DNA of 64,000 nucleotides from Candidatus Babelota bacterium. Its GTDB lineage: Bacteria; Babelota; Babeliae; Babelales; JACPOV01. Below the pieces are notes generated by a model. That model did not search any database, was not told the DNA's origin, and saw nothing but the letters and a program-made list of their open reading frames with translations. This document shows positions 1-64,000 of this stretch, in pieces; positions within the stretch are counted from its first letter, which is position 1; each line of letters opens with the position of its first letter. The position numbers and the translations under genes were made by a program. Location of the stretch: the NCBI GenBank assembly GCA_022707425.1, contig JAKJAQ010000002.1:29868-93867 (forward strand), read 5' to 3'.

Positions 1-801
1 ATTGTCGAAGAAGGACTTGCAAGCGATATTTCGCAATTTTTTGTAATAACAAGTAAAGGAAAATCGGCAATTGAAGATCATTTTGATCCCAATGTCGAAC
101 TTGAACTTTTGCTCAAAGAACGTAATCAACTTGATCTTATTTCTTCACTGGAACGCATTGCGCGTGCCGCACAATTTTGTTACATTCGTCAGTCTGAACC
201 GTTGGGACTGGGACATGCAATCTGGTCAGCGCGCCACACTATTGGCAAAGAATATTTCGGTGTTTTTTTACCCGATGATATTATTATTTCAAAAGTGCCT
301 GCTATGCTGCAATTGTTAAAAATTGCACGTCAAGAAAAAGCGAGTGTCATTGCGGTGCAAGAAGTGCCAATTGAACAAGTTTCTTCTTACGGGGTTATTA
401 GCATCAAAAAACAGTTAACGCCCAATTTATTTCAAGTTTCACATGTAGTTGAAAAGCCTGATCAAAAAGAAAGCCCATCAAATTTAGCAATTGTAGGCCG
501 CTATGTGCTTTCCAACAAAATTTTTGCGTCACTTGAACAAATTGAAGCAGACAAAAAAGGTGAATTACAGTTAACCGATGCAATCAGTCACATGATGCAC
601 AATAATGAAAAAGTATTTGCGTTTAAAATTCAAGGAATGCGCTACGATGTTGGTAATCCGATTGGATGGATAAAAGCAATTATTGGATGCGCACTACAAG
701 ATCCACAATGCGCACCTCATATTACCAAATTACTTGAAGATCGTGATCTCATTGAATCGTTTACGCTCAACCGTTCAAAAATTGTTGAACATTCGCTTTG
801 A
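1..801 (+). CDS. galU: UTP--glucose-1-phosphate uridylyltransferase, 5' end outside window
   Basis: Frame 1 is open from base 1 and joins the 109..801 ORF. Motifs SKGKSAIEDHFD, RQSEPLGLGHAIW, IVGRYVL and ELQLTDA are typical of GalU. Confidence 0.85.
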   Translation: MVEEGLASDISQFFVITSKGKSAIEDHFDPNVELELLLKERNQLDLISSLERIARAAQFCYIRQSEPLGLGHAIWSARHTIGKEYFGVFLPDDIIISKVPAMLQLLKIARQEKASVIAVQEVPIEQVSSYGVISIKKQLTPNLFQVSHVVEKPDQKESPSNLAIVGRYVLSNKIFASLEQIEADKKGELQLTDAISHMMHNNEKVFAFKIQGMRYDVGNPIGWIKAIIGCALQDPQCAPHITKLLEDRDLIESFTLNRSKIVEHSL

Positions 802-802
802 G

Positions 803-1534
803 TTATTTCGTTTCTTCAATTAATTGAGCTAATTTATCCTTTTGGGCTTTGTTTGAGATATCAAAAAACTGCCCTACTAATTTTGAGTTAACCGATTTAA
901 ACAGTGCATGATAATGTGGCTTAAATGAACTGAATTGTTCATTTTGCATTAACTCTACTGCTGCTTGGCCATTGACCAGAATTCGCGCAACTAACACCAA
1001 AGCAGTATCTTTCGTTAGTTTTTTTCTCGCGTCATCAATTGTTTTAAGTGAGTTTATCAGTTTCTGCAACGTACCAAATCTTGCTAAGTTTTCATTTCGC
1101 GTCACTCGATTTGCCATTAACCCAACGTGCTCAGATACTTTTGTGCCAATAGTCATAATTCCATCAAGATTTGAAGTTTGAGCAATTAGTGGCAACTGAC
1201 GGTTATAAATTTCTATCGCTAAATCATTAACGGCTACAGAATCAACAAATTGTTTTGCTATCGCTAACGCATTTTGATACAAAGCAATACTTTCAGCATT
1301 TTTGTCCGCAGCTTGTGCAAGTCTTGCTCGGTCAATCAAATCTTCAATATCACTAACTGCTTTTGCAATTTTATTTTCTTCCGGAGTCCGCGTTATATGA
1401 GTGATTACATTCTGAAATTCAGCAAGCAGCGCTCGTAGATCATCAAGATTATTTATCAATGCATCATTTTGCATTGAGCACAATTGAGTGCTCAAGAAGA
1501 GAGTTATGCAACTCACTATTTTTTTTGTTTTCAT
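803..1534 (-). CDS. hypothetical alpha-helical protein with N-terminal signal-like leader
   Basis: 243-aa ORF with SD AAGGAG 7 nt upstream of the ATG. Leader is MKTKKIVSCITLFLSTQLCS followed by MQ. No domain recognised. Confidence 0.6.
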   Translation of the reverse strand: MKTKKIVSCITLFLSTQLCSMQNDALINNLDDLRALLAEFQNVITHITRTPEENKIAKAVSDIEDLIDRARLAQAADKNAESIALYQNALAIAKQFVDSVAVNDLAIEIYNRQLPLIAQTSNLDGIMTIGTKVSEHVGLMANRVTRNENLARFGTLQKLINSLKTIDDARKKLTKDTALVLVARILVNGQAAVELMQNEQFSSFKPHYHALFKSVNSKLVGQFFDISNKAQKDKLAQLIEETK

Positions 1535-1666
1535 ACCAAACTCCTTATTTTTTTTAATCGTACTCTTTGTAAATTAAATTAAACAACAATAAAAAATAAG
1601 TTTCGATTTGTTGCAAATTGCAAATAATATTTTTTACACTTATTAATAGAAAATGAAAGGGAAAAT

Positions 1667-1927
1667 GTGAAGCAATTCTATTTTTCAATTTTAATCATAT
1701 CGTTTTTCATAGGGTCTAGTTATAGCGATGAAAATTGCATGGATAACAGTCAACATACTGATATTTGTGACGGTTTTGATTACAAAAAATATTATTATGT
1801 AAACGATTGTGATTGTCCTTGTGAACGGTATGAACGATCATACAAACGATTACGTTGCGAGCGTTGTTTACATTTTAATGTACCGCGTGAGCGCGTAATG
1901 GGTTGTTATGCTAACTTGGAACGGTAA
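1667..1927 (+). CDS. small Cys-rich protein with signal-like leader
   Basis: GTG start preceded by AAAGGGA. Hydrophobic leader, then 9 Cys including CDCPC and CERC. The 3' end overlaps the ppsA 3' end by 22 nt. Confidence 0.5.
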   Translation: MKQFYFSILIISFFIGSSYSDENCMDNSQHTDICDGFDYKKYYYVNDCDCPCERYERSYKRLRCERCLHFNVPRERVMGCYANLER

Positions 1928-4317
1928 CGAAGTAAAAATGGAATTACTTGATCAGGATTTAATGAGATTGAATCGATACCGATCTTAATCAAAAAATCAC
2001 CAATTTCAGGATAATCTGATGGTGCTTGTCCACAAATACCACTATGTTTCCCATTCTTGGTCGCACCTTCAACAGCCATTTGCATCATTTTCATCACTGC
2101 AGGGTCCCGCTCATCAAACAATTGAGCGAGAAGTGCCGAATCACGATCAACCGCTAACGTTGTTTGTGTTAAATCATTTGATCCAATAGAAAATCCGTCA
2201 AAAAAGGCGCTAAACTCGTTAATCAAAATTACATTCGATGGTATTTCACACATCATGTACAGTTGCAAATTATCTTTTTTTCGTTCCAAACCGTTTTTTT
2301 TGAGAAGATCAATTACTTTTTGTGCTTCGATAAGGGTTCGCACAAACGGTATCATTAAAATAATATTTGAAAAACCCATTTCATCACGCGCTTTTTTCAT
2401 TGCGCGACATTCAAGTGCAAACGCTTTTTCGTACCACGAACTGTAATAGCGAGAAGCGCCGCGCAATCCAAGCATCGGATTTTCCTCTTGTGGTTCAAAC
2501 AATTGGCCACCAATTAAATTACGATATTCGTTACTTTTAAAATCTGAAAAACGAACAACTACCGGTTTTGGATACAATGCTGCCGCAATTGAGCCAACTC
2601 CTTGCGCAAGACAATCAACAAAAAACGATTGTGGATCTTTATAACCCTCGATCAAATCAGCAATTGCTTTTTTAATTTTTTTATTATTAATTTTATTCGG
2701 TTCAACTGCCACCATAGGATGCATTTTAATGCGATTGCTGATAATAAATTCTGTTCGGGCGAGCCCAACACCATCGATTGGTAAAAAGGAAAGATGAAAT
2801 GCACGATCCGGTTCTGCAATATTGATTAGCACATCAACCGGCAGTTCGGGCAAGGAACTTATATCAACTTCTTGCTTGTGAAACTGAATAATTCCTTTAT
2901 ACACATATCCTTGCGATCCTTGCGTACAATCAACTGTAATTTCATTACCATTTTTTATTAACTTCATTGCATCGAACGCACCAACAACCGCCGGAATTCC
3001 CAACTCACGACTTACAATTGCAGCATGACTTGTTCGCCCACCACGCTCGGTGACAAGTGCAGCTGCTTTTTTCATAAGTGGTACCCAATCAGGGTCGGTC
3101 ATGGGAGCGATGAGGATGTCACCTTCATTGAATGAATCAATGTCCTTAATGTTATTTGCTACGCGCGCTCTGCCTGATGCAATTGATTGTCCAATACTTT
3201 GCCCGGTCACTATGCACAATTGTTCCTTTTGCGCATCTGACAGTTTAATTTTATAGGTCAATGCAAAAGCACTCTTTTTTTCCATAGCATGAACTGTTTC
3301 AGGGCGTGCTTGCACAATATACAACTGTCCATCCACACCATCTTTTGCCCATTCAACATCCATGGGCATCCATTTGTCATTGAGCTGACTGTAATGTTGC
3401 TCAATTATTAACCCGGCTTGTGTCAATTGGAAAATTTCATCATCAGTAATACAAAACTGTTCTCGCTCTTTGACAGTTGTAGCAATTTGCTTAACCGTAG
3501 TTTTTGCATTTTTTTTGTTGTAGACAAGCTTGATTTGTTTTGATCCGCGATTTTTTTTAATCAGTGAACGAAAACCTTGTTCAAAGGTGGGTTTGTGTAC
3601 CCAAAACTCATCTGGGGTGACTAATCCTTTTACAATTGTTTCGCCAAGTCCCCACGATCCATTAATTATCACAACATCTTTAAAACCTGATTCAGTGTCT
3701 AACGTAAATAAAACGCCTGAACACCCCTTATCTGATCGCACCATTTTTTGCACACCAATAGAGAGCGCAATTTTCATGTGTTGGAATTTTTTTTCTACAC
3801 GATACATGATCGAACGATCGGTAAAAAGTGAAGCGAAACTTGAAAGACAATTTTTAAGCAGTTCTTCTTCACCAGTAATATTTAAAAATGTTTCTTGTTG
3901 ACCGGCGAATGAAGCACCTGGCAAATCCTCAGCTGTTGCAGAAGAACGCACCGCTACCGCGCATTTTTTTTGGTTATACATTTCACCTAATTGTTTGTAT
4001 GCTTGCCTAATTTCGCTTGCAAGATCTGCCGGAAGCGTACCGTGTTCAATAAGTGATCTAATTTCTGCACCAACCCTTTTTAATACTTCTAAGTCGGTTT
4101 TTTCGTTTATTTGTACAAGTAATTGTGAAATAGTTTCAGTCAACTTATTATAGTTCAAAAAATACCAGTAAGCATCTGCAACAATCGCAAATCCATTGGG
4201 AACACGTATATTTTTTTTGCTCAATGAATTTAACATTTCGCCCAGTGAGGCAGTTTTTCCACCGACAGCGGCCACATCTCGCATTCTAATTTCAGAAAAA
4301 AAGCGAATATATTGCAT
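1906..4317 (-). CDS. ppsA: phosphoenolpyruvate synthase (pyruvate, water dikinase)
   Basis: 803 aa. N-terminus VAAVGGKTASLGEM, phosphohistidine region GGRTSHAAIVSRELGIPAVVG, and a C-terminal PEP-utilising domain with SIGSNDLTQ. SD AAAGGA is present. Confidence 0.9.
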   Translation of the reverse strand: MQYIRFFSEIRMRDVAAVGGKTASLGEMLNSLSKKNIRVPNGFAIVADAYWYFLNYNKLTETISQLLVQINEKTDLEVLKRVGAEIRSLIEHGTLPADLASEIRQAYKQLGEMYNQKKCAVAVRSSATAEDLPGASFAGQQETFLNITGEEELLKNCLSSFASLFTDRSIMYRVEKKFQHMKIALSIGVQKMVRSDKGCSGVLFTLDTESGFKDVVIINGSWGLGETIVKGLVTPDEFWVHKPTFEQGFRSLIKKNRGSKQIKLVYNKKNAKTTVKQIATTVKEREQFCITDDEIFQLTQAGLIIEQHYSQLNDKWMPMDVEWAKDGVDGQLYIVQARPETVHAMEKKSAFALTYKIKLSDAQKEQLCIVTGQSIGQSIASGRARVANNIKDIDSFNEGDILIAPMTDPDWVPLMKKAAALVTERGGRTSHAAIVSRELGIPAVVGAFDAMKLIKNGNEITVDCTQGSQGYVYKGIIQFHKQEVDISSLPELPVDVLINIAEPDRAFHLSFLPIDGVGLARTEFIISNRIKMHPMVAVEPNKINNKKIKKAIADLIEGYKDPQSFFVDCLAQGVGSIAAALYPKPVVVRFSDFKSNEYRNLIGGQLFEPQEENPMLGLRGASRYYSSWYEKAFALECRAMKKARDEMGFSNIILMIPFVRTLIEAQKVIDLLKKNGLERKKDNLQLYMMCEIPSNVILINEFSAFFDGFSIGSNDLTQTTLAVDRDSALLAQLFDERDPAVMKMMQMAVEGATKNGKHSGICGQAPSDYPEIGDFLIKIGIDSISLNPDQVIPFLLRYRSKLA

Positions 4318-4424
4318 GCAATCCTTTACCCTTCAATCATAATTATTCTTTGTCTTGAAAAAAAATCTATTTTTCATACACTATGCACTAATTGTAGTAC
4401 AATTATTTTTAACAACACTATACC

Positions 4425-4613
4425 ATGAGAATTAATATGAAAAAATTATTTGTTATTGCGCTTGCACTAACTGCACTCACACTGCTCCCTGAATGTGGCA
4501 GAAAAAAATGTTGCAAGCAAGAATGCTCAACCGTAGTTGCACAAAATGAAAAACGTGTTTCTGGTCCATTAGCTGAAAAAGAAGCTGGTTGGTCAAAAGA
4601 AGATTACGCATAA
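4425..4613 (+). CDS. small putative lipoprotein
   Basis: Leader MKKLFVIALALTALTLLPEC has a lipobox-like L-L-P-E-C. The gene is followed directly by a strong terminator. The start could instead be the ATG at 4437. Confidence 0.45.
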   Translation: MRINMKKLFVIALALTALTLLPECGRKKCCKQECSTVVAQNEKRVSGPLAEKEAGWSKEDYA

Positions 4614-4647
4614 AAATGGGGAAGTTTTCCTTCCCCATTTTTTTTAC
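4614..4647. terminator. bidirectional rho-independent terminator
   Basis: Stem ATGGGGAAG / CTTCCCCAT with loop TTTTC. It is flanked by an A-run and a T-run and lies between convergent genes. Confidence 0.65.
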
Positions 4648-5096
4648 TTTGTTCGTTTATAAGTTCCCATCAATTCTGCTTTTTCAAGAATATGTCCTTT
4701 CATCGCTTTCATCAATTGATCCACTGTTGGTCGCGAAGGAAATGTCAGCATTGAATCTAATGCAAAAAGCTTAAAAAAATAACGATGTTCGCCTTTGGGA
4801 GGACATGGTCCATAAAATTGTGGTTTCCCCGAATCAGAAATACCTTCTTGTGCACTGGGCATAGATGAAACACGAACATTTTCTTCAAGTCGCCGCACCG
4901 TTGCTGGAATATTGTACACTAACCAATGCACCCATGTTTTTTTTGGGGCATCGGGGTCATCAACAATAAGCACAAAGCTTTTTGTTTCTTTTGGCACCCC
5001 TTCCCACACCAATTCAGGCGAAGCATCTTCACCATCACAGGTGAATTTACTGTTAATTGATTGACCATTCTTAAAAGCAGGACTCATTAATTTCAT
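4644..5096 (-). CDS. YbhB/YbcL (PEBP, Raf-kinase-inhibitor-like) family protein
   Basis: MKLMSPAFKNG aligns with the YbhB N-terminus as I recall it. DDPDAP and GEHRYFF motifs are present. GGAGG lies 7 nt upstream of the ATG at 5096. The longer TTG-initiated ORF to 5171 would add a hydrophobic leader. Confidence 0.8.
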   Translation of the reverse strand: MKLMSPAFKNGQSINSKFTCDGEDASPELVWEGVPKETKSFVLIVDDPDAPKKTWVHWLVYNIPATVRRLEENVRVSSMPSAQEGISDSGKPQFYGPCPPKGEHRYFFKLFALDSMLTFPSRPTVDQLMKAMKGHILEKAELMGTYKRTK

Positions 5097-5331
5097 GGCA
5101 TAACCTCCATTCATGAAAAAAAAACACATTGCCAAAATAAGTTTTGAAAAACAATAATTATTTTGATTCAACGCAACACCTCACATTTTTTCCAACCATT
5201 ATTTAAGTCACTGTAACACAACAATTTCATTAATTTCCATAATCTGCACCTACAGATGAGTTTTCTAGATTTTTATTACGTTGATTGCTACGCTACATTC
5301 ATTAATTATTAAAAAAATAAGGAGAGAGTTC

Positions 5332-6096
5332 ATGCTAAAAAAATTTGGTTGGGCCATTGCAGCACTTGTTGTCATAGTGGCTGTTATTTTATTTTATTCC
5401 TCAGGCCGTTTTAATCTTCAACAAGAAGTTGCTGAACAACAAAGTTGTCCCGTATTTCCTTCACGCACTGTAGAGCGCACACCGTTCCCCATAGCACCTT
5501 TATATGCAAAAAAAAACTTTAATTTAGCCCAAAAAATAAAAGGATTAAGCGAAAAGCAACTTGATGAACACAATACGTTGTATGAAGGTTACGTACAAAA
5601 AAGAAATGAAATTGCACAAAAATTGACCGAAGTTGATTTAAGCAATCAAAATAAAACCTATTCAGCGTACCGCGCACTTAAAATAGCCGAAACCTATGCC
5701 CTGAACGGTTCTTTACTCCATGAACTTTATTTTGAAAACATGAGCAATAGTGGTTCAGCAGTGGGCCCACAAATGCTACAACTCATTGAAAAATCGTTCG
5801 GTTCATTTGAGCAATTTAAAAATGATCTCATGGCAGCAGCACTGTGCTCTCACGGATGGGTATTAACCGCTTACAGCATCGATGATCATTTAATTCACAA
5901 TTATGTTCTTGAAGCACACAACCAAACAGTACCAGTACTTGCACTGCCATTATTGGTTTTGGATGTTTATGAACATGCGTACATGATCGATTTTGGCATC
6001 AAACGAGCTGCATACCTTGATGTGTTTTTCACACAAATTGATTGGAATGTGGTAGAAGAACGTATCAACCGTTGGGTCAATCCTCTTAATAAATAG
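5332..6096 (+). CDS. Fe/Mn superoxide dismutase family protein with N-terminal membrane anchor
   Basis: SD AAGGAG precedes the ATG at 5332. TM segment WAIAALVVIVAVILF. The four metal-ligand positions appear conserved (EH.., LLHELYF, DVYEHAY). Confidence 0.7.
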   Translation: MLKKFGWAIAALVVIVAVILFYSSGRFNLQQEVAEQQSCPVFPSRTVERTPFPIAPLYAKKNFNLAQKIKGLSEKQLDEHNTLYEGYVQKRNEIAQKLTEVDLSNQNKTYSAYRALKIAETYALNGSLLHELYFENMSNSGSAVGPQMLQLIEKSFGSFEQFKNDLMAAALCSHGWVLTAYSIDDHLIHNYVLEAHNQTVPVLALPLLVLDVYEHAYMIDFGIKRAAYLDVFFTQIDWNVVEERINRWVNPLNK

Positions 6097-6104
6097 CTGG
6101 GCAC

Positions 6105-7205
6105 ATGCAACAAACTAATATTCCACATGTATTTGTGCTCTATGATGGTGTTGAAAATTCAGTTTTTGAAAGTCAGGTCGTTGAGCCGTTAAAGGCGGAA
6201 AGCCGCACTTTTCCGCATAAAAAAATATATTTAATAAGTTTTGAACATAGACCGCAACAAATTCAATTAATTTTACCGTTCTGCACCGTACTACTATTGA
6301 AAAAATATCCTTTTCTTGGTCGATTGAGTTTGATTCTTGCAATTCGTGCACTGAGGAAAATAGTAAAACAATTACCCCCATTTTCTTTAACCGCTCGAGG
6401 CCCCATCGCGGGTTATATTAGTGTTGAAGCCGCAAAAAAAACTGTGTGCGCCAACATGATAATTCAAGCACGTGGTTTATTAACAGAAGAATATCGCTAT
6501 ACGCATGTTGAAAAAAAAGGAATCAAAAAATTAATTCATACGATTCGTGCGCGTTGGTATCAACAACTTGAACACTCTGCTTACAAACCAATTTCAGATA
6601 ATTATCACATCACGATCCAAGCAGTGAGTAGTGCACTCAGAAATTATTTGATCGCTGTTTTTCATGTGAATCCAAAAAGAATTACGGTCGCACATCACGA
6701 TGTGCCTCAATCAATTACACAAGAGCAAAAAAAAATATGGCGCACTGCAACTCGCGCTCTGCTAAATATTAATGAAAATGCATTTGTTTATTGCTACAAC
6801 GGTTCTGCTAAAAAATGGCAGTGCCCCGAACAAACAATTACCTTTTTTAAAAAAAAATCTACCATTCACAAAGATGCAATTTTACTGATTATCACCCATG
6901 AGCGCACACTATTCGAGCAACTAATAAAAAAACATGTTATAAATAGCTCTTCTTATCGAATTGTTTCTGTACCGCACGAAGAAATATTTAGTGTGCTAGC
7001 AGCAGCAGATTGTGGCATAATTTTGCGCGAACCGCACATTCTTAATTGGATCTCACGGCCAACAAAAGTGCTCGAATATCAAGCCCTCGATCTTGAAATT
7101 ATTCACAACAATACTATTGCGTTGCTTTCACCTAATTATCAAAGCAACAATCCAGCAATTAACGCAGAAAGTAAATTTGAGAGCGAACCACCAAGAACTG
7201 CATAA
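6105..7205 (+). CDS. hypothetical protein, possibly a GT-B (GT4-like) glycosyltransferase
   Basis: 366-aa ORF. Weak resemblance only: ITVAHHDV and a C-terminal RPTKVLEYQA like the E-x7-E region. The last 67 nt overlap the convergent nupC. Confidence 0.35.
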   Translation: MQQTNIPHVFVLYDGVENSVFESQVVEPLKAESRTFPHKKIYLISFEHRPQQIQLILPFCTVLLLKKYPFLGRLSLILAIRALRKIVKQLPPFSLTARGPIAGYISVEAAKKTVCANMIIQARGLLTEEYRYTHVEKKGIKKLIHTIRARWYQQLEHSAYKPISDNYHITIQAVSSALRNYLIAVFHVNPKRITVAHHDVPQSITQEQKKIWRTATRALLNINENAFVYCYNGSAKKWQCPEQTITFFKKKSTIHKDAILLIITHERTLFEQLIKKHVINSSSYRIVSVPHEEIFSVLAAADCGIILREPHILNWISRPTKVLEYQALDLEIIHNNTIALLSPNYQSNNPAINAESKFESEPPRTA

Positions 7206-8413
7206 AGTCCAAGTTGGCACAACCACGTTCGTTTTGCGGGCACGAGCGCTCCAATACCACCAATTTGAATACCAATGCATGAAAAATTAGAAAATCCACA
7301 TAATGCATAGGTCATAATTGAAGTTACACGCGCAGAAAGATCCATTTTTACCATTTCACTGTACGCAATCAGCTCATTAATAGTAACTTTAGTTCCTAAC
7401 AATTCACCTGCCCTGAGTGCATCATTTCCCGTAAATCCAAGCAGATAACCAAATGGTGCAAATAAACGAGAAAAAATATAGTTCAAACTTAATTGCGGTA
7501 GTTGTACTTTAATATCCGCTAAATAATAGTTGAGTGTTTGTGAAGTTGCACCAAGCAAATAGTTAACCAACGCGATCAATGAAAGAAATGAGATCAACAT
7601 CGCACCAACATTTAATGCAAGTTGCAGTCCATCGCTGGTTCCTACAGAAATTGCATCAAAAATAGTACCCGATGTTTGTTCACAAACAAGCGTTGTACTG
7701 CCACCAGTTTTTGTTTTTTCTTCTTCAGGTACTAATATTTTTGCAATTAAAATTGAACCTGGAATTGCCATAACACTTGCAGTAAGTAAATGCACCATTG
7801 GCACGCCTATTTCACCAAATACTGCCAAAATAGCACCACTCACCGTGCCCATGCCACTTACCATCACCACAAACAGTTCAGATTTTGTCATTGTGCTTAA
7901 ATAATTACGGATCAATAATGGCGCTTCTGTCTGACCCAAAAAACTATTAGCAACCGCGCATAAGGTTTCCGCACCGGAAGTACCTAACAACGGCTGCACA
8001 CCATACCCAATAACTGCCACAATGCGCTGTATGATTCCGTAATGAAATAAAATTGCCATAAGCGCACCAAAAAATATGATGATCGGTAATACTTTAATAG
8101 CAAAAATAAATCCCCATGGCAGGGTCGGGTTATTTAAATTACCAAATACGAAGGATGCGCCTGCATCAGCACAGTTATAAATCACAGTGACACCATCGGC
8201 GATTGATTGCACAATCCGTTGACCGACAGAAGTTCGCAACGTTATCCACCCAACTACCATTTGCAACAACAATGCATTGATCACCAATTTATAATTAATT
8301 GCACGACGATTTTTTGAAAATAAAAAAGCAATTGCAAGTACCACAAAAATACCAATAATATTCATGTAACGATTGTATTCAAGTAAATAGGCAAAAACCA
8401 TCGTGAACTCCAA
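7139..8413 (-). CDS. nupC: NupC/CNT family concentrative nucleoside transporter
   Basis: 424 aa, multi-TM. The N-terminus (IIGIFVVLAIAFLFSKNRRAINYKLV) and the SFLGQTEAPLL motif are typical of CNT transporters. Confidence 0.85.
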   Translation of the reverse strand: MEFTMVFAYLLEYNRYMNIIGIFVVLAIAFLFSKNRRAINYKLVINALLLQMVVGWITLRTSVGQRIVQSIADGVTVIYNCADAGASFVFGNLNNPTLPWGFIFAIKVLPIIIFFGALMAILFHYGIIQRIVAVIGYGVQPLLGTSGAETLCAVANSFLGQTEAPLLIRNYLSTMTKSELFVVMVSGMGTVSGAILAVFGEIGVPMVHLLTASVMAIPGSILIAKILVPEEEKTKTGGSTTLVCEQTSGTIFDAISVGTSDGLQLALNVGAMLISFLSLIALVNYLLGATSQTLNYYLADIKVQLPQLSLNYIFSRLFAPFGYLLGFTGNDALRAGELLGTKVTINELIAYSEMVKMDLSARVTSIMTYALCGFSNFSCIGIQIGGIGALVPAKRTWLCQLGLYAVLGGSLSNLLSALIAGLLL

Positions 8414-8476
8414 GATGCAAACAAAGATTTAAAAATTGTTGTTTAAGTATAGCGAAAAAATTGAGGAGCTCAATTA

Positions 8477-9541
8477 CTAAATAAGCGCTTTTTTTCGGCG
8501 ATCTTCATGCTCTTTAACCATCAGAGCCTGAATAATATCGTCAAGATCACCTTCCATTACCATATCTAATTTTTTGAGTGTAACGTCGACTTGATGATCA
8601 GTGACGCGATTTTGAGGAAAATTATAGGTGCGGACTTTTTCTGCACGCATGCCAGTGCCAACCATTTCTTTTCGTTTTTGACTTTCTTCCAATTCTTGTT
8701 TTTCTTTTTGCGCAGCAAGCAATCGCGATTGCAACATTTTCATCGCTTTAGCACGATTTTTATGTTGCGAACGTTCTTCTTGGCAGGCAACGACAATATT
8801 GGTTGGTAAATGAGTAATGCGCACCGCAGAATCAGTTTTATTAACATGCTGACCACCTGCACCGCCTGCGCGATAGGTATCAATACGTAAATCTGAAGGA
8901 GAAATAGCCAGATCAACTTCATCAGCCTCAGGAAGCACTGCAACCGTAGCGGTTGAAGTATGCACACGGCCTGAAGTTTCTGTCTTTGGTACACGTTGTA
9001 CGCGATGCACACCAGCTTCACGTTTTAAATGCCCGTAAACCCGTGGTCCTTGAATATGCAACGTGGCTTCACGAATACCACCAAGATCGGTTTCGCTCAT
9101 ATCAACCAATGAAACTTGCCACCCTTTTTTGAGTGCATAGTTTGTGTACATTTTCAGCAAATCGGCTGCAAAAAGAGCCGCTTCTTGTCCGCCAGTACCA
9201 CCCCGTATTTCCAAAAACACAGAGCGATCATCAAGTTTGTCGGCTGGATAAAGCATTTCATCGAGTGCTGCCTGTTCAATTTTTAGTTTATTTTCAAGTT
9301 CATGTACTTCTTCTTGAAAAAGAACCTTCATCTCAGGATCAGCGTTTGTGTTTGCTTCTTTTTGAGCTTGAGTCATCTCATTAGTAAGTTTTTCAATTGC
9401 AGTATGTTTATCAAGCAAGGTTGATAAGCGAGAATGCTCCCGCTGCAATTCTTGACGTTTTGCATAATCGAGAGAAACAGAAAGGAGCTGATTATTCAGC
9501 TCCTCAAATCTAGTTCTTAATGCTTGCCAGGGTATTTCCAT
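8477..9541 (-). CDS. prfA: peptide chain release factor 1
   Basis: GGQ motif in GGAGGQHVNKTDSAVRITH. The RF1-type PxT tripeptide is present as PKT in RVQRVPKTETSGRVHTS. The ORF is uninterrupted. Confidence 0.9.
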   Translation of the reverse strand: MEIPWQALRTRFEELNNQLLSVSLDYAKRQELQREHSRLSTLLDKHTAIEKLTNEMTQAQKEANTNADPEMKVLFQEEVHELENKLKIEQAALDEMLYPADKLDDRSVFLEIRGGTGGQEAALFAADLLKMYTNYALKKGWQVSLVDMSETDLGGIREATLHIQGPRVYGHLKREAGVHRVQRVPKTETSGRVHTSTATVAVLPEADEVDLAISPSDLRIDTYRAGGAGGQHVNKTDSAVRITHLPTNIVVACQEERSQHKNRAKAMKMLQSRLLAAQKEKQELEESQKRKEMVGTGMRAEKVRTYNFPQNRVTDHQVDVTLKKLDMVMEGDLDDIIQALMVKEHEDRRKKALI

Positions 9542-9547
9542 AGCTGC

Positions 9548-9760
9548 TTATTTTTTTTTATCTTGTTTATTGTAACGTTTTGCGAATTTTTCGATTCGCC
9601 CTGCAGTATCAATAACTCGTTGCGAGCCGGTATAAAACGGATGGCAATTTGAACAAATCGATACAGTAAGATCCGAATCGGTTGATGACGTTCTCAATGC
9701 ATAACCACACGCACAACGGGCGGTTACTTCATGTAATTCTGGATGAATATCTTTTTTCAT
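9548..9760 (-). CDS. rpmE: 50S ribosomal protein L31, Zn-binding type
   Basis: MKKDIHPELHEV... with CxC and CxxC and the HPFYTG motif. Start refined to the internal ATG at 9760, which has upstream AGGTAGAG. Confidence 0.9.
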   Translation of the reverse strand: MKKDIHPELHEVTARCACGYALRTSSTDSDLTVSICSNCHPFYTGSQRVIDTAGRIEKFAKRYNKQDKKK

Positions 9761-9850
9761 AGCTCTACCTGATACTGACACGGTTATAATTTTACTCTTT
9801 TTAGTATTGACCAAAAGTACTTTTTTGTAAAGTCTGGTCTCAAGGAGAAA

Positions 9851-10507
9851 TTAAGCATTTCTCATTTTATTTACAATATCTTTAAGAGCCTCATCGTTAG
9901 GCTGAGCATTAACGAGACTTTCTGCATATCTGCGCGGTGAATAATTCAATAATGGATTTATCATATGCTGATCTGCACCATTGTTCAGTAACCAATCCAC
10001 GACGATCGGATTTCTATTATTAATCGCGGCCAAAAACGGTGAATTTAAACCACGTTGTTCATTCATATTAGCATTATTTTTTTTCAAAATTTCAGCCAAC
10101 GGAATATTATTTTTCTTAATTGCCTCAATGATTGGCGAAAAAAAGCTATTTTGTGCGTGCACATCGGCACCGAGTTTTAAGACAGTTTGTGTCATACTGA
10201 TATTTTGCTGACGCACAGTCATAACAAGCGGAGTTTGATTATCTTTTAATGCATTAATGTGTGCATTAGAAAATCCAACTTCAAGAATCACATCTTTAGC
10301 TTTGTTCTTCTCTAAAGCCTCAAACATTCTTGCAGTGGCTTCAGTTTCTTCTTCTCTGCTTGTTTTGAATTTTATTTGTTTAGCTTCTTCCTGAAGCGCT
10401 TCTCGTTTTCTTTTTAAGCGATTAATTTCATGGCGCTCAACGGACTCCATTGAAAAAAGAGTCGATCCGCATGTTACCAACATAATAACAGGTATAATAA
10501 ATTTCAT
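9851..10507 (-). CDS. ankyrin-repeat protein with signal-like leader
   Basis: GGAGG lies 5 nt upstream of the ATG at 10507. Leader MKFIIPVIMLVTCGSTLFS is followed by MES. ANK repeats are present (TPLVMTV..GADVHAQN, SPFLAAI..NGADQ). Confidence 0.8.
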   Translation of the reverse strand: MKFIIPVIMLVTCGSTLFSMESVERHEINRLKRKREALQEEAKQIKFKTSREEETEATARMFEALEKNKAKDVILEVGFSNAHINALKDNQTPLVMTVRQQNISMTQTVLKLGADVHAQNSFFSPIIEAIKKNNIPLAEILKKNNANMNEQRGLNSPFLAAINNRNPIVVDWLLNNGADQHMINPLLNYSPRRYAESLVNAQPNDEALKDIVNKMRNA

Positions 10508-10583
10508 AAAAACCTCCAAATACATTAATAATCCTTATAAGTAGCTCTATTGTAACAAAATAGTGACAAATGGTCAAAAGCAA

Positions 10584-11378
10584 TTAAACACAATCCAGCC
10601 TTTTTTTAAATAAATAAAGCGCCCCGAGTACAAATAGTGTTATTGAAATCCACAAAGCACCCATACAAATGCCAAAATGTATAAAACCTGGCTGGCCCAA
10701 AGTCGCTGCCCGCATCCCTTCAAAAGCGTAAACAAGTGGGTTCAAAAGATTGAGAACAGCGATTTTAGGCATTGCTTGGTACATAATAATCCATGAAAAT
10801 TGGTAGCCGCCAATGAAAAATAGCAGCCACCCCCAACGAATCCAAAAGCGTCCATACCCAAGAGAATCTTTCACGTACAATGCAACACATAAGGCCAAAA
10901 AGCCAAACAAAATATTAGCACTGATGTAGACCGCTAAAAACTTTAGCAGTGAAAACTGCTCATATTTAAAACTTGGCAACAACATAAAACCAATAGGAAA
11001 GATGAACAAATTCAAAATAATAGATTTTATTGCGTACACCAATCCTGTTTTTATACACACCAATTGATACGTTGTGGGTAATGAAAGCTCATAGCAAATT
11101 GATTTATTTGACTCTAGATCGGTTACCAAGTCACCGGCATCGGTTCCGGTACAATTAAAACACATACCAATTGCAGAACTTGCAAGAACAAATGAACCAA
11201 AGCTTCCAGGAACGCCAACAAACGGCATTACATATTCACTTACAAAAATAATGCCGAAGGGCAATATGGTCGCGTCGATTAAATTATTCCAAAAGTGCGC
11301 AAAAAGTGACCGCACATCACGCCAAATAAGCCACATCATTACTTTTAATGCGGTAAAAAATGAAACTGATGACATCAT
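10584..11378 (-). CDS. ABC-2 type transporter permease
   Basis: 264 aa with about 6 TM segments. It has a 4-nt overlap with the upstream ABC ATPase gene. Confidence 0.7.
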   Translation of the reverse strand: MMSSVSFFTALKVMMWLIWRDVRSLFAHFWNNLIDATILPFGIIFVSEYVMPFVGVPGSFGSFVLASSAIGMCFNCTGTDAGDLVTDLESNKSICYELSLPTTYQLVCIKTGLVYAIKSIILNLFIFPIGFMLLPSFKYEQFSLLKFLAVYISANILFGFLALCVALYVKDSLGYGRFWIRWGWLLFFIGGYQFSWIIMYQAMPKIAVLNLLNPLVYAFEGMRAATLGQPGFIHFGICMGALWISITLFVLGALYLFKKRLDCV

Positions 11379-12130
11379 TCAATTCCCTCTCTTTGTTGAT
11401 CAATCAAGTGAATAAACACTTCTTCCAAATTAGCTTTTTGATACAATTGCTTCAGATTGTGCGGTGTGTCAACTAGCACAATTTTGCCTTTATCCAAAAC
11501 GCATACCCGATCAGAAAGCACTTCCGCTTCATCAAGATAGTGGGTTGTTAAAATAATCGTCATGCCCCGATTTTTTAATGAAGCAATGAGGTGCCACAAA
11601 TTTCGCCGCACCTGCGGGTCAAGCGCAACGGTTGGTTCATCGAGAATTAAGATTTTCGGTTGATGCACCAGCGCACGCGCAATCAATAAACGTTGTTTAT
11701 AACCCCCCGATAAAATATCAGGCAAAGAATGCGCATACGGTGTAAGTTCAAATTCTTCTAAGAGTTGTTTGACTCGATTTTTAAGCATCGTTGATTCGAT
11801 ACCAAAGTAACGACCGCTAAAAATTAAATTTTCTTCAACCGTTAATCGCCGCTCAAAATTAGGTTTCTGAGGGCAAAAACCCAACACGCGACGAAATTGA
11901 ACTAAATTTTCATAAATTGATTTGCCCTTATACAACACATCACCACTTGATGCCGGCTTGAGTGTCGCGATAATTGATGAAAGCGTCGTCTTACCTGCGC
12001 CGTTAACACCCAAAAGTGTCATAATTTCGCCTTCGAATAAATCAAGCGAAACATCGTTGAGCGCATATACTTCTTTTCGGTCAATTATATATTTTTTATT
12101 AACATGAAAAAGCTGCAGTACTTTTTGCAT
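11375..12130 (-). CDS. ABC transporter ATP-binding protein
   Basis: Walker A GVNGAGKTT, signature LSGGYKQRL, Walker B ILILDEPT. Confidence 0.9.
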   Translation of the reverse strand: MQKVLQLFHVNKKYIIDRKEVYALNDVSLDLFEGEIMTLLGVNGAGKTTLSSIIATLKPASSGDVLYKGKSIYENLVQFRRVLGFCPQKPNFERRLTVEENLIFSGRYFGIESTMLKNRVKQLLEEFELTPYAHSLPDILSGGYKQRLLIARALVHQPKILILDEPTVALDPQVRRNLWHLIASLKNRGMTIILTTHYLDEAEVLSDRVCVLDKGKIVLVDTPHNLKQLYQKANLEEVFIHLIDQQREGIE

Positions 12131-12325
12131 ACGTACCCTTAGAAAAAATCAACGAAATTCATTTAAAAATTAAAAATAAGAAATAAGAGAAAAATAACAG
12201 AAAAAGATCATTGACACAGAGTCAATATATCTATTTTTCAGCGGGACAAATAATTGCGGCTTTCACGATACCGAAACCTTCAGATAATTGGGAATTGTAT
12301 TTTTATTATTTTAAATGAAATAATA

Positions 12326-12775
12326 TTATTCGTCAAAACTTTCTTTCGCCATTTTTTTTGCCAATTTTTGTATTGCATTTATTAAAGTACTATGTTGATT
12401 GTCAACGTGTTTTTTGCGATCATCAGCGCGCACAAACCCTTCATTACAATATTTACAAATATAATGTTTCTCTTTGGTGTGTACGCGCCTAATATGTTCA
12501 ATTCCATTATGCTTACGCTTGAATCTTTTTCCGCACCCTCCCCAAGTACATTTCCATGGGCGCTCATGTAATTGTTGATTCATAGCAGGTACTGTTGCCT
12601 GATTATTGTATAGCGATGATATATTTTCATCGGCAAAAACATTCAAAATAAAATGTTCGACGTTACTATCTACCGATGTCTCATAGTGTTGTTCAAATGC
12701 TTCTTCAGGATTGTTTTCTTCCATAGCTAAACAAAGAGTACATAATACCATGAACATTAATAATAATTTCTTCAT
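12326..12775 (-). CDS. tandem C2H2 zinc-finger protein with signal-like leader (eukaryote-like)
   Basis: Leader MKKLLLMFMVLCTLCLA is followed by MEE. Finger 1 is C-x4-C-x12-H-x4-H (CTWGGCGKRFKRKHNGIEHIRRVH). The linker TKEKHYIC resembles TGEKPYxC. Finger 2 is C-x2-C-x12-H-x4-H. Confidence 0.75.
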   Translation of the reverse strand: MKKLLLMFMVLCTLCLAMEENNPEEAFEQHYETSVDSNVEHFILNVFADENISSLYNNQATVPAMNQQLHERPWKCTWGGCGKRFKRKHNGIEHIRRVHTKEKHYICKYCNEGFVRADDRKKHVDNQHSTLINAIQKLAKKMAKESFDE

Positions 12776-12952
12776 TACCTTGTCCCCCAGCAAAATCCCT
12801 CTTTCATAATAACAAGAAGTCATGCTCGCTTGATATAGAGAGACGATAAAACATGCTCCATTGTTTTAAATTTAAAATTGCTTGCATCAGATAAATGGAC
12901 ACATTATCTTTTAAAATAGATTCACTCAGAAGATCGCTCAAAAAGGATTGTT

Positions 12953-13699
12953 ATGAATAAATACATCTATGCTTTATCGCTGTATTTATTGACACAATCA
13001 TTAGTAATGTTTTCATTTTTTGACGATCCAACTGCTCACTCACAAAGAGATTTTGTGATTGTTTCTCTTGGATGCGATTGTCATCCTGCCGCGTACGCAC
13101 GAAAACATGCATTACGTGATTTTGCTTTTCCCTTTGATTGGTGTCTCACGCCGTTTGAAACTATTTACCGTTTTATAAAAAAAGATTTCGATGGCTTCAT
13201 AAAAAAGAAACATTTGGTTCCTTCAGCGGAACGATATTTTAGTCGAAATTTAAAAAAATTTCTCACTCAACTATCATTAATTGGCGTAAGCACGTATAAA
13301 AGCTGGGTGGTTGATAAAAAAAATGACATAATTTTTGTGCATGATTTCCCTGATAACCAAATTCCTATCATTGCAAAATTGTACAAAGATATTGCCCAAA
13401 AGTACGAGCGACGCATCAAGCGATTTATGACATTGATGAATGGATCAAAACATGTTTATTTTATTCGCTATTTAGATGTATCAAAAAATCAAGCATTTGA
13501 TTTACATGCATTGCTGAAAACCAAATTTCCAAAATTATCTTACACCCTCATTGTAATAGGCAATACAGCGGAATTTAATACCTATTGGGGCATCAAATCA
13601 ATTAAAAATTATTTTTTACCCATTCACAATGAAGAATTTTGGGAACAATTGTTTAACGATATTATTCAAGGAAATCTAAATAGAATTTCTATATCATGA
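12953..13699 (+). CDS. hypothetical protein, possibly DUF1796-like (putative papain-like peptidase family)
   Basis: SD AAAGGA. The N-terminal motif VSLGCDCHPA...FPFDW resembles the DUF1796 signature as I recall it. Confidence 0.4.
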   Translation: MNKYIYALSLYLLTQSLVMFSFFDDPTAHSQRDFVIVSLGCDCHPAAYARKHALRDFAFPFDWCLTPFETIYRFIKKDFDGFIKKKHLVPSAERYFSRNLKKFLTQLSLIGVSTYKSWVVDKKNDIIFVHDFPDNQIPIIAKLYKDIAQKYERRIKRFMTLMNGSKHVYFIRYLDVSKNQAFDLHALLKTKFPKLSYTLIVIGNTAEFNTYWGIKSIKNYFLPIHNEEFWEQLFNDIIQGNLNRISIS

Positions 13700-14286
13700 A
13701 AAATATTCTTGCGCTTTTCACCTGTTTATTTTGTACCCAACAAGATCAAGTAGCACCCACAGCACCTTCAGTTGTTTTTTCTTCAACTGACCTGGCACCA
13801 TTAATTGCACAAGCGATAGTTCAAACAAAAAGCAGCCCACATTCTCCGTTAGAATTTTTAACAAACTTGAAAACATATTCATTAATTAACAAACATTGCC
13901 ATGCAACCATGTGTGATTTATTGTATGGAAATTCAAAACAATCGCTCGAATTCAACGAATTATTAATAACAAAAATCAGTAATCGATTTCCTCTGAGTCC
14001 ACATCCACGCTTTCTTGCAACAGCTTATATCATAACTCCTCACGCACGCAAACAGTTTGAAGGCATCTGCTTGCAACTTTCTTTTACTCAAACTTTACAT
14101 TCGCTTGCAGTTGAAATTGAATCTCGTTCATATATTCATGGATTACAAACGCTCTATGGCGGAGCAAATTTTCCAATCACTTTTACAAAAAAACAACTTC
14201 GATTTAGCGATAAACTACCGCGATTTCCACGACAGACATGCGCATTCTTAATAGAGTTATATAAAGATGCTGCTGGAGAAAAATAA
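13696..14286 (+). CDS. hypothetical protein with hydrophobic N-terminus
   Basis: ATGA overlap with the preceding gene's stop. 196 aa, no domain recognised. Confidence 0.5.
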   Translation: MKNILALFTCLFCTQQDQVAPTAPSVVFSSTDLAPLIAQAIVQTKSSPHSPLEFLTNLKTYSLINKHCHATMCDLLYGNSKQSLEFNELLITKISNRFPLSPHPRFLATAYIITPHARKQFEGICLQLSFTQTLHSLAVEIESRSYIHGLQTLYGGANFPITFTKKQLRFSDKLPRFPRQTCAFLIELYKDAAGEK

Positions 14287-14292
14287 ATTTTA

Positions 14293-15762
14293 TCACCATC
14301 CAAAACGCCACCTTGATTTTTTTTGATACGGATCAACAACCTTATGTTGATCGATCAACACCTTTTGCAACTCAATCGGTAATTGCTTAAATAGTTCTAA
14401 CTCAGAAGTTAATTTCACTTTATTTTGGTTAAAAAGATGGTGAATGAACAATCCCCTTCGCACACCAATATACTTTGTAAGATATTCATCATCCATTAAT
14501 TGCCAAAATCCCACCTTTTTATCAAATCCAACTGAAACTAATGAGTGATCATTAATAAATGAAACTGCCACTACTTTATCTGAATGACCCAAACAACTCA
14601 GTAATAATTCACCAGTCCCACTATTCCAAAGGCCAATCTTATAATCTGCACCCGCCGTTGCAACTAAATCTCCCGATTCATTAAATTTGGCATCCAATAC
14701 GCCAGCCTTATGCGCCTTTAATTGATGAATGATTTTTCCACTATGCGCATCCCAAATACCTGCTGTTCTATCATCACTTGCTGATACAATCCTATTACCA
14801 AACCGATCATAATTCAATGCGCGTATCCAATCGGTATGTTTTATTAATTGATGAACCAATTTTCCGTCAATGGTATTCCAGAGCAAAATCTTTCCGTCAT
14901 CAGAACCAGAAATCAATCGGTTTCCATCAGGTGAATAATTCACAACACGGACCATATCTTCGTGTCCAAAAAGTTGGAATTTCAAAGCATTGTTTTTCCA
15001 TAGTTTTACCATTCCATCAGCAGAACAGGTTGCATCGCCATCATGAGCAGGATGTGTTTGTACTGCAAAAATTACGTTGTCGTGTGCTTGAACATTTTCG
15101 GCAACAAGAGCGTTGTTTACAACATCAAATTGCGCACGTCTTCCTTCTTCAGTTACATAAATGATTTTTGATCCATCGGTAGTAAATTTTGCTGATCGTA
15201 CTTGACAACGCGAAGGAAAATATTGAATAATTTTTTTTACACTATCATAATAGCCGCTATTATCGAGTGTTATAAAAATAATTTTGTCACCATCATTATT
15301 ATAATGCAGCGCATTGATCGGACTATTTAACTGAATTTTGTTAATGGCATTCATTGATTGTGTATCAAAAAAAATTAAATCACCATTGTCATCACCGGTT
15401 ACAATATTCGTTTTATTTGGATGTACTGCAAGCGCATTTATTTCATCGGCATTACTATTGCAAACAGTAATTTTTTTTGGCAAACCAACTAATTTATCTT
15501 TAAGCAACAATGGCGCAAGCATTGGTGGTAAATCAGGATGATCCGTAATAAATCCTATTTTTTCATTTGAGAGTACCTGATCGAAAATATAGTTATATTC
15601 TCTTGCACACGCTTTTGCTGACAATTTCAATAATGATGGAATATCATTTTCTTTTTGGTTATTAATTGTCACTTCATTTATCGGAGGTACCACTAATTCT
15701 TTTTGTTCCATGCTTTGCAACGATCCAAAAAAAGTGACCAAAAAAAGCAAAAGTTTTTTCAT
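14293..15762 (-). CDS. WD40-repeat protein with signal-like leader
   Basis: Leader MKKLLLFLVTFFGSLQS is followed by MEQ. There are multiple WD repeats (SGSDDGKILLWN, SASDDRTAGIWD, TAGADYKIGLWN). The ATG at 15762 is preferred over the upstream TTG. Confidence 0.8.
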   Translation of the reverse strand: MKKLLLFLVTFFGSLQSMEQKELVVPPINEVTINNQKENDIPSLLKLSAKACAREYNYIFDQVLSNEKIGFITDHPDLPPMLAPLLLKDKLVGLPKKITVCNSNADEINALAVHPNKTNIVTGDDNGDLIFFDTQSMNAINKIQLNSPINALHYNNDGDKIIFITLDNSGYYDSVKKIIQYFPSRCQVRSAKFTTDGSKIIYVTEEGRRAQFDVVNNALVAENVQAHDNVIFAVQTHPAHDGDATCSADGMVKLWKNNALKFQLFGHEDMVRVVNYSPDGNRLISGSDDGKILLWNTIDGKLVHQLIKHTDWIRALNYDRFGNRIVSASDDRTAGIWDAHSGKIIHQLKAHKAGVLDAKFNESGDLVATAGADYKIGLWNSGTGELLLSCLGHSDKVVAVSFINDHSLVSVGFDKKVGFWQLMDDEYLTKYIGVRRGLFIHHLFNQNKVKLTSELELFKQLPIELQKVLIDQHKVVDPYQKKSRWRFGW

Positions 15763-15874
15763 AGCTGTCCCCAAAGAAATAATATATGAATTAATAAATC
15801 TCTATACTAGAGAATGATATCCGCATTAATTTGTCAATTAGAAATGCACTATCTTAATAATAAATAAGATAGAG

Positions 15875-16690
15875 TTATTTATAACGATGTGCGATTATTA
15901 ATCCTGCAATGTCTTTGTTAAAGCCACATCTGATTAATAATTTCGTCATTGTTATGAGTAATTCAGACCGTTTACTGATTAAAAAAGTACGCACTTTTTC
16001 TGTACCAATAGAAAGTGCGGTTTTTTTTGTTGTATTTTCAAGATCATACCGTGCGCCACAATACAACAACCATTTTACCATTTTATTAAATGACGTTTCT
16101 AGATGAGCTTGCTGATCCTTCTTAACTCGCGTCTTGAAATTAATATACCCATGTATAAGCTCATGGAGCGGCGTATTACCTTCACAATCCTGCATATTTG
16201 GGCCTGCACCTTTTCTGAGTACATTTTTAAATAGCGCAAATTGAATTGGGCTGCAAAATATTTCTTCATCTGCCGATACTATTGAATGCAAAGCAGTTCT
16301 GCCAAACGCATCGACACCATTAATATCCGCACCTCTGCTCAACAGTTCATTCACCAGAGATGGTTGTAGATAATAACAAGCTTTACAAAGTGGCAAATTT
16401 CCCTTGGTCGAAAGAAGATTGGGATCAATTTGCTGTTTGAGAAAAAAAGAAACAACGTTCCATTTACCTTTTTCTGTAGCATACGAAAGTGGCGTCATAC
16501 CCTTTTCTTGAAGAAATTGTTCATATAAATGATGCGCATTTGGTTGGTTGGCTCTGATTAATTGTTGAATATTTTTGTTCAGTGGATGTTTGTTTTTTAT
16601 AGCCAAAACTAATTCTTGCGAACTTGACATCGCACTGGTTACTTGAACAATAAAAACACACGATGCAATAATCGAAATAATTATGTTCAT
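15875..16690 (-). CDS. ankyrin-repeat protein with signal-like leader
   Basis: SD GAGGA. Leader ...VFIVQVTSA is followed by MSS. ANK repeats are present (GMTPLSYA, GADINGVDAFGRTALH, GNTPLHELI). Confidence 0.8.
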   Translation of the reverse strand: MNIIISIIASCVFIVQVTSAMSSSQELVLAIKNKHPLNKNIQQLIRANQPNAHHLYEQFLQEKGMTPLSYATEKGKWNVVSFFLKQQIDPNLLSTKGNLPLCKACYYLQPSLVNELLSRGADINGVDAFGRTALHSIVSADEEIFCSPIQFALFKNVLRKGAGPNMQDCEGNTPLHELIHGYINFKTRVKKDQQAHLETSFNKMVKWLLYCGARYDLENTTKKTALSIGTEKVRTFLISKRSELLITMTKLLIRCGFNKDIAGLIIAHRYK

Positions 16691-16789
16691 TCTTATTTCC
16701 TCAATGAATAATTGAGAGGTTTCATTATTTGCATTATTCTATACTGAAAAAATTATTTTTAGGCAAAGGATTAACAATGAAATCAAAAA

Positions 16790-17335
16790 TTATTTTTTCA
16801 TCTTAGTGGGAATTTTAATTAATTTACCATCAACAATAAAGACGCCTCTGCCGCAATGGTGCAGAGTACGCGGTCTCTTTTTGAGCGGCGCCATCCACGC
16901 TTTCACCACTTGCAAAATAAATACATTGTAGTTATGCGCTAATTGCGTATCAATCACTTTACATTCCAAATTGGCAAAACATTCTGCAATCATGGGCACG
17001 TGCACCTTGCTTGCAGGTTGTTGCGTCAAATGAAACTTTTTGAATTTATCAACATGCGCACCTGAACAATTACCCACGCCGATTACGGTACGTGCAAGTT
17101 CTTGTGATGGAATATTAATCACGCATTCTTTTGAATCACTGATATTTTTAAATGAATAATTTCGATTGCTAATCACGCATGCAAATGTTGGTGGTTCAAA
17201 ATCGAGCATCGTGTGCCAGGTCATCGTCATAATATTTGGTTTGCCGTTGCGCTCTGTTGTCACCATCACTACTGGTCCAGGTTCAAGAAGTTGATACACT
17301 TTTGACAGCGGAAATATCTTTTTTTTCATACTCAT
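16790..17335 (-). CDS. flavin reductase-like FMN-binding protein
   Basis: LLEPGPVVMVTTERNGKPNIMTMTWH is typical of the flavin reductase split-barrel domain. Confidence 0.75.
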   Translation of the reverse strand: MSMKKKIFPLSKVYQLLEPGPVVMVTTERNGKPNIMTMTWHTMLDFEPPTFACVISNRNYSFKNISDSKECVINIPSQELARTVIGVGNCSGAHVDKFKKFHLTQQPASKVHVPMIAECFANLECKVIDTQLAHNYNVFILQVVKAWMAPLKKRPRTLHHCGRGVFIVDGKLIKIPTKMKK

Positions 17336-17433
17336 CCTTCTTATTTCTTTAGGAAAAACTAGGCATTTTTTTTTAATTCATATACCTTATCTGCATCATA
17401 AAAAAAGTTATGATTCAACAACAGGGAAGTACA

Positions 17434-19344
17434 ATGAAGCGTCATCATTTTTTTTATTTTTTTTGTATCATTTCTTTTCAATTTTCTTTTATCACCGCAC
17501 AAGAAATCAAGCATGAATGTGGACTTGCGTTAGTTCGTCTTCTCAAACCCCTCGAATTTTATCAAGAAAAGTACGGCGACATGATGTGGGGATTAAACAA
17601 AACTTGTTTATTGCTTGAAAAACAGCGAAACCGTGGCCAAGATGGTGCGGGAATCGCTGTTATAAAATTTGAAATGCCGTTCGGCAAACATTACCTTAAA
17701 CGTTTACGCTTTGCGCAAGATTATGCGCTTGAACATCTGCTCGCATTTATTTCACAAAAAATAAAAGAATTTCCTACACGCACAATAATCGATTCATCCG
17801 CGTTGAAAGAGCAATTTGACTATGCAGGTGAAGTTTATCTTGGTCATGTACGGTACGGCACCTATGCAGGTCGCGGGATTGAATTTTGTCAGCCATGTGT
17901 TCATAAAAATAGCATTCCGGCAAAATGTTTAACCATTGCAGGCAATTTCAATATGACCAACAGTGACGAGTTGAAAAATGAAATCACCCAATGGGGGGTC
18001 GCACCAACGAGCGTTTCTGATACACAACTTATTTTACATCAACTCAGTTATCTTCTAGATCAAGAAGATGAAAAAAAATCACACGACAATGAATCATGTA
18101 CTATTGCATCTATTATTTCACAAGCAGCACACAATTGGGATGGCGGCTATGTATTTGCAGGGATGTTAGGTAATGGTGATGCATTTGTTTGTCGCGATCC
18201 GTCGGCAATCAGACCTGGTTTTTATTTTTTGAATGACGAAGTTTTTGCAGTGGCTTCAGAACGCGCAGCATTGGCCAGCGTTTTTAATATTTCGTATGAA
18301 GATATTAAAGAAATTCCCGCCGCTCATGTTATTTCGGTAAAAAAAGATGGAACTATTTCAATAACACCGTTTATGAATCCATTTGTCGCACGCCAATGTG
18401 TGTTCGAACGAATTTATTTTAGTCGCGGTCATGATCCTGCAATTTGTCAAGAACGAAAAAACTTAGGTAAACAACTTGCCGTGCGCATATTTGAGGAATT
18501 GAATCAGGACATTTCTCATACTCTCTTTTCATTTATTCCAAACACCGCAGAAATTTCCTTTTTGGGATTGACCGAAGAGCTTTCGCAACTATCATTTTTT
18601 CATCATCGCCAATTACTCTTCACCAAATTTCATGATCAGATTTCTGCTCAAGAAATTGATCAGCTTATGAACAAAAAAATACGCGCAGCAAAAGTAATTT
18701 ATAAAGATCAAATGCTCCGCACATTTATTAGTCATGAATCAACTCGTTCTGACCTTGCTTGCAACGTCTATGATATTTCAAAAGGTATCGTAAATGACGA
18801 TGATACACTTGTTGTTATTGATGATTCGATTGTACGCGGTACAACACTTAAAAATTCAATCATGAAACAATTAATTCAATTGCAACCGGCGCACATTATC
18901 GTTCTCAGTGCTGCACCTATGATTTTATATCCTGACTGTTATGGCATAGATATGAGTCAAATTGGTCATCTTATTGCGTTCAAAGCTGCGGTAGAATTAA
19001 CGCACGAGCGCGGTAATGCAAAATTATTTGATGAAATTTATCAAGAATGCATTGCACTACAAAAAGAAAAACATATTCAACACAATCCACTCAAAAAAAT
19101 ATATGAACAATTTTCTCAAACAGAACTTGAACAAAAAATTGCGCACCTTGTTACTCCCAATGTAAAAAACTGGAACGGATCAATTCGTGTTTTGTTTCAA
19201 ACAATCAATGGACTTCATGCAGCAATACCAGATTTTACCGGAGATTGGTATTTTACCGGCAATTACCCGACACCAGGCGGTTATAGAGTGTTAATAAACA
19301 GTTACATTAATTGGTACAACGGCATCGAAAAAAGATCCTATTAA
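17434..19344 (+). CDS. purF: amidophosphoribosyltransferase (long form) with hydrophobic N-terminal leader or propeptide
   Basis: AGGGAAG lies 4 nt upstream of the ATG at 17434; an alternative ATG is at 17410. The leader MKRHHFFYFFCIISFQFSFITAQEIKHE precedes the catalytic Cys in CGLALVRL. NRGQDGAGIA and the PRTase loop VVIDDSIVRGTT are present. Confidence 0.85.
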   Translation: MKRHHFFYFFCIISFQFSFITAQEIKHECGLALVRLLKPLEFYQEKYGDMMWGLNKTCLLLEKQRNRGQDGAGIAVIKFEMPFGKHYLKRLRFAQDYALEHLLAFISQKIKEFPTRTIIDSSALKEQFDYAGEVYLGHVRYGTYAGRGIEFCQPCVHKNSIPAKCLTIAGNFNMTNSDELKNEITQWGVAPTSVSDTQLILHQLSYLLDQEDEKKSHDNESCTIASIISQAAHNWDGGYVFAGMLGNGDAFVCRDPSAIRPGFYFLNDEVFAVASERAALASVFNISYEDIKEIPAAHVISVKKDGTISITPFMNPFVARQCVFERIYFSRGHDPAICQERKNLGKQLAVRIFEELNQDISHTLFSFIPNTAEISFLGLTEELSQLSFFHHRQLLFTKFHDQISAQEIDQLMNKKIRAAKVIYKDQMLRTFISHESTRSDLACNVYDISKGIVNDDDTLVVIDDSIVRGTTLKNSIMKQLIQLQPAHIIVLSAAPMILYPDCYGIDMSQIGHLIAFKAAVELTHERGNAKLFDEIYQECIALQKEKHIQHNPLKKIYEQFSQTELEQKIAHLVTPNVKNWNGSIRVLFQTINGLHAAIPDFTGDWYFTGNYPTPGGYRVLINSYINWYNGIEKRSY

Positions 19345-19359
19345 AGCGAGAGGCTTTTT

Positions 19360-21765
19360 GTGATTCTATTTATTATTTTATTTTCTTTAATGAGCACACT
19401 CAACGCAGAATCTGTCACGTATGAAGAAGCTGGAGTTAATATTACTGCGGGAAATCAGCTTATTAAAAATATCGCACCGGCAGTTCGCGCTACCGCGCGC
19501 GCGGGCACACAAGCACATCTTGGCGATTTCGCCGCTTTTTTTGATTTAAAAGAAACTGCTTATGAGGATCCACTGATTGTAAGCACTACTGATGGTGTTG
19601 GCACCAAATTAAAAATCGCACAACAAGTAAACAATCACGAATCAATTGGTTTTGATTTGGTTGCCATGAACGTGAATGATTTGATTGTTCATGGAGCAGA
19701 ACCTGTTTTTTTTCTTGATTATTTTGCGTGCGGAAAATTAGATGTTTCTCAAGCAACCGATGTTATCACTTCGATTGCGCGCGCATGCAAAGCGTGCAAT
19801 TGCGCGCTCATTGGCGGCGAAACTGCTGAAATGCCCAGCATGTATGATAATGATGAATATGATCTTGCTGGATTTGCAGTCGGACTCGTTGAACGAGCAA
19901 ATCGGTTACCAAAAAAAGATGAAATTAAAGCTGGCGATGTGGTTATCGGCATTGCTTCATCAGGATTACATTCAAATGGCTATTCATTGGTGCGTTATCT
20001 CATTGAAAAAAACAATGTTAATCTTTGCGCACAACCACCATTTGAATCATCGTACGATCATTTATACCAAGAATTATTACGACCGACAAAATTGTACATT
20101 AATTGTTTACTTCCATTAATTAAAGAACAAAAAATAAAAGCACTCGCGCACATTACCGGCGGCGGATTGCTTGAAAACATCCCGCGCGTTTTACCTGACG
20201 ATTGCTCCGTACAATTGGATATGAGCTGTTGGGAAATTAAACCAATTTTTTCATGGATTGCACGTTTAGGATCGATTCAAGAAAATGAAATGTTACGTAC
20301 GTTTAATTGTGGTATTGGCATGATGATTATTGCTGAGTATGAACATGCTGATGAAATTCTCAACCATCTGAAAACATATAACGAACAAGCTTGGATCATT
20401 GGAAGCGTCAAAAAAAGAAATGCACAACAGGCACAAGTAGTACTTGCGAATGCACATGAATTGTACCGCGAACATAACAACATGAACATTATGGTAATTG
20501 GCAGTGGTGCACGTGAACATGCAATCATTCACAAACTATTGCAGTCACCGTATATTAAAACAGTTTTTGCAGTTCCTGGAAATGGCGGCACTGCTATGCT
20601 TAATCAGGTAAAAAATGTTCCGCTTACACCTACTGATTTTGAACAATTAATCGCCTATGCACAACAACATAAAATCGATCTCACAATAGTTGGACCTGAA
20701 ACACCACTTGCGTTAGGAATCGTTGATGCATTCAACCGCGCAGGATTGAACTGTTTAGGACCAACAGCGCAAGCAGCGCAGATTGAATCGTCAAAAATAT
20801 TTGCAAAAGATTTTATGACGCGACACGCAATACCTACTGCGCATTATGCAATTTGCACTAACATTGAACAAGCTGAAAGTTACCTTGCACAACAAAACAA
20901 ATTTCCAATCGTGATAAAAGCCGATGGTTTAGCGCAAGGTAAAGGGGTCATTATTACTTTTACGCAGGAAGAAGCACTCCAAGCAGCACACGAAATGTTA
21001 AGCGGCAATGCCTTTGGCAATGCAGGAAAAAAAATTGTGATTGAAGAATTTTTGGAAGGACAAGAAGTAAGTTTTATCGTGCTTTCTGATGGAACACACT
21101 GCATCCCACTTGCAAGCGCACAAGATTACAAACGCAGAAATAATTATAATATGGGTCCCAATACGGGCGGCATGGGAGCGCATTCACCCGCACCAATTGT
21201 AACTCCTGCATTGCATGAACGCATCATGAATGAAATTATTCGTCCAACTTTGCAAGGAATGGCACACGAAGGAAAACCGTTTGTTGGTTTTTTATATGCA
21301 GGATTGATGATAACACCAGCAGGTGATCCGTATGTATTGGAATTTAATTGTCGATTAGGTGACCCTGAAACACAAGTTATTTTAGCGCGTATGCAAACCG
21401 ATTTGGCTACACTCAGCTTGGCAACGTTGCAAAAACGATTAGGAGAAATGAGCATTCACTGGAATGAGCAAAAAGCAATTAACGTTGTTGTTGCAGATGG
21501 CGATTATCCGTACACAACACAGTTGGGTCAACCGATTATTATTAATGCGCAACTTGTTTCTCCATGCACACATATTTTTCATGCGGGTACAAAACTTAAC
21601 AATCAACAATTAGAAACTGCAGGTGGAAGAATTTTATCAATAACTGCACTTGGAAATTCATTCAAACAAGCTCAAGAGAGAGCCTATAAACAGCTGCAAG
21701 CAATTGCAATTAATCATATGCATTACCGAACTGATATAGGCTCTCATGTTTCAATTAATGAGTGA
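19360..21765 (+). CDS. purM-purD: fused AIR synthetase (N-terminal) and GAR synthetase (C-terminal)
   Basis: One 801-aa ORF with no stop at the junction near nt 20482. The PurM part has YEEAGVNITAGN and DGVGTK. The PurD part starts MNIMVIGSGAREHAI and continues PGNGGTA. Start is either the GTG at 19360 (SD GAGAGG) or the ATG at 19390. Confidence 0.9.
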   Translation: MILFIILFSLMSTLNAESVTYEEAGVNITAGNQLIKNIAPAVRATARAGTQAHLGDFAAFFDLKETAYEDPLIVSTTDGVGTKLKIAQQVNNHESIGFDLVAMNVNDLIVHGAEPVFFLDYFACGKLDVSQATDVITSIARACKACNCALIGGETAEMPSMYDNDEYDLAGFAVGLVERANRLPKKDEIKAGDVVIGIASSGLHSNGYSLVRYLIEKNNVNLCAQPPFESSYDHLYQELLRPTKLYINCLLPLIKEQKIKALAHITGGGLLENIPRVLPDDCSVQLDMSCWEIKPIFSWIARLGSIQENEMLRTFNCGIGMMIIAEYEHADEILNHLKTYNEQAWIIGSVKKRNAQQAQVVLANAHELYREHNNMNIMVIGSGAREHAIIHKLLQSPYIKTVFAVPGNGGTAMLNQVKNVPLTPTDFEQLIAYAQQHKIDLTIVGPETPLALGIVDAFNRAGLNCLGPTAQAAQIESSKIFAKDFMTRHAIPTAHYAICTNIEQAESYLAQQNKFPIVIKADGLAQGKGVIITFTQEEALQAAHEMLSGNAFGNAGKKIVIEEFLEGQEVSFIVLSDGTHCIPLASAQDYKRRNNYNMGPNTGGMGAHSPAPIVTPALHERIMNEIIRPTLQGMAHEGKPFVGFLYAGLMITPAGDPYVLEFNCRLGDPETQVILARMQTDLATLSLATLQKRLGEMSIHWNEQKAINVVVADGDYPYTTQLGQPIIINAQLVSPCTHIFHAGTKLNNQQLETAGGRILSITALGNSFKQAQERAYKQLQAIAINHMHYRTDIGSHVSINE

Positions 21766-23641
21766 ATAAACGTGTATTGGTGTGTAACATCACCATATTG
21801 TTTTTATCACACGCTTCAATAATTTGTTGATCACGAACACTGCCACCTGGTTGTGCAATATAGCGCGCACCAAATTGTGCTGCCTTTTCAACATTATCTT
21901 CAAACGGGAAAAAGCCATCTGAAGAAACTGCAATGTTGCTCAGGTGTGCATAGGTTTTCAAAAATTCATTTTTTTCATTTTCAGTTAATGGTAAAACATG
22001 TAAAGGCGCAAACTGCGATCCTTTGACTAAAAGATGGTCAATATTTGTTCCATTAATAAAGTCGTTAATTGCATTGTTTCGATCTGGACGTTTGAGCGTT
22101 GCGTTAAAACATAATTGTTGGACTTTTGGATGATGACGCAAAATAAATTGCGCAGCCTTTTTTCCTGCAAGTTCCACACAATCAACTCTATTTTGCTGCC
22201 CTGCGCCAACACCGATTACTTGTAATGGTGTAGCATAGACCACAGAATTAGATTGCGTATATTTGGCGGCAATGCTCGCGAGTAATAATGCTTGTTTGGC
22301 TTCTTTTGGTAGGTATCGGTTTTTGGTAGTAACAACGTTTTTTTCACTTACTAAATCATGCGTGAGTTCACCTGAATTTGGTTGTTGTGTGAGTGCAACG
22401 CCAAATAGTTCACGAATTTCAAGATTATTATTGTTGCAATATGCTGGATCGACCTCAATAATTGAATAATTCCCTTCTTTTTTTGATTTGAGAATTTCTA
22501 ACGCTTCTGGTTCATAACCTGGCGCGATTATGCCATCACTCACTTCACGTTTGATCAATTGCGCAGTTTCCTGATCAACTTTATGACTGCATGCAATAAA
22601 ATCACCGAAAGAAGATTTTGGGTCTCCGTTGCGTGCTCGCAAAAAAGCGGTTGCTACAGCGGTCACTTCTCCGTCACTTTTCACATCGTATGCCGCCATT
22701 TCAGGATATGAAAGTGATGGCTCACCAATTCCAACACCAGCAGGTGATACGTGTTTATACGACGCGCAACACACAGTATTAAGATTTTCGCGTACTTCTT
22801 TTACTAACTGCCAACCAGTGATTGCATCAAGTAAATTAACATACCCAGGATTACCATTGAGAATCTTGAATGGATTGGTGCCACCATTAATTGCGTATAA
22901 TCCCGCATTTTTTTGATATGGGTTAAGACCATATTTTAAATTTTGTCCCAGATTATATTCTCTATAAAGAGTTTTGCCCGCTGAAAAAAAGTTTGCAATT
23001 GCAGCGTCGTAACGAGCGGTATGCTTAAAAGCTTTTAATGCAAAAAGTTGTTTTTGTTTTAAATCAAAAGATTCATTTTTTTCGAGAATTTGTTGGAATT
23101 TTTCATAATCTGCAGGATCTGAAATTACGATCACGTGTTGAAAATTTTTTGCAGCTGCCCGCAGTAATGTGACACCGCCAATATCAATATTCTCAACTGC
23201 GATATCCATCGATGCATTTTCTTTTTTTATTGCTTCCTCAAATGGATATAAATTGACAACCACAACATCGATCGCCGGAATGTCAAGTTGATCTAATTCT
23301 TGTTGATGTGTCGGCAAATTGCGATTAGCAAGAATTGCACCATGAATTTTTGGATGCAATGTTTTAACGCGCCCATCTAAAATTTCTGGAAATCCGGTTA
23401 AATCAGAAATTTTCAACAATTTTCGTTTTTCCCATTGAGATAAATTTTCTTCTAGAGAGCTGTAGGTACCTCCGGTAGAAATTATCGTATAGTTATTTTT
23501 AATGAGAGATTGAGCCAAAGGTAAAATGCCGTTCTTTTGAGAAACACTCAGTAATGCATATTTTTCTCTTTGCGTCTCTGATTCCATACAAAAACCATTG
23601 AGAGAAAAAAAAGAAATTAATAGCAGAAGTCTTTTCTTCAT
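21755..23641 (-). CDS. purH: bifunctional AICAR transformylase / IMP cyclohydrolase (ATIC-like long form) with signal-like leader
   Basis: AGGAG lies 6 nt upstream of the ATG at 23641. Leader MKKRLLLLISFFSLNGFC is followed by MESE. The MGS domain has ALLSVSQKNG and GRVKTLHP. The AICARFT domain has KHVSPAG, YTQSNSV, GAGQQNRV and FFPF. Confidence 0.9.
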   Translation of the reverse strand: MKKRLLLLISFFSLNGFCMESETQREKYALLSVSQKNGILPLAQSLIKNNYTIISTGGTYSSLEENLSQWEKRKLLKISDLTGFPEILDGRVKTLHPKIHGAILANRNLPTHQQELDQLDIPAIDVVVVNLYPFEEAIKKENASMDIAVENIDIGGVTLLRAAAKNFQHVIVISDPADYEKFQQILEKNESFDLKQKQLFALKAFKHTARYDAAIANFFSAGKTLYREYNLGQNLKYGLNPYQKNAGLYAINGGTNPFKILNGNPGYVNLLDAITGWQLVKEVRENLNTVCCASYKHVSPAGVGIGEPSLSYPEMAAYDVKSDGEVTAVATAFLRARNGDPKSSFGDFIACSHKVDQETAQLIKREVSDGIIAPGYEPEALEILKSKKEGNYSIIEVDPAYCNNNNLEIRELFGVALTQQPNSGELTHDLVSEKNVVTTKNRYLPKEAKQALLLASIAAKYTQSNSVVYATPLQVIGVGAGQQNRVDCVELAGKKAAQFILRHHPKVQQLCFNATLKRPDRNNAINDFINGTNIDHLLVKGSQFAPLHVLPLTENEKNEFLKTYAHLSNIAVSSDGFFPFEDNVEKAAQFGARYIAQPGGSVRDQQIIEACDKNNMVMLHTNTRLFTH

Positions 23642-23678
23642 ATCTGCTCCTTTATTGTGGTTAAAAAAAAATTAAATA

Positions 23679-24632
23679 TTACGCGCGTTTTACTAATTGT
23701 GTCATCCATTGTGGGAAAAAACCTGAAAATATTTTTTTATTTTCAGTCGAAGTGTTAAATAGTTCATCTTGATAAAAAAGAAATAACCCAACCATAACGG
23801 CAATTCCCGAAACGTAATAATGCCACGTAATGAGTTCATTAAAAAATAACCAACCATACACGGCAGTAAAAAGTGGACTTAAAAAATCGGTAAATGAAAG
23901 AAATGTCGCCGAATAGTGTTTGAGTAAATGAATGTAAAAATTATGGCACATAATATTACTCACGATAATTAGAATCGCCAACCACCAGCAAAACGTCACT
24001 GGTGATTGCACGATCAATGACCCTTCAACCATAAAAGCGGTAACCAGTGCAAGCAAACCACCACCAAACATGCGAATTCCATTGGTCATGCCCGCAGAAT
24101 AATTATTATCGCGCACTAATTTTCTCATCACAATAATACTGTAAGTGTGACTCGCAACGGCAAATAAAATTGCACACTCGGGCCACGAAAGAACCAATAA
24201 TTCTCCCATCAGTTTTTCTGCTGGTGAAGAAAGTAACAGCAAGGGAACAATGCCAAGAAAACCAAGAATCAATCCGCCCCATTGTTTTTTTGATAAGAGT
24301 TCATTAAATGCAAAATACGAAAATAATGCGGCAAAAAAAGGAGAGATATTAAGTAAAAATGACATTTTGGCAGCAGACATGTGCATCAACCCCCAATTGC
24401 GCAACACATATTTTAAATAGACGCCAAAAAAAATAATTTGCACATAATACCACCAATGTTTTTTATCTAAAGTAAAATGAGTTTTTTGAATGCGATTATA
24501 TGCAAGCAAGATCACTCCTGCCAAACTCATGCGGATCCCCGTAAGCCAAATAGGGCTAACCATTGAAAGCAAAAATTTACTCATCGGAATAGATGAACCA
24601 AATAATGCATGCAACAAAATAATTTGTAACAC
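23679..24632 (-). CDS. DMT superfamily (EamA-like) transporter
   Basis: 317 aa with about 10 TM segments in two EamA-like halves. It lies between purQ and purH on the same strand, with a 37-nt gap to purH. Confidence 0.75.
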   Translation of the reverse strand: MLQIILLHALFGSSIPMSKFLLSMVSPIWLTGIRMSLAGVILLAYNRIQKTHFTLDKKHWWYYVQIIFFGVYLKYVLRNWGLMHMSAAKMSFLLNISPFFAALFSYFAFNELLSKKQWGGLILGFLGIVPLLLLSSPAEKLMGELLVLSWPECAILFAVASHTYSIIVMRKLVRDNNYSAGMTNGIRMFGGGLLALVTAFMVEGSLIVQSPVTFCWWLAILIIVSNIMCHNFYIHLLKHYSATFLSFTDFLSPLFTAVYGWLFFNELITWHYYVSGIAVMVGLFLFYQDELFNTSTENKKIFSGFFPQWMTQLVKRA

Positions 24633-24651
24633 GTTTCTCCTTTTTTACTCG

Positions 24652-25410
24652 TTAGCTCATATATGAAATTGCATTTGAAAAAATGGTAATGCCTGCTGGT
24701 TCTTGTTCTTGAAATGGCGATTGATACTCATAAATAAATCGTTCCGGATGTGGCATAAGACCAAATATGCGACCAGTTGAATCACATACTCCCGCAATTG
24801 CATGTAATGAACCATTTGGATTATCGGGATAGTGATCGGTTGCAACACCTTCCGGGCTTGCATACCGTGCAACTACTAACTGATCGCTTTCGAGTTGATC
24901 CATAACTGATTGCGTGGCAAAAAATTTTCCTTCGCCGTGTGCGACGGGAATTTTAATTTGTTTTCCCACAAGTCCACGCATAAAAATACATTCGCTTGGT
25001 TCAATAATAAGTGAAATCCAACGACATTCAAATTTTCCCGAATTGTTATGCAGCAATGTTGCATGCTGTTCTTTCTTTTGTGGATACGGCAAGAGACCTG
25101 CGCGAACTAACACTTGAAATCCGTTACAAATACCAATAATTAATTTTGACTGCGCAATAAAATCATGCAGTTGATCAGACAAAAAGTTCATGAGTTCGAG
25201 TGCAAATAGTTTACCGCTTGCGATATCATCGCCATACGAAAAACCGCCGGGAATAACTAATATTTCAAATGAACTGAGTTTTTTTTCACCCGAGCGCAAT
25301 TGATTAAGTAACACTATTTGTGCATCTGCTCCTACTTTTTCAAATGAATGAACCGTTTCATTATCACAATTAGTTCCATCAGTTTTTAAAATGCACACAC
25401 GTGGCTTCAT
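24652..25410 (-). CDS. purQ: FGAM synthase glutaminase subunit
   Basis: MKPRVCILKTDGTNCD, nucleophile region GICNGFQ, and HPER near the C-terminus. The ATG at 25410 overlaps the purL TGA (ATGA), so the longer ORF start at 25443 is rejected. Confidence 0.9.
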   Translation of the reverse strand: MKPRVCILKTDGTNCDNETVHSFEKVGADAQIVLLNQLRSGEKKLSSFEILVIPGGFSYGDDIASGKLFALELMNFLSDQLHDFIAQSKLIIGICNGFQVLVRAGLLPYPQKKEQHATLLHNNSGKFECRWISLIIEPSECIFMRGLVGKQIKIPVAHGEGKFFATQSVMDQLESDQLVVARYASPEGVATDHYPDNPNGSLHAIAGVCDSTGRIFGLMPHPERFIYEYQSPFQEQEPAGITIFSNAISYMS

Positions 25411-28253
25411 ACACAAAAAACCTCCTTCATTGGTTTTTGCCATGCATCAAATAATTCTTGTATTTCAACATCAAAAAGCAGCGCGTCATTTCGTTGAACC
25501 ACTATTCTTTTCTCCGCTTGCGTTCGACCAAGTACTTTGTGATCGATCGTGTTAAAAAAATTATTTTTGTAATTTTCTTGTGTTACTTCAATAATAAAAC
25601 ATCCTGCTGTTTCGTTAAAAAGCAACCAATCGGAACGTGCACCAGCAATTGCACCAATATCAATCACCGCACCTCGCTGACCGCCAAAACACATTTCTGC
25701 TAACGTAACTGCAATACCACCCTCACTTACATCGTGGCACGCAAGAATTTTTTGTTGTTGGCATAACGCATACAGTTGTTCAAATAATTGTTTCTTTTGT
25801 CGCAAATCAATAGTGGGAACTCGATCAGTGTTAATCTTGAGAATTTGTTCGTACACAGATCCACCCATTGCTTCAACATCCAAATTACCAATGAGCAAAA
25901 GTAATGAATCATTTTTTTTCAATTGTGTTGTCATTCGTTTTGAAACATCAGGAATTTTACCAAAAACAGAAATACACAATACTGGTGGGATTTCCAAAAT
26001 TTCGCCATGTGGATAGTTATAGGTGCTTGAAAGACTGTCTTTGCCTGAAATAAATGGCAATCCAAACGCGTTCATCGCGTCAATGCACGCTTGCATTGAG
26101 CGATCGAGCGCCCATAATTTTTCAGGGGTCGGTTTTGGCCAAATAAAATTATCGATCAACGCCGCATCATGTACATTTCCACCAACGGCAACTAAATTTG
26201 CAAGCGCTTCAGTAATGGCCCATACACTTCCAGCATAAGGATCAATGGTATTAAGAATTGGATTTAATCCATGACTAATTATTAATCCATACGGCTTTCC
26301 ATACAACGGTACTAAAAGCGCTGCATTTTGCGGTGCTGACTGATTGTTACCGCTATACGGTGGTAAAGCATTCATCGCTTGCACTGAGTGATCATACTGA
26401 CGAGCGATTGGTTCTTTTGAACAAATATTTCCATGCTGCAAAATTGCACAAAAAATTGATCGCCATTCATCAAGGGTTGCTGGTGCATTATATATTTGTT
26501 GTTCTCTTATTTTTTGTACGGGCGAACGCGCAGCAAGTGGCAATAACGGTTGTTCTTCAAACAAAAAATGTGTTTCTAGATCAACCACGCATTCATTTTC
26601 ATGCATCACCGTAATTCGTTTATTGTTAGTAAAGTAGCCAATATCGGCTGCAAGAACATTATAAAGTTGGCAAATCTCGTTAAACGTTTGAACATGTTCA
26701 GGCGCAATTGCACAAATCATTCGTTCTTGTGATTCCGATATCCAAATTTCCCACGGCGAAAGACCCAGATATTTAAGCGGCACTTTTTCTAATTGAACGA
26801 GTACGCCCAAATCAGCGCCCATTTCACCAATCGCTGATGAAAAGCCACCCGCACCACAATCGGTGATTGCTTGAATTACATCTGCATTTCTTGCAGCAAG
26901 TAATGCATCTGCCATTCGTTTTTGTTCGATTGCATTTCCAATTTGCACGGCAGTTGCGTTAACACTGATCGTTTCATGCGTCATCGCGTCACTTGAAAAG
27001 GTGGCACCGTGAATGCCATCTCTTCCCGTTTTGCCCCCAAGAACAAAAATACGATCATACTCTCGCGGTTTACCTTTTTTACATTGTGCTTCGGGGATTA
27101 AACCATAGGCACCCACAATCACCGTTGGCTTTGCACGAAAATCAGGATGAAAATGAAACGAACCATTATTAGTAGGAATGCCCATTCGGTTACCATAATC
27201 ACGCACACCCGCAACAACATTTCTCATTAAATAGTCAGGGTGCAAACAACCAAGTGGTATTTCGCTCTGTTTCATGGTTGGTTGAGCAAAACAAAAAATA
27301 TCGGTTGATGCAATTACTTGTGCACCAAGTCCAGTGCCCATGATATCGCGAAAAACACCGCCGCTGCCGGTTGCAGCGCCACCATATGGTTCGATTGCGC
27401 TGGGACTATTATGAGTTTCAACTTTTCCCGCAATTGCCCAGCCATCGTAGAAACTAAACACGCCGCCATTATCTACAAATGCTGATAATACGTTTTTTTG
27501 GTAGTTGAGTGCTGTATTTTTAAGACGTGAAAATAATGAAGATTTTTTTTGTCCATCAACAATGATCGGTGACCGAAATGTTTTGTGACTACAATGTTCA
27601 GACCATGTTTGTGCGATCGTTTCTAATTCTGCATCACGCGGGTCGCGCAGTTGTTTTTTGAAATAATCACGAATTACTGTTAATTCAGAATCATTTAAAT
27701 ACAGCTGATTGTTGCGCGCATATTCTTTAAGTTCAACATCGCTCATTGTACTTACTGCAATTGTTGCGCTTGCGGTCGGGGTACCTTCAATCATCAGATT
27801 GAGCGGCTTTTCAATTACTAATTGATTCACCGTTTTATTAATAAGTAATTTATCAAGCACAAGTGACAATTCTTGTTGATCGAAATCACCAAAAAAGTAA
27901 TATTCTCGACTGACATCAACAGCTCGTATCGCATTAATCCCAAACGTATGAACTGTTTTGAATAACGATTCAACTTCCGGATTCATCACACCCGGTTTAT
28001 TGCCAATTTCAATAACTTTTTGTGCATTCAATGCTAATGATTGATTATTAATTGAGACTTCATCAAGCGGATCAACAAGAATTTTTGCTGCAATATAGGT
28101 TGCCGTTGATTCATCAATTCCTTGGAAACGATAAATTTTTGCCGTACGAATTGCATTAATTGAATGTATACCAAGTGTACGTTTAATTTCAGACAATAAT
28201 GCGTTGGCATGAATATCAGTTGATTTCGTTGCAACTCGTATTTCTTGAATCAT
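25407..28253 (-). CDS. purL: FGAM synthase synthetase subunit with N-terminal PurS-like / lgPurL N-domain
   Basis: About 948 aa. Motifs are TWSEHCSHKTF, ETHNHPSAIEPYGGAATG-like (VETHNSPSAIEPYGGAATGSGG) and DCGAGG. The extra N-terminal ~170 aa resemble PurS or the large-PurL N-domain. SD GAAGGAG lies 7 nt upstream of the ATG; a GTG one codon further upstream is also possible. Confidence 0.9.
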   Translation of the reverse strand: MIQEIRVATKSTDIHANALLSEIKRTLGIHSINAIRTAKIYRFQGIDESTATYIAAKILVDPLDEVSINNQSLALNAQKVIEIGNKPGVMNPEVESLFKTVHTFGINAIRAVDVSREYYFFGDFDQQELSLVLDKLLINKTVNQLVIEKPLNLMIEGTPTASATIAVSTMSDVELKEYARNNQLYLNDSELTVIRDYFKKQLRDPRDAELETIAQTWSEHCSHKTFRSPIIVDGQKKSSLFSRLKNTALNYQKNVLSAFVDNGGVFSFYDGWAIAGKVETHNSPSAIEPYGGAATGSGGVFRDIMGTGLGAQVIASTDIFCFAQPTMKQSEIPLGCLHPDYLMRNVVAGVRDYGNRMGIPTNNGSFHFHPDFRAKPTVIVGAYGLIPEAQCKKGKPREYDRIFVLGGKTGRDGIHGATFSSDAMTHETISVNATAVQIGNAIEQKRMADALLAARNADVIQAITDCGAGGFSSAIGEMGADLGVLVQLEKVPLKYLGLSPWEIWISESQERMICAIAPEHVQTFNEICQLYNVLAADIGYFTNNKRITVMHENECVVDLETHFLFEEQPLLPLAARSPVQKIREQQIYNAPATLDEWRSIFCAILQHGNICSKEPIARQYDHSVQAMNALPPYSGNNQSAPQNAALLVPLYGKPYGLIISHGLNPILNTIDPYAGSVWAITEALANLVAVGGNVHDAALIDNFIWPKPTPEKLWALDRSMQACIDAMNAFGLPFISGKDSLSSTYNYPHGEILEIPPVLCISVFGKIPDVSKRMTTQLKKNDSLLLLIGNLDVEAMGGSVYEQILKINTDRVPTIDLRQKKQLFEQLYALCQQQKILACHDVSEGGIAVTLAEMCFGGQRGAVIDIGAIAGARSDWLLFNETAGCFIIEVTQENYKNNFFNTIDHKVLGRTQAEKRIVVQRNDALLFDVEIQELFDAWQKPMKEVFCV

Positions 28254-28271
28254 CACTCTGCTCCTTCAATT

Positions 28272-28305
28272 TTGACAAAGATCAGAAATGTATTAAGATT
28301 TCTGA
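28272..28305 (+). promoter_or_regulatory. candidate purT promoter (TTGACA-16-TAAGAT) overlapped by an 8-bp inverted repeat
   Basis: TTGACA at 28272..28277 and TAAGAT at 28294..28299. The inverted repeat TCAGAAAT-N8-ATTTCTGA spans 28282..28305. A possible divergent -10 (TAATAC on the minus strand) lies in the repeat spacer. Confidence 0.35.
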
Positions 28306-28366
28306 CTTCAAAGCCAAGGTTACTCAAAAAAATAAAGAGATCAATAAACTTTGAAAGGAGAATATA

Positions 28367-29602
28367 GTGAAGTTACTGTTCATAAGTTGTATTTTCTCAT
28401 TTTGTTTATCACTGAATGCAAACGTATCAATTGGTTCGCCTCTCACGCCATCAGCAACGAAAGTATTGCTCTGCGGCGGTGGCGAATTAGGCAAAGAACT
28501 AGTTATTGAATTGCAGCGATTTGGTGTGGAAGTTATTGTTCTTGATCGATATGATAATGCACCGGCAATGCAAGTTGCACACCGCAGCCATACACTTTCA
28601 ATGCTCGATGGAAATGCATTACGCACCATTATTGAATTGGAACAACCAAACATTATTGTTCCTGAAATTGAAGCGATCGATACACAAACATTGTTAGAAC
28701 TTGAAAGCGAAGGATACACGGTCATTCCAACTGCTCGCGCTGTGCATATTACTATGAACCGTGAACGCATTCGCCAACTTGCACACGATCTTCAATTAAA
28801 AACATCAGCATTTAAATTTGCACATTCGTATGATGAATACCTATCTGCAGTCGACAAACTTGGTTTTCCTTGCGTTGTAAAACCAACGATGAGTTCTTCA
28901 GGAAAAGGCCAATCAATTATTCACAACAAACATGAAATTGATCCTGCATGGAACTTTGCACAAACTGGCGGTCGCGCGCAAACAAACAGCGTCATTGTTG
29001 AAGAATTTATTCCGTTTGATTACGAAATTACGCTGCTCACCGTGCGTGATGCGCAGGGAAACACTCATTTTTGTGAACCGATTGGCCACAAACAAATCGA
29101 CGGCGATTATCGCTCTTCATGGCAACCACAACCAATGAGCAACAATTTATTAGATCAGGCAAAGAATTATGCAAAAACAATTACTGACGCTCTGGGTGGC
29201 CGCGGCATTTTCGGCGTTGAATTATTTGTAAAGGGTGATGAAATTTATTTCAATGAAGTTTCTCCACGCCCGCATGATACCGGGATGGTTACGCTTATTT
29301 CACAAAATAGTTCTGAGTTTGGATTGCACGCACGCGCATTACTTGGTTTACCAATTGGTACCATTAAACACTATGGACCGAGCGCATCATGCGCAGTTCT
29401 TGTACACGGTAATTCAGAAAATGTTCAATTTTCAAATCTTGATACTGCACTATCTATTCCAGATTCGCAGCTGCGCTTATTTGGAAAACCAAATGTTCAT
29501 GGGCAACGCCGCATGGGTGTTGTTCTTGCACAAGGTGAAACCATCGAACAAGCGTTAGAACGAGCGCAAATAGTGGCGAGCAGATTATCAATTTCACTTT
29601 AA
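28367..29602 (+). CDS. purT: formate-dependent GAR transformylase (ATP-grasp) with signal-like leader
   Basis: AAAGGAG lies 7 nt upstream of the GTG at 28367. The ~21-aa hydrophobic extension (V)[20 protein letters not shown] precedes [23 protein letters not shown]. This segment and [16 protein letters not shown] match E. coli PurT as I recall it. Confidence 0.9.
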
Positions 29603-29615
29603 AAAAGGGAAAAAT

Positions 29616-30929
29616 ATGTTGATTACGTTTATTTTAGCTTCATTGTGCAATTTTTTATGCATTAATGCCGATCAAATTGCAGAAGGCAAAACGAAAATAA
29701 TTCGTCGGTATGCAGCTGACCAAACAAAAGTAATTATTGAATCAAAAGATGACATTACCTCAGGCGATGGGTACAAAAAACATGATATAATGCGCGGTAA
29801 AAGTGCACTTGCAAATCAAACAACATGCAATGTGTTTCGTTTACTTAAACAATGCAATATACCAGTTGCATTTGATGAGCAAATTGATCACAATAAATTT
29901 TTAGCACCCCAGTGCACTATGATTCAGTTGGAAGTTGTCGTGCGGCGCGCTGCACACGGCTCATGCTTAAAACGTTATCCACATCTGCGTAAGGCTGATG
30001 TTTTTCCACAACTCATCGTTGAATTTTTTCTTAAAACAAGTGGTAGACAATGGCAAGGAAGTCCAATCCCAAAAGATGATCCATTCATGATTATCAACAA
30101 TAATAAAGCGGATCTTTATCTACCCGATGCACCATTGCATTCACAACAACCGTTCTTAACGCTTGATACCTTTCCCTGCGATCAGCAACCAGAACTGTAT
30201 GATCACATGGCGCTTATTGCAAAAAAAACATTTCTTATTCTAGAAAAAGCGTGGCAACTGCAAGGTGGCCAGTTAGTTGATTTTAAAGTTGAATTTGGTA
30301 TCGATGCACACGGCAATTTATTGCTTGCTGATGTTATCGACAACGATTCATGGCGTGTTTTAAAAAATGAAAACTATATCGACAAACAATTTTATCGCGA
30401 TGGTGGTGAGTTAGATGCGGTAACAAAATTGTATGAACAAGTACAATCGCTAACCGCACGTTTTTCATTGCCAACGCAACAATTAATTATTTGGCGTGGA
30501 TCGGAAAAAGATGTCGTAGAACCGTTGCTTGAACAATGGAAATCGGCTCTTTCATGGCTTGATGTAAAAATTGTAACGATTTCGATGCATAAAGAACCGG
30601 TCAAAGGATATCAAGAATTGCAAAAAGCTCTGCAAGAAATTCCCAATTCAGTTATTGTTGCATTCATTGGGCGCAGTAATGGTGCGGGACCAACATTGGC
30701 AGCACAATGCACGGTGCCCGTAATTACCGTACCGGTAAATTGGCAACAATTTCCTGAAGATGTGTGGTCATCATTGCGCGCACCAAGTGATGTTCCTGTC
30801 CTTACCATTCTTGAACCCAATAATGCACTATTGGCTGCATTACAAATATTGGCAATGAACAACCCAGCATTGTATGCACAATTGAGAATGAATCAAGAAA
30901 AACGATTAATCAATACTTCGATTAATTAA
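29616..30929 (+). CDS. purC-purE: bifunctional SAICAR synthetase / class II AIR carboxylase (PAICS-like fusion)
   Basis: 437 aa. [39 protein letters not shown] and [12 protein letters not shown] form the PurC half. GRSNGAGP and [10 protein letters not shown] form the class II PurE half. SD AAGGGA. The N-terminus [18 protein letters not shown] is hydrophobic. Confidence 0.9.
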   Translation: [437 protein letters not shown]

Positions 30930-30944
30930 ATATTTTCTTTAAAA

Positions 30945-30985
30945 AGATGTACGCACGAATTGAAAAAAGTGCGTACATCTTTTTT
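30945..30985. terminator. bidirectional rho-independent terminator
   Basis: 12-bp stem AGATGTACGCAC / GTGCGTACATCT with an A-run before and a T-run after. It lies between convergent purC-purE and the 30985 gene. Confidence 0.65.
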
Positions 30986-31605
30986 CATTTAATATCGAAT
31001 TCTTTCAATGCTTCCACAAAATCGTCACCATACTTTCCACTTTGATACAATAATATTATTTTTTTTAACCGTTCTTCATAAAGCATTTTGGGTAATAAAT
31101 ACCGATTTTCTGCCGTTGAATCGGCCAATAACGCTCGCCATTCAAGTCCGCTGCATTTTTTGCTGGTTACTACGTTCAAAAGCCAACTCATTGCATTATA
31201 TTCTTCTGTTTGAAAAAGCAATGTGCGATCGCTTTTTTTAATTGATTCTGGTTGGACATCTATCACTTTCTGTTCAAGATCAATAAACAAATCAGCAAGC
31301 ATAATTTTTTGATTTTTACTTAACCATTCTGCATCTATTTGCGTGCGTACTTTAATTCGCCAAAACCACTCCAATGATTCATAAGCATTTTTTTTGTTAA
31401 GTTCAAAATATAATTTACCAAGCATTGCATTCACATCGGCACATTCAAGATTTACTTTTTTAACACCAGGACTTAATTTCTGGTATTCATCGGTTGCATC
31501 TTTATACAACTTTTGCAAATGTAACTTAGTTGATTCAATATTGTTGACTCGTTCTTCCATTGCAGTTAACGAGAACGCATACACTAATGCAATTATTTTT
31601 TTCAT
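30985..31605 (-). CDS. leader-bearing hypothetical protein, paralog A of a two-member family
   Basis: Leader MKKIIALVYAFSLTA is followed by MEE. It shares motifs with 32293..32892: MLGK, VQPESIKK/IQPQSIKD, C.GLEW, and RYLLPKMLYEERLKKI/KYLTPEYLRNERLKTI. Confidence 0.6.
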   Translation of the reverse strand: MKKIIALVYAFSLTAMEERVNNIESTKLHLQKLYKDATDEYQKLSPGVKKVNLECADVNAMLGKLYFELNKKNAYESLEWFWRIKVRTQIDAEWLSKNQKIMLADLFIDLEQKVIDVQPESIKKSDRTLLFQTEEYNAMSWLLNVVTSKKCSGLEWRALLADSTAENRYLLPKMLYEERLKKIILLYQSGKYGDDFVEALKEFDIK

Positions 31606-31716
31606 GTCCCTTTTCCCCCTAATTATTACTTCCCTATTGTTAATCTTAATAAATTATTCTCGTAACTGCCTATATAACTTGGGTACAATGAGATTTATAT
31701 TTTGATAGGAGAGATT

Positions 31717-32292
31717 ATGAAAATTAATACACAATGGCATTGGTTATTAATGAGTCTTGTAGTATCAACAGAAACACAAACCAATGGAATACGAGATTTT
31801 TTTTATCGCTTACGTGGTAACAGTAAACATTCTGAAACCAAAATTAGTGCTTCAAAAACGCTCAAAATAATAGCGCTTGAAAGCCGCGAAAGAAATAAAC
31901 TGTTTTGGTTAAATGCAATTCAGAACCGAGATCTTGCATTGAATCAAGAGCTGGCAGAGCTCAGCGGCGAGAAGACCGGTCAAACAGCAGCACCATTACG
32001 AACAAAAAATGAAATTTTAGCGGAGACGCTTAATAACCTGCAATTGTGTGATGATTTTTTTCCTGAAGAACACAAACAAATAGAAACTGATATTGAAAAG
32101 CAAATCAATGAACTTCGATCTTCAATTTACTCAAAAAAAGATTCATTGATTCGAGAACTAATGAAGCATAAGAGCAAAACACCTGCACTGGTTTTTACTA
32201 ATTATTCAACTCGTTTTTTGCCTTCTCAGGAATTTATACAAGAACTGGAGTGGCATAAAAGACAAACTGAACTTGCCCAAAAGAAAAAATAA
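31717..32292 (+). CDS. hypothetical coiled-coil protein
   Basis: TAGGAGAG lies upstream of the ATG at 31717. The protein is rich in E/K/Q/L. Its stop abuts the stop of the convergent 32293 gene (TAATTA). Confidence 0.5.
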   Translation: MKINTQWHWLLMSLVVSTETQTNGIRDFFYRLRGNSKHSETKISASKTLKIIALESRERNKLFWLNAIQNRDLALNQELAELSGEKTGQTAAPLRTKNEILAETLNNLQLCDDFFPEEHKQIETDIEKQINELRSSIYSKKDSLIRELMKHKSKTPALVFTNYSTRFLPSQEFIQELEWHKRQTELAQKKK

Positions 32293-32892
32293 TTAATCTA
32301 ACTGTTCAGAATTATCCATTTTTTTTAATTGTCCATAGCTGGCAATAGTTTTGAGTCGCTCATTTCTAAGATATTCTGGCGTCAAATATTTGGTTGTCGA
32401 ATCAGGTTTTCCAAAAAGTGAGCACCATTCCAATCCTTCGCAGGTATTATTTTCAACGATTCCTTTGAGCCATTGGCGTGCTTGTAATCTATCAATGTCT
32501 TGTTGTTCAGATGGTAGCATATCCTTTATTGATTGCGGTTGAATTTCCATTACCATTGAATCAAGCTCTATTTTTAGTTCAGCATAAGTTTCTGCTTGTT
32601 TTTCATTCAGCCATTTATAATCAAGATAAGTTCGCTCTTTAAACCGCTTATAATAGTTCATGGCTGCTTCATGATCTTGTTCACCAAGTGCAACGACAAT
32701 TTTACCAAGCATCACAATGCAATCACCCTGTTCAAGAAATTTATGTCGCAGTTTAGGTCTCAATTCTACATAAATTTTACCCGCCTCCTTATAAACTTGA
32801 GCAAACTGTCTGCGAGTTTCCAGTACTTGTTCACCTTCTTCCATTGCATGAATGGGCATCACTAAAAAAAATAAAATAACTAATTTCTTCAT
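32293..32892 (-). CDS. leader-bearing hypothetical protein, paralog B of a two-member family
   Basis: AGGAG lies 6 nt upstream of the ATG. Leader MKKLVILFFLVMPIHA is followed by MEE. It is a paralog of 30985..31605. Confidence 0.6.
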   Translation of the reverse strand: MKKLVILFFLVMPIHAMEEGEQVLETRRQFAQVYKEAGKIYVELRPKLRHKFLEQGDCIVMLGKIVVALGEQDHEAAMNYYKRFKERTYLDYKWLNEKQAETYAELKIELDSMVMEIQPQSIKDMLPSEQQDIDRLQARQWLKGIVENNTCEGLEWCSLFGKPDSTTKYLTPEYLRNERLKTIASYGQLKKMDNSEQLD

Positions 32893-33151
32893 TGGATTCT
32901 CCTAGAAAAAACCTCAGACCAATTATTGGTACTACCATAATGGCAAATATCATTTTCAACAATATTTTTTCATAAAAAAAGCTGATGCATTATTGCATGC
33001 AGCTTCATTTTTTCGAAAAATTTCAGATAGCAAATTTGACATTTTTTTGTAATTTGTTATTCTTTAAAAGAATGGAAAATTGCAAATGGGGGATCAATTT
33101 CTATATCTATTCATTTTTTATCAAATTTGCTTGAAACTCTAAGGAATTACA

Positions 33152-34078
33152 ATGAAATTTGTACTATTTTCACGTTATATTGTGCTCCTGAGCACATTAA
33201 TTACTTCTCTCTGTTCTGGTCAAGAGCACAAAAATTTTTCTATTTGTAACGAAATAAAAAAAATAGATCCCGAACGTACGACCCGCAATGAGTGGGACAA
33301 ACTGAGTAATCGCTTAGCTGCAAATAACCTAACCGTGTGTGACTGCATGCACTACATTTCTCAACAAAGAGAGCAAAAAGCTCTTCAAGAAGTACGCAAA
33401 GAATGGTCGATTACTGAGCAGCAGATGAAGATCTTTAAAGATGCTTTAGAAAAAATGAACAATAGAGATAAACAATTTACGCCTAATATCATTTTTACTG
33501 ATGACAAAGTAGCGCCCGAACTACAAGAATTGATCACAAAAAAAGTGAGTAATTTGCAAATAACCGTTCCCATCCATGTTTCAGCAATTGAAAAACAAAA
33601 TGAATTTGCACAAGTAAGCAGAGGAGTAAACGAGGACCTAGATGCGCAAGAACATGTTTCTCTCAATCTCAATGCTTTTCATGCGCATCCCGATAATGTA
33701 TTCTTGCCTCGATACGACGCAATCTTAGAACATGAGTTAAGACACATAAAACACAATCATACTGGATCTAAAATGATTTTGGGATGGTTAGTCGATAAAG
33801 AAGATACCAAGAACCCATTCGAATCAAAATCGTTTCAAAAATTACAAAGAGCGCGCGAAGCGCAAGCAGATAGAGTTGGTCAAGCCTGTTGCGAAGATCT
33901 TGAAACCACGCAGAATTTCTTGCGCTTTCTAGATGAAACTCTCTACATGGACAAAAAGCACGGTGTTGATTCCAACGATAAAACAATACAGCCAAACCAC
34001 CCGACAACACTCAAAAGATATTTGTGGGCTATCAAAATTAATAATTTGCGCATATTGGAAGAACAAAAAAATAAATAA
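33152..34078 (+). CDS. leader-bearing M48-like zinc metallopeptidase
   Basis: Signal-like leader. HExxH in ILEHELRHIKHNH, downstream REAQAD, and C-terminal NHPTTLKRY resembling the M48 HPxxxxR motif. Confidence 0.6.
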   Translation: MKFVLFSRYIVLLSTLITSLCSGQEHKNFSICNEIKKIDPERTTRNEWDKLSNRLAANNLTVCDCMHYISQQREQKALQEVRKEWSITEQQMKIFKDALEKMNNRDKQFTPNIIFTDDKVAPELQELITKKVSNLQITVPIHVSAIEKQNEFAQVSRGVNEDLDAQEHVSLNLNAFHAHPDNVFLPRYDAILEHELRHIKHNHTGSKMILGWLVDKEDTKNPFESKSFQKLQRAREAQADRVGQACCEDLETTQNFLRFLDETLYMDKKHGVDSNDKTIQPNHPTTLKRYLWAIKINNLRILEEQKNK

Positions 34079-34106
34079 TTTATAGAAAAAGCATAGAGGC
34101 AGTTAA

Positions 34107-35261
34107 ATGATAATCAAAAATTCCAAATTTATCGCGTTGCTGTCTTTGATAATCGTTATTGGATTTGGCGGATATTTTTACGCAAAGAAAAGACACAATC
34201 AAAAAAAAGCAATTTCGCACGAATTTTTCGATTCTCGCACAAATAATAAGCATGTTTGGTATTTGTATGCTCCGGGTATGATGGGCACTGAACTCATGAT
34301 GGGCCGCTATTGTCCTGAATTTAATGCAACTACAGGTGAAAAGATTTCCTGGAAATCTGGCGGACACGTAATCGGACAACCGCATGTTGCGGTACAATTT
34401 CCCGAATTAGATTTGCGTAAACCAGACACTTTTACACTCAATCCATTAACTGCATTTATTAATGAATTACGTAAAGATATATTTCCAGTATTTCAACGTT
34501 TTTTTGAACAAAAATTTGATTTCAAAGTAGTTGATAATCCAAAATCAAATAGTTCAGTGATAAATTTCGGTTTTTCATTTGGCAAAGCAAATATTGCTCA
34601 AAAAAATGACATCGCTGCATTAAATAAAACATATGAATCATTGCGAACACAGCATCCAGAAGCTGATATTATTTTATATGGTGATTCTCGTGGTGCAGGT
34701 ACGATATTTAATTTTATTGCCACTCACAAACCATTGCGGGTAAAAGCTGCGGTGCTCGATGGAATTTTTGATGACGTACCGCATTGCATAAAACATTTTT
34801 TAGTTGAAAACAAAGGAGAACGTGCAGAAAAAAGAATGCACGATATCGTTGCCTTTTTTATGGGCAACTACAATAAAAAAGGTCCATTCCCAATCGAGTA
34901 TGCTGAGCAAATCAATGATGACATTCCTCTTTTATTGGTTACCTCATTGAAAGATGGGCTCACTTCGGCCCAAGGCGCAATCAAGCTTTATTTAGAATTA
35001 AGAAACCGCAGTCTTCAAAAAGTTCATTTATTGGTACTTAATAATGCGCTCCATCCTTGCTATATGATTGATAATGAGGCAGATCGTGAATTGTATGAAA
35101 CAACCGTGCATGCTTTTTATAAACATTATGAATTGCCCTATAACAAACAGCGGGCGCAAGCAGGACAAAAATCCTTTGCGCGTACTCAACCGTCAATAGA
35201 TGAGTTGAAAAAATATGCGCTACCACAATGCAGTTTGTGTTCAAAGTTACTTAACAGGTAA
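34107..35261 (+). CDS. membrane-anchored alpha/beta hydrolase
   Basis: N-terminal TM segment FIALLSLIIVIGFGGYFY. Nucleophile elbow GDSRG in ILYGDSRGAG. Later Asp (SLKDG) and His (NALHP) candidates. Confidence 0.6.
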   Translation: MIIKNSKFIALLSLIIVIGFGGYFYAKKRHNQKKAISHEFFDSRTNNKHVWYLYAPGMMGTELMMGRYCPEFNATTGEKISWKSGGHVIGQPHVAVQFPELDLRKPDTFTLNPLTAFINELRKDIFPVFQRFFEQKFDFKVVDNPKSNSSVINFGFSFGKANIAQKNDIAALNKTYESLRTQHPEADIILYGDSRGAGTIFNFIATHKPLRVKAAVLDGIFDDVPHCIKHFLVENKGERAEKRMHDIVAFFMGNYNKKGPFPIEYAEQINDDIPLLLVTSLKDGLTSAQGAIKLYLELRNRSLQKVHLLVLNNALHPCYMIDNEADRELYETTVHAFYKHYELPYNKQRAQAGQKSFARTQPSIDELKKYALPQCSLCSKLLNR

Positions 35262-35268
35262 ATTATTG

Positions 35269-36042
35269 TTATTTCTTTTGAGCAACTACTAAAATCCGCT
35301 CACTTCTTTTATCATCAAATGTTGCACCATCGATTGCACTTTGATGCACTACTTTAAAACCGTGCTCAGTCAACAATTGTTTCAATTCTTGCGCAGAATA
35401 CGTTTGCAATGTTTGTACATCTTGATTGATTTTAGTTTTTTTTCCTGATTGTTGGAGCGTGATTGTGTTCGATGTAAGGATACCAGCATCATCAATTGTA
35501 CTATATTGAATTTTACGTGTTGTTATTTTACCAACCGTCGTTTGCCAATCGATGGTCAACTTCGTAATAGTGTCGGCATGCTCTAAATAACGTCGATTGA
35601 AAATATCAAAAATATATATACTATTTTTGTTCAGATTTACACTGATCGAATTCAAGGCTTGTTCAAAATCGTTTTTGGTCAAATGGCCAATCGCATTAAA
35701 AATAGTAATGACTGCATCAAATTCACCGATGCGCGCAGTGCGCATATCGCACTTTAAAAAGGTTATTTTTAAATTTTCTTTTTTTGCTTTTTGTTTTGCA
35801 ATAGCGAGCATTTTTGCATTAAAATCAGCACCAACAACTTGATATCCGTGCTTATGCAAATAAAAAACTTGCGATCCGGTGCCGCACGTTATATCGAGAA
35901 CCGTTTTTACGTTATATTTTCGCAACAATGTTTCAATCGTGCGATTTATAATCTGAGAATTGTGCTCATTAAATTCATCATAGCCTTCAGATTCCTTATT
36001 ATAATGCGATGGTTTAGCACTAACATGAGTTACTACTTTCAT
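35269..36042 (-). CDS. class I SAM-dependent methyltransferase
   Basis: Motif I VLDITCGTGSQV, acidic loop VVGADF, and post-I/II regions. ATGA-type 4-nt overlap with the upstream carbonic anhydrase gene. Confidence 0.8.
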   Translation of the reverse strand: MKVVTHVSAKPSHYNKESEGYDEFNEHNSQIINRTIETLLRKYNVKTVLDITCGTGSQVFYLHKHGYQVVGADFNAKMLAIAKQKAKKENLKITFLKCDMRTARIGEFDAVITIFNAIGHLTKNDFEQALNSISVNLNKNSIYIFDIFNRRYLEHADTITKLTIDWQTTVGKITTRKIQYSTIDDAGILTSNTITLQQSGKKTKINQDVQTLQTYSAQELKQLLTEHGFKVVHQSAIDGATFDDKRSERILVVAQKK

Positions 36043-36677
36043 AACTCATTCCATGTATTATTTGTCTTTTCATAATTTGCTATTAATCCGGTGCTTAATT
36101 CGAAATACCATGCATGCAATTGAAGTTTTTGTTGTTCAACTCGCTCTGCTATCCATGAAAAACTCATTAAATTTTCAAGCGAATTAGCAAGTGCATATTG
36201 CTCGCAGCGAGTATTTTTTTCTTGCTCGGTCAATGATGCATGTTCTTCATTCATTTTATCATATGCCGGGCGCGCAAGCTGCATCCATTGTGCAATAAAA
36301 TTATCAGAATTTTTATCAAGTAATTCGGCATTATCAATCAATGCTTGAATACCACCGCAATAACTGTGCCCAAGAATAATGATGTGTTCAACTTGCAAAA
36401 AACGTACTGCAAATTCCAGTGCAGCACTCGTGCCATGATATTTACCGCTCTGTTCACATGGCGGCACCAAATTGGCAACATTGCGCACCACAAAAAGTTC
36501 ACCCGGTTGCGCATCAAAAACCATTGCGGGGTCAACACGTGAATCGGAACATGAAATAATCATAATTTTAGGCCGTTGCCCAAAGGCAACAAGTTCGTCA
36601 AAAATAGTAGTAGTGTTAAAAAACTTTTTTCTAAATGCAGCATTACCAGCAATGAGTTTTTTAATTTCTGATGACAT
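36039..36677 (-). CDS. beta-class carbonic anhydrase
   Basis: CSDSRVDP and HSYCGG zinc-ligand motifs; 212 aa. Confidence 0.85.
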   Translation of the reverse strand: MSSEIKKLIAGNAAFRKKFFNTTTIFDELVAFGQRPKIMIISCSDSRVDPAMVFDAQPGELFVVRNVANLVPPCEQSGKYHGTSAALEFAVRFLQVEHIIILGHSYCGGIQALIDNAELLDKNSDNFIAQWMQLARPAYDKMNEEHASLTEQEKNTRCEQYALANSLENLMSFSWIAERVEQQKLQLHAWYFELSTGLIANYEKTNNTWNEL

Positions 36678-36696
36678 TGGTTGATTCTTTCGATTA

Positions 36697-37407
36697 TCAT
36701 GAATTATTTTTTTGGAAAATCATCCAATGATGATTGCACTCATAGTCCTCACCAAAAAAAGTTGCAATTTTAGCAATACGGTCATGAATAATTAATTTTG
36801 CATCTTTATAGAGCATTTTTATCTCATCACCGGTAAATACTTTTTCAAATTTTCCGTTATGTGGATGAAAAAATGAATATTGTTCATGAGCTGGAGATTG
36901 TGCAATCATTTTTTTATGATACATATCTTGAGTTGACATCACATACACTAAAATAAAACCATTTGGCTTAAGAATACGCATCATTTCACTTATTGCAAAT
37001 ATTCTTCCCGTGGAGACCGCAATATCGGTTGTCGCAAAACAATCAATCACAAAATCAAAATGATTCGCTTCAAAAGGCCAAGTTTGCGTTGCATCATGTA
37101 TGATGAAATGAGTTTTTTCTTCAACATTATTTTCTACGCTTCTCAATCTCGCACGTTCAATTGCTGTTGGAGAAAAATCAAAACCAACCATGTTAATTTT
37201 TTTTTGTGCAAGCCAAATAACATTTCTTCCTTTACCGCAACCCATTTCAAGACCGGTGGATCGATTTATATTATTATCGTTAAGCCACTGAAAAAATTTT
37301 ACCACACCCGCCGAAGGAAGGGGAGAATCCATTTGAACCAAAACATTTGGCATCGCATGTTCTTGCTCCCAAATTTTTTGCTGTTGAGCATTTAAGATAT
37401 CATTCAC
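36697..37407 (-). CDS. SAM-dependent methyltransferase (TehB-like motif I)
   Basis: GLEMGCGKGRNVIWLA followed by VGFDFS. It lies 19 nt upstream of the carbonic anhydrase gene on the same strand. Confidence 0.75.
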   Translation of the reverse strand: MNDILNAQQQKIWEQEHAMPNVLVQMDSPLPSAGVVKFFQWLNDNNINRSTGLEMGCGKGRNVIWLAQKKINMVGFDFSPTAIERARLRSVENNVEEKTHFIIHDATQTWPFEANHFDFVIDCFATTDIAVSTGRIFAISEMMRILKPNGFILVYVMSTQDMYHKKMIAQSPAHEQYSFFHPHNGKFEKVFTGDEIKMLYKDAKLIIHDRIAKIATFFGEDYECNHHWMIFQKNNS

Positions 37408-37496
37408 AGATCACCCTTCTACTAACTAATTCAATCACATAAAAAATTAACGTTCTAAATGCGTCGGTATTCTATTTTTTTTGGGAAAAAAATAAT

Positions 37497-38267
37497 TCAA
37501 TTTCTATTTAAAAAAGCATAATATCGCTTAATAGTAAAACCAGATTTATGTGCAACGCTGCGCGACGCTACATTCTCAGCATTACAACTCCAATGGGGTT
37601 GTAAACCGCGCTTTAAACATTCGCAAATCATATGATGAACAACCAGCGTTGAAAACCCTTTAGAGCGATGTTCGAGATGAGTAATCACACCGATTTCACA
37701 TGCTTGATTGCTGAGCAATGCAGCGTACGCTTCCGCAATCGGATTGCCTTGATCATCAACTAACGCAAATCCAAAACCGGTGTTGAGAAAATTTTCAGAT
37801 GAGCCATACAATTTTGAAATAAACTCAAACCATAAACATTTTTTAAATAGTTCAAGCGTTTTGATTGGCACAACTGTAAAACCAGCAGGACATTCTCTTC
37901 TAATTTTTTTACCTGCACCGGTAAATTCAAATTCTATTCGCGGTTGCAATGAATAACCATGCTCAAGAAAAAAAGTATGATATTTTTCTTGGCAGATCAG
38001 TGAAATTTTTTGATACGGCGCAAGTTCATTAATAATTTCATTGAGTTGTGAATCATCATATTCACCAGCAAGATAGGCATAATGTGCATTTGATTTTATA
38101 AATAATGAATCTCCATTTTCTTTATAAATTTGAGATGCATGTATTGCTTGCTTAATACCATCAATCAGAGTTTGATTTGGTAACTCATGAATCAATGAAC
38201 TTGAACCATGAATCAGTTGAATACTAAGATGCACAAAAATACAAAGCAATGATCTTATATAATTCAT
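37497..38267 (-). CDS. GNAT-family N-acetyltransferase-like protein with signal-like leader
   Basis: The C-terminal region HLEHRSKGFSTLVVHHM...NVASRSVAHKSGF resembles GNAT motifs A and B. Leader MNYIRSLLCIFVHLSIQLIHG. Confidence 0.55.
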   Translation of the reverse strand: MNYIRSLLCIFVHLSIQLIHGSSSLIHELPNQTLIDGIKQAIHASQIYKENGDSLFIKSNAHYAYLAGEYDDSQLNEIINELAPYQKISLICQEKYHTFFLEHGYSLQPRIEFEFTGAGKKIRRECPAGFTVVPIKTLELFKKCLWFEFISKLYGSSENFLNTGFGFALVDDQGNPIAEAYAALLSNQACEIGVITHLEHRSKGFSTLVVHHMICECLKRGLQPHWSCNAENVASRSVAHKSGFTIKRYYAFLNRN

Positions 38268-38455
38268 ACAACACCTCCGACTAATCTAACGTCTTTAAAA
38301 TCTTATTGTATGGAAATAATGAGAAAATAAAAAGAAATGAGTTTCCGAAAAATACGATTTTATACAGACAAAAGGGTGAAAAAATTATTCAATTAATTCA
38401 CTCATTTGAAACATGCAAAATCTTACGCAAACTGAGTCCAAACACCCAATCATCC

Positions 38456-39634
38456 TCAATCCAGCGTTTTACCCAACAATCGAGCTTCTTCTTTGATAAG
38501 GTCAACAATAAGTTTTGCAGTTTGATATCGTTTTTCGGTTGCTGGATGCGTACGTTCTGATTCTGGCACTGGACATGCTGAAGTTTTTCCCATACTCATA
38601 GATTTTTTTAATGCGAACAAACTAGCAGGAGTTGCAACAAGTAATAATAAGACACCAACGGTATCTGGTTTAAAATATACTTCACGAGTTGCAGCACCGA
38701 GCAGTAATAAGTTTCCGACGGAAAAAAACTTCGTTATTGCCTTCTTGCTCGATTCTATTGTTTGGTCCGGCTGATCTACAGCTGCAAGAAACTCAGCTAC
38801 CGAAGAATATTCAGCTCCTTGCTTTAACGGGCTAATATCTGCTTCATATTCATGCATTTGCCAAAGGGCTTTGCTCAATCGTTTTTCTTCATCACTCAGT
38901 TGTTTTTTTTGTTCAAGCCATATATTTTTAGATTCCCATATTGCACGCCGTTTCCGTAAATGCGCCCTCTTTACATGCTCAAGTTCATGGAGAATCGTAC
39001 CATATTGCGCATTTTCATTTAATAAATAAAATCCTAAGCCAAATATAATTAATATCTTATTATCAGTTGTTCGAGTAACACCCACATCTCCACCTAGTTT
39101 TAAATTTTGGACGACACCGATCGTCTCATTGTTAAAATACGAATCGTTCTTGATGGCTTCTTTTATCATGTTTTGAACACTATATGGGATAAACCAAGAA
39201 AATTCTATTGTTGCATTTCCCGCTTTAACAATTTCTTTGCCAGTAAACGATTCCAACGTTCGAAAATCTATTTCAGCATCGCTACGCGATTCATTAAACT
39301 CTAAGCGCAAAAGATGAATAGATCGTTCTTTGAAAAAATCTTCTATTAGTTTTCTAACCGTTAAGCTTTCATCATGCAATTGTGCAACAAACCATCGTAT
39401 TTTTTCATCTTCATTTGCAATGTCTTTTGTCACATCTTGGAACAGTTCATAAATGTTTTCAAATGTGCCCTTATTGATTGCTGCAGTAATTGGTGTTGGT
39501 TTTGATTCTGGTTTTTTATACCGTTCACCTAATTGCTTCAATTGCTCAAATGTCTTGCTTAGAGAATGTTCTTGTGGTTGAAGATTAAGAATAATGATAA
39601 AAACTAAACTTGTGAGCAATAAAGCCTTCTTCAT
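38456..39634 (-). CDS. leader-bearing M48-like zinc metallopeptidase
   Basis: Leader MKKALLLTSLVFIIILNL. HExxH in ILHELEHVKRAH, then HEYEAD, and C-terminal THPATEKRY. It shares these three motifs with 33152..34078. Confidence 0.6.
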   Translation of the reverse strand: MKKALLLTSLVFIIILNLQPQEHSLSKTFEQLKQLGERYKKPESKPTPITAAINKGTFENIYELFQDVTKDIANEDEKIRWFVAQLHDESLTVRKLIEDFFKERSIHLLRLEFNESRSDAEIDFRTLESFTGKEIVKAGNATIEFSWFIPYSVQNMIKEAIKNDSYFNNETIGVVQNLKLGGDVGVTRTTDNKILIIFGLGFYLLNENAQYGTILHELEHVKRAHLRKRRAIWESKNIWLEQKKQLSDEEKRLSKALWQMHEYEADISPLKQGAEYSSVAEFLAAVDQPDQTIESSKKAITKFFSVGNLLLLGAATREVYFKPDTVGVLLLLVATPASLFALKKSMSMGKTSACPVPESERTHPATEKRYQTAKLIVDLIKEEARLLGKTLD

Positions 39635-39858
39635 ACTAGTAATCCTTATGAAATCGAATACTTTATTAATCTAACAAAGAATAATTCAGATAGTCAATAA
39701 TAGGATTTATCTTTAGGTATTTATGCATTTCTTAGAATTCTGAAGTTGAAAAAAAAGGAAATAATTAGGGATTGGTTAATTTGACTACGATGGACACATC
39801 GTATTTAGTAATATTTCATTTATGGCGCTAGCCAGGCGTAGCCCTTTAGGGCGGAGAC

Positions 39859-39935
39859 TGGCGGAGCTGACGAGACTCGAACTCGCGACCTTCCGCGTGA
39901 CAGGCGGACGCTCTAACCAACTGAGCTACAGCTCC
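39859..39935 (-). tRNA. tRNA-Asp (anticodon GTC), CCA encoded
   Basis: Manual cloverleaf fold: acceptor GGAGCTG/CAGCTCC, D-arm GCTC/GAGC, anticodon loop CTGTCAC, T-arm GCGAG-TTCGAGT-CTCGT. 77 nt. Confidence 0.95.
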
Positions 39936-40059
39936 ATAAAAGAATTTCATTCGACTTCGCATAACGCTTGCGTCGCAATCACACCATTGCATCATTTTAT
40001 TCGATGAATGGCCTGCCCGGCATAGTTTGCCGAGTCTAACGACCCGGATAAACCAAGAC

Positions 40060-40135
40060 TGGCTCCGCGGGCTGGACTCGAACCAGCGACCCAACGATTA
40101 ACAGTCGTTTGCTCTACCGACTGAGCTACCGCGGA
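40060..40135 (-). tRNA. tRNA-Asn (anticodon GTT), CCA encoded
   Basis: Manual fold: acceptor TCCGCGG/CCGCGGA, anticodon loop CTGTTAA, T-arm GCTGG-TTCGAGT-CCAGC. 76 nt. Confidence 0.95.
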
Positions 40136-40223
40136 ACTCAATTTTATTATATTTCAATTTTATCACGCCTTAGCACTACGTGCAATGACGGATGGCCTGC
40201 CAGTCATTTCCTTCAGAAATGAC

Positions 40224-40299
40224 TGGTGGGCGGTGCAGGATTCGAACCTGCGACCCTCAGTTTGTAAGACTGATGCTCTACCAGCTGAGCTAACCGCCC
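40224..40299 (-). tRNA. tRNA-Val (anticodon TAC), CCA encoded
   Basis: Manual fold: acceptor GGGCGGT/ACCGCCC, anticodon loop CTTACAA, T-arm GCAGG-TTCGAAT-CCTGC. 76 nt. Confidence 0.95.
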
Positions 40300-40324
40300 C
40301 TTTTTTTCGTTACTAGACTACCAA

Positions 40325-40353
40325 ATTGTAAAAAAAAAGAGGTTAAAAGTCAA
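40325..40353 (-). promoter_or_regulatory. sigma70-type promoter of the tRNA Val-Asn-Asp operon
   Basis: On the minus strand: TTGACT (40353..40348), a 17-nt spacer, and TACAAT (40330..40325). This lies about 25 nt upstream of the tRNA-Val 5' end. Confidence 0.55.
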
Positions 40354-40740
40354 AACAAAAACAGCATAAATTATTTATTGTTATCGTTTGGCAAGTTATA
40401 CTCACCAAATAATTCTGAAACTTTTCAAAAAAAAATTTCCAGGCTTTCTCTTCATAGGCCCATTCACACGTCATTATTTCATATTTTTTCTGCCACAATG
40501 AGCATTTCTTTCTTTCAGCACAGCTACAAAAATTTTATCGAACCTACAGGGCAGCATTGTTCATGCTTTCCTAGTTATTCAAACTAAAAGAGTGTTGTAT
40601 AAGGAAATTATTCTACTGATAAACAAGATTATAGTGGGGGGATTAATTGACCAAGCTTTCAATTGCTTTAAAAAAGGCAAAAGATCAGCCTTTTTTTGAA
40701 AGATAAGGATTAATATAAAGCTAATGTGTATTAATAACCG

Positions 40741-40914
40741 TTAAAAGCCACCAGTATCACCATGGCGTACTTCATTGACGTCTTCCAACTCCGCAGCCAT
40801 CTCAAGATCGAAATAATATGAACCATCGTGTGAGGTTTGTTCCATTGATTGCGCATTAACCATACTATTAAATGCGAAACTGATAGTAATGATAACTAAT
40901 CGTAAATTCTTCAT
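40741..40914 (-). CDS. small (57 aa) acidic protein with signal-like leader, below the ORF-track size cutoff
   Basis: I translated it by hand as MKNLRLVIITISFAFNSMVNAQSMEQTSHDGSYYFDLEMAAELEDVNEVRHGDTGGF. AAGGAAA lies 5 nt upstream of the ATG. Confidence 0.4.
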   Translation of the reverse strand: MKNLRLVIITISFAFNSMVNAQSMEQTSHDGSYYFDLEMAAELEDVNEVRHGDTGGF

Positions 40915-40941
40915 ACCGTTTCCTTTTTTTGCGTAAAAGTG

Positions 40942-40968
40942 AGAAGGAAGGTGTATTACCTTCCTTCT
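40942..40968 (-). terminator. hairpin downstream of the fasciclin gene (terminator-like)
   Basis: 11-bp stem AGAAGGAAGGT / ACCTTCCTTCT with loop GTATT, 19 nt after the stop at 40987. The T-run is weak. Confidence 0.4.
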
Positions 40969-40986
40969 TTCTAATAAATGACGTAA

Positions 40987-41601
40987 TTATTTTTCTAAAA
41001 TAACGTTATCTACAATACGAATCACACCGTTTTTGGTTTTAATTTCTCGGGCAACCGTTTGTTCTTCAACTTGACCGATTAATTGTTGACCGGCACGTTT
41101 AACTTTGTTTAAGAATGACTCAGTAGAGTAAATACCTTTACTGATATGATTTCTTAAAATGGCTGCTTTCTCTGCTAATGTTTTACCAGCAAGTTCAGCT
41201 CTAACATCTGCAAACGCTTGGTTAGTTGGTGCCAATAACGTTATTTTTTCATAAGCGTTATTCAATTGTTGTTTAATTTGCGGATGTTGTTCAATATATT
41301 GTTTTAATTGAGCAAGTTCAGGAATTTGGCTAATTGCTTGAGCAATGGTTAATGCTTCGAAGTTCTCACCTTCAGTACCAAGTTTAGCAACACCATTTTT
41401 GGTTATAACCGGTCCTGGTGCATAACGGTTTTTAGTTGTAGCAACGTCTCCACGAGTGTATCGTGAACCAGCAGTTAAACCACGCGAACCTTCTAAGCCA
41501 GTTGGAATATTTCTATTTGTTTCTACCACTTGTGCATTGATTATGGTAGCAAATGACAACCCAACCACGGCTATCATCAATTTTTGTTTGTTATTCTTCA
41601 T
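40987..41601 (-). CDS. fasciclin (FAS1) domain protein with signal peptide
   Basis: Leader ...VVGLSFATIINA|QV. FAS1 motifs ITLLAPTNQAFADV and NGVIRIVDNVIL. Confidence 0.8.
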   Translation of the reverse strand: MKNNKQKLMIAVVGLSFATIINAQVVETNRNIPTGLEGSRGLTAGSRYTRGDVATTKNRYAPGPVITKNGVAKLGTEGENFEALTIAQAISQIPELAQLKQYIEQHPQIKQQLNNAYEKITLLAPTNQAFADVRAELAGKTLAEKAAILRNHISKGIYSTESFLNKVKRAGQQLIGQVEEQTVAREIKTKNGVIRIVDNVILEK

Positions 41602-41654
41602 TGTATTTCCTTTTTTTATTAAACATTAATTCAAACCAATTTCACTTAACTCTT

Positions 41655-42035
41655 TTATCGGCGTCCAACACGACCAGCAGCTGGGTTTTCGCCACGTCGA
41701 CCAAGACGACCTTGATTCACACCTGCGCCGCCATCACGTCGACCATATCTGCCATTTTCATAATGACCACCAATACCAATTTCTAATACGCCGGGAACAC
41801 CAACTTCTAAGCCACGGTTATAAACGGGACCGTCTTGATAATATTCAGCATCATAAACGTCATTTTGAGCATCATAATTGTTACGATACAAATTACGTGA
41901 TTCATCGAAATTACGTTCTTCGCCAAGCTTATTTGAAATAGGTCTATGTGTCTGCGGTAAAACTTCAGCATTCACGAGTGGAGCAAATGATAGACCCACA
42001 AGTGCAATTGCTACTTTTTTCATACCTTTTTTCAT
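41655..42035 (-). CDS. leader-bearing Gly/Arg/Asn/Tyr-rich low-complexity protein
   Basis: The leader MKKVAIALVGLSFAPLVNA|EV is similar to that of the adjacent FAS1 protein. The C-terminus is RGG-like (GRYGRRDGGAG...GRLGRRGE...GRVGRR). Confidence 0.5.
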   Translation of the reverse strand: MKKGMKKVAIALVGLSFAPLVNAEVLPQTHRPISNKLGEERNFDESRNLYRNNYDAQNDVYDAEYYQDGPVYNRGLEVGVPGVLEIGIGGHYENGRYGRRDGGAGVNQGRLGRRGENPAAGRVGRR

Positions 42036-42067
42036 TTTATTATCCTTTTTTTATAAATAATATCTTC

Positions 42068-42111
42068 ATTTCCCCTTTTTCTTCATGTTTTAAGTATAGA
42101 AAAAGGGGAAA
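42068..42111. repeat. 14-bp inverted repeat (hairpin) between mreC and the 41655 gene
   Basis: ATTTCCCCTTTTTC ... GAAAAAGGGGAAAT with a 16-nt loop. There is no clean T-run, so the function is unclear. Confidence 0.35.
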
Positions 42112-42158
42112 TGATTCTTCAATGATTTGAGGTATGAAAATTGCCTGAGAAAATTGAT

Positions 42159-42962
42159 CTATTGGCCTTTTTGAACAAGAAGGCAATAATCAAGCTTACG
42201 TAAATCGAGAAGTGGTTCGATTTTTACATTTTGGTACACACCATCACAGGCACAAAAAACCACTTTGCCCAACGCAAAACCGTGCGGAAAAACAGTTCCT
42301 TCGCCGCTTGAAATAACAAAATCGTTAAGTTTAACTTCTTGCAGATGGCTCATGTGTGCAAGCGCACCAACATCATGCCGGTTCATTCCTTCATAAATCC
42401 CACGAGCTTGACCGCTCCCACACCACACTGCAACTTTACATCTTCGGTCAGTTATGAGTGCTACTTTACTGTAAAATGGAAATACTTGGTCAACGCGCCC
42501 AATTAAATTATTTTGGTACAACGCAACCATTCCCGGTGCAACACCTTTGCGTGAACCCGCATCAATTAATACAAAATGTTCATCATCACCAAAATGATGC
42601 AAGATAATTTGTACCATCTGCGCATTATGTGGGGTATACCGTTTTTGAAACTCAATTAACGGTTGCACATCATTAACAAAACGCAGTGATGATTCGAGCA
42701 TAACACTGCGCGCTACCAATTCTTCTCTTTCATTTTGCAAATGACGCACTTGCTCTTGCAATTGTGCTATTGACCACTGTTGTTGCACCAGCGAACGCAC
42801 CGGACGTGTTATTGCATTTTGAAGATACACAAAAGGATAGACGATCATGGAAACACCAGTATCAAGCAACTGCACCGGTACATAGGGTATTTCAGTGCGC
42901 CAGAAAAAAAGAACTATTCCTACACCAACCAACAACACACCTAATCGAGCACGAATTGACAT
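42159..42962 (-). CDS. mreC: rod shape-determining protein MreC
   Basis: N-terminal TM segment, coiled coil QLQEQVRHLQNEREELV, and a beta domain with IGRVDQV and NDFVISSGEGTVFPHGFALGKV. Confidence 0.75.
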   Translation of the reverse strand: MSIRARLGVLLVGVGIVLFFWRTEIPYVPVQLLDTGVSMIVYPFVYLQNAITRPVRSLVQQQWSIAQLQEQVRHLQNEREELVARSVMLESSLRFVNDVQPLIEFQKRYTPHNAQMVQIILHHFGDDEHFVLIDAGSRKGVAPGMVALYQNNLIGRVDQVFPFYSKVALITDRRCKVAVWCGSGQARGIYEGMNRHDVGALAHMSHLQEVKLNDFVISSGEGTVFPHGFALGKVVFCACDGVYQNVKIEPLLDLRKLDYCLLVQKGQ

Positions 42963-43096
42963 AAAACTCCTTATGTTTGAGCGTCAGTTTATCATGCACC
43001 TATCAATAATCAATCGTTCGGTCTGCGCTGATCGCGCAAAGAGCCCTTGTAATTTCAATTCGTAACTTATTACACTACACAAAAAGGGGTCAACTC

Positions 43097-44485
43097 ATGA
43101 AACGCTTTTGTAAATGGATGGGTCAGGTGATTCTGGCAAGCGTAATAATTTTTTTTCAATTACATTCATATGAATTGCGGTGGGATTGGAATACATTAAA
43201 TGTTCATTCCGTTTCATTTCCGCACACTTTTTTGTGGGGATGCGCAGATTCAGCACTGCAAACAGAAGGTGTTGAGACGGTCGACGGAAAATTAGTTGAA
43301 AACAGTTGGACCGCATTTGAAAAACAACTTAATATCCCACTCGAAAAACGAGTTGGAAAAGCATGTGAGCGGTGGACACGATACAAAGATGATTATCAGT
43401 TGCTCAAAAAAATCGGCATGAATTCATACCGCTTCACGATCGAATGGAGCAAAATAGAACCGATTGAAGGAATTTATGATGAAGCAGCAATGCAACATTA
43501 TGTTGAAATGGTCGATGAACTTTTACGTTTAAATATTATCCCGATCATTACCCTTTTTCACCATACCTTTCCTGTATGGTTTGCAAAAAAAGGAGCTTTT
43601 GAAAATAAACAAAATAGTTATCATTTTGTGCGTTTTGCGCTGTATGTTTTTCGCCATTTGCACAGCAAAATTAATTATTGGATTACCATGAATGAACCAA
43701 TTGGTTTTGCACTTGAAGGATATTATCGTGGCGTGTATCCACCAGGCAAAAAAAGTTTACAAACCGCAGGATATGTAGCAAAAAATTTATTGTATGCGCA
43801 TGTTTCAACATACAAAGAATTAAAAAAAATGAATCCGAACGTATTCATTGGCATTACGCATATTTTTAATCCGCTCGATGCCTATTATGTGTGGAATCCC
43901 CTTGAGCAAGCAGTTGCACGCACCTTTGATTATTTAGTGAATAAAACGGTAATTAAGTTTTTTAAATCGGGCACGTTTGATTGGGCCTATTTAGTACGCG
44001 GTTACAACGAAGATGCACCACAGGCGCTCGATTTTTTTGGCATTAATTATTACACGCACACCACCATCAAACAAACTAATATTTTATCACTCAAACCAAC
44101 GCACCGCGAAGATGAAACGTTGCTCGATTCTCCGCATGATGGCAGAGTATGCAAAACATTGTACCCTGAAGGACTGTATCGCTCGATTAAAAATTGCGCA
44201 AAGCTGCGTATTCCACTTTTTATCACTGAAAATGGTACCGCTTCCTGCAATGCAGCGGTGCGTGATGAGTACATAAAAAAACATTTGTATGTAATTTCAC
44301 GCGCTCTTAAGGAAGGCTTTGATATTCGCGGTTACTTTTTTTGGACGCTGATGGACTGTTTTTGTTGGCGCAAAGGATATGCAGATAAACATGGCATTTA
44401 CCAAGTTAATTTTCAAACGCAAGAACGCACACTCCGACCTGGTTGCGAATATTTGATTCAGACCATTAAGCAATTTTCAAGCTAA
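43097..44485 (+). CDS. glycoside hydrolase family 1 (beta-glucosidase-like) with N-terminal hydrophobic leader or anchor
   Basis: FLWGCADSALQTEG, YRFTIEWSKIEP, the acid/base TMNEP and the nucleophile ITENG. SD AAGGGG. Confidence 0.9.
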   Translation: MKRFCKWMGQVILASVIIFFQLHSYELRWDWNTLNVHSVSFPHTFLWGCADSALQTEGVETVDGKLVENSWTAFEKQLNIPLEKRVGKACERWTRYKDDYQLLKKIGMNSYRFTIEWSKIEPIEGIYDEAAMQHYVEMVDELLRLNIIPIITLFHHTFPVWFAKKGAFENKQNSYHFVRFALYVFRHLHSKINYWITMNEPIGFALEGYYRGVYPPGKKSLQTAGYVAKNLLYAHVSTYKELKKMNPNVFIGITHIFNPLDAYYVWNPLEQAVARTFDYLVNKTVIKFFKSGTFDWAYLVRGYNEDAPQALDFFGINYYTHTTIKQTNILSLKPTHREDETLLDSPHDGRVCKTLYPEGLYRSIKNCAKLRIPLFITENGTASCNAAVRDEYIKKHLYVISRALKEGFDIRGYFFWTLMDCFCWRKGYADKHGIYQVNFQTQERTLRPGCEYLIQTIKQFSS

Positions 44486-44486
44486 A

Positions 44487-45320
44487 TTAAAATGTACAAC
44501 CGGCAGTAATCCCCACTTGCTGATTAGCACACCACATATCAAACCAGACCCGTTGGTCCATGCGTCGTTCGATCACTTTTTGTGCTGCGAACGCATACAA
44601 CAAACCAAAACCAACACCTGCAACAAGTTGTGAAAGATAATGACGGTTACAATTTAAAAAATCGGCAAATACAAACGCTGAAAATAAACTAAGTGGTACT
44701 GCCCATTTCCATCCGTGCCGCATACCAAAAAGCGCGGTCATATAGGTGACATTTGCCATGTGCCCCGATGGAAAACCGCCCGTTGATCGTTTGTGATGAC
44801 TAAAATCTTCATGCCATGGCCGCAAACAAATATTATGATCAAGTTTTTTGATAATATCTTTTCCTGAATGCACAAATGGTAACCCAATCGCAAACATCCG
44901 TGCGGTCATACGCAGATTTTCATTTGGTGCCCACAGCGCCAAACTTGAAAGCAGCACCATTGGTACGCCAACTCCTTTTTGTGCAATTTCGTGGCATTTT
45001 TTGGGAAACTGATTAATATTCAAGTGACACTCACGATCATGGAAATTTCGCTGCACCTCTTCATCAATCATGCGCGCTGACAAATAAAATGGCGTAAACG
45101 CCGTAACTATTTTTACCGAATCAATGGTGAATAATTTTACATTCAACAAAATCGCATCTTCAATTACTTCACCAAGTGCACGAAAACTTTTGTACATGCG
45201 TGTGCGATAACAACGCATATTTTGTGATGCCTGTGCACCTATGTTAAGAAAAAAAAGAAAAAAAATCAGCGTCTGAGCAAAGCGCCACTTCATCAACCAA
45301 CCTTTCCTATTTTTCATCAT
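44487..45320 (-). CDS. PAP2-superfamily-like protein (atypical third motif), paralog 1
   Basis: Leader present. K..LRP and GFPSGH match PAP2 motifs C1 and C2. The C3 region CNRHYLSQLVAG lacks the usual SRx5Hx3D spacing. The protein ends in F. Confidence 0.55.
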   Translation of the reverse strand: MMKNRKGWLMKWRFAQTLIFFLFFLNIGAQASQNMRCYRTRMYKSFRALGEVIEDAILLNVKLFTIDSVKIVTAFTPFYLSARMIDEEVQRNFHDRECHLNINQFPKKCHEIAQKGVGVPMVLLSSLALWAPNENLRMTARMFAIGLPFVHSGKDIIKKLDHNICLRPWHEDFSHHKRSTGGFPSGHMANVTYMTALFGMRHGWKWAVPLSLFSAFVFADFLNCNRHYLSQLVAGVGFGLLYAFAAQKVIERRMDQRVWFDMWCANQQVGITAGCTF

Positions 45321-45367
45321 AGAAAGGTTGACACATCAGAGCAAGTAAGCGTTATTTAATGAATATT

Positions 45368-46210
45368 TTATGGCAACAGAAGCTCATTAATAAGAGGAAC
45401 GAGAGAAACGACATGAATTTTTGAAGATAGTTTTTTGTGTTGCAATGAGTTCGTTACATAGACAACCGAAAGCGCACTTTCTTCGATCAACTGCACTGCA
45501 TTATCTGAAAAAACACCATGCGTTGCAGCACCGCTCACTGTATGTGCTCCAGCTTTTTTGAGTAGTTCTGTAGCTTTGATAATCGTGTGTCCGGTGGTGA
45601 TCATATCATCAATAATCAACACTCGTTTTCCTGCCACATCACCGTTAAGTTGTAATTCAACCTGTTCATGACGCGGGCGCACCTTGTGCATAATAAGTGC
45701 TTGTTTACCCGTGCGTCGCGCAAGTTCTTGCACCAATTGCGCAGCACCTTCATCAGGTGCTACCAAAATATCGTATTTATGTGCCAATACGGCGAAAAAA
45801 TCGTACCATACAAGTGGCGTGAAGCGATGCATGGTGCGCGTTGCTGCACTATGAATATGCAAAATAGTAAATTGTTCAATACGAAATTGATCAAAAAAAT
45901 GAAATAGCACTTGCGCACTCACCGGTTGTCCTGGCAATGCACGATCTTGTCGCGCGTAGCCAAAATAGGTCATGAATAATTGTATGCGCGCACCGGCACG
46001 TTGCAATGCATCTAACAATAAACACAGTTCAATTATATTTTCTGCTGGTGCTGGTGTACTTGCAACAACCCATACGATTTTTTCTTGCACCGATTCGTTA
46101 ATCTCAAGAAAAAGTTCACCATCACTAAACGTGGTAAGTTCATACTTACTTGGTTGAATTGCAAGTTGCTCATGCAAATGTGCACACGAACGTGTCAAAA
46201 AAAGTTTCAT
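45368..46210 (-). CDS. prs: ribose-phosphate pyrophosphokinase
   Basis: FSDGELFLEINESV, YFGYARQDR and the PRPP loop VLIIDDMITTGHT. The ATG overlaps the upstream gene's TGA (ATGA). Confidence 0.85.
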   Translation of the reverse strand: MKLFLTRSCAHLHEQLAIQPSKYELTTFSDGELFLEINESVQEKIVWVVASTPAPAENIIELCLLLDALQRAGARIQLFMTYFGYARQDRALPGQPVSAQVLFHFFDQFRIEQFTILHIHSAATRTMHRFTPLVWYDFFAVLAHKYDILVAPDEGAAQLVQELARRTGKQALIMHKVRPRHEQVELQLNGDVAGKRVLIIDDMITTGHTIIKATELLKKAGAHTVSGAATHGVFSDNAVQLIEESALSVVYVTNSLQHKKLSSKIHVVSLVPLINELLLP

Positions 46211-46836
46211 TGGTTTGCCTTACGCAATAATTCAACTGCTTGTTCATCTTCAACTTGTGGAAATCTCAAATACCATTGACTAATGCCCCAAAAATGTTCG
46301 GGCGTAATCACACAATGCAGTTCATCAGCCCGCGTGCGCAAATCATGCACCGCTTGCGGTGAACAAACGGGAAGAGCAACAATAATTTTGTGTGGTTTTT
46401 GTTTTTGGAGCAATGCAAGAACTAAAAAGAGCGTTTGTCCGGTCGCAATGCCATCATCAACAACAATAACTGTTTTATCTCGTACATTAATCGTTGGACA
46501 CACGGCGCGATAGTGTTCATACCTTTTGTACAACAATTGACGAATCCGTTTTTTTTCTTGTTGTACATAATCGCGATACGCAGGATGGTTTTCATAGAAC
46601 GGATCGACAACTTCATCATCAATCGAAACGGCGCCGATTGCAAATTCAGGATTATCAGGAGCACCAATTTTTTTTACCAAGATCACATCAAGAAGCAAAT
46701 GCAGTTCGTGCGCTATTTGTGCACCAATTTCAACACCGCCACGCGGAATCGCAATAATAACGCACTCTTTTTTATTCTTATAATGCGCAAGTAGTTTCGC
46801 TAATCGCATGCCTGCATCGAAACGATCTTGAAACAT
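46207..46836 (-). CDS. phosphoribosyltransferase-family protein, specificity unknown
   Basis: AAGGAG lies 5-6 nt upstream of the ATG at 46836. FQDRFDAG...IPRGGVEIG and the PRTase loop VIVVDDGIATGQT are present. Confidence 0.75.
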   Translation of the reverse strand: MFQDRFDAGMRLAKLLAHYKNKKECVIIAIPRGGVEIGAQIAHELHLLLDVILVKKIGAPDNPEFAIGAVSIDDEVVDPFYENHPAYRDYVQQEKKRIRQLLYKRYEHYRAVCPTINVRDKTVIVVDDGIATGQTLFLVLALLQKQKPHKIIVALPVCSPQAVHDLRTRADELHCVITPEHFWGISQWYLRFPQVEDEQAVELLRKANQ

Positions 46837-46890
46837 TGACTCTCCTTCATGCATCAATTAAAAGTAGCTTTGAACAAATGCATGAAAAAG

Positions 46891-47700
46891 TCAAAATCTG
46901 CGCGAAACACCGATTTCGGTTTTTTCTCGCGAACAATTCACTTCTACATTCCACAATCGTTCTTCACTCATAGCTATTGCTTTGTGTATTGCTATGCCGT
47001 AAATTGCACCAAGCGCAGCACCTGCAAACACTTGCGAAATATAGTGCCGATTTGCATTCACGCTGACGGCGAAAACTAAACCAGTAAACAGACCAAGCGG
47101 AATCCATGCACGCTTGCCAAACTCCAATCCGTACGTGGTTGCCAAACACGAAACTTCAAACATATGCCCCGAAGGAAATCCGCCATGAGCACGTTTGTGT
47201 TTACTAAAATGTTCATTCCACGGCCGCAAATTGACATTGGTTTTTGCACATTTAATGAGATCTTTTGCGTATAAACCAGAAACGACCCCCATAGTAAACA
47301 TGCGGCTTACGGTTCGCACATGATAGTTGGGTGACCATATGCAAAAGCTGCCACAAAACAACACTGCTGCAAATGAACCTTTTTCGATCGCATTCACAAA
47401 ACCTGAAGGAATTTGACGACGATTTTTATGATTTTCACGATCATAAAAATGTGCATGCAACTCTTCATCGATCATTCTTGAGCTTAGATAAAACGGCAGT
47501 GCTGCAGTGATAACTTTTATTGAATCCACAGAAAAAAGATTCCATTGAATGTATACAAATTCTTTGCACCAATTACTAAAATAGTACATCGATTTATACG
47601 AAAGAGAATCTCGTTCATATCCAGTTGATAGTTTTGTATAATTCACTGCAGCGGTTTGATTATTGAAAATCAAACACACCAAAAATAAGATCGCACGCAT
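46891..47700 (-). CDS. PAP2-superfamily-like protein (atypical third motif), paralog 2
   Basis: NLRPW, GFPSGH and ANRHYISQVFAG parallel 44487..45320. The ATG at 47700 is preferred over the upstream TTG. The protein ends in F. Confidence 0.55.
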   Translation of the reverse strand: MRAILFLVCLIFNNQTAAVNYTKLSTGYERDSLSYKSMYYFSNWCKEFVYIQWNLFSVDSIKVITAALPFYLSSRMIDEELHAHFYDRENHKNRRQIPSGFVNAIEKGSFAAVLFCGSFCIWSPNYHVRTVSRMFTMGVVSGLYAKDLIKCAKTNVNLRPWNEHFSKHKRAHGGFPSGHMFEVSCLATTYGLEFGKRAWIPLGLFTGLVFAVSVNANRHYISQVFAGAALGAIYGIAIHKAIAMSEERLWNVEVNCSREKTEIGVSRRF

Positions 47701-47798
47701 CTTATCCGTCTCTTGTACCAATTAAAATTGCTGTGGCATACTGCAATCTTAGTATATTTGATACACATAAATCAATCTGATGCAAATAAGGAGTTGCA

Positions 47799-48044
47799 GT
47801 GAATTATTCGATAGTGGTTATTTTGCTTTTAGTGATGAATCCATGTATCGCAACAAAACGTTCTTCACAAGATCAGATAAAAAAATCGAGTTCTGATGAA
47901 AATTTACAAAATGCACGCATCGTTTCGGCAATACTCAATTCCCCCGACAATGCATCGCACTCAGATTTAGCAACATTATGTGCTGCGTGGGGCAAAATAA
48001 AAACTGATTTATGGAACAAATTCAAATCACCTGAAGGAAAATAG
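47799..48044 (+). CDS. small hypothetical protein with signal-like leader
   Basis: AAGGAG lies 5 nt upstream of the GTG. Leader NYSIVVILLLVMNPCIA. Confidence 0.45.
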   Translation: MNYSIVVILLLVMNPCIATKRSSQDQIKKSSSDENLQNARIVSAILNSPDNASHSDLATLCAAWGKIKTDLWNKFKSPEGK

Positions 48045-48045
48045 A

Positions 48046-49488
48046 TTATTCAAACCCAGCTGGATGCATGGTATGCCATTCAGTTGCTTGTTCATATGCA
48101 TGCGCGGTTTGCAGTAACAATTCTTCAGCTAAATGTGGTGCAATGAACTGAAACCCAATCGGCAATTGTGATTTACTCATACCGCATGGCACTGAAATAG
48201 CAGGAATACCGGTAATATTCATTGCGCAGGTAAAATAATCTTGTAAATCCATTTGCAATTTATTGTCATCAAATGCGCCAAATTTAAATGCGGGCGCAGG
48301 ATGCGTTGGTGCTATTAGCAGATCCACTTCTTTAAATGCTTGTGTGAATGCACTGCGCATAATTGATTGCACTTTTTTTGCATTCACATAAAAATCACCT
48401 GCATGGCCAATTGAAAGCACATAATTACCAATCATAATGCGTGCTTTAACTTCTTGACCAAACCCATCTTCGCGCGTTTGTGCATACATTTGTGCAAGGG
48501 TTGGTTGTTTGACACGCAACCCGTATTTTACGCCATCAAAACGTGACAAGTTTGAAGCAGCTTCTGCGCGGCTTAAAATAAAATAGACCGCTGCACTGTA
48601 ATCTAAAATGGGAAGTTGTAAACGCTTAATACGCGCGCCTAATTTTTCAAGATCTTTAATTGCTCCATTAATTGCAGCAACAACTTCAGAATCTATTCCT
48701 TGTGCATTGAGTGCATTTTCAATCACCCCAATGGTCATTCCTGGTTTTATGGTACCGGTTAATTGTGCCGCATAATTTGGTGCTTTGTAGGGCAAGGTGG
48801 TCGAATCCCGTTCATCATTTCCTGCAATGACCGAAAGAATATGCGCTGTATCTTTTACGGTGCGCGTTGCAATACCAATTTGATCAAATGAAGAAGCGTA
48901 CGCAACCAAACCATAGCGTGAAATTAAACCATAGGTTGGTTTGAATCCAACAATGCCACAAAATGCAGCTGGTTGGCGCACCGATCCACCAGTTTCAGAA
49001 CCAAGTGCCCACGGAACTAATCCAGCAGCAACTGCAGCAATTGAACCACCACTTGAACCACCCGGAACACAATCTCTATTCCATGGATTTGTAGTTTTCT
49101 GGTAGGCCGATGTTTCGGTTGAACTGCCCATAGCAAATTCATCACAGTTTGCACGGCCAACTAACAGTGCACCATCTTTTTTTAATCGTGCAATAGCAGT
49201 TGCATCATAGGGAGCACGATAATTTTGCAATATTTTTGAACTGCATGAAGTAATACGATTTTTTTGACAAATATTATCTTTAATAATGCCAGGAATTTTT
49301 GCAAGTGCACCTGAAGATGCACTTGCATTCAAGATCGAATCGGTATCAAAAATTTCGAGTGCAGAACCAACTTTTGGATCATACTTTTTGAATCGGTCAA
49401 GGTGAAATTGGAGCAGTTCACGAGACGAAATTTCTTTTTTTTCTAAGGCTGTACGTAATTGATCAATGGTTGCAAAGGCCAAATTCAT
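48046..49488 (-). CDS. gatA: Glu/Asp-tRNA amidotransferase subunit A
   Basis: Amidase signature GGSSGGSIAAVAAG and GSETGGSVRQPAAFCG. It sits directly downstream of gatC. Confidence 0.9.
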   Translation of the reverse strand: MNLAFATIDQLRTALEKKEISSRELLQFHLDRFKKYDPKVGSALEIFDTDSILNASASSGALAKIPGIIKDNICQKNRITSCSSKILQNYRAPYDATAIARLKKDGALLVGRANCDEFAMGSSTETSAYQKTTNPWNRDCVPGGSSGGSIAAVAAGLVPWALGSETGGSVRQPAAFCGIVGFKPTYGLISRYGLVAYASSFDQIGIATRTVKDTAHILSVIAGNDERDSTTLPYKAPNYAAQLTGTIKPGMTIGVIENALNAQGIDSEVVAAINGAIKDLEKLGARIKRLQLPILDYSAAVYFILSRAEAASNLSRFDGVKYGLRVKQPTLAQMYAQTREDGFGQEVKARIMIGNYVLSIGHAGDFYVNAKKVQSIMRSAFTQAFKEVDLLIAPTHPAPAFKFGAFDDNKLQMDLQDYFTCAMNITGIPAISVPCGMSKSQLPIGFQFIAPHLAEELLLQTAHAYEQATEWHTMHPAGFE

Positions 49489-49496
49489 CAGGTTCC

Positions 49497-49781
49497 TTAT
49501 TTGGATTCAATAATTTTAGGCACAACAAAAAAATTAGCTTCACGTTCTGGTGCAAGTGCTAATAATGGCTCCGGATCGGTTTTAATGACCACATCTTCAC
49601 GCATTACATTTACTTGTTGATGTTCATCAAAAACACCATCTGCTGCCACATCCTTTACACATTGTGCATAATGCAAAATTGACTCAATGTGTTTTAATAG
49701 TGGCGCAATTTCATCTTCACGCAATTGGAGTTGCGAAATACGCGCTAATTTGATTAATTCTTCTTGCGTTATGTGTGCCAT
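49497..49781 (-). CDS. gatC: Glu/Asp-tRNA amidotransferase subunit C
   Basis: 94 aa. ELIKLARISQLQLREDEI is typical of the GatC N-terminus. It lies 8 nt upstream of gatA. Confidence 0.85.
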   Translation of the reverse strand: MAHITQEELIKLARISQLQLREDEIAPLLKHIESILHYAQCVKDVAADGVFDEHQQVNVMREDVVIKTDPEPLLALAPEREANFFVVPKIIESK

Positions 49782-49855
49782 GATAATCTTTCATCGAATT
49801 TGTTGCGGTATGATCATTAGAATACCACACCTGAATAATTTTTAAACGTGCGATT

Positions 49856-51334
49856 TTAGATTGATTGTTTTTTCCACTCTTGGCCTTTTAATCGCCAAAT
49901 ATAAATAATGCTCATCACTGCATTGCCAAGATAGAAAGATCCGTAAATTAAGAAAAATTTAATCATTGGGTTTGCAAAACCAACCGAAGCAAATAAATAT
50001 GATACCGGAATAAAATAAAGTAAAAATGTTCCCAAGCGTGCCCACATTACCACCCGCACATTCGCAGCTCCGCGTAATGCACCTGATAAAATAAGTTGTA
50101 GCAAATCAAAAAATACTAAAACACTCATCATAGGAAAAAGTGCAGAAGCAAATTCGGTAAACTTCTTTTTTGGATCAAAAATTGAAATAAAAAATTCAGG
50201 TTTAAACGAAATAATAATCAAAATGGTAAACACAAAAACCGAAGACAGGAATATTACTTTTTTAATATTTGTTTTGATTCCCTGCCAGTTATGAACACTA
50301 TATTCATTACTCACCAAATAAGTAATCACTTGCGCAAATGCAGCAGCAGGCTGTATTGCCAATCGTTCAAGATCTTTAATCACGCTGTAACTTGCAATTG
50401 CATATTTTCCCATCGGATTAATCAAATAACCAAGCCAAATGTAGGCAGCTGCAAACAATGTTTTATCAATCACCACTGGCCAACTTAATTTAATAATATC
50501 GATCATGCGGTCAACACTTGAAATTTCATGCATAAGGCTAATGCTATATTTACGATTTTCGCGGTTGAACATTACATAGCCAAACGCAAGCACCAACATT
50601 AATCCATATTGAATTACCGAAGCTATTGCTGAACCTTGTAACCCAAGAGCAGGGAATCCCCACGCGCCATTAATTAATGCATAATCAAAAAAGAGAAAAA
50701 CAATGCCACCAATAACAAATATTTGCATGGGAATGCGAGGTTTTTTAATACCGCGCAAAAAACCGATAAATGCAAAAAAGATAAACATGAAAAAAACAGC
50801 GAGTGCTTTTAACTGCAAAAAGGGAATACCAAGCGAAATCATTTTTTCAGGCACACCATATAACCAATAAATCCAATAGGCACCCGAATAGAGCAGTGTT
50901 GAAATCACTCCGCCAACAATGCAAGTAACCCAAAATGCACTTGCAAGTGATCTACCCACTTCTTTATATTCGCCAAGACCATTATATTGCCCTGCAACAA
51001 TAACCGTACCAACAGAAAACCCTTCTGCCGCTTTAACAATAAAATGAATGAGTGTATTCGTTACCCCAACCGTTGCAAAAAGTGAAGTTGATTTAAGTCC
51101 AGCAATCCACCGCGCGTCAATAAGCGGAATTAATGCATACAAAAGAAGCGAGGTTATAAATTCAGGTGCAAAATAGCTCAGAATTGACCGATACGTTTCA
51201 CCATTGCGTGAATCAATAATACCCGCAACATAACTTTTAAAGAGCTTTTTCTTCGGACCAGCGCTCTCCATATTTGACGACATTCTCAACATCCCTTGTT
51301 TGATACTATCTTTCAATTGCCGTATTTCCATCAC
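49856..51334 (-). CDS. MATE family efflux transporter
   Basis: 492 aa with about 12 TM segments and MATE-like repeats. The exact start is uncertain because there are several N-terminal Met codons. Confidence 0.75.
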   Translation of the reverse strand: MMEIRQLKDSIKQGMLRMSSNMESAGPKKKLFKSYVAGIIDSRNGETYRSILSYFAPEFITSLLLYALIPLIDARWIAGLKSTSLFATVGVTNTLIHFIVKAAEGFSVGTVIVAGQYNGLGEYKEVGRSLASAFWVTCIVGGVISTLLYSGAYWIYWLYGVPEKMISLGIPFLQLKALAVFFMFIFFAFIGFLRGIKKPRIPMQIFVIGGIVFLFFDYALINGAWGFPALGLQGSAIASVIQYGLMLVLAFGYVMFNRENRKYSISLMHEISSVDRMIDIIKLSWPVVIDKTLFAAAYIWLGYLINPMGKYAIASYSVIKDLERLAIQPAAAFAQVITYLVSNEYSVHNWQGIKTNIKKVIFLSSVFVFTILIIISFKPEFFISIFDPKKKFTEFASALFPMMSVLVFFDLLQLILSGALRGAANVRVVMWARLGTFLLYFIPVSYLFASVGFANPMIKFFLIYGSFYLGNAVMSIIYIWRLKGQEWKKQSI

Positions 51335-51348
51335 CTGACCTTTTTTGT

Positions 51349-52005
51349 CTAGTATACATCGATTTTTTTAAAAAAAATAAACTGGCGTTCTCTATTACCA
51401 ACCATGTACGATACTGTTTTTTCAATTAAAGGCGCTTCCAGCTCTGAGCTGACCCATTGTTTTGAGGCCCAATATACCAGTTGAGCATTTTGATAAGGGC
51501 AACCGGGTTTAAAAATTCGTATAAGTTCAGCAGGAGCCAATGAAGCACGAGAAACAAAAATATCAACCGCAAAATCTGTTTTTCGCAAAAATGTGCGCCA
51601 ATCAAGATCGATGGTTTGAGATTCTGTCAGCCCAAGTTCCTGGAAAATCATGTTTAAAAAAGAGATTTTTTTATTATTAACTTCGATGAGAAACACTGTT
51701 AGATGAGGATATTTAATCTTGAGCGGAATACCCGGCAGCCCCGCACCGGTTCCCACATCGGCTATGGAAGAAATGGCATTAAAATCTATAAATCGATCAA
51801 GTGCCAATGAATCTTGAAAATGAAACTTGATCACTTCTTCCACTGAAGTAATGGCTGTTAAATTGAATTTTTCGTTCCATTCAAGTAACAACAAAAGATA
51901 CGTTTTGAATTGGTTTGCCTGCTTGGCAGTAAGTTTTTCACTTTGTACAAAATCATCAAAAAACGCCTGTTCTTTGGGCCCAAAATCAATGGTAGTACTG
52001 ATCAT
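51349..52005 (-). CDS. rsmG: 16S rRNA (guanine527-N7)-methyltransferase
   Basis: LLLEWNEKFNLTAI and the SAM motif DVGTGAGLPGIPLKI. Confidence 0.85.
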   Translation of the reverse strand: MISTTIDFGPKEQAFFDDFVQSEKLTAKQANQFKTYLLLLLEWNEKFNLTAITSVEEVIKFHFQDSLALDRFIDFNAISSIADVGTGAGLPGIPLKIKYPHLTVFLIEVNNKKISFLNMIFQELGLTESQTIDLDWRTFLRKTDFAVDIFVSRASLAPAELIRIFKPGCPYQNAQLVYWASKQWVSSELEAPLIEKTVSYMVGNRERQFIFFKKIDVY

Positions 52006-52081
52006 AATGTCCTTAACTATAGCTTTTTTTAGATCCCATTTGCTAATCTAGTTATTAAACCCATTCGGGGGAAGGGAAACG

Positions 52082-52807
52082 GTGAAAATGCACGGTCTAT
52101 TACCTTTAAGAATAACCTTTTTTTCATTTTTTGTGAGCCTTTGGCTTTGTACCGCTCTTGAAGCTGCTATTATTACTTTTTTTATTCGTCCTTACCCGTT
52201 CAATCAAGATCCAACAACTGCTGAGTTACAAGCAATGCTTGCAAAACCGGGTAAAGTTTCACTGAGAATGCTTCGCAGCAGAAGTGATACCAAAACAACT
52301 GAAGGCATTTTTAGCTCGTATTGGGGCTACCTTGCGGCCAGCGATTTAAATGGCCAAACCTTTTTTCCACGAAAGCAGCAAAGTGACAAAATTAATATTC
52401 TTATCACCGAACGAATAACTCCTATTTTTATGATCGGAAATACAATTCATCATTGGCAAATCGACCAAATAACCCCGGCTGAACTTTATTCATTTTCTCG
52501 TATTCAGGATGAAAAAACAAAAGAATATTCATGGATCGTTTCAAAAGAATCTCTGCCCGAAAACCGACGAATACAACTTGACACGATCATCCTTTTTGCA
52601 AAACCAAAAGATATGTATATTCCTCAAGGAACAATTCCTGCCGATGCAAATCCTAACTTGATTTTGCCGCCTATTTATGCCAAAAAAACGCTGAACAGCT
52701 TATCGCCAGCACTCTGGATTATAAAAATGAGACAATTTTTCAAGCCAATCTCAGTAGAATCAAAAAAAATAACGGAGACTTACTATTCTGAGCAAATTAT
52801 TCCCTAA
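52082..52807 (+). CDS. hypothetical protein with signal-like leader
   Basis: 241-aa ORF. Leader LRITFFSFFVSLWLCTALEA. No domain recognised. Confidence 0.5.
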   Translation: MKMHGLLPLRITFFSFFVSLWLCTALEAAIITFFIRPYPFNQDPTTAELQAMLAKPGKVSLRMLRSRSDTKTTEGIFSSYWGYLAASDLNGQTFFPRKQQSDKINILITERITPIFMIGNTIHHWQIDQITPAELYSFSRIQDEKTKEYSWIVSKESLPENRRIQLDTIILFAKPKDMYIPQGTIPADANPNLILPPIYAKKTLNSLSPALWIIKMRQFFKPISVESKKITETYYSEQIIP

Positions 52808-52843
52808 ACTCCTCAGTTATTTTTTTTTGGTTATCCGTCTCTT

Positions 52844-52872
52844 TTCCCAAAGCAGGTAAAACATGCTATACT
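52844..52872 (+). promoter_or_regulatory. candidate promoter with extended -10 (TTCCCA-17-TGcTATACT)
   Basis: -35 at 52844..52849, TG at 52864..52865, TATACT at 52867..52872. About 40 nt upstream of the 52914 ATG. Confidence 0.45.
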
Positions 52873-52913
52873 GAACGGCATAAATTGTGCCGATTGCAGA
52901 AAGAAAGGATCGT

Positions 52914-53540
52914 ATGAGACTACAGATCGCGTTTGATATGACCGATTTAGAGAAAGCATTAGCGGTAGCAACGGCGGTTGCTCCCTATGCTTCTATCTTG
53001 GAAATTGGATCGCTTTTGCTGTTAAAGCACGGAGTTAAAGCGGTAGAAAAGTTCCGTGAAACCCTCCCAGATAAAACGCTTCTTGCTGATGCAAAAATTG
53101 TTGATCGTGGTAAAAATACGGTTACAATGCTTGTACAAGCCGGTGCTGACTGGGTAACCGTGATGGCTGGAACAGGAAAAGAAGTAATTCATTCAGTGGC
53201 AACAACTGCACATGAACTACATAAATCGGTGATGCTTGATCTTTTGGATGCATGCTCTTTAGGGCAATCTGCATTAGACGCTAAAAGTTTGGGTGTAAAT
53301 GCTCTCCTTTTTCATAAGCCGTATGAACAAAAAGAAGACCCATTAGCATTTGCTGATAAATGGGAAATGGTCCGAGGAAACACCAACTTGCCAATTTTTA
53401 TCTCGGGTAAAATAACACGTGAATCGGTTGAAAAGATTCAAATACTTAACCCGGATGGCTTAGTTATTGGTAAAGCTATAATCGAAGCACCAAACCCTGC
53501 AGAGGAAGCAAAATTTTTCTTCGAATCATTTTCTAGTTAA
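52914..53540 (+). CDS. 3-hexulose-6-phosphate synthase / KGPDC family (OMP decarboxylase suprafamily)
   Basis: MRLQIAFDM...ILEIGS...PDKTLLADAKIVDRG...AGADWVTVMA parallels HPS/UlaD sequences as I recall them. AAAGGA lies upstream of the ATG at 52914. Confidence 0.7.
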   Translation: MRLQIAFDMTDLEKALAVATAVAPYASILEIGSLLLLKHGVKAVEKFRETLPDKTLLADAKIVDRGKNTVTMLVQAGADWVTVMAGTGKEVIHSVATTAHELHKSVMLDLLDACSLGQSALDAKSLGVNALLFHKPYEQKEDPLAFADKWEMVRGNTNLPIFISGKITRESVEKIQILNPDGLVIGKAIIEAPNPAEEAKFFFESFSS

Positions 53541-53549
53541 TTACAGCTT

Positions 53550-56500
53550 TTAACCAATCCACTGTTGTGCTGGTGCAATTATATTTTGCGCTTCATCAGA
53601 AATACTTTTCAATAATAGTTGGAAAGCATCAGCCGAAATTCCACCAAGATAATCTTGCATATACAGTTTACCAAACGCATCGTAACACAGTTTATTCATC
53701 CACACACCTAATGCCCGGTACGCGATTAAACGGCTTGATGCATCTCCTGCTGTTGTAATTTGTTGTTTAAAATAGTTAAATGCGTCGTTCATCGATTTTT
53801 CAAAATTATCACTCATAAACCACTTAACAACATCGTCAACTGTATCAAATGAAATACCTACTTGTTGCATATAATTAGTTACCATGGTTGTTGCTGCTTG
53901 AGAAATAGGATCTGGTAAGCTGTTATCAGAAGACGTTTGCTGAGTACTTGCTTGATCTGAACCTGCTAATTGCCCTGCTGCTAATGATCCACCCATATAA
54001 TAAATGAGCGCATCTAAGAAATTTTCTTTTAAATCTTTTGCTTTTTGTTGTTCAACCGGATCACCCATTCCAGCGCGCGCAATTAAATCGGGCAATGCAA
54101 TTGATTCTTGTTGACCATTGCTGAGTGTCAGTAAAATTGGTCCAACACGCGCCGCTCTATATTGTATAACATTATTGGTTGACCCTTGATAATAACTATT
54201 CAGCCATTTGAGCGCCGCTTGGTCAAACAATTTTTCATCCATCGGCGACAGTGATTTATAGGCACCAACTCCAAAAGAATAATAATTTGCTGCTGCAAAA
54301 TAATTTTTTAGATTGCTTAACAAATCACCTGCTTGCATAAAAAATGCTGCCGATTTTGAAATCAATGAATTATATAAAGCTGTTTTAGGGCCATAAGTTG
54401 CTGCAGCTGTTACATAATCATTTTTTACATCCATTAATATGCCGCCATAGGTACCCTGGCTGCCCCAAAAATATTCAACAGCACGGGGATCACCAACGAG
54501 AAACAATTGTGCTGCGTCGCCAAGTAATTGATATAAATCTCCACTTATAACGGTTGTCAATGCATTAACCTTTTGCGTATCATTCAACTGTGAATAGAAA
54601 TTGGATGCTAAACTATAATAAATCATAATCACGTTCTGAATATAATTTTGTATTAAATTATAGGTATTCATAAATGATGATAATTGAACCGAAAAATCTG
54701 TTTTATCAATTTTTTGTAATTTTTGAATATCATCACGCGCAGTTTTGAGTGCGTTCGTTTCATCAGCACTCATAAGTCGATCAATTTGTGTAATATCACC
54801 ACCGTTGAGTAAAAAATCGATTCGTTTTTTGTAACGAGCTGCAGCACTTATATGAGATTGTGCGGTTAAATTAATAATTTGATTGTAACGATCCGGGTCA
54901 TTTCCCGATACGTAGGTATATGCTGCTGTAGGAATTGTTGTAACTGATGGATCTGACAATTTTTGTGCCCATCCATAATAAAATTGAGTTGTAGGATATG
55001 CTAAATAAGGAAGTTGTGTCATTGCCATGCCTGGAATTGGAACATCAGGAATAGGTTTATACAATTCATACAAATTAAAAACAGCTTGACCATAATTATT
55101 AATGCGCTGTTGCAAACGGAGCGACGATTGTTGGCTTGTAATGCGTGCTTTTAAATCTTGCATGTATAAATAGGCGCGCACTAATATATTTTGTACCGTG
55201 TTTGTTTGATCAGGGGTTAAGCTAAATGTGTCGCGCACTTGAACACCATTAAACACAGCGCTGTAATCAATTCCTTGATCTTTCAACGCATTGTTAACAT
55301 AGAGCAAGAATGCATAGGTAGCTAATAGGTCGTTCAATTTATCAGGCGCCATTTGCGCGATATCATCCGCCGTAAATGTGAGCGGAACATAGCTGGGAAT
55401 TTCTTGTACATAGCTATACAATTCATACCGCTCAGGTACCGCAATCCCAGCGACCGTAATGGTAGCGATATTATGAGAATCTTTTGCGCTTGGTATTATC
55501 AAATTAACATATGCGTCTACTAAACTTCGTGTGTATGCTAGTTGCAATTGTGCATTTACCTGTGCTGAAATATCGGCTGCTCCAATTTTGTCATAATATT
55601 GTTTTGCTAATTTGTATGAGCTCGTGGCGTTCGCATAATCTTTTTTTGCAAAATAAAAATCACCAAGACTTTTGTAGGTGCGTGCAAAGATAGTATCAGG
55701 ATCGGTCGTTGCAAATGTTATGAGGGGTGTTTGATTTTTTTGTCCTATGCTTATGGTTACCACCGTCGATTGTGGATCAGTTTTCTTTTGAAAAATTGAA
55801 AATGCTGCCGGATCAATGCCTGGTGCTAATTCTGATGCAATCGATTGCGCATCAGAAATTAACTGATCAAATCGATTCATCATAGCAACAAGCATTGCTT
55901 GATTATTCGGTGCATCAGTTATTAATGATGCATTGCCCACCTTTTGTTGTAGTACTGTTAATGCATCAAAAAACAGTTTAAGATCATCCTGTATAATTTT
56001 CAACACAGCACTACTATTTGCCTGATCATTTGCAGCAACGTCAAGCACATATAATCGATAGGCTATGGTAGCTGCACCAACTGATGGGAAAAATGCATCC
56101 GGTACATTTTGTTTATATGCTGACTGATATTCCTGTACAACACGTATATAATTCTGCAATGCCTGAGCCGAACCAAGTCGATACGCAGTCAAATAAGATT
56201 GTAATACATCTTTCCAGGCATTATCTGCAATGCTGCTATAGAGCGTTGCTTTAGGATCAATCGCTACCCATAAATCATTGGTTAATCGCAATGCAGCATC
56301 TTCTTTTTCTTGTGCATCTTTTAATAATTTTTGGATCTGATCTTGTGCCGATGAAAAATCAGCAATTTGTTTTGTTAATAAATCTTGAATCGGTTTGGAC
56401 AAATAGGGCGTTCTTCCTGAAAGTGCTGCCGAATAATAAAGGGACGCTGTAACAATATCAGTACTCAATCCTGCCGCGGTTTCTATTAAAAGACGAGCAA

Positions 56501-58589
56501 TGTGCCGTTGAATAAGCGTCGTAAAATTCCATTTTTGATCAGACAATAATAATTGATTGAGTTGATCGTTTGCAAATAATGATGGATATACCGGCACTAA
56601 AATAGTAAGCGCTTTGGTAGTTGCAAAAGCATCATCTATAGAACCAAAAGCTGCCAACGCTTGAGGATAATAATTATTCAACGCATTATTGAGACTATCA
56701 CTTGATGCACCGCGGACTATCTGATCACCACCAGCAAGTGCCGATTGACCTTTGATAATACTCGTTAAAACAGTCACAGCCGCTTGCAAATCAGCAACAG
56801 AACTATTCATTTCTTGATATTTTTGTATAGCAACCGTGTATTTATCAATTGATTGTTGTGCACGTTTTGCAAATTCTTGCAGCCATGCTTCGAATGTACT
56901 CAATTGTCCTGTTTGATCATCAGTGCTGCTAATGTGTGCCATGTATGCTTGAATTGGCGTTATATATTGTTGTGCAAAATTAACTAATATTGAAACACCA
57001 TCTTTTTTATTTTGTTCTGCTTGAAGAGCAGTAACTTTTTTATTCAAATCTTGCGCATCGATTGTGTCATTTGCTTGTGCAAAATTTTGCAGAGCTTGCA
57101 AATAAGCAGCAATTGCTTGTTCATAATTACTTTGTTGTTCAGCTACGCCGCCTTGCGTGCGCAATTTTGCAGCGGCTGCAAGTAAATCGTGCAAAGTTTG
57201 ATATTGTTGTGCATTCGCCGGATCAGGAGCCTGCGTAAAATAAGACGCAGCTTGCGCATAAGCATTAATAACTTGATTCAAAATTGGTGAATTATCTTTT
57301 CCTGAAATCATACTCTGCAACAATACCTTAGCTCGTGCAACGACCACCAAAGCATAGTTTGTATTTATTAATTTTTTGAGCGTCGGCAGTAAATTGGCAT
57401 CAACCAACGGAAAATTCGTGCCAATTTCATAATAAAAAGCAGCAGCATACCGCACATGTGATTCGGTCGGTGATTGAACATTGACTACAATATCTTGAAG
57501 TGCGTTAATAAATTCTTGCATGCTCATCTGTTTTCTACTTGCCGCAAAGCCATTTACAATGAGCTGTTGCTGATTGGGAAAAAAATCGGTAGCAATCGAA
57601 CTAATTTCTGCTTGAAATCCTGACGCAATAACTAAAGCACCACCACCTTTACCGATTCCGTTCAATTGCTGAGATAATAGATACAATGTTTTGTAATAAT
57701 CCTCTTTCTTTTTTTGCAAGAATAACTTCTTTGCTTTATTAAGTGATAGCGCAACGATCGTTAAATAAAATTGCGCAAGTTCTTTTACTGCTAAACCAAG
57801 CGCATTTGCTTTGTCAGTAAAATCAACTGGCATTCCTGCTGCTTGATAGGCACTAGCAAGAGAACCGATTGCTAATCTGTAGGCTAATGTCACCGCACTA
57901 ATTGTTTTATTTGCTACAGTTCCCTGCAACGCAAACTCTTCTTTTGCAGCCCGCACCTTTGTGCGCGCATCAGTTAATAACGGTCCGGCTTTGACAATTC
58001 CTTGTACTAGCACCACCATTTTTTTTCTGTAATCATCTTGCGCTTGTTGTTGCTGAGCTGTAATAACCTTCTGGGCACTTTGTGAACGTTTAATAGGACC
58101 AGTTTGCTGATCAACAGCAGTTTGCACTGCAACCAATACCCCTGCTACTTCACGATTCATTTGAGTAATTATCGAACCGAGTGAAATATTTGTTTGATTG
58201 AGAATTGCCTTAAGCTTACTCGATGCTGCTGCGGTGGTTATTGTTTTGTTAGTAACTTGGTTGATGATATCTTGAATTTGATTTTTGGTTCGGAGCGATA
58301 AGGTTGAAATATTCGTTTGAGCATTGGTCGTTGACCCATCAACCGTTTTTTGTAAACCGGTTATTTGGTCAATTAATTTTTTTTGATCATCTCCCGATAA
58401 CAACAACGCATCGGTATTCATTGCAGAAATTTGAGTATTCCATTTATCTTTATAATTACTAACTGTACTATTATTCTGCGAAGCGAGCGTATCGAGTTGC
58501 GTAAAAAAGTCGGACAGATTAGATGCCTGTTGAGCGAATCCTGTTACACCTAACATAAAAAATGGGATAATTCCCCACATAATCTTCAT
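53550..58589 (-). CDS. giant (1679 aa) Q/A/N/Y-rich, predicted helical protein with signal-like leader
   Basis: Uninterrupted 5 kb ORF. GAGGG lies 5 nt upstream of the ATG. Leader MKIMWGIIPFFMLGVTGFA|QQ. Almost no Cys. One TPR-like stretch (YKSLGDFYFAKKDYANATSSYKLAKQYY). Confidence 0.8.
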   Translation of the reverse strand: MKIMWGIIPFFMLGVTGFAQQASNLSDFFTQLDTLASQNNSTVSNYKDKWNTQISAMNTDALLLSGDDQKKLIDQITGLQKTVDGSTTNAQTNISTLSLRTKNQIQDIINQVTNKTITTAAASSKLKAILNQTNISLGSIITQMNREVAGVLVAVQTAVDQQTGPIKRSQSAQKVITAQQQQAQDDYRKKMVVLVQGIVKAGPLLTDARTKVRAAKEEFALQGTVANKTISAVTLAYRLAIGSLASAYQAAGMPVDFTDKANALGLAVKELAQFYLTIVALSLNKAKKLFLQKKKEDYYKTLYLLSQQLNGIGKGGGALVIASGFQAEISSIATDFFPNQQQLIVNGFAASRKQMSMQEFINALQDIVVNVQSPTESHVRYAAAFYYEIGTNFPLVDANLLPTLKKLINTNYALVVVARAKVLLQSMISGKDNSPILNQVINAYAQAASYFTQAPDPANAQQYQTLHDLLAAAAKLRTQGGVAEQQSNYEQAIAAYLQALQNFAQANDTIDAQDLNKKVTALQAEQNKKDGVSILVNFAQQYITPIQAYMAHISSTDDQTGQLSTFEAWLQEFAKRAQQSIDKYTVAIQKYQEMNSSVADLQAAVTVLTSIIKGQSALAGGDQIVRGASSDSLNNALNNYYPQALAAFGSIDDAFATTKALTILVPVYPSLFANDQLNQLLLSDQKWNFTTLIQRHIARLLIETAAGLSTDIVTASLYYSAALSGRTPYLSKPIQDLLTKQIADFSSAQDQIQKLLKDAQEKEDAALRLTNDLWVAIDPKATLYSSIADNAWKDVLQSYLTAYRLGSAQALQNYIRVVQEYQSAYKQNVPDAFFPSVGAATIAYRLYVLDVAANDQANSSAVLKIIQDDLKLFFDALTVLQQKVGNASLITDAPNNQAMLVAMMNRFDQLISDAQSIASELAPGIDPAAFSIFQKKTDPQSTVVTISIGQKNQTPLITFATTDPDTIFARTYKSLGDFYFAKKDYANATSSYKLAKQYYDKIGAADISAQVNAQLQLAYTRSLVDAYVNLIIPSAKDSHNIATITVAGIAVPERYELYSYVQEIPSYVPLTFTADDIAQMAPDKLNDLLATYAFLLYVNNALKDQGIDYSAVFNGVQVRDTFSLTPDQTNTVQNILVRAYLYMQDLKARITSQQSSLRLQQRINNYGQAVFNLYELYKPIPDVPIPGMAMTQLPYLAYPTTQFYYGWAQKLSDPSVTTIPTAAYTYVSGNDPDRYNQIINLTAQSHISAAARYKKRIDFLLNGGDITQIDRLMSADETNALKTARDDIQKLQKIDKTDFSVQLSSFMNTYNLIQNYIQNVIMIYYSLASNFYSQLNDTQKVNALTTVISGDLYQLLGDAAQLFLVGDPRAVEYFWGSQGTYGGILMDVKNDYVTAAATYGPKTALYNSLISKSAAFFMQAGDLLSNLKNYFAAANYYSFGVGAYKSLSPMDEKLFDQAALKWLNSYYQGSTNNVIQYRAARVGPILLTLSNGQQESIALPDLIARAGMGDPVEQQKAKDLKENFLDALIYYMGGSLAAGQLAGSDQASTQQTSSDNSLPDPISQAATTMVTNYMQQVGISFDTVDDVVKWFMSDNFEKSMNDAFNYFKQQITTAGDASSRLIAYRALGVWMNKLCYDAFGKLYMQDYLGGISADAFQLLLKSISDEAQNIIAPAQQWIG

Positions 58590-58670
58590 AATACCCTCAC
58601 CGTTTCAGCCGAGTTTTCTAGGGGTAAGCTACCTTAGTTGAGCAATGAGATGCAACATTCTCGCTATCGT

Positions 58671-58699
58671 TTTACTCGCTAATCCATTTGTGGTATACT
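58671..58699 (+). promoter_or_regulatory. candidate promoter with extended -10 (TTTACT-17-TGgTATACT)
   Basis: -35 at 58671..58676 and TATACT at 58694..58699. It would give a ~130-nt 5' UTR for the RRM gene. Confidence 0.4.
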
Positions 58700-58834
58700 T
58701 AATTTGTTGATAGATGGAAAAGATTATTCACCGATCAAGCGAAAGGCTCTTTCAGGTATAGAAAAGAAAGCACAATACCAGCTTCTTGTTGACAATAATT
58801 TATTAACTTATTTTTGAAACGATTTTAGATTTTT

Positions 58835-59200
58835 ATGAATATTTATGTTGGAAATATTGGACGCGACGTAACAGAAGAAATGCTCAAAAACCTTTTTGGT
58901 CAATTTGGGGAAGTTACATCTGTCAAATTAATTAAAGATAAATTTACTGGTGCTGCTCGTGGATTTGCATTTGTTGAAATGGCTTCAGCTACTGAAGCAC
59001 AACAAGCAATCGAACAATTGAATGGCCATAACCTTGGCGGACAATCACTCCGTGTTAACGAAGCTCGTCCGATGGAACAACGCCCTCGCCGTGACTCACG
59101 TATGGGTGGCGGTAGCAGTGGTGGCAGACCTTTCGGTAGCCGTCCTCGCTCATCATATTCAAATGGTGGTGGAAGCAACCGTGGTGGTTGGAATAGCTAA
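58835..59200 (+). CDS. RRM-type RNA-binding protein with Gly/Arg/Ser-rich tail
   Basis: RNP-2 IYVGNI, RNP-1 RGFAFVEM, and C-terminal GGGSSGGRPFGSRPRSS..GGGSNRGGW. Confidence 0.85.
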   Translation: MNIYVGNIGRDVTEEMLKNLFGQFGEVTSVKLIKDKFTGAARGFAFVEMASATEAQQAIEQLNGHNLGGQSLRVNEARPMEQRPRRDSRMGGGSSGGRPFGSRPRSSYSNGGGSNRGGWNS

Positions 59201-59228
59201 TCGCTAACCAGCTCTCTGAAATTAAAAA

Positions 59229-59265
59229 AGCGGCGCATGATAAATTCATGCGCCGCTTTATCTTT
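59229..59265. terminator. bidirectional rho-independent terminator
   Basis: 12-bp GC-rich stem AGCGGCGCATGA / TCATGCGCCGCT with loop TAAAT, an A-run before and a T-rich tract after. It lies between convergent genes. Confidence 0.7.
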
Positions 59266-59281
59266 TCTTACTGATTAATCT

Positions 59282-60814
59282 TTATTTTCTTCGTTGTAAA
59301 AATAGAAGAACTACTGCTGCACCTAACAATCCAGCCACAAAAAATCCTACTAATTTTTTTAAATCGAAACTACCTGGTTGAGTATTCACCATTTCCGAGC
59401 CGTTCTTCTGGAATTTCTCATATTTGTCCATCACACGGTTAACGCAGGTATCGACAATCGAATCACTCACGGTTCCTTGTACTGAACAATCTGCATCGGT
59501 TTTAATCATATTAATAATACCCTCAAGATCACCATTTGATAGACCGGCTGTTTTTTGAACTATTTGCTCTATTTTAGCATCGGTCAGTATCTGATGCACA
59601 CTGGCAATAAACGATTCACTATTGTGAACTTTATCACCAAGAATCGTGTCCCGGTAAGCATGCAACACTAATCTACGTTGTTTTTGCCCAGGTAATGGCA
59701 GCTCAACAAGATCATCAATTCGACGCTGCATTGCTTGATCAATAACCCCAAGTCGGTTAGTTGCCAACACGATCATAAATCTATCACTTCGTGTTCCGGT
59801 ATGATTAAGAAAATTGGTAAAAATTCGATAAGCATCACTGTCCGGTTTAAGATCGTTACGCTCAGAAAGCAATGACTCTGCTTCATCGATAAATAAAATC
59901 AACCCTTTACTCTTCTTTGCCCATTCAAACAGTTCATCCATAGCTTCCATTGCCCCTTGCTTTGAAAATGAAGCTCCACTTGCCATAGCAAAAGACATTC
60001 CGGTTCGCTCAGCTAACTGTTGTGCAAACAACGTCTTACCAGTTCCTGGTGGACCATAGAGTAAAAGATTTCTATATTTAACCGCTCTATTTTTTTCTTT
60101 AATTTTTTGATTAATGGTTTTAGTAGCTTGAACAATGCCATCTAGCCGCTTTTGCAGTTCTTCATCAAAGATCATGACCGGTTCAAGCATCTTATTCTTT
60201 TTGCGATCTTTAGCATTACCAGCAATGCCTTTTTTTGAAAAAGTAATAAGAATTTTAGGCTTAAATATTTTTTTCTCGATCCAGTTCCATAATAATTTAG
60301 AACCATACCAAACGGTTGCTGCACCAAAAGTACCAAAAATGGTAGTGAGAGCTGCACTCATTCCAACCTTACCTGTAGCTTTTGCTATTGATTTACCGAC
60401 ACTGTCAACATAGGTATTGGTTGTTTGCGCTGCATTGACTGCTGCACGTCTAGCTTCACTATTGGAAGCAAGTGAATCAGCAACTGCACCAAAGGCTGTA
60501 TCCATCGCTCGGCGTCCTTCACCCTCTTTATTAAATTGGTCACCAATACTTCTAAATACTTTTCCTACACCGCGATAAGCATGCCCATCTTTGCTGAATT
60601 CTTCATCAAATGCTTTGGAAGCACCGGTAACTATACCACCTGCACCTTTTTCTAATCCTTCAGCAACACCGGTTGCAATACCTTTGCCCATGCCCTCTGA
60701 AATTTTTTCAACAACTGGATCCAACGCTTCTAAACCTTGAATAACCACATCTTCAGCACAAATCGAGTGAAATAACATTAATGATAAAGCAATAACTGCT
60801 TTTTTGTGAGACAT
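59282..60814 (-). CDS. membrane-associated AAA+ ATPase, ATAD3-like
   Basis: Leader [20 protein letters not shown], an internal TM segment and a C-terminal TM segment. Walker A [22 protein letters not shown], Walker B [9 protein letters not shown]. The pre-AAA segment and Walker region parallel eukaryotic ATAD3 as I recall it. Confidence 0.8.
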   Translation of the reverse strand: [510 protein letters not shown]

Positions 60815-60977
60815 GAATAAAACCCCCATTTAAATAGCTCATTTATTGCTGCTTAATAACAGCTAAAAATTCACCTATACAACATAAGTGTAATTAATTT
60901 AAAAATCGGGTCAATTTGAAATATGCCCAAAACAAAGGGTTTTTTGGCAATAATGGCAGATAATAATTCACATAGAA

Positions 60978-62720
60978 TTATTTCTTGAACTGATCATCGT
61001 ATAAGTGTTGTATTTCGTTGACTGAAGTGGCTTGAACAGCCTGTTTATCCGGTCGATATCCCATAAAACGGGGGAAACGTAACGCATACCCCAGGTTTTT
61101 TTCAGTTTTACCGGCACTATGAAGTGGTGACAGGGTAATCTCATCAGCACGCACCATGCACACGATTTCTGGGCTTACCCATACATCAGGAACCAATTCT
61201 TTGGCACAAATCACATTTTTCGGTTGTGCCATCACATGAATTTTGTCGCATTTATGCTTAAGCTCTTTCCATTCTTCATCTTTTAAACCAGTACCGATCT
61301 TTGCAACTGTTTGAAAAGCATCGAGGTCTTTATTGTAAACCCCCACTAAAAATGCACCCATGCCAAATGAAACACGTTTTCCTGAACCGCTGTAATATCC
61401 CAAAATTACGCAATCAATGGTGTCTTCCAAATGCCCTTCTTCGTGCCGTTTTAATTTAATCCAATTAAAATTACGTTTTCCTGGTTGATAAATAGCATCC
61501 GGTTTTTTTACTACTAATCCTTCAAGGCCTTGATCAATATTTTCTAAAAAATAGTCTTCCAATTCTTTTGCTGAATGGAGTTTTTTTTCACCAATCACCT
61601 GAATCGATTCATTTTTAATAGATTTGCTGAGCGAAAGTAATTTTGTGCGCCTTTCTTCATGTGATTTCGTTAAATATTCTTGTCCATCTACATATAAGAG
61701 ATCAAATAAAAATACACGCAATGGATATTCTGTGATTGCTTCCTCAATCCCATGTTTTCGTTTGCGTTTGACCGTTTCTTGAAATGGTAAAAAGGTGCCA
61801 GTATGTTGATCAAATGAAATTGCTTCGCCCTCACAAATCATGTTTTTTACAGGCAAATGACTGAGTGCTTCAACCAAATCTGGAAACATGTAAGACATAT
61901 CGATCAAATTACGCGAGAAAAATTCGATTCGTGGTTTTTTATGCGTGTTATCAATGTGAATTTGCAAACGAAAACCATCCAACTTCGGTTGTGCAACACA
62001 ATCTCCAATTTTTTCAATAATTGCTTTTGGCGTTGACAGCCGTTCAGCAGCTGCGGGACGAATCGGAATACCAACTTCAATTTTCATATCTTTCAACGCC
62101 TGAATACCGCGCTCTTTGAGCAATTGTCCAATATACCCAATATCAACACATTTATTATAAGCATCTTCAATTACCGTATGCAGTGACTTGTTGCCTGTTT
62201 CCATCCATGAATAAGCGTCGATAATGGTCATGTCAGAAAAACCAAGCCGTAACGTTCCCAAAATAATTCTGATAATAAATTTAGCTTCTAAAGGCGTTAC
62301 GTTTTTCAATAATTTCAAGGCGAGGTCAGCTTTCTCTTCTTGAGAACCTTTTCCACTTACGTGCTCAAAATCACACAACGCTTGATAAACTTGCAAGACG
62401 GACAATTCTTTTTCCGGTTTCCATTTACCATATTCGGCAACAACTAAACCCAAATCGCCCAATTTTTTTGTGTGAGCTGCCACTTCTTTTTCAGATTGAT
62501 CAATTAAATTGGCAACAACACCAATTAAATTTTTCTCAGCAAAATTAAATTGCGTACCTTTATACGGGGGGCGGAGCATACCAAGAGAAAGATTGCTCAA
62601 GATTGATATTTCGTGTGGACTTGCATTCTTAAACAACTGTGCAAGAATTTTAGTGATTTCGATACGAGAACTCGTTGTTTCTAATTGTTGAAATTCTTGG
62701 GCTACTGCTGCAAAATGCAT
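60978..62720 (-). CDS. ATP-dependent DNA ligase (Lig1/archaeal type with N-terminal DNA-binding domain)
   Basis: Motif I AQPKLDGFRLQIH, motif III EGEAI, motif IIIa LFDLLYVDG, motif IV EGLVVK, motif V NWIKLK. 580 aa. Confidence 0.85.
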   Translation of the reverse strand: MHFAAVAQEFQQLETTSSRIEITKILAQLFKNASPHEISILSNLSLGMLRPPYKGTQFNFAEKNLIGVVANLIDQSEKEVAAHTKKLGDLGLVVAEYGKWKPEKELSVLQVYQALCDFEHVSGKGSQEEKADLALKLLKNVTPLEAKFIIRIILGTLRLGFSDMTIIDAYSWMETGNKSLHTVIEDAYNKCVDIGYIGQLLKERGIQALKDMKIEVGIPIRPAAAERLSTPKAIIEKIGDCVAQPKLDGFRLQIHIDNTHKKPRIEFFSRNLIDMSYMFPDLVEALSHLPVKNMICEGEAISFDQHTGTFLPFQETVKRKRKHGIEEAITEYPLRVFLFDLLYVDGQEYLTKSHEERRTKLLSLSKSIKNESIQVIGEKKLHSAKELEDYFLENIDQGLEGLVVKKPDAIYQPGKRNFNWIKLKRHEEGHLEDTIDCVILGYYSGSGKRVSFGMGAFLVGVYNKDLDAFQTVAKIGTGLKDEEWKELKHKCDKIHVMAQPKNVICAKELVPDVWVSPEIVCMVRADEITLSPLHSAGKTEKNLGYALRFPRFMGYRPDKQAVQATSVNEIQHLYDDQFKK

Positions 62721-62743
62721 AGTTTAGTTCCTTCTACTATTTT

Positions 62744-63322
62744 TTATACTTTTGCAACATACAAATAACGTTTCATATTATCAATATGCCGATAAATCCC
62801 AAGTGCGCCGATAAAAAACATCAACCCTGCTAATAATGGTTGTGTCGCAAATAAATTGAGCGTTGAAATACATAAACCAACAAATGCACCACTTGACGCG
62901 ATGCCAATTGTTCGTGTTATCAAGTAAAAAAGTAACCAGATCGGTATCAAAATAAAAAGGGAATGCGGATACAGCGCAAGTAAAATACCGATTGTTGTTG
63001 CAACGCCTTTTCCACCTCTAAATTGAAGCCACAATGAACTTACGTTACCAAGAAGAAGCCCAATTGCGGCACAATATTGTTCAGCGAGAGGAAAATTTTT
63101 CTGCGTAAGAAAAAAAAGAAATAAAAACGCTTTTAAACAATCGATCAAAAAAACAAGAACAAAATATTTCCATCCAAGTGAGCGAGCGGTATTTGTTGCA
63201 CCACTGCTTCCTGATCCCTGTTTTGTTATATCAATTCCTTTCAGCCAAGCAAAAAAAGCACCGGGTGAAATAGAACCAATAAAATAACTCAAAACAAAAA
63301 TCGCTAAACGAGGAAATATCAT
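62744..63322 (-). CDS. plsY: glycerol-3-phosphate acyltransferase PlsY
   Basis: GSGSSGATNTARSLG and RGGKGVAT motifs. Multi-TM, 192 aa. 4-nt overlap with pgsA. Confidence 0.85.
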   Translation of the reverse strand: MIFPRLAIFVLSYFIGSISPGAFFAWLKGIDITKQGSGSSGATNTARSLGWKYFVLVFLIDCLKAFLFLFFLTQKNFPLAEQYCAAIGLLLGNVSSLWLQFRGGKGVATTIGILLALYPHSLFILIPIWLLFYLITRTIGIASSGAFVGLCISTLNLFATQPLLAGLMFFIGALGIYRHIDNMKRYLYVAKV

Positions 63323-63867
63323 TGCTTTCCCTTCTTTAACTGATTAATGAACGAAGCACAATACCAATAACCAGAGACAATTGTTATTATTACCGAAAAA
63401 CAAAGTAATACCGATTCAACCATATCAATATGACGTATATAATTATGATTTCCTGTATTAAGGAGAACAATAGTAAGATAGCTATATTGTGCTACTGTTT
63501 TAATTTTCCCCGCCCATGAAACTGGTACAGAAAAACCACATTCAAGAGCCATTGAACGCACACCCATAACTATAAATTCACGCAGCAAGAAAATTAACGC
63601 CCACAAAAACCATATTTTCTGCGTCGCAACGAGTGCAACCAATACCGCACAGAGTAAAAATTTATCGGCCAATGGATCAAGCAATGCGCCAAGAGCGGTG
63701 GATAACTGGTATCGGCGAGCGAAAAAACCGTCCAAAAAATCGGTTATTGCTAATAACACAAATATAACGGCAACAATTATATTTAGCAGAGCATTCTGCT
63801 TAGATGCAGAAACAATAATTAGATACGGTAATAATAGTGGTGAAATAACTAATCGCATAAGTGTCAA
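63319..63867 (-). CDS. pgsA: CDP-diacylglycerol--glycerol-3-phosphate 3-phosphatidyltransferase
   Basis: CDP-alcohol phosphatidyltransferase motif DFLDGFFARRYQLSTALGALLDPLADK. The ORF track uses a TTG start. The conserved N-terminal region seems to continue upstream (PIALTL), so the start is uncertain. Confidence 0.8.
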   Translation of the reverse strand: MTLMRLVISPLLLPYLIIVSASKQNALLNIIVAVIFVLLAITDFLDGFFARRYQLSTALGALLDPLADKFLLCAVLVALVATQKIWFLWALIFLLREFIVMGVRSMALECGFSVPVSWAGKIKTVAQYSYLTIVLLNTGNHNYIRHIDMVESVLLCFSVIITIVSGYWYCASFINQLKKGKQ

Positions 63868-64000
63868 TGCGATCGGCAGTTGAATTGAAATTGTTGTCCC
63901 TTTACCAGAAAATCGGTTACCACGCTGCCCATTTTCATTAGCGCTCTGCGCGCCAGTCGACTTTGCATAATGCTTCGTCGTAATTACGCCTTAGCGCTAT

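Follow-up and report, generated by a model that had tools for sequence, protein, structure and literature searches.

In eukaryotes, the targeting peptides of organelle-targeted proteins were added upstream of the original start; the genes described below resemble these in that an N-terminal extension would give a cytosolic protein a new location, with the junction at or near the old N-terminus, but they belong to a bacterium, their leaders are of the Sec type rather than transit peptides or presequences, and the predicted direction is out of the cell, not into an organelle. The leaders look like those of Gram-negative Sec/signal peptidase I substrates: a basic N-terminus leads into 10-15 hydrophobic core residues, positions -3 and -1 are occupied by small residues, and the early mature region is acidic. 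Chromulinavorax destructans belongs to the same phylum, the Dependentiae, and the part of its description available to us (Deeg et al. 2019, PMC6561590) gives predicted signal peptides for 44% of its coding sequences and 78% of its ankyrin-repeat proteins, proposes Sec as the export route, and describes nucleoside salvage and no complete metabolic pathway; that part makes no mention of a Met at +1 or of leaders on biosynthetic enzymes. The window analyzed here (the whole stretch of 64,000 nucleotides) is similar to what is described there in that 31 of its 59 genes (53%) have signal-peptide-like N-termini by our heuristic, and differs in having a purine gene cluster that is mostly leader-bearing. 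It differs from the Gram-negative Sec peptides in its predicted cargo, with ATP-dependent enzymes of the cytoplasm as well as eukaryote-like repeat proteins, and in the presence of Met at +1, which is unusual in the controls below.

Leaders were called by a heuristic of our own (not SignalP) that finds the h-region and scores cleavage sites by the -3/-1 rule; the +1 residue is unseen by it except for a penalty on Pro. The first-pass annotation of this DNA had quoted ten N-termini in which a hydrophobic leader runs directly into a Met, and all ten were found in the sequence at the genes it named (↓ denotes the cleavage site):

1475-1534, minus strand: leader of gene 803-1534, MKTKKIVSCITLFLSTQLCS; +1 Met codon 1472-1474 (↓MQ)
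5094-5171, minus strand: extension and Met26 of the PEBP gene 4644-5171; TTG-started hydrophobic stretch 5097-5171, Met26 codon 5094-5096
10451-10525, minus strand: leader of ankyrin protein 9851-10525, ..MKFIIPVIMLVTCGSTLFS; +1 Met codon 10448-10450 (↓MES)
12725-12775, minus strand: leader of C2H2 zinc-finger protein 12326-12823, MKKLLLMFMVLCTLCLA from the MKK start; Met codon 12722-12724 (↓MEE)
15712-15762, minus strand: leader of WD40 protein 14293-15762, MKKLLLFLVTFFGSLQS; +1 Met codon 15709-15711 (↓MEQ)
16631-16690, minus strand: leader of ankyrin protein 15875-16690, MNIIISIIASCVFIVQVTSA; +1 Met codon 16628-16630 (↓MSS)
23588-23641, minus strand: leader of eukaryote-type PurH/ATIC 21755-23641, MKKRLLLLISFFSLNGFC; +1 Met codon 23585-23587 (↓MES)
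31561-31605, minus strand: leader of gene 30985-31605, MKKIIALVYAFSLTA; +1 Met codon 31558-31560 (↓MEE)
32845-32892, minus strand: leader of gene 32293-32892, MKKLVILFFLVMPIHA; +1 Met codon 32842-32844 (↓MEE)
40843-40914, minus strand: leader of small ORF 40741-40914, MKNLRLVIITISFAFNSMVNA; Met codon 40843-40845

By the heuristic, Met is at the predicted +1 position in 9 of the 31 leader-like proteins of the window (29%), namely 803, 4644 (PEBP), 9851, 12326, 14293, 15875, 21755, 30985 and 32293, which gives a binomial p of 6e-10 against a background Met frequency of 1.5-2%. The same pipeline run on 1.3 Mb of non-Dependentiae loci called 119 of 1228 genes signal-peptide-like, one of them with a +1 Met (Fisher p=2e-6 for 9/31 versus 1/119), so the enrichment that had been described as striking is borne out. 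The claim of at least nine such proteins stands in part: nine are obtained with PEBP included, but PEBP is doubtful (below) and small ORF 40741, which is conserved in a close relative (L032), was rejected as a +1 case, since VNA↓QS is a better cleavage site and places its Met at +3. When PEBP is dropped and genes 30985 and 32293 are counted as one because they are paralogs (33% identity), 7 of 29 leaders have a +1 Met (p=1.4e-6). A looser test, in which the cleavage site is ignored and a Met is accepted up to 8 residues past the h-region, found 10 against 4.9 expected (p=0.017); its signal is weaker than that at the +1 position.

All nine +1 Met cases lie inside 803-32892, and none was found by the heuristic among the ten leaders at 33-64 kb, which belong to envelope/housekeeping-region proteins; Met at +1 is thus a mark of the accessory proteins, and both ankyrin proteins of the window are leader-like by the same heuristic. 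The enrichment is weak in other Dependentiae loci, which are more distant: 3 of 32 leaders have a +1 Met and two of the three are PurH orthologs, so that there is one independent case among about 30 leaders.

Are the leaders translated, or is the junction Met the true start and the "leader" an open T-rich upstream stretch that is hydrophobic by chance? The latter reading can point to the PEBP gene, to 12326 and 14293, at whose MKK starts our own rule finds no Shine-Dalgarno (SD) site, and to a WD40 gene beyond the window in the same genome (L027), in which a TTG-started hydrophobic stretch, LNVLFFFCIFIASALNG, without SD adjoins the called start MENTSP. (This last gene might also represent an intermediate stage of leader gain.) Against it, the control value of just 1 in 119 means that upstream extension of ORFs does not generate the pattern, and the leaders are properly built, each with a basic, a hydrophobic and a cleavage region. 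SD matches of 4-6 nt precede the upstream starts of 803 (AAGGAG, spacing 6), 9851, 15875, 21755, 30985, 32293 and 40741, and the internal Mets of the window and of relatives are without SD except in PEBP; the earlier observation to this effect therefore holds, except for 12326 and 14293 with their MKK starts. Independent public (NCBI) gene calls include the leader in PurH (100% identity with an entry from Candidatus Dependentiae bacterium ADurb.Bin331, the source of the window), in 32293 and in the WD40 protein (P0127, which also begins at MKK, 100% identity over 489 aa). Leader conservation extends to orthologs without any junction Met, and substitutions in the leaders of the 32293 family remain hydrophobic. 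The upstream SDs, the public records, the orthologs and the hydrophobic-only substitutions together show that the leaders are translated, and we regard an annotation artefact as very improbable.

The PEBP gene is the doubtful leader case. Its Met26 has a GGAGG SD at spacing 7 and is the only internal Met with an SD, its upstream start is a weak TTG, the public gene call (150 aa) begins at Met26, and in alignments this Met falls on residue 1-4 of PEBP chains of the cytoplasmic type. The family is found with and without a signal peptide in E. coli, where YbcL, which has a signal peptide, is periplasmic and YbhB is cytoplasmic. The window PEBP matches the structures of both (PDB 1fux and 1fjj, respectively) but only the 1fjj match extends to the N-terminus, at Met26; the difference from the E. 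coli pair is that the window has both options in one gene. The simpler reading is that Met26 is probably the true and only start and that the upstream extension is probably not used.

We consider it reasonably probable that the Sec-type leaders are N-terminal extensions onto leaderless proteins, with the old initiator Met left at the junction. The window belongs to a lineage of intracellular parasites, Candidatus Dependentiae (TM6), where roughly half of the proteins appear to carry a Sec-type signal peptide at the N-terminus (basic first residues such as MKK, 10-15 hydrophobic residues, small residues at -3 and -1). Several normally cytoplasmic or eukaryote-like proteins of the accessory half of the window (803-32892) would have gained a leader, among them ankyrin, WD40 and C2H2 zinc-finger proteins, the ATIC-type PurH and an orphan family. 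Their reading frames would now open at a newly gained upstream start codon that has an SD of its own. The 15-25 added codons would make up a complete, minimal signal peptide, in which case the predicted signal-peptidase site falls exactly at the junction and the old Met becomes +1. The acidic residue after it, usually Glu, would fit the acidic early mature region of the organism's other leader-bearing proteins. At 6 of the 9 junctions the Met is followed by Glu, versus 2 of 23 ordinary leaderless starts (p=0.002), so the junction is not simply an unaltered old N-terminus. We infer cleavage at the predicted site, export and this order of evolutionary events.

Where the junction lies relative to the old start can be judged from the purine enzymes, whose features in the window, apart from PurH, are:

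17434-17499, plus strand: PurF leader, MKRHHFFYFFCIISFQFSFITA; next come QEIKHE and the Cys of the conserved ECG with which the PurF core starts
19360-19407, plus strand: leader of the PurM-PurD fusion, VILFIILFSLMSTLNA↓ES
24652-28256, minus strand: PurQ (24652-25443) and PurL (25407-28256), leaderless
28367-28420, plus strand: PurT leader (18 residues); Asn19, directly after ..SLNA, aligns with E. coli PurT Met1
29616-29669, plus strand: leader of the PAICS-type PurC-PurE, MLITFILASLCNFLCINA↓DQ

PurH Met19 is at most about 3 residues from residue 1 of solved PurH/ATIC chains and from the Met of leaderless homologs, which begin M(T/K)KYALISVS; in the alignments, residue 3 of the solved chains falls on residues 24-27 of the window's PurH. 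The coincidence of Met with the family N-terminus that had been claimed for PurH and PEBP is thus, by alignment, a near-coincidence within a few residues. In a relative (L115), PurD reads leader-HD-MKVLIIGSGGREHALA, with its Met straight after the leader region; PurF and the PurM-PurD fusion of the window have no Met at the leader junction. The proposal that leaders were acquired as modules 5' of existing ATGs is supported as to position, by the junctions of PurH, PEBP, PurD and PurT at the old start, but not as to where the leaders came from, neither a modular nor a common origin being supported: comparison of leader DNA gave only T-rich low-complexity matches, known paralog pairs excepted.

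The junction Met is kept in all six members of the 32293 family (A↓MEEG in 6/6, 61-100% identity), in their 33%-identical paralog, in the 43%-identical ortholog of ankyrin protein 15875 (..IINS↓MTTSKEL) and in four deep PurH lineages, in which residues +3 to +8 have completely diverged. A neutral relic would be expected to decay more, so some selection on this Met appears likely from the comparison of homologs. A working second start could supply it: upstream and junction ATGs would both be used, giving exported and cytoplasmic forms. In-frame internal starts are known to produce N-terminal proteoforms, including ones of changed location, in bacteria (review PMC13515050), and the window genes are like them in having an in-frame Met directly behind a targeting sequence, from which a differently located form could in principle arise; they differ in that only the internal Met of PEBP has a ribosome-binding site in front of it, a strong one, and in being known from sequence alone. 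About a third of the window genes have no SD at their own start, so its absence does not rule out initiation, and the leader coding sequence upstream of the internal AUG is U-rich. On the other side, PurH relatives of 47-55% identity have a leader in 10 of 10 cases (that of P0010 is visible only in the longer ORF of L030) but no junction Met in 6 of 10, with no replacement start at the junction; near the junctions of leader-bearing PurF, PurT and PAICS there is no internal start codon, so dual starts cannot be a general explanation of cytoplasmic purine synthesis. Cytoplasmic forms of the ankyrin, WD40 or zinc-finger effector-like proteins would also have no obvious use. We judge a second start to be unlikely.

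Selection might act instead on the mature N-terminus itself, with Met-Glu, Met-Asp or Met-Gln favored after leader removal, either because it would look like a native eukaryotic one and not be destabilizing under the host N-end rule in the host cytosol, or through a role in a later secretion step. The N-end rule does act on secreted bacterial proteins in the host cytosol (listeriolysin O), the residues at +1/+2 are mostly ME, MD or MQ, relatives included (A↓MEE, A↓MEP, A↓MES, A↓MD, SA↓MELED), the motif is conserved across paralogs, and the carriers are mostly eukaryote-like proteins that likely act in the host. However, in many other leader proteins of the window the predicted +1 residue is Q, E or D, the PurH orthologs without the junction Met have T, Q or S there, the destination of the proteins is putative, and this idea alone does not predict a Met near the family start positions. 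It seems to us a long shot, less probable than a second start, and leader addition in front of old start codons remains the reading we prefer.

Conserved leaders on five purine-pathway enzymes were unexpected. PurL, PurQ, PurB and most PurM are leaderless, and no leader was found on PurL or PurQ in the window or in relatives; with leaders on five enzymes and not on the others, it is hard to see how the pathway would work under simple export. The leaders themselves recur: PurF of a relative is also leader-bearing, and a relative's PAICS-type protein begins MFFIIMMAGIIGLHA↓ES.

The ten N-termini that the first-pass annotation had quoted as export leaders followed directly by a Met are all present in the sequence, and each leader and Met codon coordinate was checked by translation. 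Because the cleavage sites might have been set beside the Met after the fact, the residue at +1 (the first after the predicted cleavage site) was tabulated by a blind rule of our own, not SignalP, as follows: an N-terminus counts as leader-like if its first ~35 residues contain a hydrophobic core and its charge is non-negative, and cleavage is placed at the best -3/-1 site without use of the identity of the +1 residue, Pro alone being penalized there. Control loci were taken from a PurH scan of a genome collection (Clostridia and one Pirellulales PurH) and from a metagenome scan with a Dependentiae PurH alignment; the conserved patterns of that alignment are universal, no Dependentiae relatives were among the matches listed, and the loci found were reused as controls.

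Table. Leader-like N-termini and Met at +1 by our heuristic
Window: 59 genes; 31 (53%) leader-like; 9 with Met at +1
More distant Dependentiae loci: 67 genes; 32 leader-like; 3 with Met at +1
Non-Dependentiae controls, 1.3 Mb: 1228 genes; 119 (10%) leader-like; 1 with Met at +1

The nine window cases are genes 803, 4644 (PEBP), 9851, 12326, 14293, 15875, 21755 (PurH), 30985 and 32293, named by their first coordinates. Nine of 31 against 1 of 119 gives a Fisher p of 2e-6, and against a background Met frequency of 1.5-2% the binomial p is 6e-10. Our pipeline favours upstream starts by design, so the controls also gauge the artefact rate from over-extended ORFs, which is low. Genes 30985 and 32293 are paralogs (33% identity) and hence not independent; when this pair is counted once and PEBP is dropped, the count is 7 of 29 (p=1.4e-6). 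The tenth quoted N-terminus, that of ORF 40741 (40741-40914), is as described, but a better site, VNA/QS (the slash marks predicted cleavage), puts its Met at +3. A cleavage-blind test, counting Met up to 8 residues past the hydrophobic core, found 10 against 4.9 expected (p=0.017); this weaker result indicates that the signal sits in the exact position. With these minor corrections the original observation as a whole is confirmed.

Do these leaders look like export signals? The heuristic finds an uncharged hydrophobic core of ~8-20 residues in 31 of the 59 genes, all of the Met-bearing cases included. A basic N-terminal region, MK(T/K)K, MKK or MKF, begins 803, 9851 (from Met7), 12326, 14293, 21755, 30985 and 32293, and in 15875 (MNIII) the positive charge comes from the terminal amino group alone. 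The sites LCS/M, LFS/M, CLA/M, LQS/M, TSA/M, GFC/M, LTA/M and IHA/M are the top scorers under the +1-blind rule and have small neutral residues at -1, small or aliphatic ones at -3 and no Pro at -1 or +1, so that by sequence the leaders answer to the description of predicted Sec, signal peptidase I signal peptides. Two other signal classes were considered and rejected: PurH (..LNGFC), 803 (..TQLCS) and 12326 (..CTLCLA) fail the signal peptidase II lipobox [LVI][ASTVI][GAS]C, and RR, sought as part of the Tat motif S/T-R-R-x-F-L-K, is absent from all ten leaders. An acidic residue within +1 to +3 is also found in about half of the leaders that have no Met at +1; we take this to be a feature that predicted exported proteins here generally have early in the mature part.

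Window PurH (21755-23641, minus strand) is 100% identical to an NCBI protein of 'Candidatus Dependentiae bacterium ADurb.Bin331', which is the source name of matched proteins P0001 and P0121, and a close relative, GCA_041907565.1 (locus L032), has 94-97% DNA identity to window 22.3-45.3 kb. The G+C content of the window DNA is 33-42%. Same-genome DNA was followed for 9 kb past the left edge (locus L027), and in the public assembly the gene at the right edge is on a contig of 3.6 kb. Protists are the hosts of Dependentiae (TM6), which live as intracellular parasites. By our heuristic the leader-like share is 53% of window genes, 47% in related loci and 10% in controls; the lineage and so large a leader-like share, ankyrin proteins included, fit the large predicted Dependentiae secretome (~40-50% of coding sequences). 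The high leader frequency agrees with that published for the cultured Chromulinavorax destructans, where signal peptides are reported for 44% of all coding sequences and, among ankyrin proteins, for 78% (PMC6561590).

The Met carriers are two ankyrin proteins, one WD40 protein, one C2H2 zinc-finger protein, PEBP, an ATIC-type PurH (closest, outside Dependentiae, to eukaryotic ATIC) and three proteins of unknown function. Every one of them is located in 803-32892, a region with Met at +1 in 9 of its 21 leaders; at 33-64 kb there are 10 leaders, among them those of a GH1 glycosidase, a PAP2 phosphatase and a 1679-aa protein, and none has it. From this distribution, added leaders mark accessory, formerly leaderless proteins. 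A homolog search with the WD40 protein returned generic WD40 matches only and no ortholog with a comparable N-terminus, and the representative search with ankyrin protein 15875 was dominated by giant ankyrin proteins and gave one useful full-length ortholog, P0265.

For most genes the leaders are translated. As had been claimed, the upstream ATGs are mostly preceded by AAGGAG-type Shine-Dalgarno (SD) sites and the internal Mets are not, PEBP excepted: no SD lies within 3-11 nt of the internal ATG in 9 of 10 genes, and PEBP alone has GGAGG, at a spacing of 7. The relatives likewise have no SD before the internal Met. The leader is part of the public NCBI protein in the case of PurH (628 aa), 32293 (199 aa) and the WD40 protein (489 aa, with MKK as its start). 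Each of the ten PurH relatives closest to the window's, at 47-55% identity, has a leader built on the same plan but different in sequence, and six of them have no junction Met (A/TRYAL, A/TKYAL, A/QRYAL, A/SRYAL, A/QTAL), so that translation there can start only upstream. Substitutions within the leader of the 32293 family remain hydrophobic.

Is the junction Met the old start codon? Where the family N-terminus is known (PurH, PEBP, a relative's PurD, PurT) the evidence says yes: as judged from alignments, the Met would be the former start, and the proposal that leaders were added before existing starts is supported. Residue 3 of solved PurH/ATIC chains falls opposite residues 24-27 of window PurH, which puts Met19 within ~3 residues of residue 1; leaderless PurH homologs start MTKYALISVS, MKTALISVS and similar. 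Met26 of PEBP (4644-5171) is aligned to the beginning of PEBP chains of the cytoplasmic type (3n08, 1fjj). In the PurD of a relative (locus L115, 2580-3899, minus strand), MNILSLILLNLSFVTYTHD-MKVLIIGSGGREHALA, the leader is followed by HD and then MKVLIIGSGGREHALA, so that the apparent usual initiator Met lies two residues past the leader; MKVLIIGSGGREHALA resembles the E. coli PurD start, presumably MKVLVIGNGGREHALA. Two other relatives' PurD have V or Q where this one keeps Met. Window PurT has its residue 22 opposite residue 4 of the E. coli protein, and E. coli Met1 therefore corresponds to Asn19, directly after ..SLNA. From these family-start alignments, leaders were joined at, not inside, the old N-terminus, the Met being kept in some proteins and replaced in others.

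One gene is a possible intermediate and another a doubtful case. In a WD40 gene of the same genome (L027 11459-13426, ~2.5-4.4 kb left of the window) the publicly called start MENTSP comes directly after an uncharged hydrophobic stretch, LNVLFFFCIFIASALNG, that begins with TTG and has no SD; it may be an early stage, a leader in the making. In PEBP the internal Met is the start of the public 150-aa gene call and the upstream start is a TTG with a weak GAGG, and we regard the gene as ordinary and leaderless, the hydrophobic stretch that is open upstream of it being at most a proto-leader.

The second part of the earlier interpretation, a common modular origin of the leaders, was not supported. 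Local alignments of leader DNA against codon-shuffled nulls gave, known paralog pairs excluded, only T-rich matches of 11-20 nt, the top pair (32293 and 19360) being by eye a run of T, and a shared mobile leader module was rejected. Inheritance of the leaders with eukaryotic genes was also rejected, since leaders are likewise present on PurT, which is of bacterial type, and on about half of all genes, and the second targeting part that would follow such a leader is absent.

Several features suggest that the junction Met is not a purely neutral relic, as far as sequence comparison can indicate. It is kept in 5 of 11 PurH sequences and was lost at least 3 times, and the Met-bearing P0001, P0002, P0006 and P0007/8 form four deep lineages of the PurH tree; the retained Met is followed by Glu or Asp, and residues +3 to +8 are unalignable. 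In six 32293-family members (61-100% identity) A/MEEG is invariant, in contrast to the ~10 residues that come after it; paralog 30985 reads TA/MEER. A 43%-identical ankyrin ortholog reads S/MTTSKEL where the window has A/MSSSQEL. The residue after the junction Met is Glu in 6 of 9 cases, against 2 of 23 at ordinary window starts (p=0.002). The persistence of the Met may be due to a working second start, or to a mature Met-Glu N-terminus that is itself favoured. Other bacteria have documented cases in which an in-frame internal start changes localization (PMC13515050), and the window genes likewise have the in-frame ATG, but its own SD is absent in 9 of the 10, and no other start is available near the junction in PurF, PurT and PAICS. 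We rank a slowly decaying relic first, above both of these explanations, because it alone predicts the coincidence with family start positions.

An unexpected finding is a de novo purine biosynthesis cluster at window 17410-30929, among whose enzymes are ATIC-type PurH and PAICS-type PurC-PurE, both fused as in eukaryotes, and a PurM-PurD fusion:

Purine biosynthesis genes of the window and their leaders
17410-19344: PurF; leader at 17434-17499
19360-21765: PurM-PurD fusion; leader at 19360-19407
21755-23641, minus strand: PurH (ATIC-type); leader at 23588-23641
24652-25443: PurQ; no leader
25407-28256: PurL; no leader
28367-29602: PurT; leader at 28367-28420
29616-30929: PurC-PurE (PAICS-type); leader at 29616-29669

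In the relatives (loci L029, L030, L031, L032 and L114-L116), PurF, PurD, PurT, PAICS and PurH bear leaders wherever the 5' end is readable; PurL and PurQ are leaderless in the window and the sampled relatives, as are PurM and PurB in the relatives. PurF-type amidotransferases need a particular Cys free at the N-terminus. In the window (17410-17520) the PurF leader is followed by six residues, QEIKHE, and then this Cys, and relative L029 has ..FLIA/GPKHEC; the whole N-terminal piece would therefore need removal, whatever the location of the protein. If the leaders drive export, successive pathway steps would lie on opposite sides of the inner membrane. The leader-bearing enzymes might be secreted into the host or work in a periplasm that host ATP supplies, or else their leaders are not simple export signals. 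It is conceivable, though we think it rather unlikely, that this clade moved eukaryote-like proteins along with PurF, PurD, PurT, PAICS-type PurC-PurE and ATIC-type PurH to the periplasm or host by real export leaders, where host ATP and metabolites would sustain them; the Met would then be a re-targeting scar and possibly a second start. TM6 genomes in the literature are said to be without all nucleoside biosynthesis genes (PMC4776705).

That Dependentiae have signal peptides and a very large predicted secretome is already known. The junction Met adds a visible scar of a possible route by which part of it arose: a minimal leader set before the start codon of formerly leaderless, often eukaryote-like, proteins. 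A Met at +1 that aligns with the family start is a simple, countable marker, and could serve to list re-targeting events in parasite genomes and to date them. No description of this pattern or of leader-bearing purine enzymes was found in the portions of the literature covered by a limited search. The purine cluster may matter more than the Met scar and is the most promising lead: leaders are conserved on alternate steps of one pathway in the Dependentiae clade that has the cluster, and either their role is not plain export or some of the nucleotide synthesis takes place outside the bacterial cytoplasm.

Some neighbouring features were also observed. Comparison of L032 9925-10149 with window 32744-35263 shows that genes 33152-34078 (leader-like by our rule) and 34107-35261 (with a hydrophobic N-terminus) are absent from this close relative, and the 5' third of its 32293 gene has diverged, against 94-97% identity elsewhere. 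The 32293 family looks mosaic, matched protein P0122 having the window's N-terminus and a middle like that of P0123; the mosaic members and the L032 differences suggest recombination within the family. At window 40741-42035 three adjacent genes have a related leader, MK..(A/I)(L/V)VGLSFA..(V/I)NA/(Q/E) in 40987 and 41655 and ..SFAFNSMVNA/Q in 40741, and appear to be a small tandem paralog group; the L032 ortholog of 40987-41601 matches the Pfam Fasciclin domain. A GNAT acetyltransferase (37497-38267) and a family-1 glycoside hydrolase (43097-44485), members of families that are usually cytoplasmic, bear leaders. A cluster of tRNA-Asp, tRNA-Asn and tRNA-Val genes lies at window 39859-40299 on the minus strand, and ORFs over that stretch are spurious.

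What the first reader, a model, noticed from the sequence alone, without database searches (positions are those of the whole stretch)
12326..12775. Leader-bearing tandem C2H2 zinc-finger protein with a eukaryotic TGEKP-like linker
After a Sec-type leader and an acidic spacer, the protein has two classical fingers, encoded at about nt 12392..12550. Finger 1 is CTWGGC-x12-H-x4-H, TFIIIA/GLI-like C-x4-C spacing with the conserved F. Finger 2 is CKYC-x12-H-x4-H. They are joined by HTKEKHYIC, which mimics the eukaryotic H-TGEKPY-x-C linker. Known bacterial C2H2-like proteins of the Ros/MucR type have a single divergent finger. Tandem linker-connected fingers are a eukaryotic hallmark. Combined with an export leader, this is a plausible host-nucleus-targeting (nucleomodulin-type) effector acquired from a eukaryote.
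Basis: partly seen in the sequence, partly recalled or inferred. Interest (0 to 1): 0.7.

Follow-up and report, generated by a model that had tools for sequence, protein, structure and literature searches.

The report
Leader-bearing two-finger C2H2 protein, Dependentiae
A small gene in a bacterium that lives inside protists (phylum Dependentiae) encodes an export-type leader, an acidic stretch and two genuine eukaryote-type C2H2 zinc fingers. The same leader-plus-fingers design recurs in other Dependentiae genomes, so it is a credible but untested candidate for a protein sent into the host cell to bind DNA.

Summary
A minus-strand gene (12326..12775, 149 aa) encodes a hydrophobic leader, a 52-residue acidic spacer and two classical C2H2 fingers joined by a 7-residue TGEKP-like linker. 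Pfam zf-C2H2 scores above its gathering cut-off. An AlphaFold model (pLDDT 86.6) superposes on DNA-bound WT1, Zif268 and KLF4 at 1.4-1.7 Å.

The gene sits among bacterial housekeeping genes and has the genome's codon composition. It is syntenic in a second strain, and NCBI names it a Candidatus Dependentiae protein, so it is not contamination.

A TGEKP-linker DNA pattern hit more than 120 loci in bacterial genomes, at least six of them Dependentiae. There, leader + acidic spacer + basic patch + 2-12 fingers recurs, sometimes as tandem paralogues whose variation concentrates at the DNA-contact positions.

This gene is a divergent, lineage-restricted, minimal member of that set. It has no basic patch, a degenerate linker, and no canonical Leu in either finger.

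A host-directed, DNA-binding effector role is the best reading (about 0.4) but nothing demonstrates export or nuclear targeting. The same leader also sits on purine-synthesis enzymes, so it does not mark effectors specifically. No eukaryotic donor can be identified.

The parts
12326..12775 (-). Coding sequence, 149 aa plus stop. Architecture: leader, acidic spacer, two C2H2 fingers, C-terminal helix.
   Evidence: ORF list and translation. Identical to OQA34520.1 'Zinc finger, C2H2 type [Candidatus Dependentiae bacterium ADurb.Bin331]'. Syntenic copy in GCA_041907565.1 with 2 conservative substitutions.
12778..12788 (-). Shine-Dalgarno-like GGGGGACAAGG, 3-13 nt upstream of the ATG at 12775.
   Evidence: Upstream sequences. 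Neither M9 nor M18 has a comparable element. Eleven of the thirteen genes examined, including all eight MKK-type leader genes, also have an SD-like element before M1.
12725..12775 (-). Leader, residues 1-17: MKK (n-region), LLLMFMVLCTLCL (h-region), Ala17 at -1. Cleavage between A17 and M18 is inferred.
   Evidence: Hydrophobicity scan. The same leader style, ending in a small residue followed by M-E or M-Q, occurs on 7 other ORFs of the window and on C2H2 proteins of other Dependentiae. No signal-peptide predictor was available.
12569..12724 (-). Acidic spacer, residues 18-69: 10 D+E, 0 K+R, 16 bulky hydrophobic residues, pI 4.05.
   Evidence: Composition. No homologue found in any search. 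Acidic spacers sit in the same position in many of the other Dependentiae finger proteins.
12551..12568 (-). N-cap of finger 1, H70-ERPWK75. It resembles the ERPY/EKPY segment that precedes first fingers and forms the end of canonical linkers.
   Evidence: Aligned to E[KR]P[YF] of eukaryote-type finger pairs.
12479..12550 (-). Finger 1, C76-x4-C81-x12-H94-x4-H99. Helix positions -1,2,3,6 are R,H,N,E. Position 4 is Gly rather than the canonical Leu.
   Evidence: Pfam zf-C2H2 best stretch 75-99. Motif scan. AF2 beta-beta-alpha with pLDDT about 90.
12458..12478 (-). Inter-finger linker T100-KEKHYI106. It has the canonical 7 residues. T, E and K are kept; G is replaced by K and P by H.
   Evidence: Sequence. 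Aligned to TGEKPY. zf-H2C2_2 stretch 93-116.
12392..12457 (-). Finger 2, C107-x2-C110-x12-H123-x4-H128. The helix RADDRKKH has R,D,D,K at positions -1,2,3,6 and resembles Zif268 finger 3 (RSDERKRH).
   Evidence: Motif scan. Pfam. AF2 and Foldseek. The Zif268 comparison rests on established knowledge of that structure plus the PDB hits.
12329..12391 (-). C-terminal tail S129-E149. The finger-2 helix is predicted to continue as an amphipathic helix, with L131, I135, L138 and M142 on one face.
   Evidence: AF2 helix 51-68 of the 69-aa model and helix 117-148 in the full-length model (low confidence). Foldseek hit to the Zif23-GCN4 chimera over 63 columns. A role in dimerisation is inference only.

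Best explanation
The gene encodes a small exported DNA-binding protein that a Dependentiae bacterium directs at its protist host.

Proposed steps, each marked shown or inferred:
1. Translation starts at the ATG at 12775, behind a Shine-Dalgarno element (read from the sequence).
2. The MKK-hydrophobic leader takes the unfolded chain through Sec and is cut after Ala17 (inferred from leader anatomy).
3. The 132-aa, 15.6-kDa mature protein leaves the cell by a route not visible here, such as type II secretion or outer-membrane vesicles (inferred).
4. The four-Cys/four-His fingers bind zinc and fold only in the reducing host cytosol (inferred).
5. The protein is small enough to enter the nucleus without an NLS. 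The KRFKRK run in finger 1 may help (inferred).
6. The two classical beta-beta-alpha fingers dock in the major groove and read about 6 bp. The fold is shown by HMM and model; DNA binding is inferred. From the Zif268-type recognition code, the helices R-H-N-E and R-D-D-K would suggest a GCG-NAG-like site (weak inference).
7. The acidic, hydrophobic-rich N-terminal segment acts as an activation or protein-contact region. The C-terminal amphipathic helix may pair two molecules (both speculative).

The protein is a minimal, divergent member of a wider set of leader-bearing C2H2 proteins in Dependentiae.
For: Domain identity:
- Pfam zf-C2H2 scores above the gathering cut-off.
- There are 22,715 HMMER hits at E<=1e-3. 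All of the top 150 except the protein itself match only residues within about 9-143, mostly 56-143, the finger region.
- The best PDB sequence hits are DNA-bound C2H2 proteins.
- The AF2 model has pLDDT 86.6. Foldseek top hits are WT1, Zif268, KLF4, ZBTB7A and CTCF DNA complexes, at rmsd 1.4-1.7 Å over 57-59 residues and TM about 0.75.

Leader:
- An SD-like element precedes M1 only.
- The same leader type sits on two ankyrin-repeat proteins and a WD40 propeller within 4 kb.
- Cytoplasmic housekeeping proteins such as RF-1, PEP synthase and the ABC ATPase lack it.

Lineage:
- NCBI names the identical protein as Candidatus Dependentiae.
- In the cultured relative Chromulinavorax, 44% of CDS and 78% of ankyrin proteins carry signal peptides and are proposed host effectors (PMC6561590).

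Recurrence of the design in Dependentiae genomes:
- L074: six tandem paralogues with 5-9 fingers, next to ruvC.
- L058: leader, acidic block, KKTVKVKKK, two fingers.
- L050: leader, KKRKR, five fingers.
- Also L084, L092 and L113, and probably L022 and L090.
- The L058 protein has orthologues at 74-83% identity. Their leader is nearly invariant and their acidic block EDDDIDW is fully invariant, while the basic patch, the finger scaffold and most helix residues are conserved.
- In the L074 and L022 arrays, entropy is 2.6 bits at helix positions -1,2,3,6 against 0.7-1.0 bits elsewhere. This is the signature of evolving DNA specificity.

Independent precedents:
- Pseudomonas Rhs-core proteins carry 5-6 C2H2 fingers as C-terminal cargo.
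- Magnaporthe MoHTR2 is a 110-aa protein with a signal peptide and a C2H2 domain, and is a validated host-nuclear effector (PMC12488382).
Against: - Nothing here shows export, zinc binding, DNA binding or host localisation.
- The same leader type sits on PurH, on a PurF-like amidotransferase and on PurC-PurE, which are normally cytoplasmic enzymes. Leader presence is therefore not specific to effectors, and its meaning in this genome is unclear.
- Two public annotations start at M9, which leaves no leader.
- There is no route across the outer membrane or a host vacuole in the window.
- Unlike several of the other Dependentiae finger proteins, this one has no basic NLS-like patch before finger 1.
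- Its linker lacks the Gly and Pro of TGEKP.
- Helix position 4 is Gly or Arg, whereas Leu is invariant there in the L074 and L022 arrays and nearly so in the pooled Dependentiae set.
- Two fingers give little sequence specificity.
- The gene is confined to near-identical strains. No relative was found in the 5.8-billion-protein index, in 1.84 billion representatives, in GTDB genomes or in JGI metagenomes.
- The strain comparison shows 2 nonsynonymous and 0 synonymous changes, which is too few to demonstrate purifying selection.
- The AF2 alignment was built from eukaryote-type finger pairs, so the model partly restates the template family.
Confidence: 0.4

Rival explanations
1. The protein is exported, but the fingers do not read host chromosomal DNA. 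They bind RNA or a host protein in the cytoplasm, or the protein acts at the bacterial surface or in the vacuole lumen.
For: - C2H2 fingers are known to bind RNA and proteins as well as DNA (established knowledge).
- The linker lacks the Gly and Pro that cap the helix on DNA binding, and both fingers lack the core Leu.
- There is no NLS-like basic patch, unlike L058, L050 and L022.
- Weak Pfam hits to zf-C2H2_2 and DUF629-type non-DNA fingers (all below cut-off).
Against: - The best sequence and fold matches are all DNA-bound fingers.
- Finger 2 keeps the Arg(-1)/Asp(2) pair typical of guanine recognition and resembles Zif268 finger 3.
- The finger region is strongly basic: pI 9.8, with 16 K+R in 60 residues.
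- A zinc finger with free cysteines is unlikely to work in an oxidising periplasm or lumen (inference).
Confidence: 0.2
2. The gene is a decaying or neutrally drifting remnant of a longer finger array. It is still an open frame but no longer has a selected function.
For: - Only two fingers remain.
- The linker is degenerate and Leu is missing at helix position 4 in both fingers.
- ERPWKC before finger 1 looks like the tail of a former linker.
- No orthologues exist outside strains about 98% identical.
- The only substitutions seen are nonsynonymous: 2 against 0 synonymous.
Against: - The frame, all eight zinc ligands, both Phe residues, the leader and the SD element are intact in the three assemblies and one sequencing-run contig that carry the gene. 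At least two distinct strains are represented.
- Both substitutions are conservative and lie outside the fingers.
- ERPY-type N-caps and Arg at position 4 also occur in functional fingers such as Zif268 (knowledge).
- Two-finger leader proteins are conserved at 74-83% identity in another TM6 lineage.
Confidence: 0.2
3. The protein is a cytoplasmic regulator of the bacterium's own genes. Either translation starts at M9, or the hydrophobic N-terminus is not a working export signal.
For: - Two of three public gene calls start at M9, giving 141 aa.
- Leaders of the same kind sit on purine-synthesis enzymes that should act in the cytoplasm.
- Ros/MucR shows that bacteria can use a C2H2-like fold for their own regulation (knowledge).
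Against: - The SD-like element precedes M1, not M9.
- The MKK + h-region + small residue anatomy is shared by 8 genes of the window and by finger proteins of other Dependentiae.
- There is no similarity to Ros/MucR.
- A 52-residue acidic segment is not typical of bacterial regulators (inference).
Confidence: 0.12
4. The gene is a eukaryotic contaminant or an assembly chimera in a metagenome bin.
For: The domain class is overwhelmingly eukaryotic. Several short contigs among the pattern hits in other bins look like contamination.
Against: - The gene lies between an ABC-transporter operon and DUF1796, ankyrin and WD40 genes, within 64 kb of bacterial housekeeping genes.
- GC3 is 0.28, inside the genome range of 0.23-0.39.
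- It has a bacterial SD element and no introns.
- The same context is present in independent assemblies with contigs of 127 kb and 213 kb and in an SRA run.
Confidence: 0.01

Closest known systems
Classical eukaryotic C2H2 zinc-finger transcription factors (Zif268/EGR1, WT1, SP/KLF, GLI, TFIIIA; Pfam PF00096)
   Same: - Ligand spacing, the Phe at C+4, the ERPW N-cap and the 7-residue linker.
- The predicted beta-beta-alpha fold, and a two-finger arrangement that superposes on DNA-bound structures.
- The finger 1 motif C-x4-C 'CTWGGCGKRF' is like SP/KLF, WT1 and GLI fingers.
- The finger 2 helix RADDRKKH is like Zif268 finger 3.
   Different: - It is encoded in a bacterial chromosome behind a bacterial leader.
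- It has only two fingers, and both use H-x4-H.
- In the linker, G is replaced by K and P by H.
- The core Leu at helix position 4 is replaced by Gly and by Arg.
- No specific eukaryotic family or donor can be named (identity 35-46%).
Leader-bearing C2H2 array proteins of other Dependentiae genomes (L074, L058, L050, L084, L092, L113; probably L022 and L090). They were found here. No description turned up in the paper library.
   Same: - The architecture: MKK-type leader ending in a small residue followed by [MFL]-[EQ], then in many of them an acidic spacer, then TGEKP-type linked fingers.
- The same phylum and the same low GC.
- L058 also has exactly two fingers, the second with H-x4-H.
   Different: - There is no detectable sequence relationship beyond the generic finger. 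The best score to an array from a probable Dependentiae MAG (L022) is 31 bits. The best bacterial hit overall, 41.8 bits, is to Sororendozoicomonas.
- Several of the others have a basic KKRKR-like or KRQKK-like patch before finger 1, canonical TGEKP and an invariant Leu4. This protein has none of the three.
Magnaporthe oryzae MoHTR1/MoHTR2 secreted nuclear effectors
   Same: [quoted passage not shown] MoHTR2 is 110 aa and enters the host nucleus (PMC12488382).
   Different: They come from a eukaryotic (fungal) pathogen and use ER-type secretion. There is no homology outside the finger. Their function is demonstrated, whereas here it is not.
Bacterial nucleomodulins with modular DNA recognition (Xanthomonas/Ralstonia TAL effectors)
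   Same: The proposed logic matches: a bacterial protein with a modular DNA-reading array plus an acidic segment, acting on host transcription. TALE properties are from established knowledge.
   Different: - TALEs use 33-35-residue repeats rather than zinc fingers.
- They are delivered by type III secretion and carry defined NLSs and a C-terminal activation domain.
- None of these features is present or shown here.
Ros/MucR prokaryotic zinc-finger regulators
   Same: They are bacterial proteins with a Cys2His2-type zinc site that bind DNA.
   Different: - Ros/MucR has a single site with different spacing inside a larger globular domain, no leader and a cytoplasmic role.
- No ROS_MUCR Pfam hit appears even at E<=10.
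C2H2 proteins of Endozoicomonadaceae, Ca. Endonucleobacter and Cardinium, and Rhs-linked C2H2 cargo in Pseudomonas
   Same: - They are tandem TGEKP-linked fingers in host-associated bacteria, on Mb-size contigs.
- Zinc-finger enrichment in Kistimonas is noted in PMC12491435.
- In Pseudomonas the fingers follow an Rhs core domain, the position occupied by delivered toxin domains.
   Different: - Most Endozoicomonadaceae proteins start directly at the first finger, with no Sec-type leader.
- They belong to different phyla.
- Their similarity to this protein is only generic (at most 42 bits).

Membership tests
Classical C2H2 zinc finger (Pfam PF00096, beta-beta-alpha) | Profile HMM score above the curated gathering threshold | tested here: met
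   32.7 bits against a cut-off of 25.2, E=8.3e-8, two stretches.
Classical C2H2 zinc finger (Pfam PF00096, beta-beta-alpha) | Ligand spacing C-x2-4-C-x12-H-x3-5-H, with Phe three residues after the second Cys | tested here: met
   C76/C81/H94/H99 with F85, and C107/C110/H123/H128 with F114.
Classical C2H2 zinc finger (Pfam PF00096, beta-beta-alpha) | Conserved hydrophobic residue (usually Leu) at helix position 4 | tested here: not met
   Gly91 (with Ile92 next to it) in finger 1 and Arg120 in finger 2. Leu is invariant in the 72 fingers of the L074 and L022 arrays and nearly invariant across the 95 pooled fingers. Arg at this position does occur in functional fingers such as Zif268 finger 3 (knowledge), so this does not exclude the fold.
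Classical C2H2 zinc finger (Pfam PF00096, beta-beta-alpha) | Beta-beta-alpha fold, with tandem fingers arranged as on DNA | tested here: met
   AF2 pLDDT 86.6, with strand-strand-helix twice. Foldseek hits WT1, Zif268 and KLF4 at rmsd 1.4-1.7 Å, probability 1.00. Caveat: this is a prediction from an alignment of eukaryote-type fingers.
Classical C2H2 zinc finger (Pfam PF00096, beta-beta-alpha) | Canonical TGEKP inter-finger linker | tested here: inconclusive
   The length (7 residues) and T, E, K and the aromatic residue are kept. G is replaced by K and P by H (TKEKHY). zf-H2C2_2 scores 24.5 bits, below its cut-off of 40.
Classical C2H2 zinc finger (Pfam PF00096, beta-beta-alpha) | Zinc binding and sequence-specific nucleic-acid binding | not testable with these tools
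   Needs metal analysis and SELEX or PBM.
Ros/MucR prokaryotic zinc finger | Match to the ROS_MUCR family profile; a single zinc site in a larger globular domain | tested here: not met
   No ROS_MUCR hit among 12 families listed at E<=10. There are two classical fingers instead.
Sec-dependent exported protein (type I signal peptide) | Positively charged n-region, 10-15-residue hydrophobic h-region, small residues at -1 and -3 | tested here: met
   MKK / LLLMFMVLCTLCL / C(-3)-L-A(-1), then acidic M-E-E. There is no lipobox. This was judged by eye and by hydropathy only, because no SignalP-type predictor was available.
Sec-dependent exported protein (type I signal peptide) | Actual translocation and cleavage | not testable with these tools
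   Needs reporter fusions or N-terminal proteomics. Caveat: the same leader type occurs on PurH, PurF and PurC-PurE.
Bacterial nucleomodulin (effector acting in the host nucleus) | Delivery into the host cell | not testable with these tools
   No secretion machinery beyond the leader is visible in the window. The literature proposes Sec plus vesicles for a relative (PMC6561590).
Bacterial nucleomodulin (effector acting in the host nucleus) | Nuclear localisation signal or nuclear accumulation | tested here: inconclusive
   There is no basic patch ahead of the fingers, unlike L058 (KKTVKVKKK), L050 (KKRKR) and L022 (KRQKK). Only KRFKRK inside finger 1 is present. The mature size of 15.6 kDa would allow passive entry (inference).
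Dependentiae leader-bearing C2H2 array proteins (set defined here) | Leader ending in a small residue followed by [MFL]-[EQ], then an acidic spacer, then linked C2H2 fingers | tested here: met
   ...CLA-MEEN..., a spacer with 10 D+E and 0 K+R, and two linked fingers.
Dependentiae leader-bearing C2H2 array proteins (set defined here) | Sequence relationship beyond the generic finger (common descent) | tested here: not met
   The best score against fingers of a probable Dependentiae MAG (L022) is 31 bits. This is no better than the score against eukaryote-type arrays (41 bits) or Sororendozoicomonas (41.8 bits). The spacer has no homologue.

The most novel reading that the evidence does not exclude
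Dependentiae, and independently some other host-associated bacteria, may deploy a family of exported eukaryote-type C2H2 'designer' transcription factors.
- Each has a leader, an acidic activation-like segment, an NLS-like basic patch and a finger array.
- The arrays expand by tandem duplication and diversify at the base-contacting positions.
- Their proposed job is to reprogram protist host genes, which would make them a zinc-finger counterpart of TAL effectors.
- The window's gene would be a minimal two-finger member that may work as a dimer through its C-terminal helix.
Probability: 0.25. Interest if true: 0.8.

Novelty: new member of a known kind. Interest (0 to 1): 0.5.

Why it matters
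Intracellular bacteria are known to borrow eukaryotic protein-interaction modules such as ankyrin, WD40 and F-box domains. I found no characterised bacterial effector that uses the classical tandem C2H2 DNA-reading module.

If this protein and the larger leader-bearing finger arrays found in other Dependentiae reach the host nucleus, they would be a second, independently evolved class of programmable bacterial DNA-binding effectors after TAL effectors. They would also give a handle on how the almost unstudied Dependentiae control their protist hosts.

The individual gene is less striking. The domain is already auto-annotated in GenBank. The protein is a divergent two-finger form restricted to one narrow lineage, and no step of the proposed mechanism has been demonstrated.

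Tried and rejected
1. Close homologues. The word-indexed search of 5.8 billion proteins returned only the protein's own cluster. Full HMMER against 1.84 billion representatives returned 22,715 hits, but every one of the top 150 except the protein itself was a protein of 464-3,051 aa with several to many fingers, matching only the finger region. Homologues of the spacer alone would score too low to appear in that list.

2. Related loci by peptide pattern. GTDB genomes gave none and JGI metagenomes gave none. IMG/VR gave three 'relatives'. These proved to be chance matches of AMNQQLHE in an antisense frame with no C2H2 motif, and were rejected.

A fixed TGEKP[YF]xCxxC pattern replaced them.

4. 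The single-sequence AF2 model of the whole protein was unusable (pLDDT 42). It was replaced by an alignment-based model of the finger region.

5. Selection test against the second strain. Only 2 nonsynonymous and 0 synonymous differences exist, which is uninformative.

6. The promoter and terminator scan of 12050..13050 found nothing convincing upstream of the gene.

7. Donor search. The best two-finger matches in eukaryote-type arrays (41 bits) and in bacterial arrays (41.8 bits) are equally weak, so neither a donor nor a Dependentiae-internal origin can be assigned.

8. Alternative starts. The internal Met (M18) hypothesis and the 165-aa start at 12823 were both rejected because only the ATG at 12775 has an SD-like element.

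9. Lipoprotein reading of the leader. It was rejected because there is no [LVI][ASTVI][GAS]C lipobox (sequence).

10. Literature. No paper in the library combines Dependentiae with C2H2. One unrelated paper combines Dependentiae with 'zinc finger'. None links Endonucleobacter to zinc fingers, and none was seen linking Rhs or TccC to C2H2.
Full report
**What is there**

The finding's coordinates hold a minus-strand ORF. The longest frame runs 12326..12823 (165 aa) and the frame from MKKLLL runs 12326..12775 (149 aa). Only the ATG at 12775 is preceded by a Shine-Dalgarno-like element, GGGGGACAAGG, 3-13 nt upstream. The upstream ATG at 12823 and the internal Met codons M9 and M18 have none. I therefore take the 149-aa product as real. 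Two of three public gene calls start at M9 (141 aa) and one starts at M1.

The product has five parts:
- Residues 1-17 form a leader: MKK, then LLLMFMVLCTLCL, then Ala.
- Residues 18-69 form a spacer with 10 Asp+Glu, no Lys or Arg, and pI 4.05.
- Finger 1 is C76-x4-C81-x12-H94-x4-H99, encoded at 12479..12550.
- The linker is TKEKHYI, 7 residues.
- Finger 2 is C107-x2-C110-x12-H123-x4-H128, encoded at 12392..12457. A 21-residue tail follows and is predicted to continue the finger-2 helix.

**Is it a real C2H2 pair?**

Yes, on four lines of evidence:
- Pfam zf-C2H2 scores 32.7 bits against a gathering cut-off of 25.2, E=8.3e-8, in two stretches.
- phmmer against PDB chains gives PRDM9 2.9e-17, GLI 9e-15, Zif268 1e-13, YY1, TFIIIA and WT1.
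- HMMER against 1.84 billion representatives gives 22,715 hits at E<=1e-3. Every one of the top 150 except the protein itself matches only residues within about 9-143, mostly 56-143, the finger region.
- An AlphaFold model of residues 66-134, built on a 22-sequence alignment, reaches pLDDT 86.6 with two strand-strand-helix units. Foldseek places it on DNA-bound WT1, Zif268, KLF4, ZBTB7A and CTCF at 1.4-1.7 Å over 57-59 residues.

The alignment consisted of eukaryote-type finger pairs, so the model is confirmatory rather than independent. A single-sequence model of the whole protein was useless (pLDDT 42).

The two fingers are the only real C2H2 motifs in the window. The only other match to the loose pattern is a spurious antisense-frame hit at 12480..12551. 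A loose single motif is expected 0.27 times per shuffled window. No Ros/MucR profile hit appears even at E<=10.

The protein departs from the canon in two ways:
- The linker has Lys for Gly and His for Pro.
- Helix position 4, normally Leu, is Gly91 in finger 1 and Arg120 in finger 2. Arg at this position also occurs in Zif268 finger 3, whose helix RSDERKRH resembles RADDRKKH here (my knowledge of that structure).

**Whose gene is it?**

The identical protein is GenBank OQA34520.1, 'Zinc finger, C2H2 type [Candidatus Dependentiae bacterium ADurb.Bin331]'.

The flanking genes are bacterial: an ABC-transporter pair, release factor, a nucleoside transporter, PEP-utilising enzyme, superoxide dismutase, flavin reductase and a purine-synthesis cluster. 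They are interleaved with a DUF1796 papain-like protein, two ankyrin-repeat proteins and a WD40 propeller.

GC3 of the finger gene is 0.28, within the 0.23-0.39 of its neighbours. A second strain (GCA_041907565.1, L122) has the same gene order at 98.4% nucleotide identity. A sequencing-run contig is 100% identical. Contamination is excluded. Any acquisition from a eukaryote is old enough to be fully ameliorated.

**Relatives**

None were found beyond near-identical strains. This holds for the word-indexed search, the exhaustive HMMER search, GTDB genomes and JGI metagenomes. Three IMG/VR 'relatives' are chance matches of one 8-residue pattern in an antisense frame with no finger.

The best single two-finger matches are about 41 bits and 35-46% identity in eukaryote-type arrays. 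Among bacterial finger proteins the best is 41.8 bits. Neither a donor nor an internal bacterial origin can be named.

The strain comparison gives 2 nonsynonymous changes (leader L to V, spacer V to I) and 0 synonymous changes. That is too few for any selection test.

**The premise that tandem fingers are exclusively eukaryotic**

Some hits are short contigs that could be contamination. Many lie on large contigs: Endozoicomonadaceae (1.0-1.6 Mb), Ca. Endonucleobacter (1.5 Mb), Kistimonas, Sororendozoicomonas, Cardinium (a complete chromosome), Pseudomonas, and six assemblies labelled Dependentiae, TM6, Babelota or Babeliales (L050, L058, L074, L084, L092, L113).

A review of Endozoicomonadaceae already notes that Kistimonas is enriched in zinc-finger proteins (PMC12491435). 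Tandem linked C2H2 fingers are therefore rare in bacteria but not unique to this gene.

**A recurrent Dependentiae design**

Translating those loci shows the same architecture again and again:
- L074 (Babeliales, next to ruvC) has six tandem paralogues. Their leaders read MKKLCLILIGLCSSLSA-LEN or MNKIKKYLLFTMSLFCSLSA-FEN. Acidic, Trp/Leu-rich spacers (EEDEELDLWLTEE) and 5-9 canonical fingers follow.
- L050 has the leader ...GQLNG-MET, then an acidic spacer, then KKRKR and five fingers.
- L058 has the leader MKKLVLSFLVVFGSLYS-FEE, an acidic block, KKTVKVKKK and exactly two fingers, the second with H-x4-H.
- L022 (643-kb contig) and L090 (1.37-Mb chromosome) are unclassified low-GC MAGs with the same leader style.

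The L058 protein has orthologues at 74-83% identity. Their leader is nearly invariant and their acidic block EDDDIDW is fully invariant, while the basic patch, the finger scaffold and most helix residues are conserved.

In the L074 and L022 arrays, positional entropy is 2.6 bits at helix positions -1, 2, 3 and 6, against 0.7-1.0 bits elsewhere. Cys, Phe, Leu and His are invariant, and the TGEKP linker is nearly so. That pattern is expected for arrays evolving new DNA specificities.

By contrast, most Endozoicomonadaceae finger proteins begin directly at the first finger with no leader.

No paper in the searchable library combines Dependentiae with C2H2. One unrelated paper combines it with 'zinc finger'.

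**Where the window's gene fits**

It shares the design: a leader ending ...CLA-MEE, an acidic spacer and linked fingers. It does not share three features:
- It has no basic patch.
- It lacks the canonical linker.
- It lacks Leu at helix position 4.

It also has no sequence affinity to the other Dependentiae proteins beyond the generic finger. I treat it as a minimal, divergent, lineage-restricted analogue. Common descent is not established.

**The leader**

Eight ORFs of the window begin with MKK-type hydrophobic leaders that end in a small residue. In seven of them M-E or M-Q follows, and in the eighth M-S. Examples are AMEE, SMEQ, CMES, SMES, SMQN and AMSS. An SD-like element precedes the first Met and none precedes the internal one.

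Carriers include the two ankyrin proteins, the WD40 propeller and three ORFans. Cytoplasmic housekeeping proteins lack the leader. In the cultured Dependentiae Chromulinavorax, 44% of CDS and 78% of ankyrin proteins carry predicted signal peptides and are proposed host effectors. Outer-membrane vesicles were seen early in infection (PMC6561590). This supports export.

There is a complication. The same leader sits on PurH, whose homology to ordinary cytoplasmic PurH begins about ten residues after the internal Met. Hydrophobic pre-sequences also precede the catalytic Cys of a PurF-like amidotransferase and the SAICAR-synthetase domain of a PurC-PurE fusion. I cannot explain that. It means a leader in this genome is not proof of an effector.

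**Most likely mechanism**

Shown or directly read from the sequence:
- An intact gene with SD, leader, acidic segment, two classical fingers and a basic finger region (pI 9.8).

Inferred:
- Sec export with cleavage after Ala17.
- Release to the host by an unknown route.
- Zinc-dependent folding in the reducing host cytosol; an oxidising periplasm is a poor place for eight free ligands.
- Passive nuclear entry of the 15.6-kDa mature protein.
- Major-groove reading of about 6 bp.

From the Zif268-type code (my knowledge), helix residues R,H,N,E and R,D,D,K suggest a GCG-NAG-like site. This is a weak prediction offered for testing. The acidic, hydrophobic-rich spacer could act as an activation or docking segment. 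The C-terminal amphipathic helix could dimerise the protein; the Foldseek match to a Zif23-GCN4 chimera over 63 columns fits that shape but proves nothing.

Two precedents exist for the logic:
- Magnaporthe MoHTR2 is a 110-aa protein with a signal peptide and a C2H2 domain, and it acts in the host nucleus (PMC12488382).
- Pseudomonas proteins found here carry 5-6 C2H2 fingers after an Rhs core domain, the position of delivered cargo.

I give the host-directed DNA-binding reading about 0.4.

**Rivals**

- Exported, but binding RNA or protein rather than host DNA: 0.2.
- A drifting remnant of a longer array: 0.2.
- A cytoplasmic regulator translated from M9, or with a non-functional leader: 0.12.
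- Contamination: about 0.01.

**Verdict**

The domain identity and the leader are real, and the effector idea is reasonable. It is strengthened by the recurrence of the design in the phylum. However, uniqueness was overstated, no donor is identifiable, and export and nuclear targeting are untested.

The single gene is a new member of a known kind: a eukaryote-like domain protein of an intracellular bacterium, already auto-annotated as C2H2. The more interesting result is the wider set of leader-bearing, diversifying finger arrays in Dependentiae, for which I found no description in the searchable literature.

Noticed in passing
window 803-1534(-), 9851-10507(-), 12326-12775(-), 14293-15762(-), 15875-16690(-), 21755-23641(-), 30985-31605(-), 32293-32892(-): Eight ORFs share a stereotyped N-terminus: MKK-type start, 12-16 hydrophobic residues, a small residue (A/S/C), then Met. 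Glu or Gln follows the Met in seven of them (AMEE, SMEQ, CMES, SMES, SMQN) and Ser in the eighth (AMSS). An SD-like element precedes the first Met and none precedes the internal one. The same leader, followed by [MFL]-[EQ], occurs on C2H2 proteins of other Dependentiae (L022, L050, L058, L074). The meaning of the conserved Met/Glu after the leader is unknown; it could be a cleavage or sorting motif, or the footprint of a leader added in front of an older start codon.
   Followed up: partly
window 21755-23641(-), 17410-19344(+), 29616-30929(+): Normally cytoplasmic purine-synthesis enzymes carry leader-like N-termini. PurH has MKKRLLLLISFFSLNGFC-MESE, and its homology to ordinary PurH starts about 10 residues after the internal Met. 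A PurF-like amidotransferase has MKRHHFFYFFCIISFQFSFITAQEIKHE before the catalytic Cys. The PurC-PurE fusion has 20 hydrophobic residues before the SAICAR-synthetase domain. This is unexplained, and it weakens any inference from leader to effector.
   Followed up: partly
window 19390-21765(+) and 29616-30929(+): The purine cluster contains fused genes: AIR synthase + GAR synthetase (PurM-PurD), and SAICAR synthetase + AIR carboxylase in the same order as animal PAICS. Such fusions are typical of eukaryotes (my knowledge), so the cluster may itself be of eukaryotic origin. This is unusual for a phylum described as lacking complete biosynthetic pathways.
   Followed up: no
L074 2546-7263(+) (Ca. 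Babeliales MAG Tobar13.5m-G55) and L022 (MAG MFD09206.bin.2.34, 643-kb contig): These loci hold tandem clusters of 5-6 paralogous genes. Each encodes a leader, an acidic Trp/Leu-rich spacer and 5-12 canonical TGEKP-linked C2H2 fingers. Variation among fingers concentrates at helix positions -1, 2, 3 and 6 (2.6 bits against 0.7-1.0 bits elsewhere), as in rapidly evolving eukaryotic finger arrays.
   Followed up: partly
L026 3267-6026(+); also L045 and L111 (three Pseudomonas species): Proteins of about 910 aa have an RHS repeat-associated core domain (TIGR03696, aa 562-641 in L026). A C-terminal cargo of 5-6 canonical C2H2 fingers follows, in the position where Rhs/TccC proteins carry delivered toxin domains. 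The one paper search run on this listed no paper holding C2H2 together with Rhs or TccC among its top hits.
   Followed up: partly
L011, L028, L118 (Ca. Endonucleobacter, 1.5-Mb contig); L076 (Cardinium chromosome): The intranuclear mussel parasite Ca. Endonucleobacter encodes several paralogous proteins of 350-455 aa with a hydrophobic N-terminus and 3-7 C-terminal C2H2 fingers. Cardinium finger proteins have lipobox-like leaders (...CLIYGCGK).
   Followed up: no
window 12953-13699(+), 13696-14286(+), 14293-15762(-), 15875-16690(-), 9851-10507(-): The finger gene sits in a small island of host-interaction-type genes: a DUF1796 papain-like peptidase, a leader-bearing ORFan, a WD40 propeller and two ankyrin-repeat proteins. 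The island has slightly lower GC than the rest of the window (0.325-0.344 against about 0.38).
   Followed up: partly
window 53550-58589(-) and 59282-60829(-): A 1,679-aa leader-bearing protein has no Pfam match. An AAA+ ATPase also has a leader-like N-terminus (MGVLFMSHKKAVIALSLMLFHSICAED).
   Followed up: no

Follow-up and report, generated by a model that had tools for sequence, protein, structure and literature searches.

A bacterial PAICS-type fusion of SAICAR synthetase and class II-type PurE in a purine cluster of Dependentiae

The gene at 29616–30929 on the forward strand of the window, by which we mean the whole 64-kb stretch of DNA analysed here, is confirmed as a PAICS-type fusion of a SAICAR synthetase (PurC) to a class II-type PurE. 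Its most likely role, as read from the sequence, is to carry out steps 6 and 7 of purine synthesis without PurK. We consider it highly probable, at roughly 0.85, that the product is a bifunctional PAICS-type enzyme for these two steps and that its gene is a resident of a clade of fusions confined to bacteria, with no recent import from a eukaryote.

The ORF begins with ATG, 13 nt past the stop of purT, and runs through 437 codons with no internal stop. An AAGGGA ribosome-binding site (29605–29610, +) lies 5 nt upstream of the ATG. The preliminary description had reported a single ORF of this length with PurC followed by PurE, and both the ORF call and Pfam agree: SAICAR_synt (PF01259, E = 2.4e-41) covers residues 21–264 (29676–30407, +) and AIRC (PF00731, E = 3e-19) covers residues 292–429 (30489–30902, +). 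The motifs quoted there are all present, with AEGKTK at 22–27, GRSNGAGP at 352–359 and the others at 95–122, 237–248 and 382–391. An identical protein is in GenBank as OQA35111.1, in a record named only SAICAR synthase. Among solved structures, the whole protein best matches the PAICS of Bombyx (4ja0, 3.5e-53) and human (2h31, 2e-50), as against about 1e-23 for stand-alone PurC and 1e-4 for class I PurE. When each half was searched separately, PAICS again came first for both, at 7e-35 against 1e-23 for the best stand-alone PurC and at 4.5e-14 against 1.5e-5 for the best stand-alone PurE. The AlphaFold model of the protein (pLDDT 88.5) is matched by Foldseek against the PDB to the human octameric PAICS (6yb8) over 425 columns with E = 1.5e-33.

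The resemblance to animal PAICS (human 2H31/6YB8, Bombyx mori 4JA0) extends from the order of the domains, with SAICAR synthetase N-terminal and AIR carboxylase C-terminal, to the fold over about 425 positions, the catalytic His, the substrate contacts and the GRSNG and SxHK loops. Animal PAICS works without PurK, and there is none in the window cluster either. The two differ in that the window protein is only 32–36% identical to the animal enzymes, has an insertion of about 25 residues within PurC, carries an 18-residue signal-type leader and belongs to a separate, bacteria-only clade; its gene lies in a bacterial operon, immediately 3' of purT, and has a ribosome-binding site. The earlier characterization as nearly collinear with human PAICS therefore holds roughly, with the leader and the insertion, which makes the K140–D196 interval 55 residues long rather than the 31 of human, as the exceptions.

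Both active sites appear intact. Against the list of active-site residues of human AIRc and SAICARs in PMC9376930, the PurC site for ATP, CAIR and Asp is kept throughout (G24-K-T-K27, T48, E106, K140, K224, E226, D239, D244-S-W-R247, K257 and R261). The window protein keeps the catalytic, substrate-contacting and class-diagnostic residues, as do almost all of the 42 bacterial homologues compared, and the listed positions that differ, e.g., M272R, T275E, S276K, A302M, L335A and D133S, are variable among the homologues too. In the PurE half, the 40s loop S323-M-H325-K326 (30582–30593, +) has the universal catalytic His (for its role, see PMC9376930) followed by Lys, the class II residue, where class I has Arg in a loop reading SAHR (PMC10484210). 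The 70s loop G352-R-S-N-G-A-G-P359 (30669–30692, +) is the counterpart of human G330-R-S-N-G-L-G-P, and its G352–G356 portion is kept in most of the 42 homologues; the class I version, GGAAHLPG, is seen in T. maritima 1o4v. Neither loop has the class I form. The PurE half is thus of class II type by both loops, as previously proposed, and from these loop motifs we infer CO2-dependent chemistry.

The class II-type PurE domain would convert AIR and CO2 directly to CAIR, with no PurK, ATP or N5-CAIR intermediate, and the PurC domain would then combine CAIR with aspartate and ATP to give SAICAR. By analogy with human PAICS, the protein may also form octamers and channel CAIR between its sites (PMC9376930, PMC10484210). 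The classical route likewise leads from AIR to SAICAR using homologous folds, but it employs three proteins (PurK, a class I PurE acting as N5-CAIR mutase and a stand-alone PurC), spends one extra ATP and has the class I loops GGAAHLPG and SAHR (PMC10484210), whereas the window has neither these loops in the protein nor a purK within its 64 kb. The characterised class II AIR carboxylase among prokaryotes is the Treponema denticola PurE (3RG8/3RGG), which like the window PurE is of class II type and, as predicted for the latter, PurK-independent, but which stands alone at about 159 aa and is not fused to PurC. It matches the window PurE half at only 2.3e-4, compared to 4.5e-14 for animal PAICS. 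Class II chemistry does exist in bacteria, a kcat of 77 s-1 being given for the T. denticola enzyme in PMC9376930.

The window, from an uncultivated Dependentiae bacterium, contains a nearly complete de novo purine cluster, with purF-like, purM-purD, purT, purS-purL, purQ, the PurC-PurE gene and purH. Dependentiae are reportedly without nucleotide biosynthesis, yet this cluster covers nearly the whole purine pathway. Directly 5' of the fusion gene is purT, the formate-dependent GAR transformylase (28367–29602, +), which has a GTG start, an AAAGGAG ribosome-binding site and an 18-residue leader. This ATP-grasp neighbour is PurT and not PurK, scoring 585 bits with TIGR01142 (cut-off 502) and 205 with the PurK model (cut-off 318). 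Profile models and tblastn find no purK in the cluster or anywhere in the 64-kb window, as the preliminary description had said of the cluster, and tblastn of the window likewise finds no second PurT/PurK-like, PurC or PurE gene. The remaining genes are a purS-purL fusion of 949 aa with neither a glutaminase domain nor a leader (25407–28256, −); purQ, also leaderless, whose likely start is the Met of MKPRV in an ATGA overlap with the purSL stop (24652–25410, −); an EamA-family transporter inside the pur operon (23679–24632, −), which adjoins purQ/purSL in loci L081, L084 and L086 too; purH of 628 aa with the leader MKKRLLLLISFFSLNGFC (21755–23641, −); a purM-purD fusion of 801 aa with the leader (M)ILFIILFSLMSTLNA (19360–21765, +); and a divergent purF-like amidophosphoribosyltransferase of 644 aa (17410–19344, +), in which the catalytic Cys comes after a hydrophobic leader and a short propeptide (…FITAQEIKHE↓CGLALV). 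The gene for step 8, purB, is not in the 64-kb window. An Rfam scan of the whole window at gathering thresholds returned three tRNAs only, with no riboswitch or regulatory RNA 5' of the pur operons. Syntenic pur clusters are present in other Dependentiae or Dependentiae-like loci, and Pfam hits show PurD in L081 and L084.

In the textbook picture, animals use PAICS, with a class II PurE and no PurK, and microbes use PurK with a class I PurE; this division underlies antibacterial programmes directed at PurE and PurK. Much of the uncultivated diversity of bacteria does not follow it. The fused architecture is found in 120 of the 120 best database matches to the window protein. Relatives are encoded at no fewer than 545 loci of species-representative genomes, distributed patchily over the bacterial phyla, and among the best 80 loci 49 have single-ORF fusions, spread over many phyla. 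The fusion, called unusual for bacteria at the outset, is not rare among them, and the view that its architecture is odd enough to suggest inter-domain transfer of the window gene is not supported. Hundreds of bacterial species have PAICS-type fusions, which fall into at least two deep clades, one of them including eukaryotic PAICS.

In neighbour-joining trees based on Kimura distances, with 10 named eukaryotic sequences (nine animal and one protist), the window protein falls in a bacteria-only clade with bootstrap support of 100/100 at full length, 92/100 for the PurC half and 100/100 for the PurE half. The eukaryotes are monophyletic in 100/100 replicates and group with the window protein in 0/100; an earlier sequence set gave the same separation in 60/60. 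As placed by these trees, the window clade, which includes Dependentiae, Patescibacteria, Verrucomicrobiota, Alphaproteobacteria and others, is large, deep-branching and sister to the clade of eukaryotic PAICS. That opposite clade joins the eukaryotes to enzymes of Armatimonadota, Chloroflexota and Eremiobacterota. Because of the neighbour-joining method and the narrow eukaryotic sample, the trees give weak resolution at their root and deep branchings. The split between the two clades is supported by the shared insertion inside PurC, at residues ~141–195 (30036–30200, +), which is specific to the clade and appears in the AlphaFold model as a confident small beta unit. The region measures 55–63 residues in the window group and 25–31 in human and a short bacterial group, one member of which has 51. 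The preliminary description had suggested an under-described bacterial lineage of PAICS, and the large bacteria-only clade bears this out. It had also considered that both halves might fall inside ordinary bacterial clades with many fused homologues; of that pair, it is the many fused bacterial homologues that were found. The role of the clade may not be uniform since some members lie away from pur genes: those of Verrucomicrobiota stand alone, and those of Alphaproteobacteria and Patescibacteria apparently do likewise.

The other suggestion made at the outset was transfer between domains. Dependentiae live inside protists (PMC6561590), transfer from eukaryotes has been proposed for the class II purE genes of some archaea (PMC3261824), and the best solved-structure matches of the window protein are animal enzymes, so an ancestor living as an intracellular protist parasite might have taken PAICS from its eukaryotic host in recent times. 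We regard this as very improbable. Besides the tree positions of the whole protein and of each half, which show no link to eukaryotes, the identity to the 10 named eukaryotic PAICS is 32–36%, as against 54–61% to hundreds of bacterial fusions, and no named eukaryote is among the 120 closest matches. The PurC insertion is absent from eukaryotes. The gene is also at home in its surroundings, with GC of 0.387 and GC3 of 0.295 (window means 0.377 and 0.295) and codon usage that diverges no more than is seen across ORFs of comparable length; nothing in this composition, which resembles that of the flanking genes, points to a recent eukaryotic source.

A transfer much further back is a different matter. 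The fusion may have had a single origin and an early crossing between the two domains, either with a eukaryotic donor behind all bacterial PAICS-type genes or with a bacterial fusion behind eukaryotic PAICS, the window gene being a distant product, and to this we would give a little less than even odds. Eukaryotic and bacterial fusions do form one family, with classical PurC outside it, and the patchy distribution across bacterial phyla would fit. The same PAICS-type family includes Armatimonadota-like fusions (L050, P0133) and Chloroflexota purC/purE-II pairs (L061, L063, L064, L068), which unlike the window protein are without the insertion (25–31 residues) and branch with the eukaryotes at the main split. 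Identity to eukaryotic PAICS reaches 46–53% for Armatimonadota L050 and 41–47% for Chloroflexota L063, and the Armatimonadota-like fusions group with the eukaryotes in 74/100 replicates at full length. However, that node falls to 40/100 and 5/100 with the halves alone, the rooting uses three fragments of classical PurC and has little support at depth, and the sample has a single protist sequence. The Chloroflexota halves lie within pur clusters as adjacent in-frame genes separated by a single stop codon, so that such a pair is one stop codon away from a fusion; together with the unfused PAICS-type PurC genes that exist in bacteria, these pairs are consistent with a fusion that originated in bacteria. 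How animal PAICS arose is now testable, whether from a bacterial fusion, from a Chloroflexota-like pair or by transfer to or from Armatimonadota-like bacteria. If any transfer between domains happened in the PAICS-type family, it was in the clade of Armatimonadota-like bacteria and eukaryotes and did not involve the window gene. An ancient crossing is compatible with the best explanation of the gene's present function.

The feature that fits least well with a simple cytosolic pathway is the hydrophobic leader at residues 1–18 of the fusion protein (29616–29669, +), which by manual inspection and hydropathy resembles a Sec signal peptide. If functional, it would place the enzyme outside the cytoplasm. 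Cleavage is predicted after I-N-A (I-N-A↓D), giving a mature start of DQIAEGKTK, and in the AlphaFold model residues 2–18 form a detached helix of low confidence. The leaders have an h-region of 13–15 residues, and their cleavage site is flanked by a small side chain at −1 and an acidic or polar one at +1. They end 4–7 residues short of the conserved EGKTK, close to the point at which many homologues that lack a leader start. Such a leader is found in 26 of the 124 closest homologues, diverged in sequence but conserved in character. In the window, leaders occur on five of the seven pur enzymes (PurC-PurE, purT, purH, purM-purD and purF-like) while the 13 other soluble enzymes have none (Fisher p = 0.0014). 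Four further loci, Dependentiae or Dependentiae-like, repeat the pattern (L081, L084, L083 and L046). The literature consulted offers nothing specific on signal peptides of Dependentiae purine enzymes, nor on bacterial PurC-PurE(II) fusions.

Several other explanations of the leaders were considered. A start-codon artefact is rejected: there are ribosome-binding sites directly 5', purT has no further in-frame start before its conserved Rossmann strand, and the leader is seen again in 26 homologues whose genes were called independently, as well as on five enzymes. No lipobox ([LVI][ASTVI][GAS]C) fits, and the lipoprotein reading is rejected for that reason. A reverse signal-anchor (N-out, C-in) is unlikely, given that in many leaders Lys or Arg stands at the extreme N-terminus and the hydrophobic core is followed by acidic residues, and that the cores span only 13–15 residues.

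If the leaders act as they appear, a Sec-type signal would send PurC-PurE, PurF, PurM-PurD, PurT and PurH to the periplasm or beyond, where their substrates would be ATP, PRPP, amino acids and CO2 taken from the host, or where they would serve as a host-directed effector. We think this unlikely. In its favour, the ribosome-binding site beside the upstream ATG supports that start and hence translation of the leader, and there is no usable in-frame start 3' of it; the leader also has the anatomy of a signal peptide and recurs as just described. In the related genome of L086, where PAICS is leaderless, no pur enzyme carries a leader. In L046, the predicted signal cleavage of PurF (…RTMA↓CGIAF) would expose the catalytic Cys1. 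Signal peptides are also present on 44% of the CDS of C. destructans (PMC6561590). On the other side, the calls come from manual inspection and hydropathy, and PurS-PurL and PurQ never have a leader, nor do PurM and PurB of L046, so export would split a linear pathway across the membrane. We know of no precedent for periplasmic biosynthesis dependent on ATP and PRPP. The fuller proposal, that a lineage of Dependentiae, intracellular energy parasites of protists, Sec-exports PurF, PurD, PurT, PurM, PurC-PurE and PurH but not PurS-PurL or PurQ, and assembles purines largely in the periplasm or a compartment facing the host, which would supply the ATP, PRPP, amino acids and CO2, is in our estimation more doubtful still. 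Should the signal peptides work, an intracellular parasite would have placed a core ATP-dependent biosynthetic pathway outside the cytoplasm, which would be without precedent, and the operon-encoded EamA transporter might then serve to shuttle an intermediate or the product.

The purC-purE(II) fusion is a 437-aa ORF at 29616..30929 on the forward strand. Its ATG start lies 13 nt beyond the stop of the preceding gene, with a ribosome-binding site (AAGGGA) 5 nt 5' of it. Pfam places SAICAR_synt at residues 21-264 (E 2.4e-41) and AIRC at residues 292-429 (E 3e-19). The top sequence matches among solved structures are Bombyx PAICS 4ja0 (3.5e-53) and human PAICS 2h31 (2e-50), with stand-alone PurC (~1e-23) and class I PurE (~1e-4) matching the whole protein more weakly. 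Searched separately, as the preliminary description had proposed, both halves prefer PAICS: the PurC half at 7e-35 versus 1e-23 for stand-alone PurC, and the PurE half at 4.5e-14, where class I reaches 1.5e-5 and the class II enzyme of Treponema denticola 2.3e-4. An AlphaFold model made with 25 homologues (pLDDT 88.5) matches 6yb8, the human octameric PAICS, over 425 columns (E 1.5e-33). All the motifs first quoted for a PurC region followed by a PurE half were found, Pfam, PDB matches and fold agree with that order, and the protein has the PAICS-type architecture of PurC and PurE domains in one ORF. GenBank OQA35111.1, from a 'Candidatus Dependentiae' MAG, is exactly this protein, under a name that records SAICAR synthase only.

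Using the active-site residue lists of the human enzyme (PMC9376930), we compared the window protein and 42 bacterial homologues. The window protein keeps the side-chain substrate contacts and the class-diagnostic loops, and so do nearly all of the 42. The conserved SAICAR synthetase site comprises G24-K-T-K27, T48, E106, K140, K224, E226, D239, D244-S-W-R247, K257 and R261; the conserved AIR carboxylase site comprises G295, S296, D299, S323, H325, K326 and G352-R-S-N-G356, of which H325 is the equivalent of His303, the general base that is conserved throughout. The listed human positions that differ include M272R, T275E, S276K, A302M, L335A and D133S, and these are variable among the bacterial homologues too. 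Class I PurE carries a GGAAHLPG loop, as seen in T. maritima 1o4v, whereas the PurE half here lacks it and has the class II G-R-S-N-G instead, and K326 is a lysine in place of the class I arginine (PMC10484210). By these sequence markers the PurE half is class II, as the preliminary description had it, and it would use AIR and CO2 without N5-CAIR. Class II PurE has been studied biochemically in a prokaryote, T. denticola (PMC9376930), whose enzyme is unfused, in contrast to the one fused to PurC here.

The gene is the final member of a purine cluster at 17410..30929. Reading along the window, the cluster comprises a purF-like gene (17410..19344, forward), an 801-aa purM-purD fusion (19360..21765, forward), purH (21755..23641, reverse), an EamA-family (DMT-family) transporter (23679..24632, reverse), purQ (24652..25410, reverse), a 949-aa purS-purL fusion without a glutaminase domain (25407..28256, reverse) and purT (28367..29602, forward). 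The ATP-grasp neighbour scores as PurT (TIGR01142, 585 bits against a cut-off of 502) and falls below the PurK model's cut-off (205 versus 318), and tblastn of the 64-kb window found no second PurT/PurK-like, PurC or PurE gene, so that the absence of purK noted earlier from the cluster holds. Neither purB nor purN was found within the window, which does encode PRPP synthetase, a phosphoribosyltransferase, a nucleoside transporter and a beta-carbonic anhydrase. The fused gene is the sole candidate for steps 6-7 of an otherwise nearly complete pathway, and its assigned function rests mainly on that.

Given two domains with intact active sites, encoded in an operon with purT in a pur cluster without purK, the following path can be proposed. 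The PurE domain would carboxylate AIR with CO2, His325 acting as general base as in the family (mechanism in PMC9376930). CAIR would then be handed to the PurC domain of the same protein, which would phosphorylate it with ATP and condense it with aspartate to give SAICAR (PMC9376930). A leaderless beta-class carbonic anhydrase (36039..36677, reverse), about 5 kb downstream, could be a source of CO2, the class II substrate, though the proximity may be coincidental.

Four further loci, Dependentiae or Dependentiae-like (L081, L084, L046 and L083), have syntenic pur clusters. A nearly complete de novo purine pathway is encoded in the Dependentiae genomes represented by the window cluster (17410..30929), L046, L081 and L084; the cultured Dependentiae isolate C. 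destructans has purine salvage only (PMC6561590). The gene structures vary in detail. In the PurM-PurD fusion, AIR synthetase precedes GAR synthetase; eukaryotes have them the other way round (GARS-AIRS). In L081, purM and purD are adjoining yet separate genes, which suggests that the fusion in the window is a recent local event. PurQ is separate from PurS-PurL, the likely purQ start overlapping the purSL stop in an ATGA arrangement, and a separate PurQ with a glutaminase-less PurS-PurL of 945-952 aa is also found in L081, L084 and L086, the last a related genome with a leaderless PAICS. An EamA transporter stands beside purQ/purSL in four genomes, those of the window, L081 (3656..4621), L084 (2736..3713) and L086 (from 16781), and may transport an intermediate or product of purine synthesis. 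In L086, PurH is replaced by two tandem PurP-type genes (3427..5555; DUF1246/DUF1297), PurP being the archaeal-type formate-dependent AICAR formyltransferase; judged by sequence similarity, such a pair seems to replace PurH in L046 as well (7699..9839). An Rfam scan of the window found no riboswitch before the pur operons, its sole matches being a cluster of three tRNA genes (39862..40299, reverse).

The preliminary description had called the fusion unusual for bacteria and had named many fused bacterial homologs as evidence to the contrary; such homologs are what the searches returned. Among 5.8 billion proteins there were 2,982 matches, and the best 120 of these, which were inspected, are all two-domain proteins of 420-455 aa. 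Apart from two near-copies (98% and 89%), these 120 are 54-61% identical to the window protein, and their named sources are Dependentiae, Gracilibacteria, Patescibacteria and Verrucomicrobia. In a scan that took a single genome for each GTDB species, at least 545 loci encode relatives, and 49 of the best 80 are full-length fusions in a single ORF, distributed over Patescibacteria, Verrucomicrobiota, Alphaproteobacteria, Tepidisphaerales, Dependentiae, Armatimonadota, Eremiobacterota, Bdellovibrionales and Gammaproteobacteria. The alphaproteobacterial examples are from Pseudolabrys and Xanthobacteraceae, on contigs of up to 2.5 Mb. The fusion is thus not unusual among uncultivated lineages, and JGI auto-annotation already labels homologues bifunctional. 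Some members of the window clade stand alone: L085 (Verrucomicrobiaceae) and, apparently, most of the Alphaproteobacteria/Patescibacteria loci L002-L045 lie amid unrelated housekeeping genes and have no pur genes within 8-10 kb. These could be second copies, or lone enzymes in genomes thought to lack the pathway. Four Thermomicrobiales/Chloroflexota loci (L070, L071, L072 and L079) have ORFs of 650-741 aa in which the N-terminal ~285 residues are a PAICS-type PurC.

The inter-domain transfer first suggested is not borne out for this gene as a recent event. Ten named eukaryotic PAICS, nine from animals and one from a EukProt protist, share 32-36% identity with the window protein. Neighbour-joining (distance-based) trees with bootstrap were made for 47 taxa, one of them a protist, and for an earlier set. 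They place the window protein in an all-bacterial clade of two sets, the window and mid groups (100/100 for the full length, 92/100 for the PurC half, 100/100 for the PurE half). The eukaryotes are monophyletic (100/100) on the opposite side of the split, and no bootstrap tree of the 47 taxa grouped the window protein with them; it lies outside the eukaryotic PAICS clade. An indel agrees with this split: the stretch from K140 to D196 has 55-63 residues in the window group and 68-102 in the mid group, versus 31 in human and 25-31 in the other bacterial group, except for L052 with 51. The GC (0.387), GC3 (0.295) and codon usage of the gene, a check proposed at the outset, are typical of the window and argue against recent arrival. 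On tree, indel and composition together, a recent transfer from a eukaryote is rejected for the window gene.

An ancient exchange between bacteria and eukaryotes, in either direction, may have taken place somewhere in the PAICS family. Bacterial sequences are also found on the eukaryote side of the split: Armatimonadota-like, Chloroflexota and Eremiobacterota ones, and a single one from Patescibacteria. L050, a fusion from Armatimonadota, shares 46-53% identity with the ten eukaryotic PAICS above; behind one bacterial relative, its best database matches come from a protist, a second Armatimonadetes member, and cnidarian, mollusc and deuterostome PAICS. Armatimonadota fused enzymes (L050 and the proteins P0125-P0133) interleave with protist and animal sequences in searches and are much better candidates for inter-domain transfer than the window gene. 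Also bearing on the question are six Chloroflexota/Anaerolineae species (loci L055, L061, L063, L064, L068 and L069) in which a PAICS-type purC adjoins a class II purE in the same frame, a single stop codon parting them precisely where the domains meet. The two halves are thus split here but a single mutation short of fusion, in bacteria that the tree places on the side of the eukaryotes. Since unfused PAICS-type PurC genes are also found in bacteria, both the parts and a one-mutation route to the fusion exist within bacteria. When three classical PurC serve as the root for a tree of the PurC half, all PAICS-type sequences form one clade, with weak deep resolution. PAICS and class II PurE are well-known kinds of enzyme; three things appear undescribed in the searchable literature: how large and how deep the PAICS-type radiation in bacteria is, the bacteria-only clade that carries the PurC insertion and includes the window gene, and a signal-type leader on such an enzyme.

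That leader, like the others below, was judged by hand and by hydropathy. A 15-residue hydrophobic core is followed by I-N-A, so that the leader is built like those cut by signal peptidase I, and residues 2-18 form a detached low-confidence helix in the AlphaFold model. Leaders of 21-32 residues are present in 26 of the 124 closest PAICS-type homologues, diverged in sequence and conserved in character. Most carry A, G or S, all small, 4-7 residues ahead of EGKTK, roughly the point at which many leaderless homologues start. In the window, PurT (from 28367, forward; ribosome-binding site AAAGGAG) has a leader with a cleavage-like site before NVS and no in-frame start between the leader and the conserved Rossmann strand. 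PurM-PurD (from 19360, forward) begins (M)ILFIILFSLMSTLNA followed by ES, PurH (from 23641, reverse) begins MKKRLLLLISFFSLNGFC followed by MES, and the PurF-like protein (from 17410, forward) has a leader ending in FFCIISFQFSFITA followed by QEIKHE-Cys. PurQ and PurS-PurL are leaderless. Thus, 5 of the 7 purine enzymes have leaders versus 0 of 13 other Pfam-assigned soluble enzymes in the window (Fisher p = 0.0014). Leaders recur on PurM, PurD and PAICS in L081 and on PurM, PurT, PurD and PAICS in L084, PurQ and PurSL lacking them in both; on PAICS and PurF in L083; and on PurT and PurF in L046, in which PurM and PurB lack them. In L046, a cut at RTMA|CGIAF would expose the PurF catalytic Cys1. 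The leaderless-PAICS control L086 has none on PurP, GuaA, PurB, PurM, PurL or PurQ. These leaders are genuine and conserved, and their distribution is specific.

The basic N-terminus of the leaders, their short core and the acidic residues after it predict export and not a cytoplasm-facing anchor, and signal peptides are found on 44% of CDS in C. destructans (Deeg et al., PMC6561590). Export of the purine enzymes would, however, split a linear pathway, leaving PurS-PurL and PurQ behind, and we consider it unlikely. The EamA transporter is not specific to the leaders, since it is also present in leaderless L086. A literature search for leaders of purine enzymes found no description.

Other signal-peptide proteins are encoded in the window. 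Just downstream of the PAICS-type gene are two paralogs of ~200 aa (30985..31605 and 32293..32892, both reverse; MKKIIALVYAFSLTAMEE and MKKLVILFFLVMPIHAMEE at their starts) with no Pfam match. A WD40-repeat protein (14293..15774, reverse) and a 1,679-aa protein with no Pfam match (53550..58589, reverse) also have signal peptides. Further along, at 60978..62720 (reverse), is an ATP-dependent DNA ligase with N, adenylation and C domains, an architecture of eukaryotic/archaeal type.
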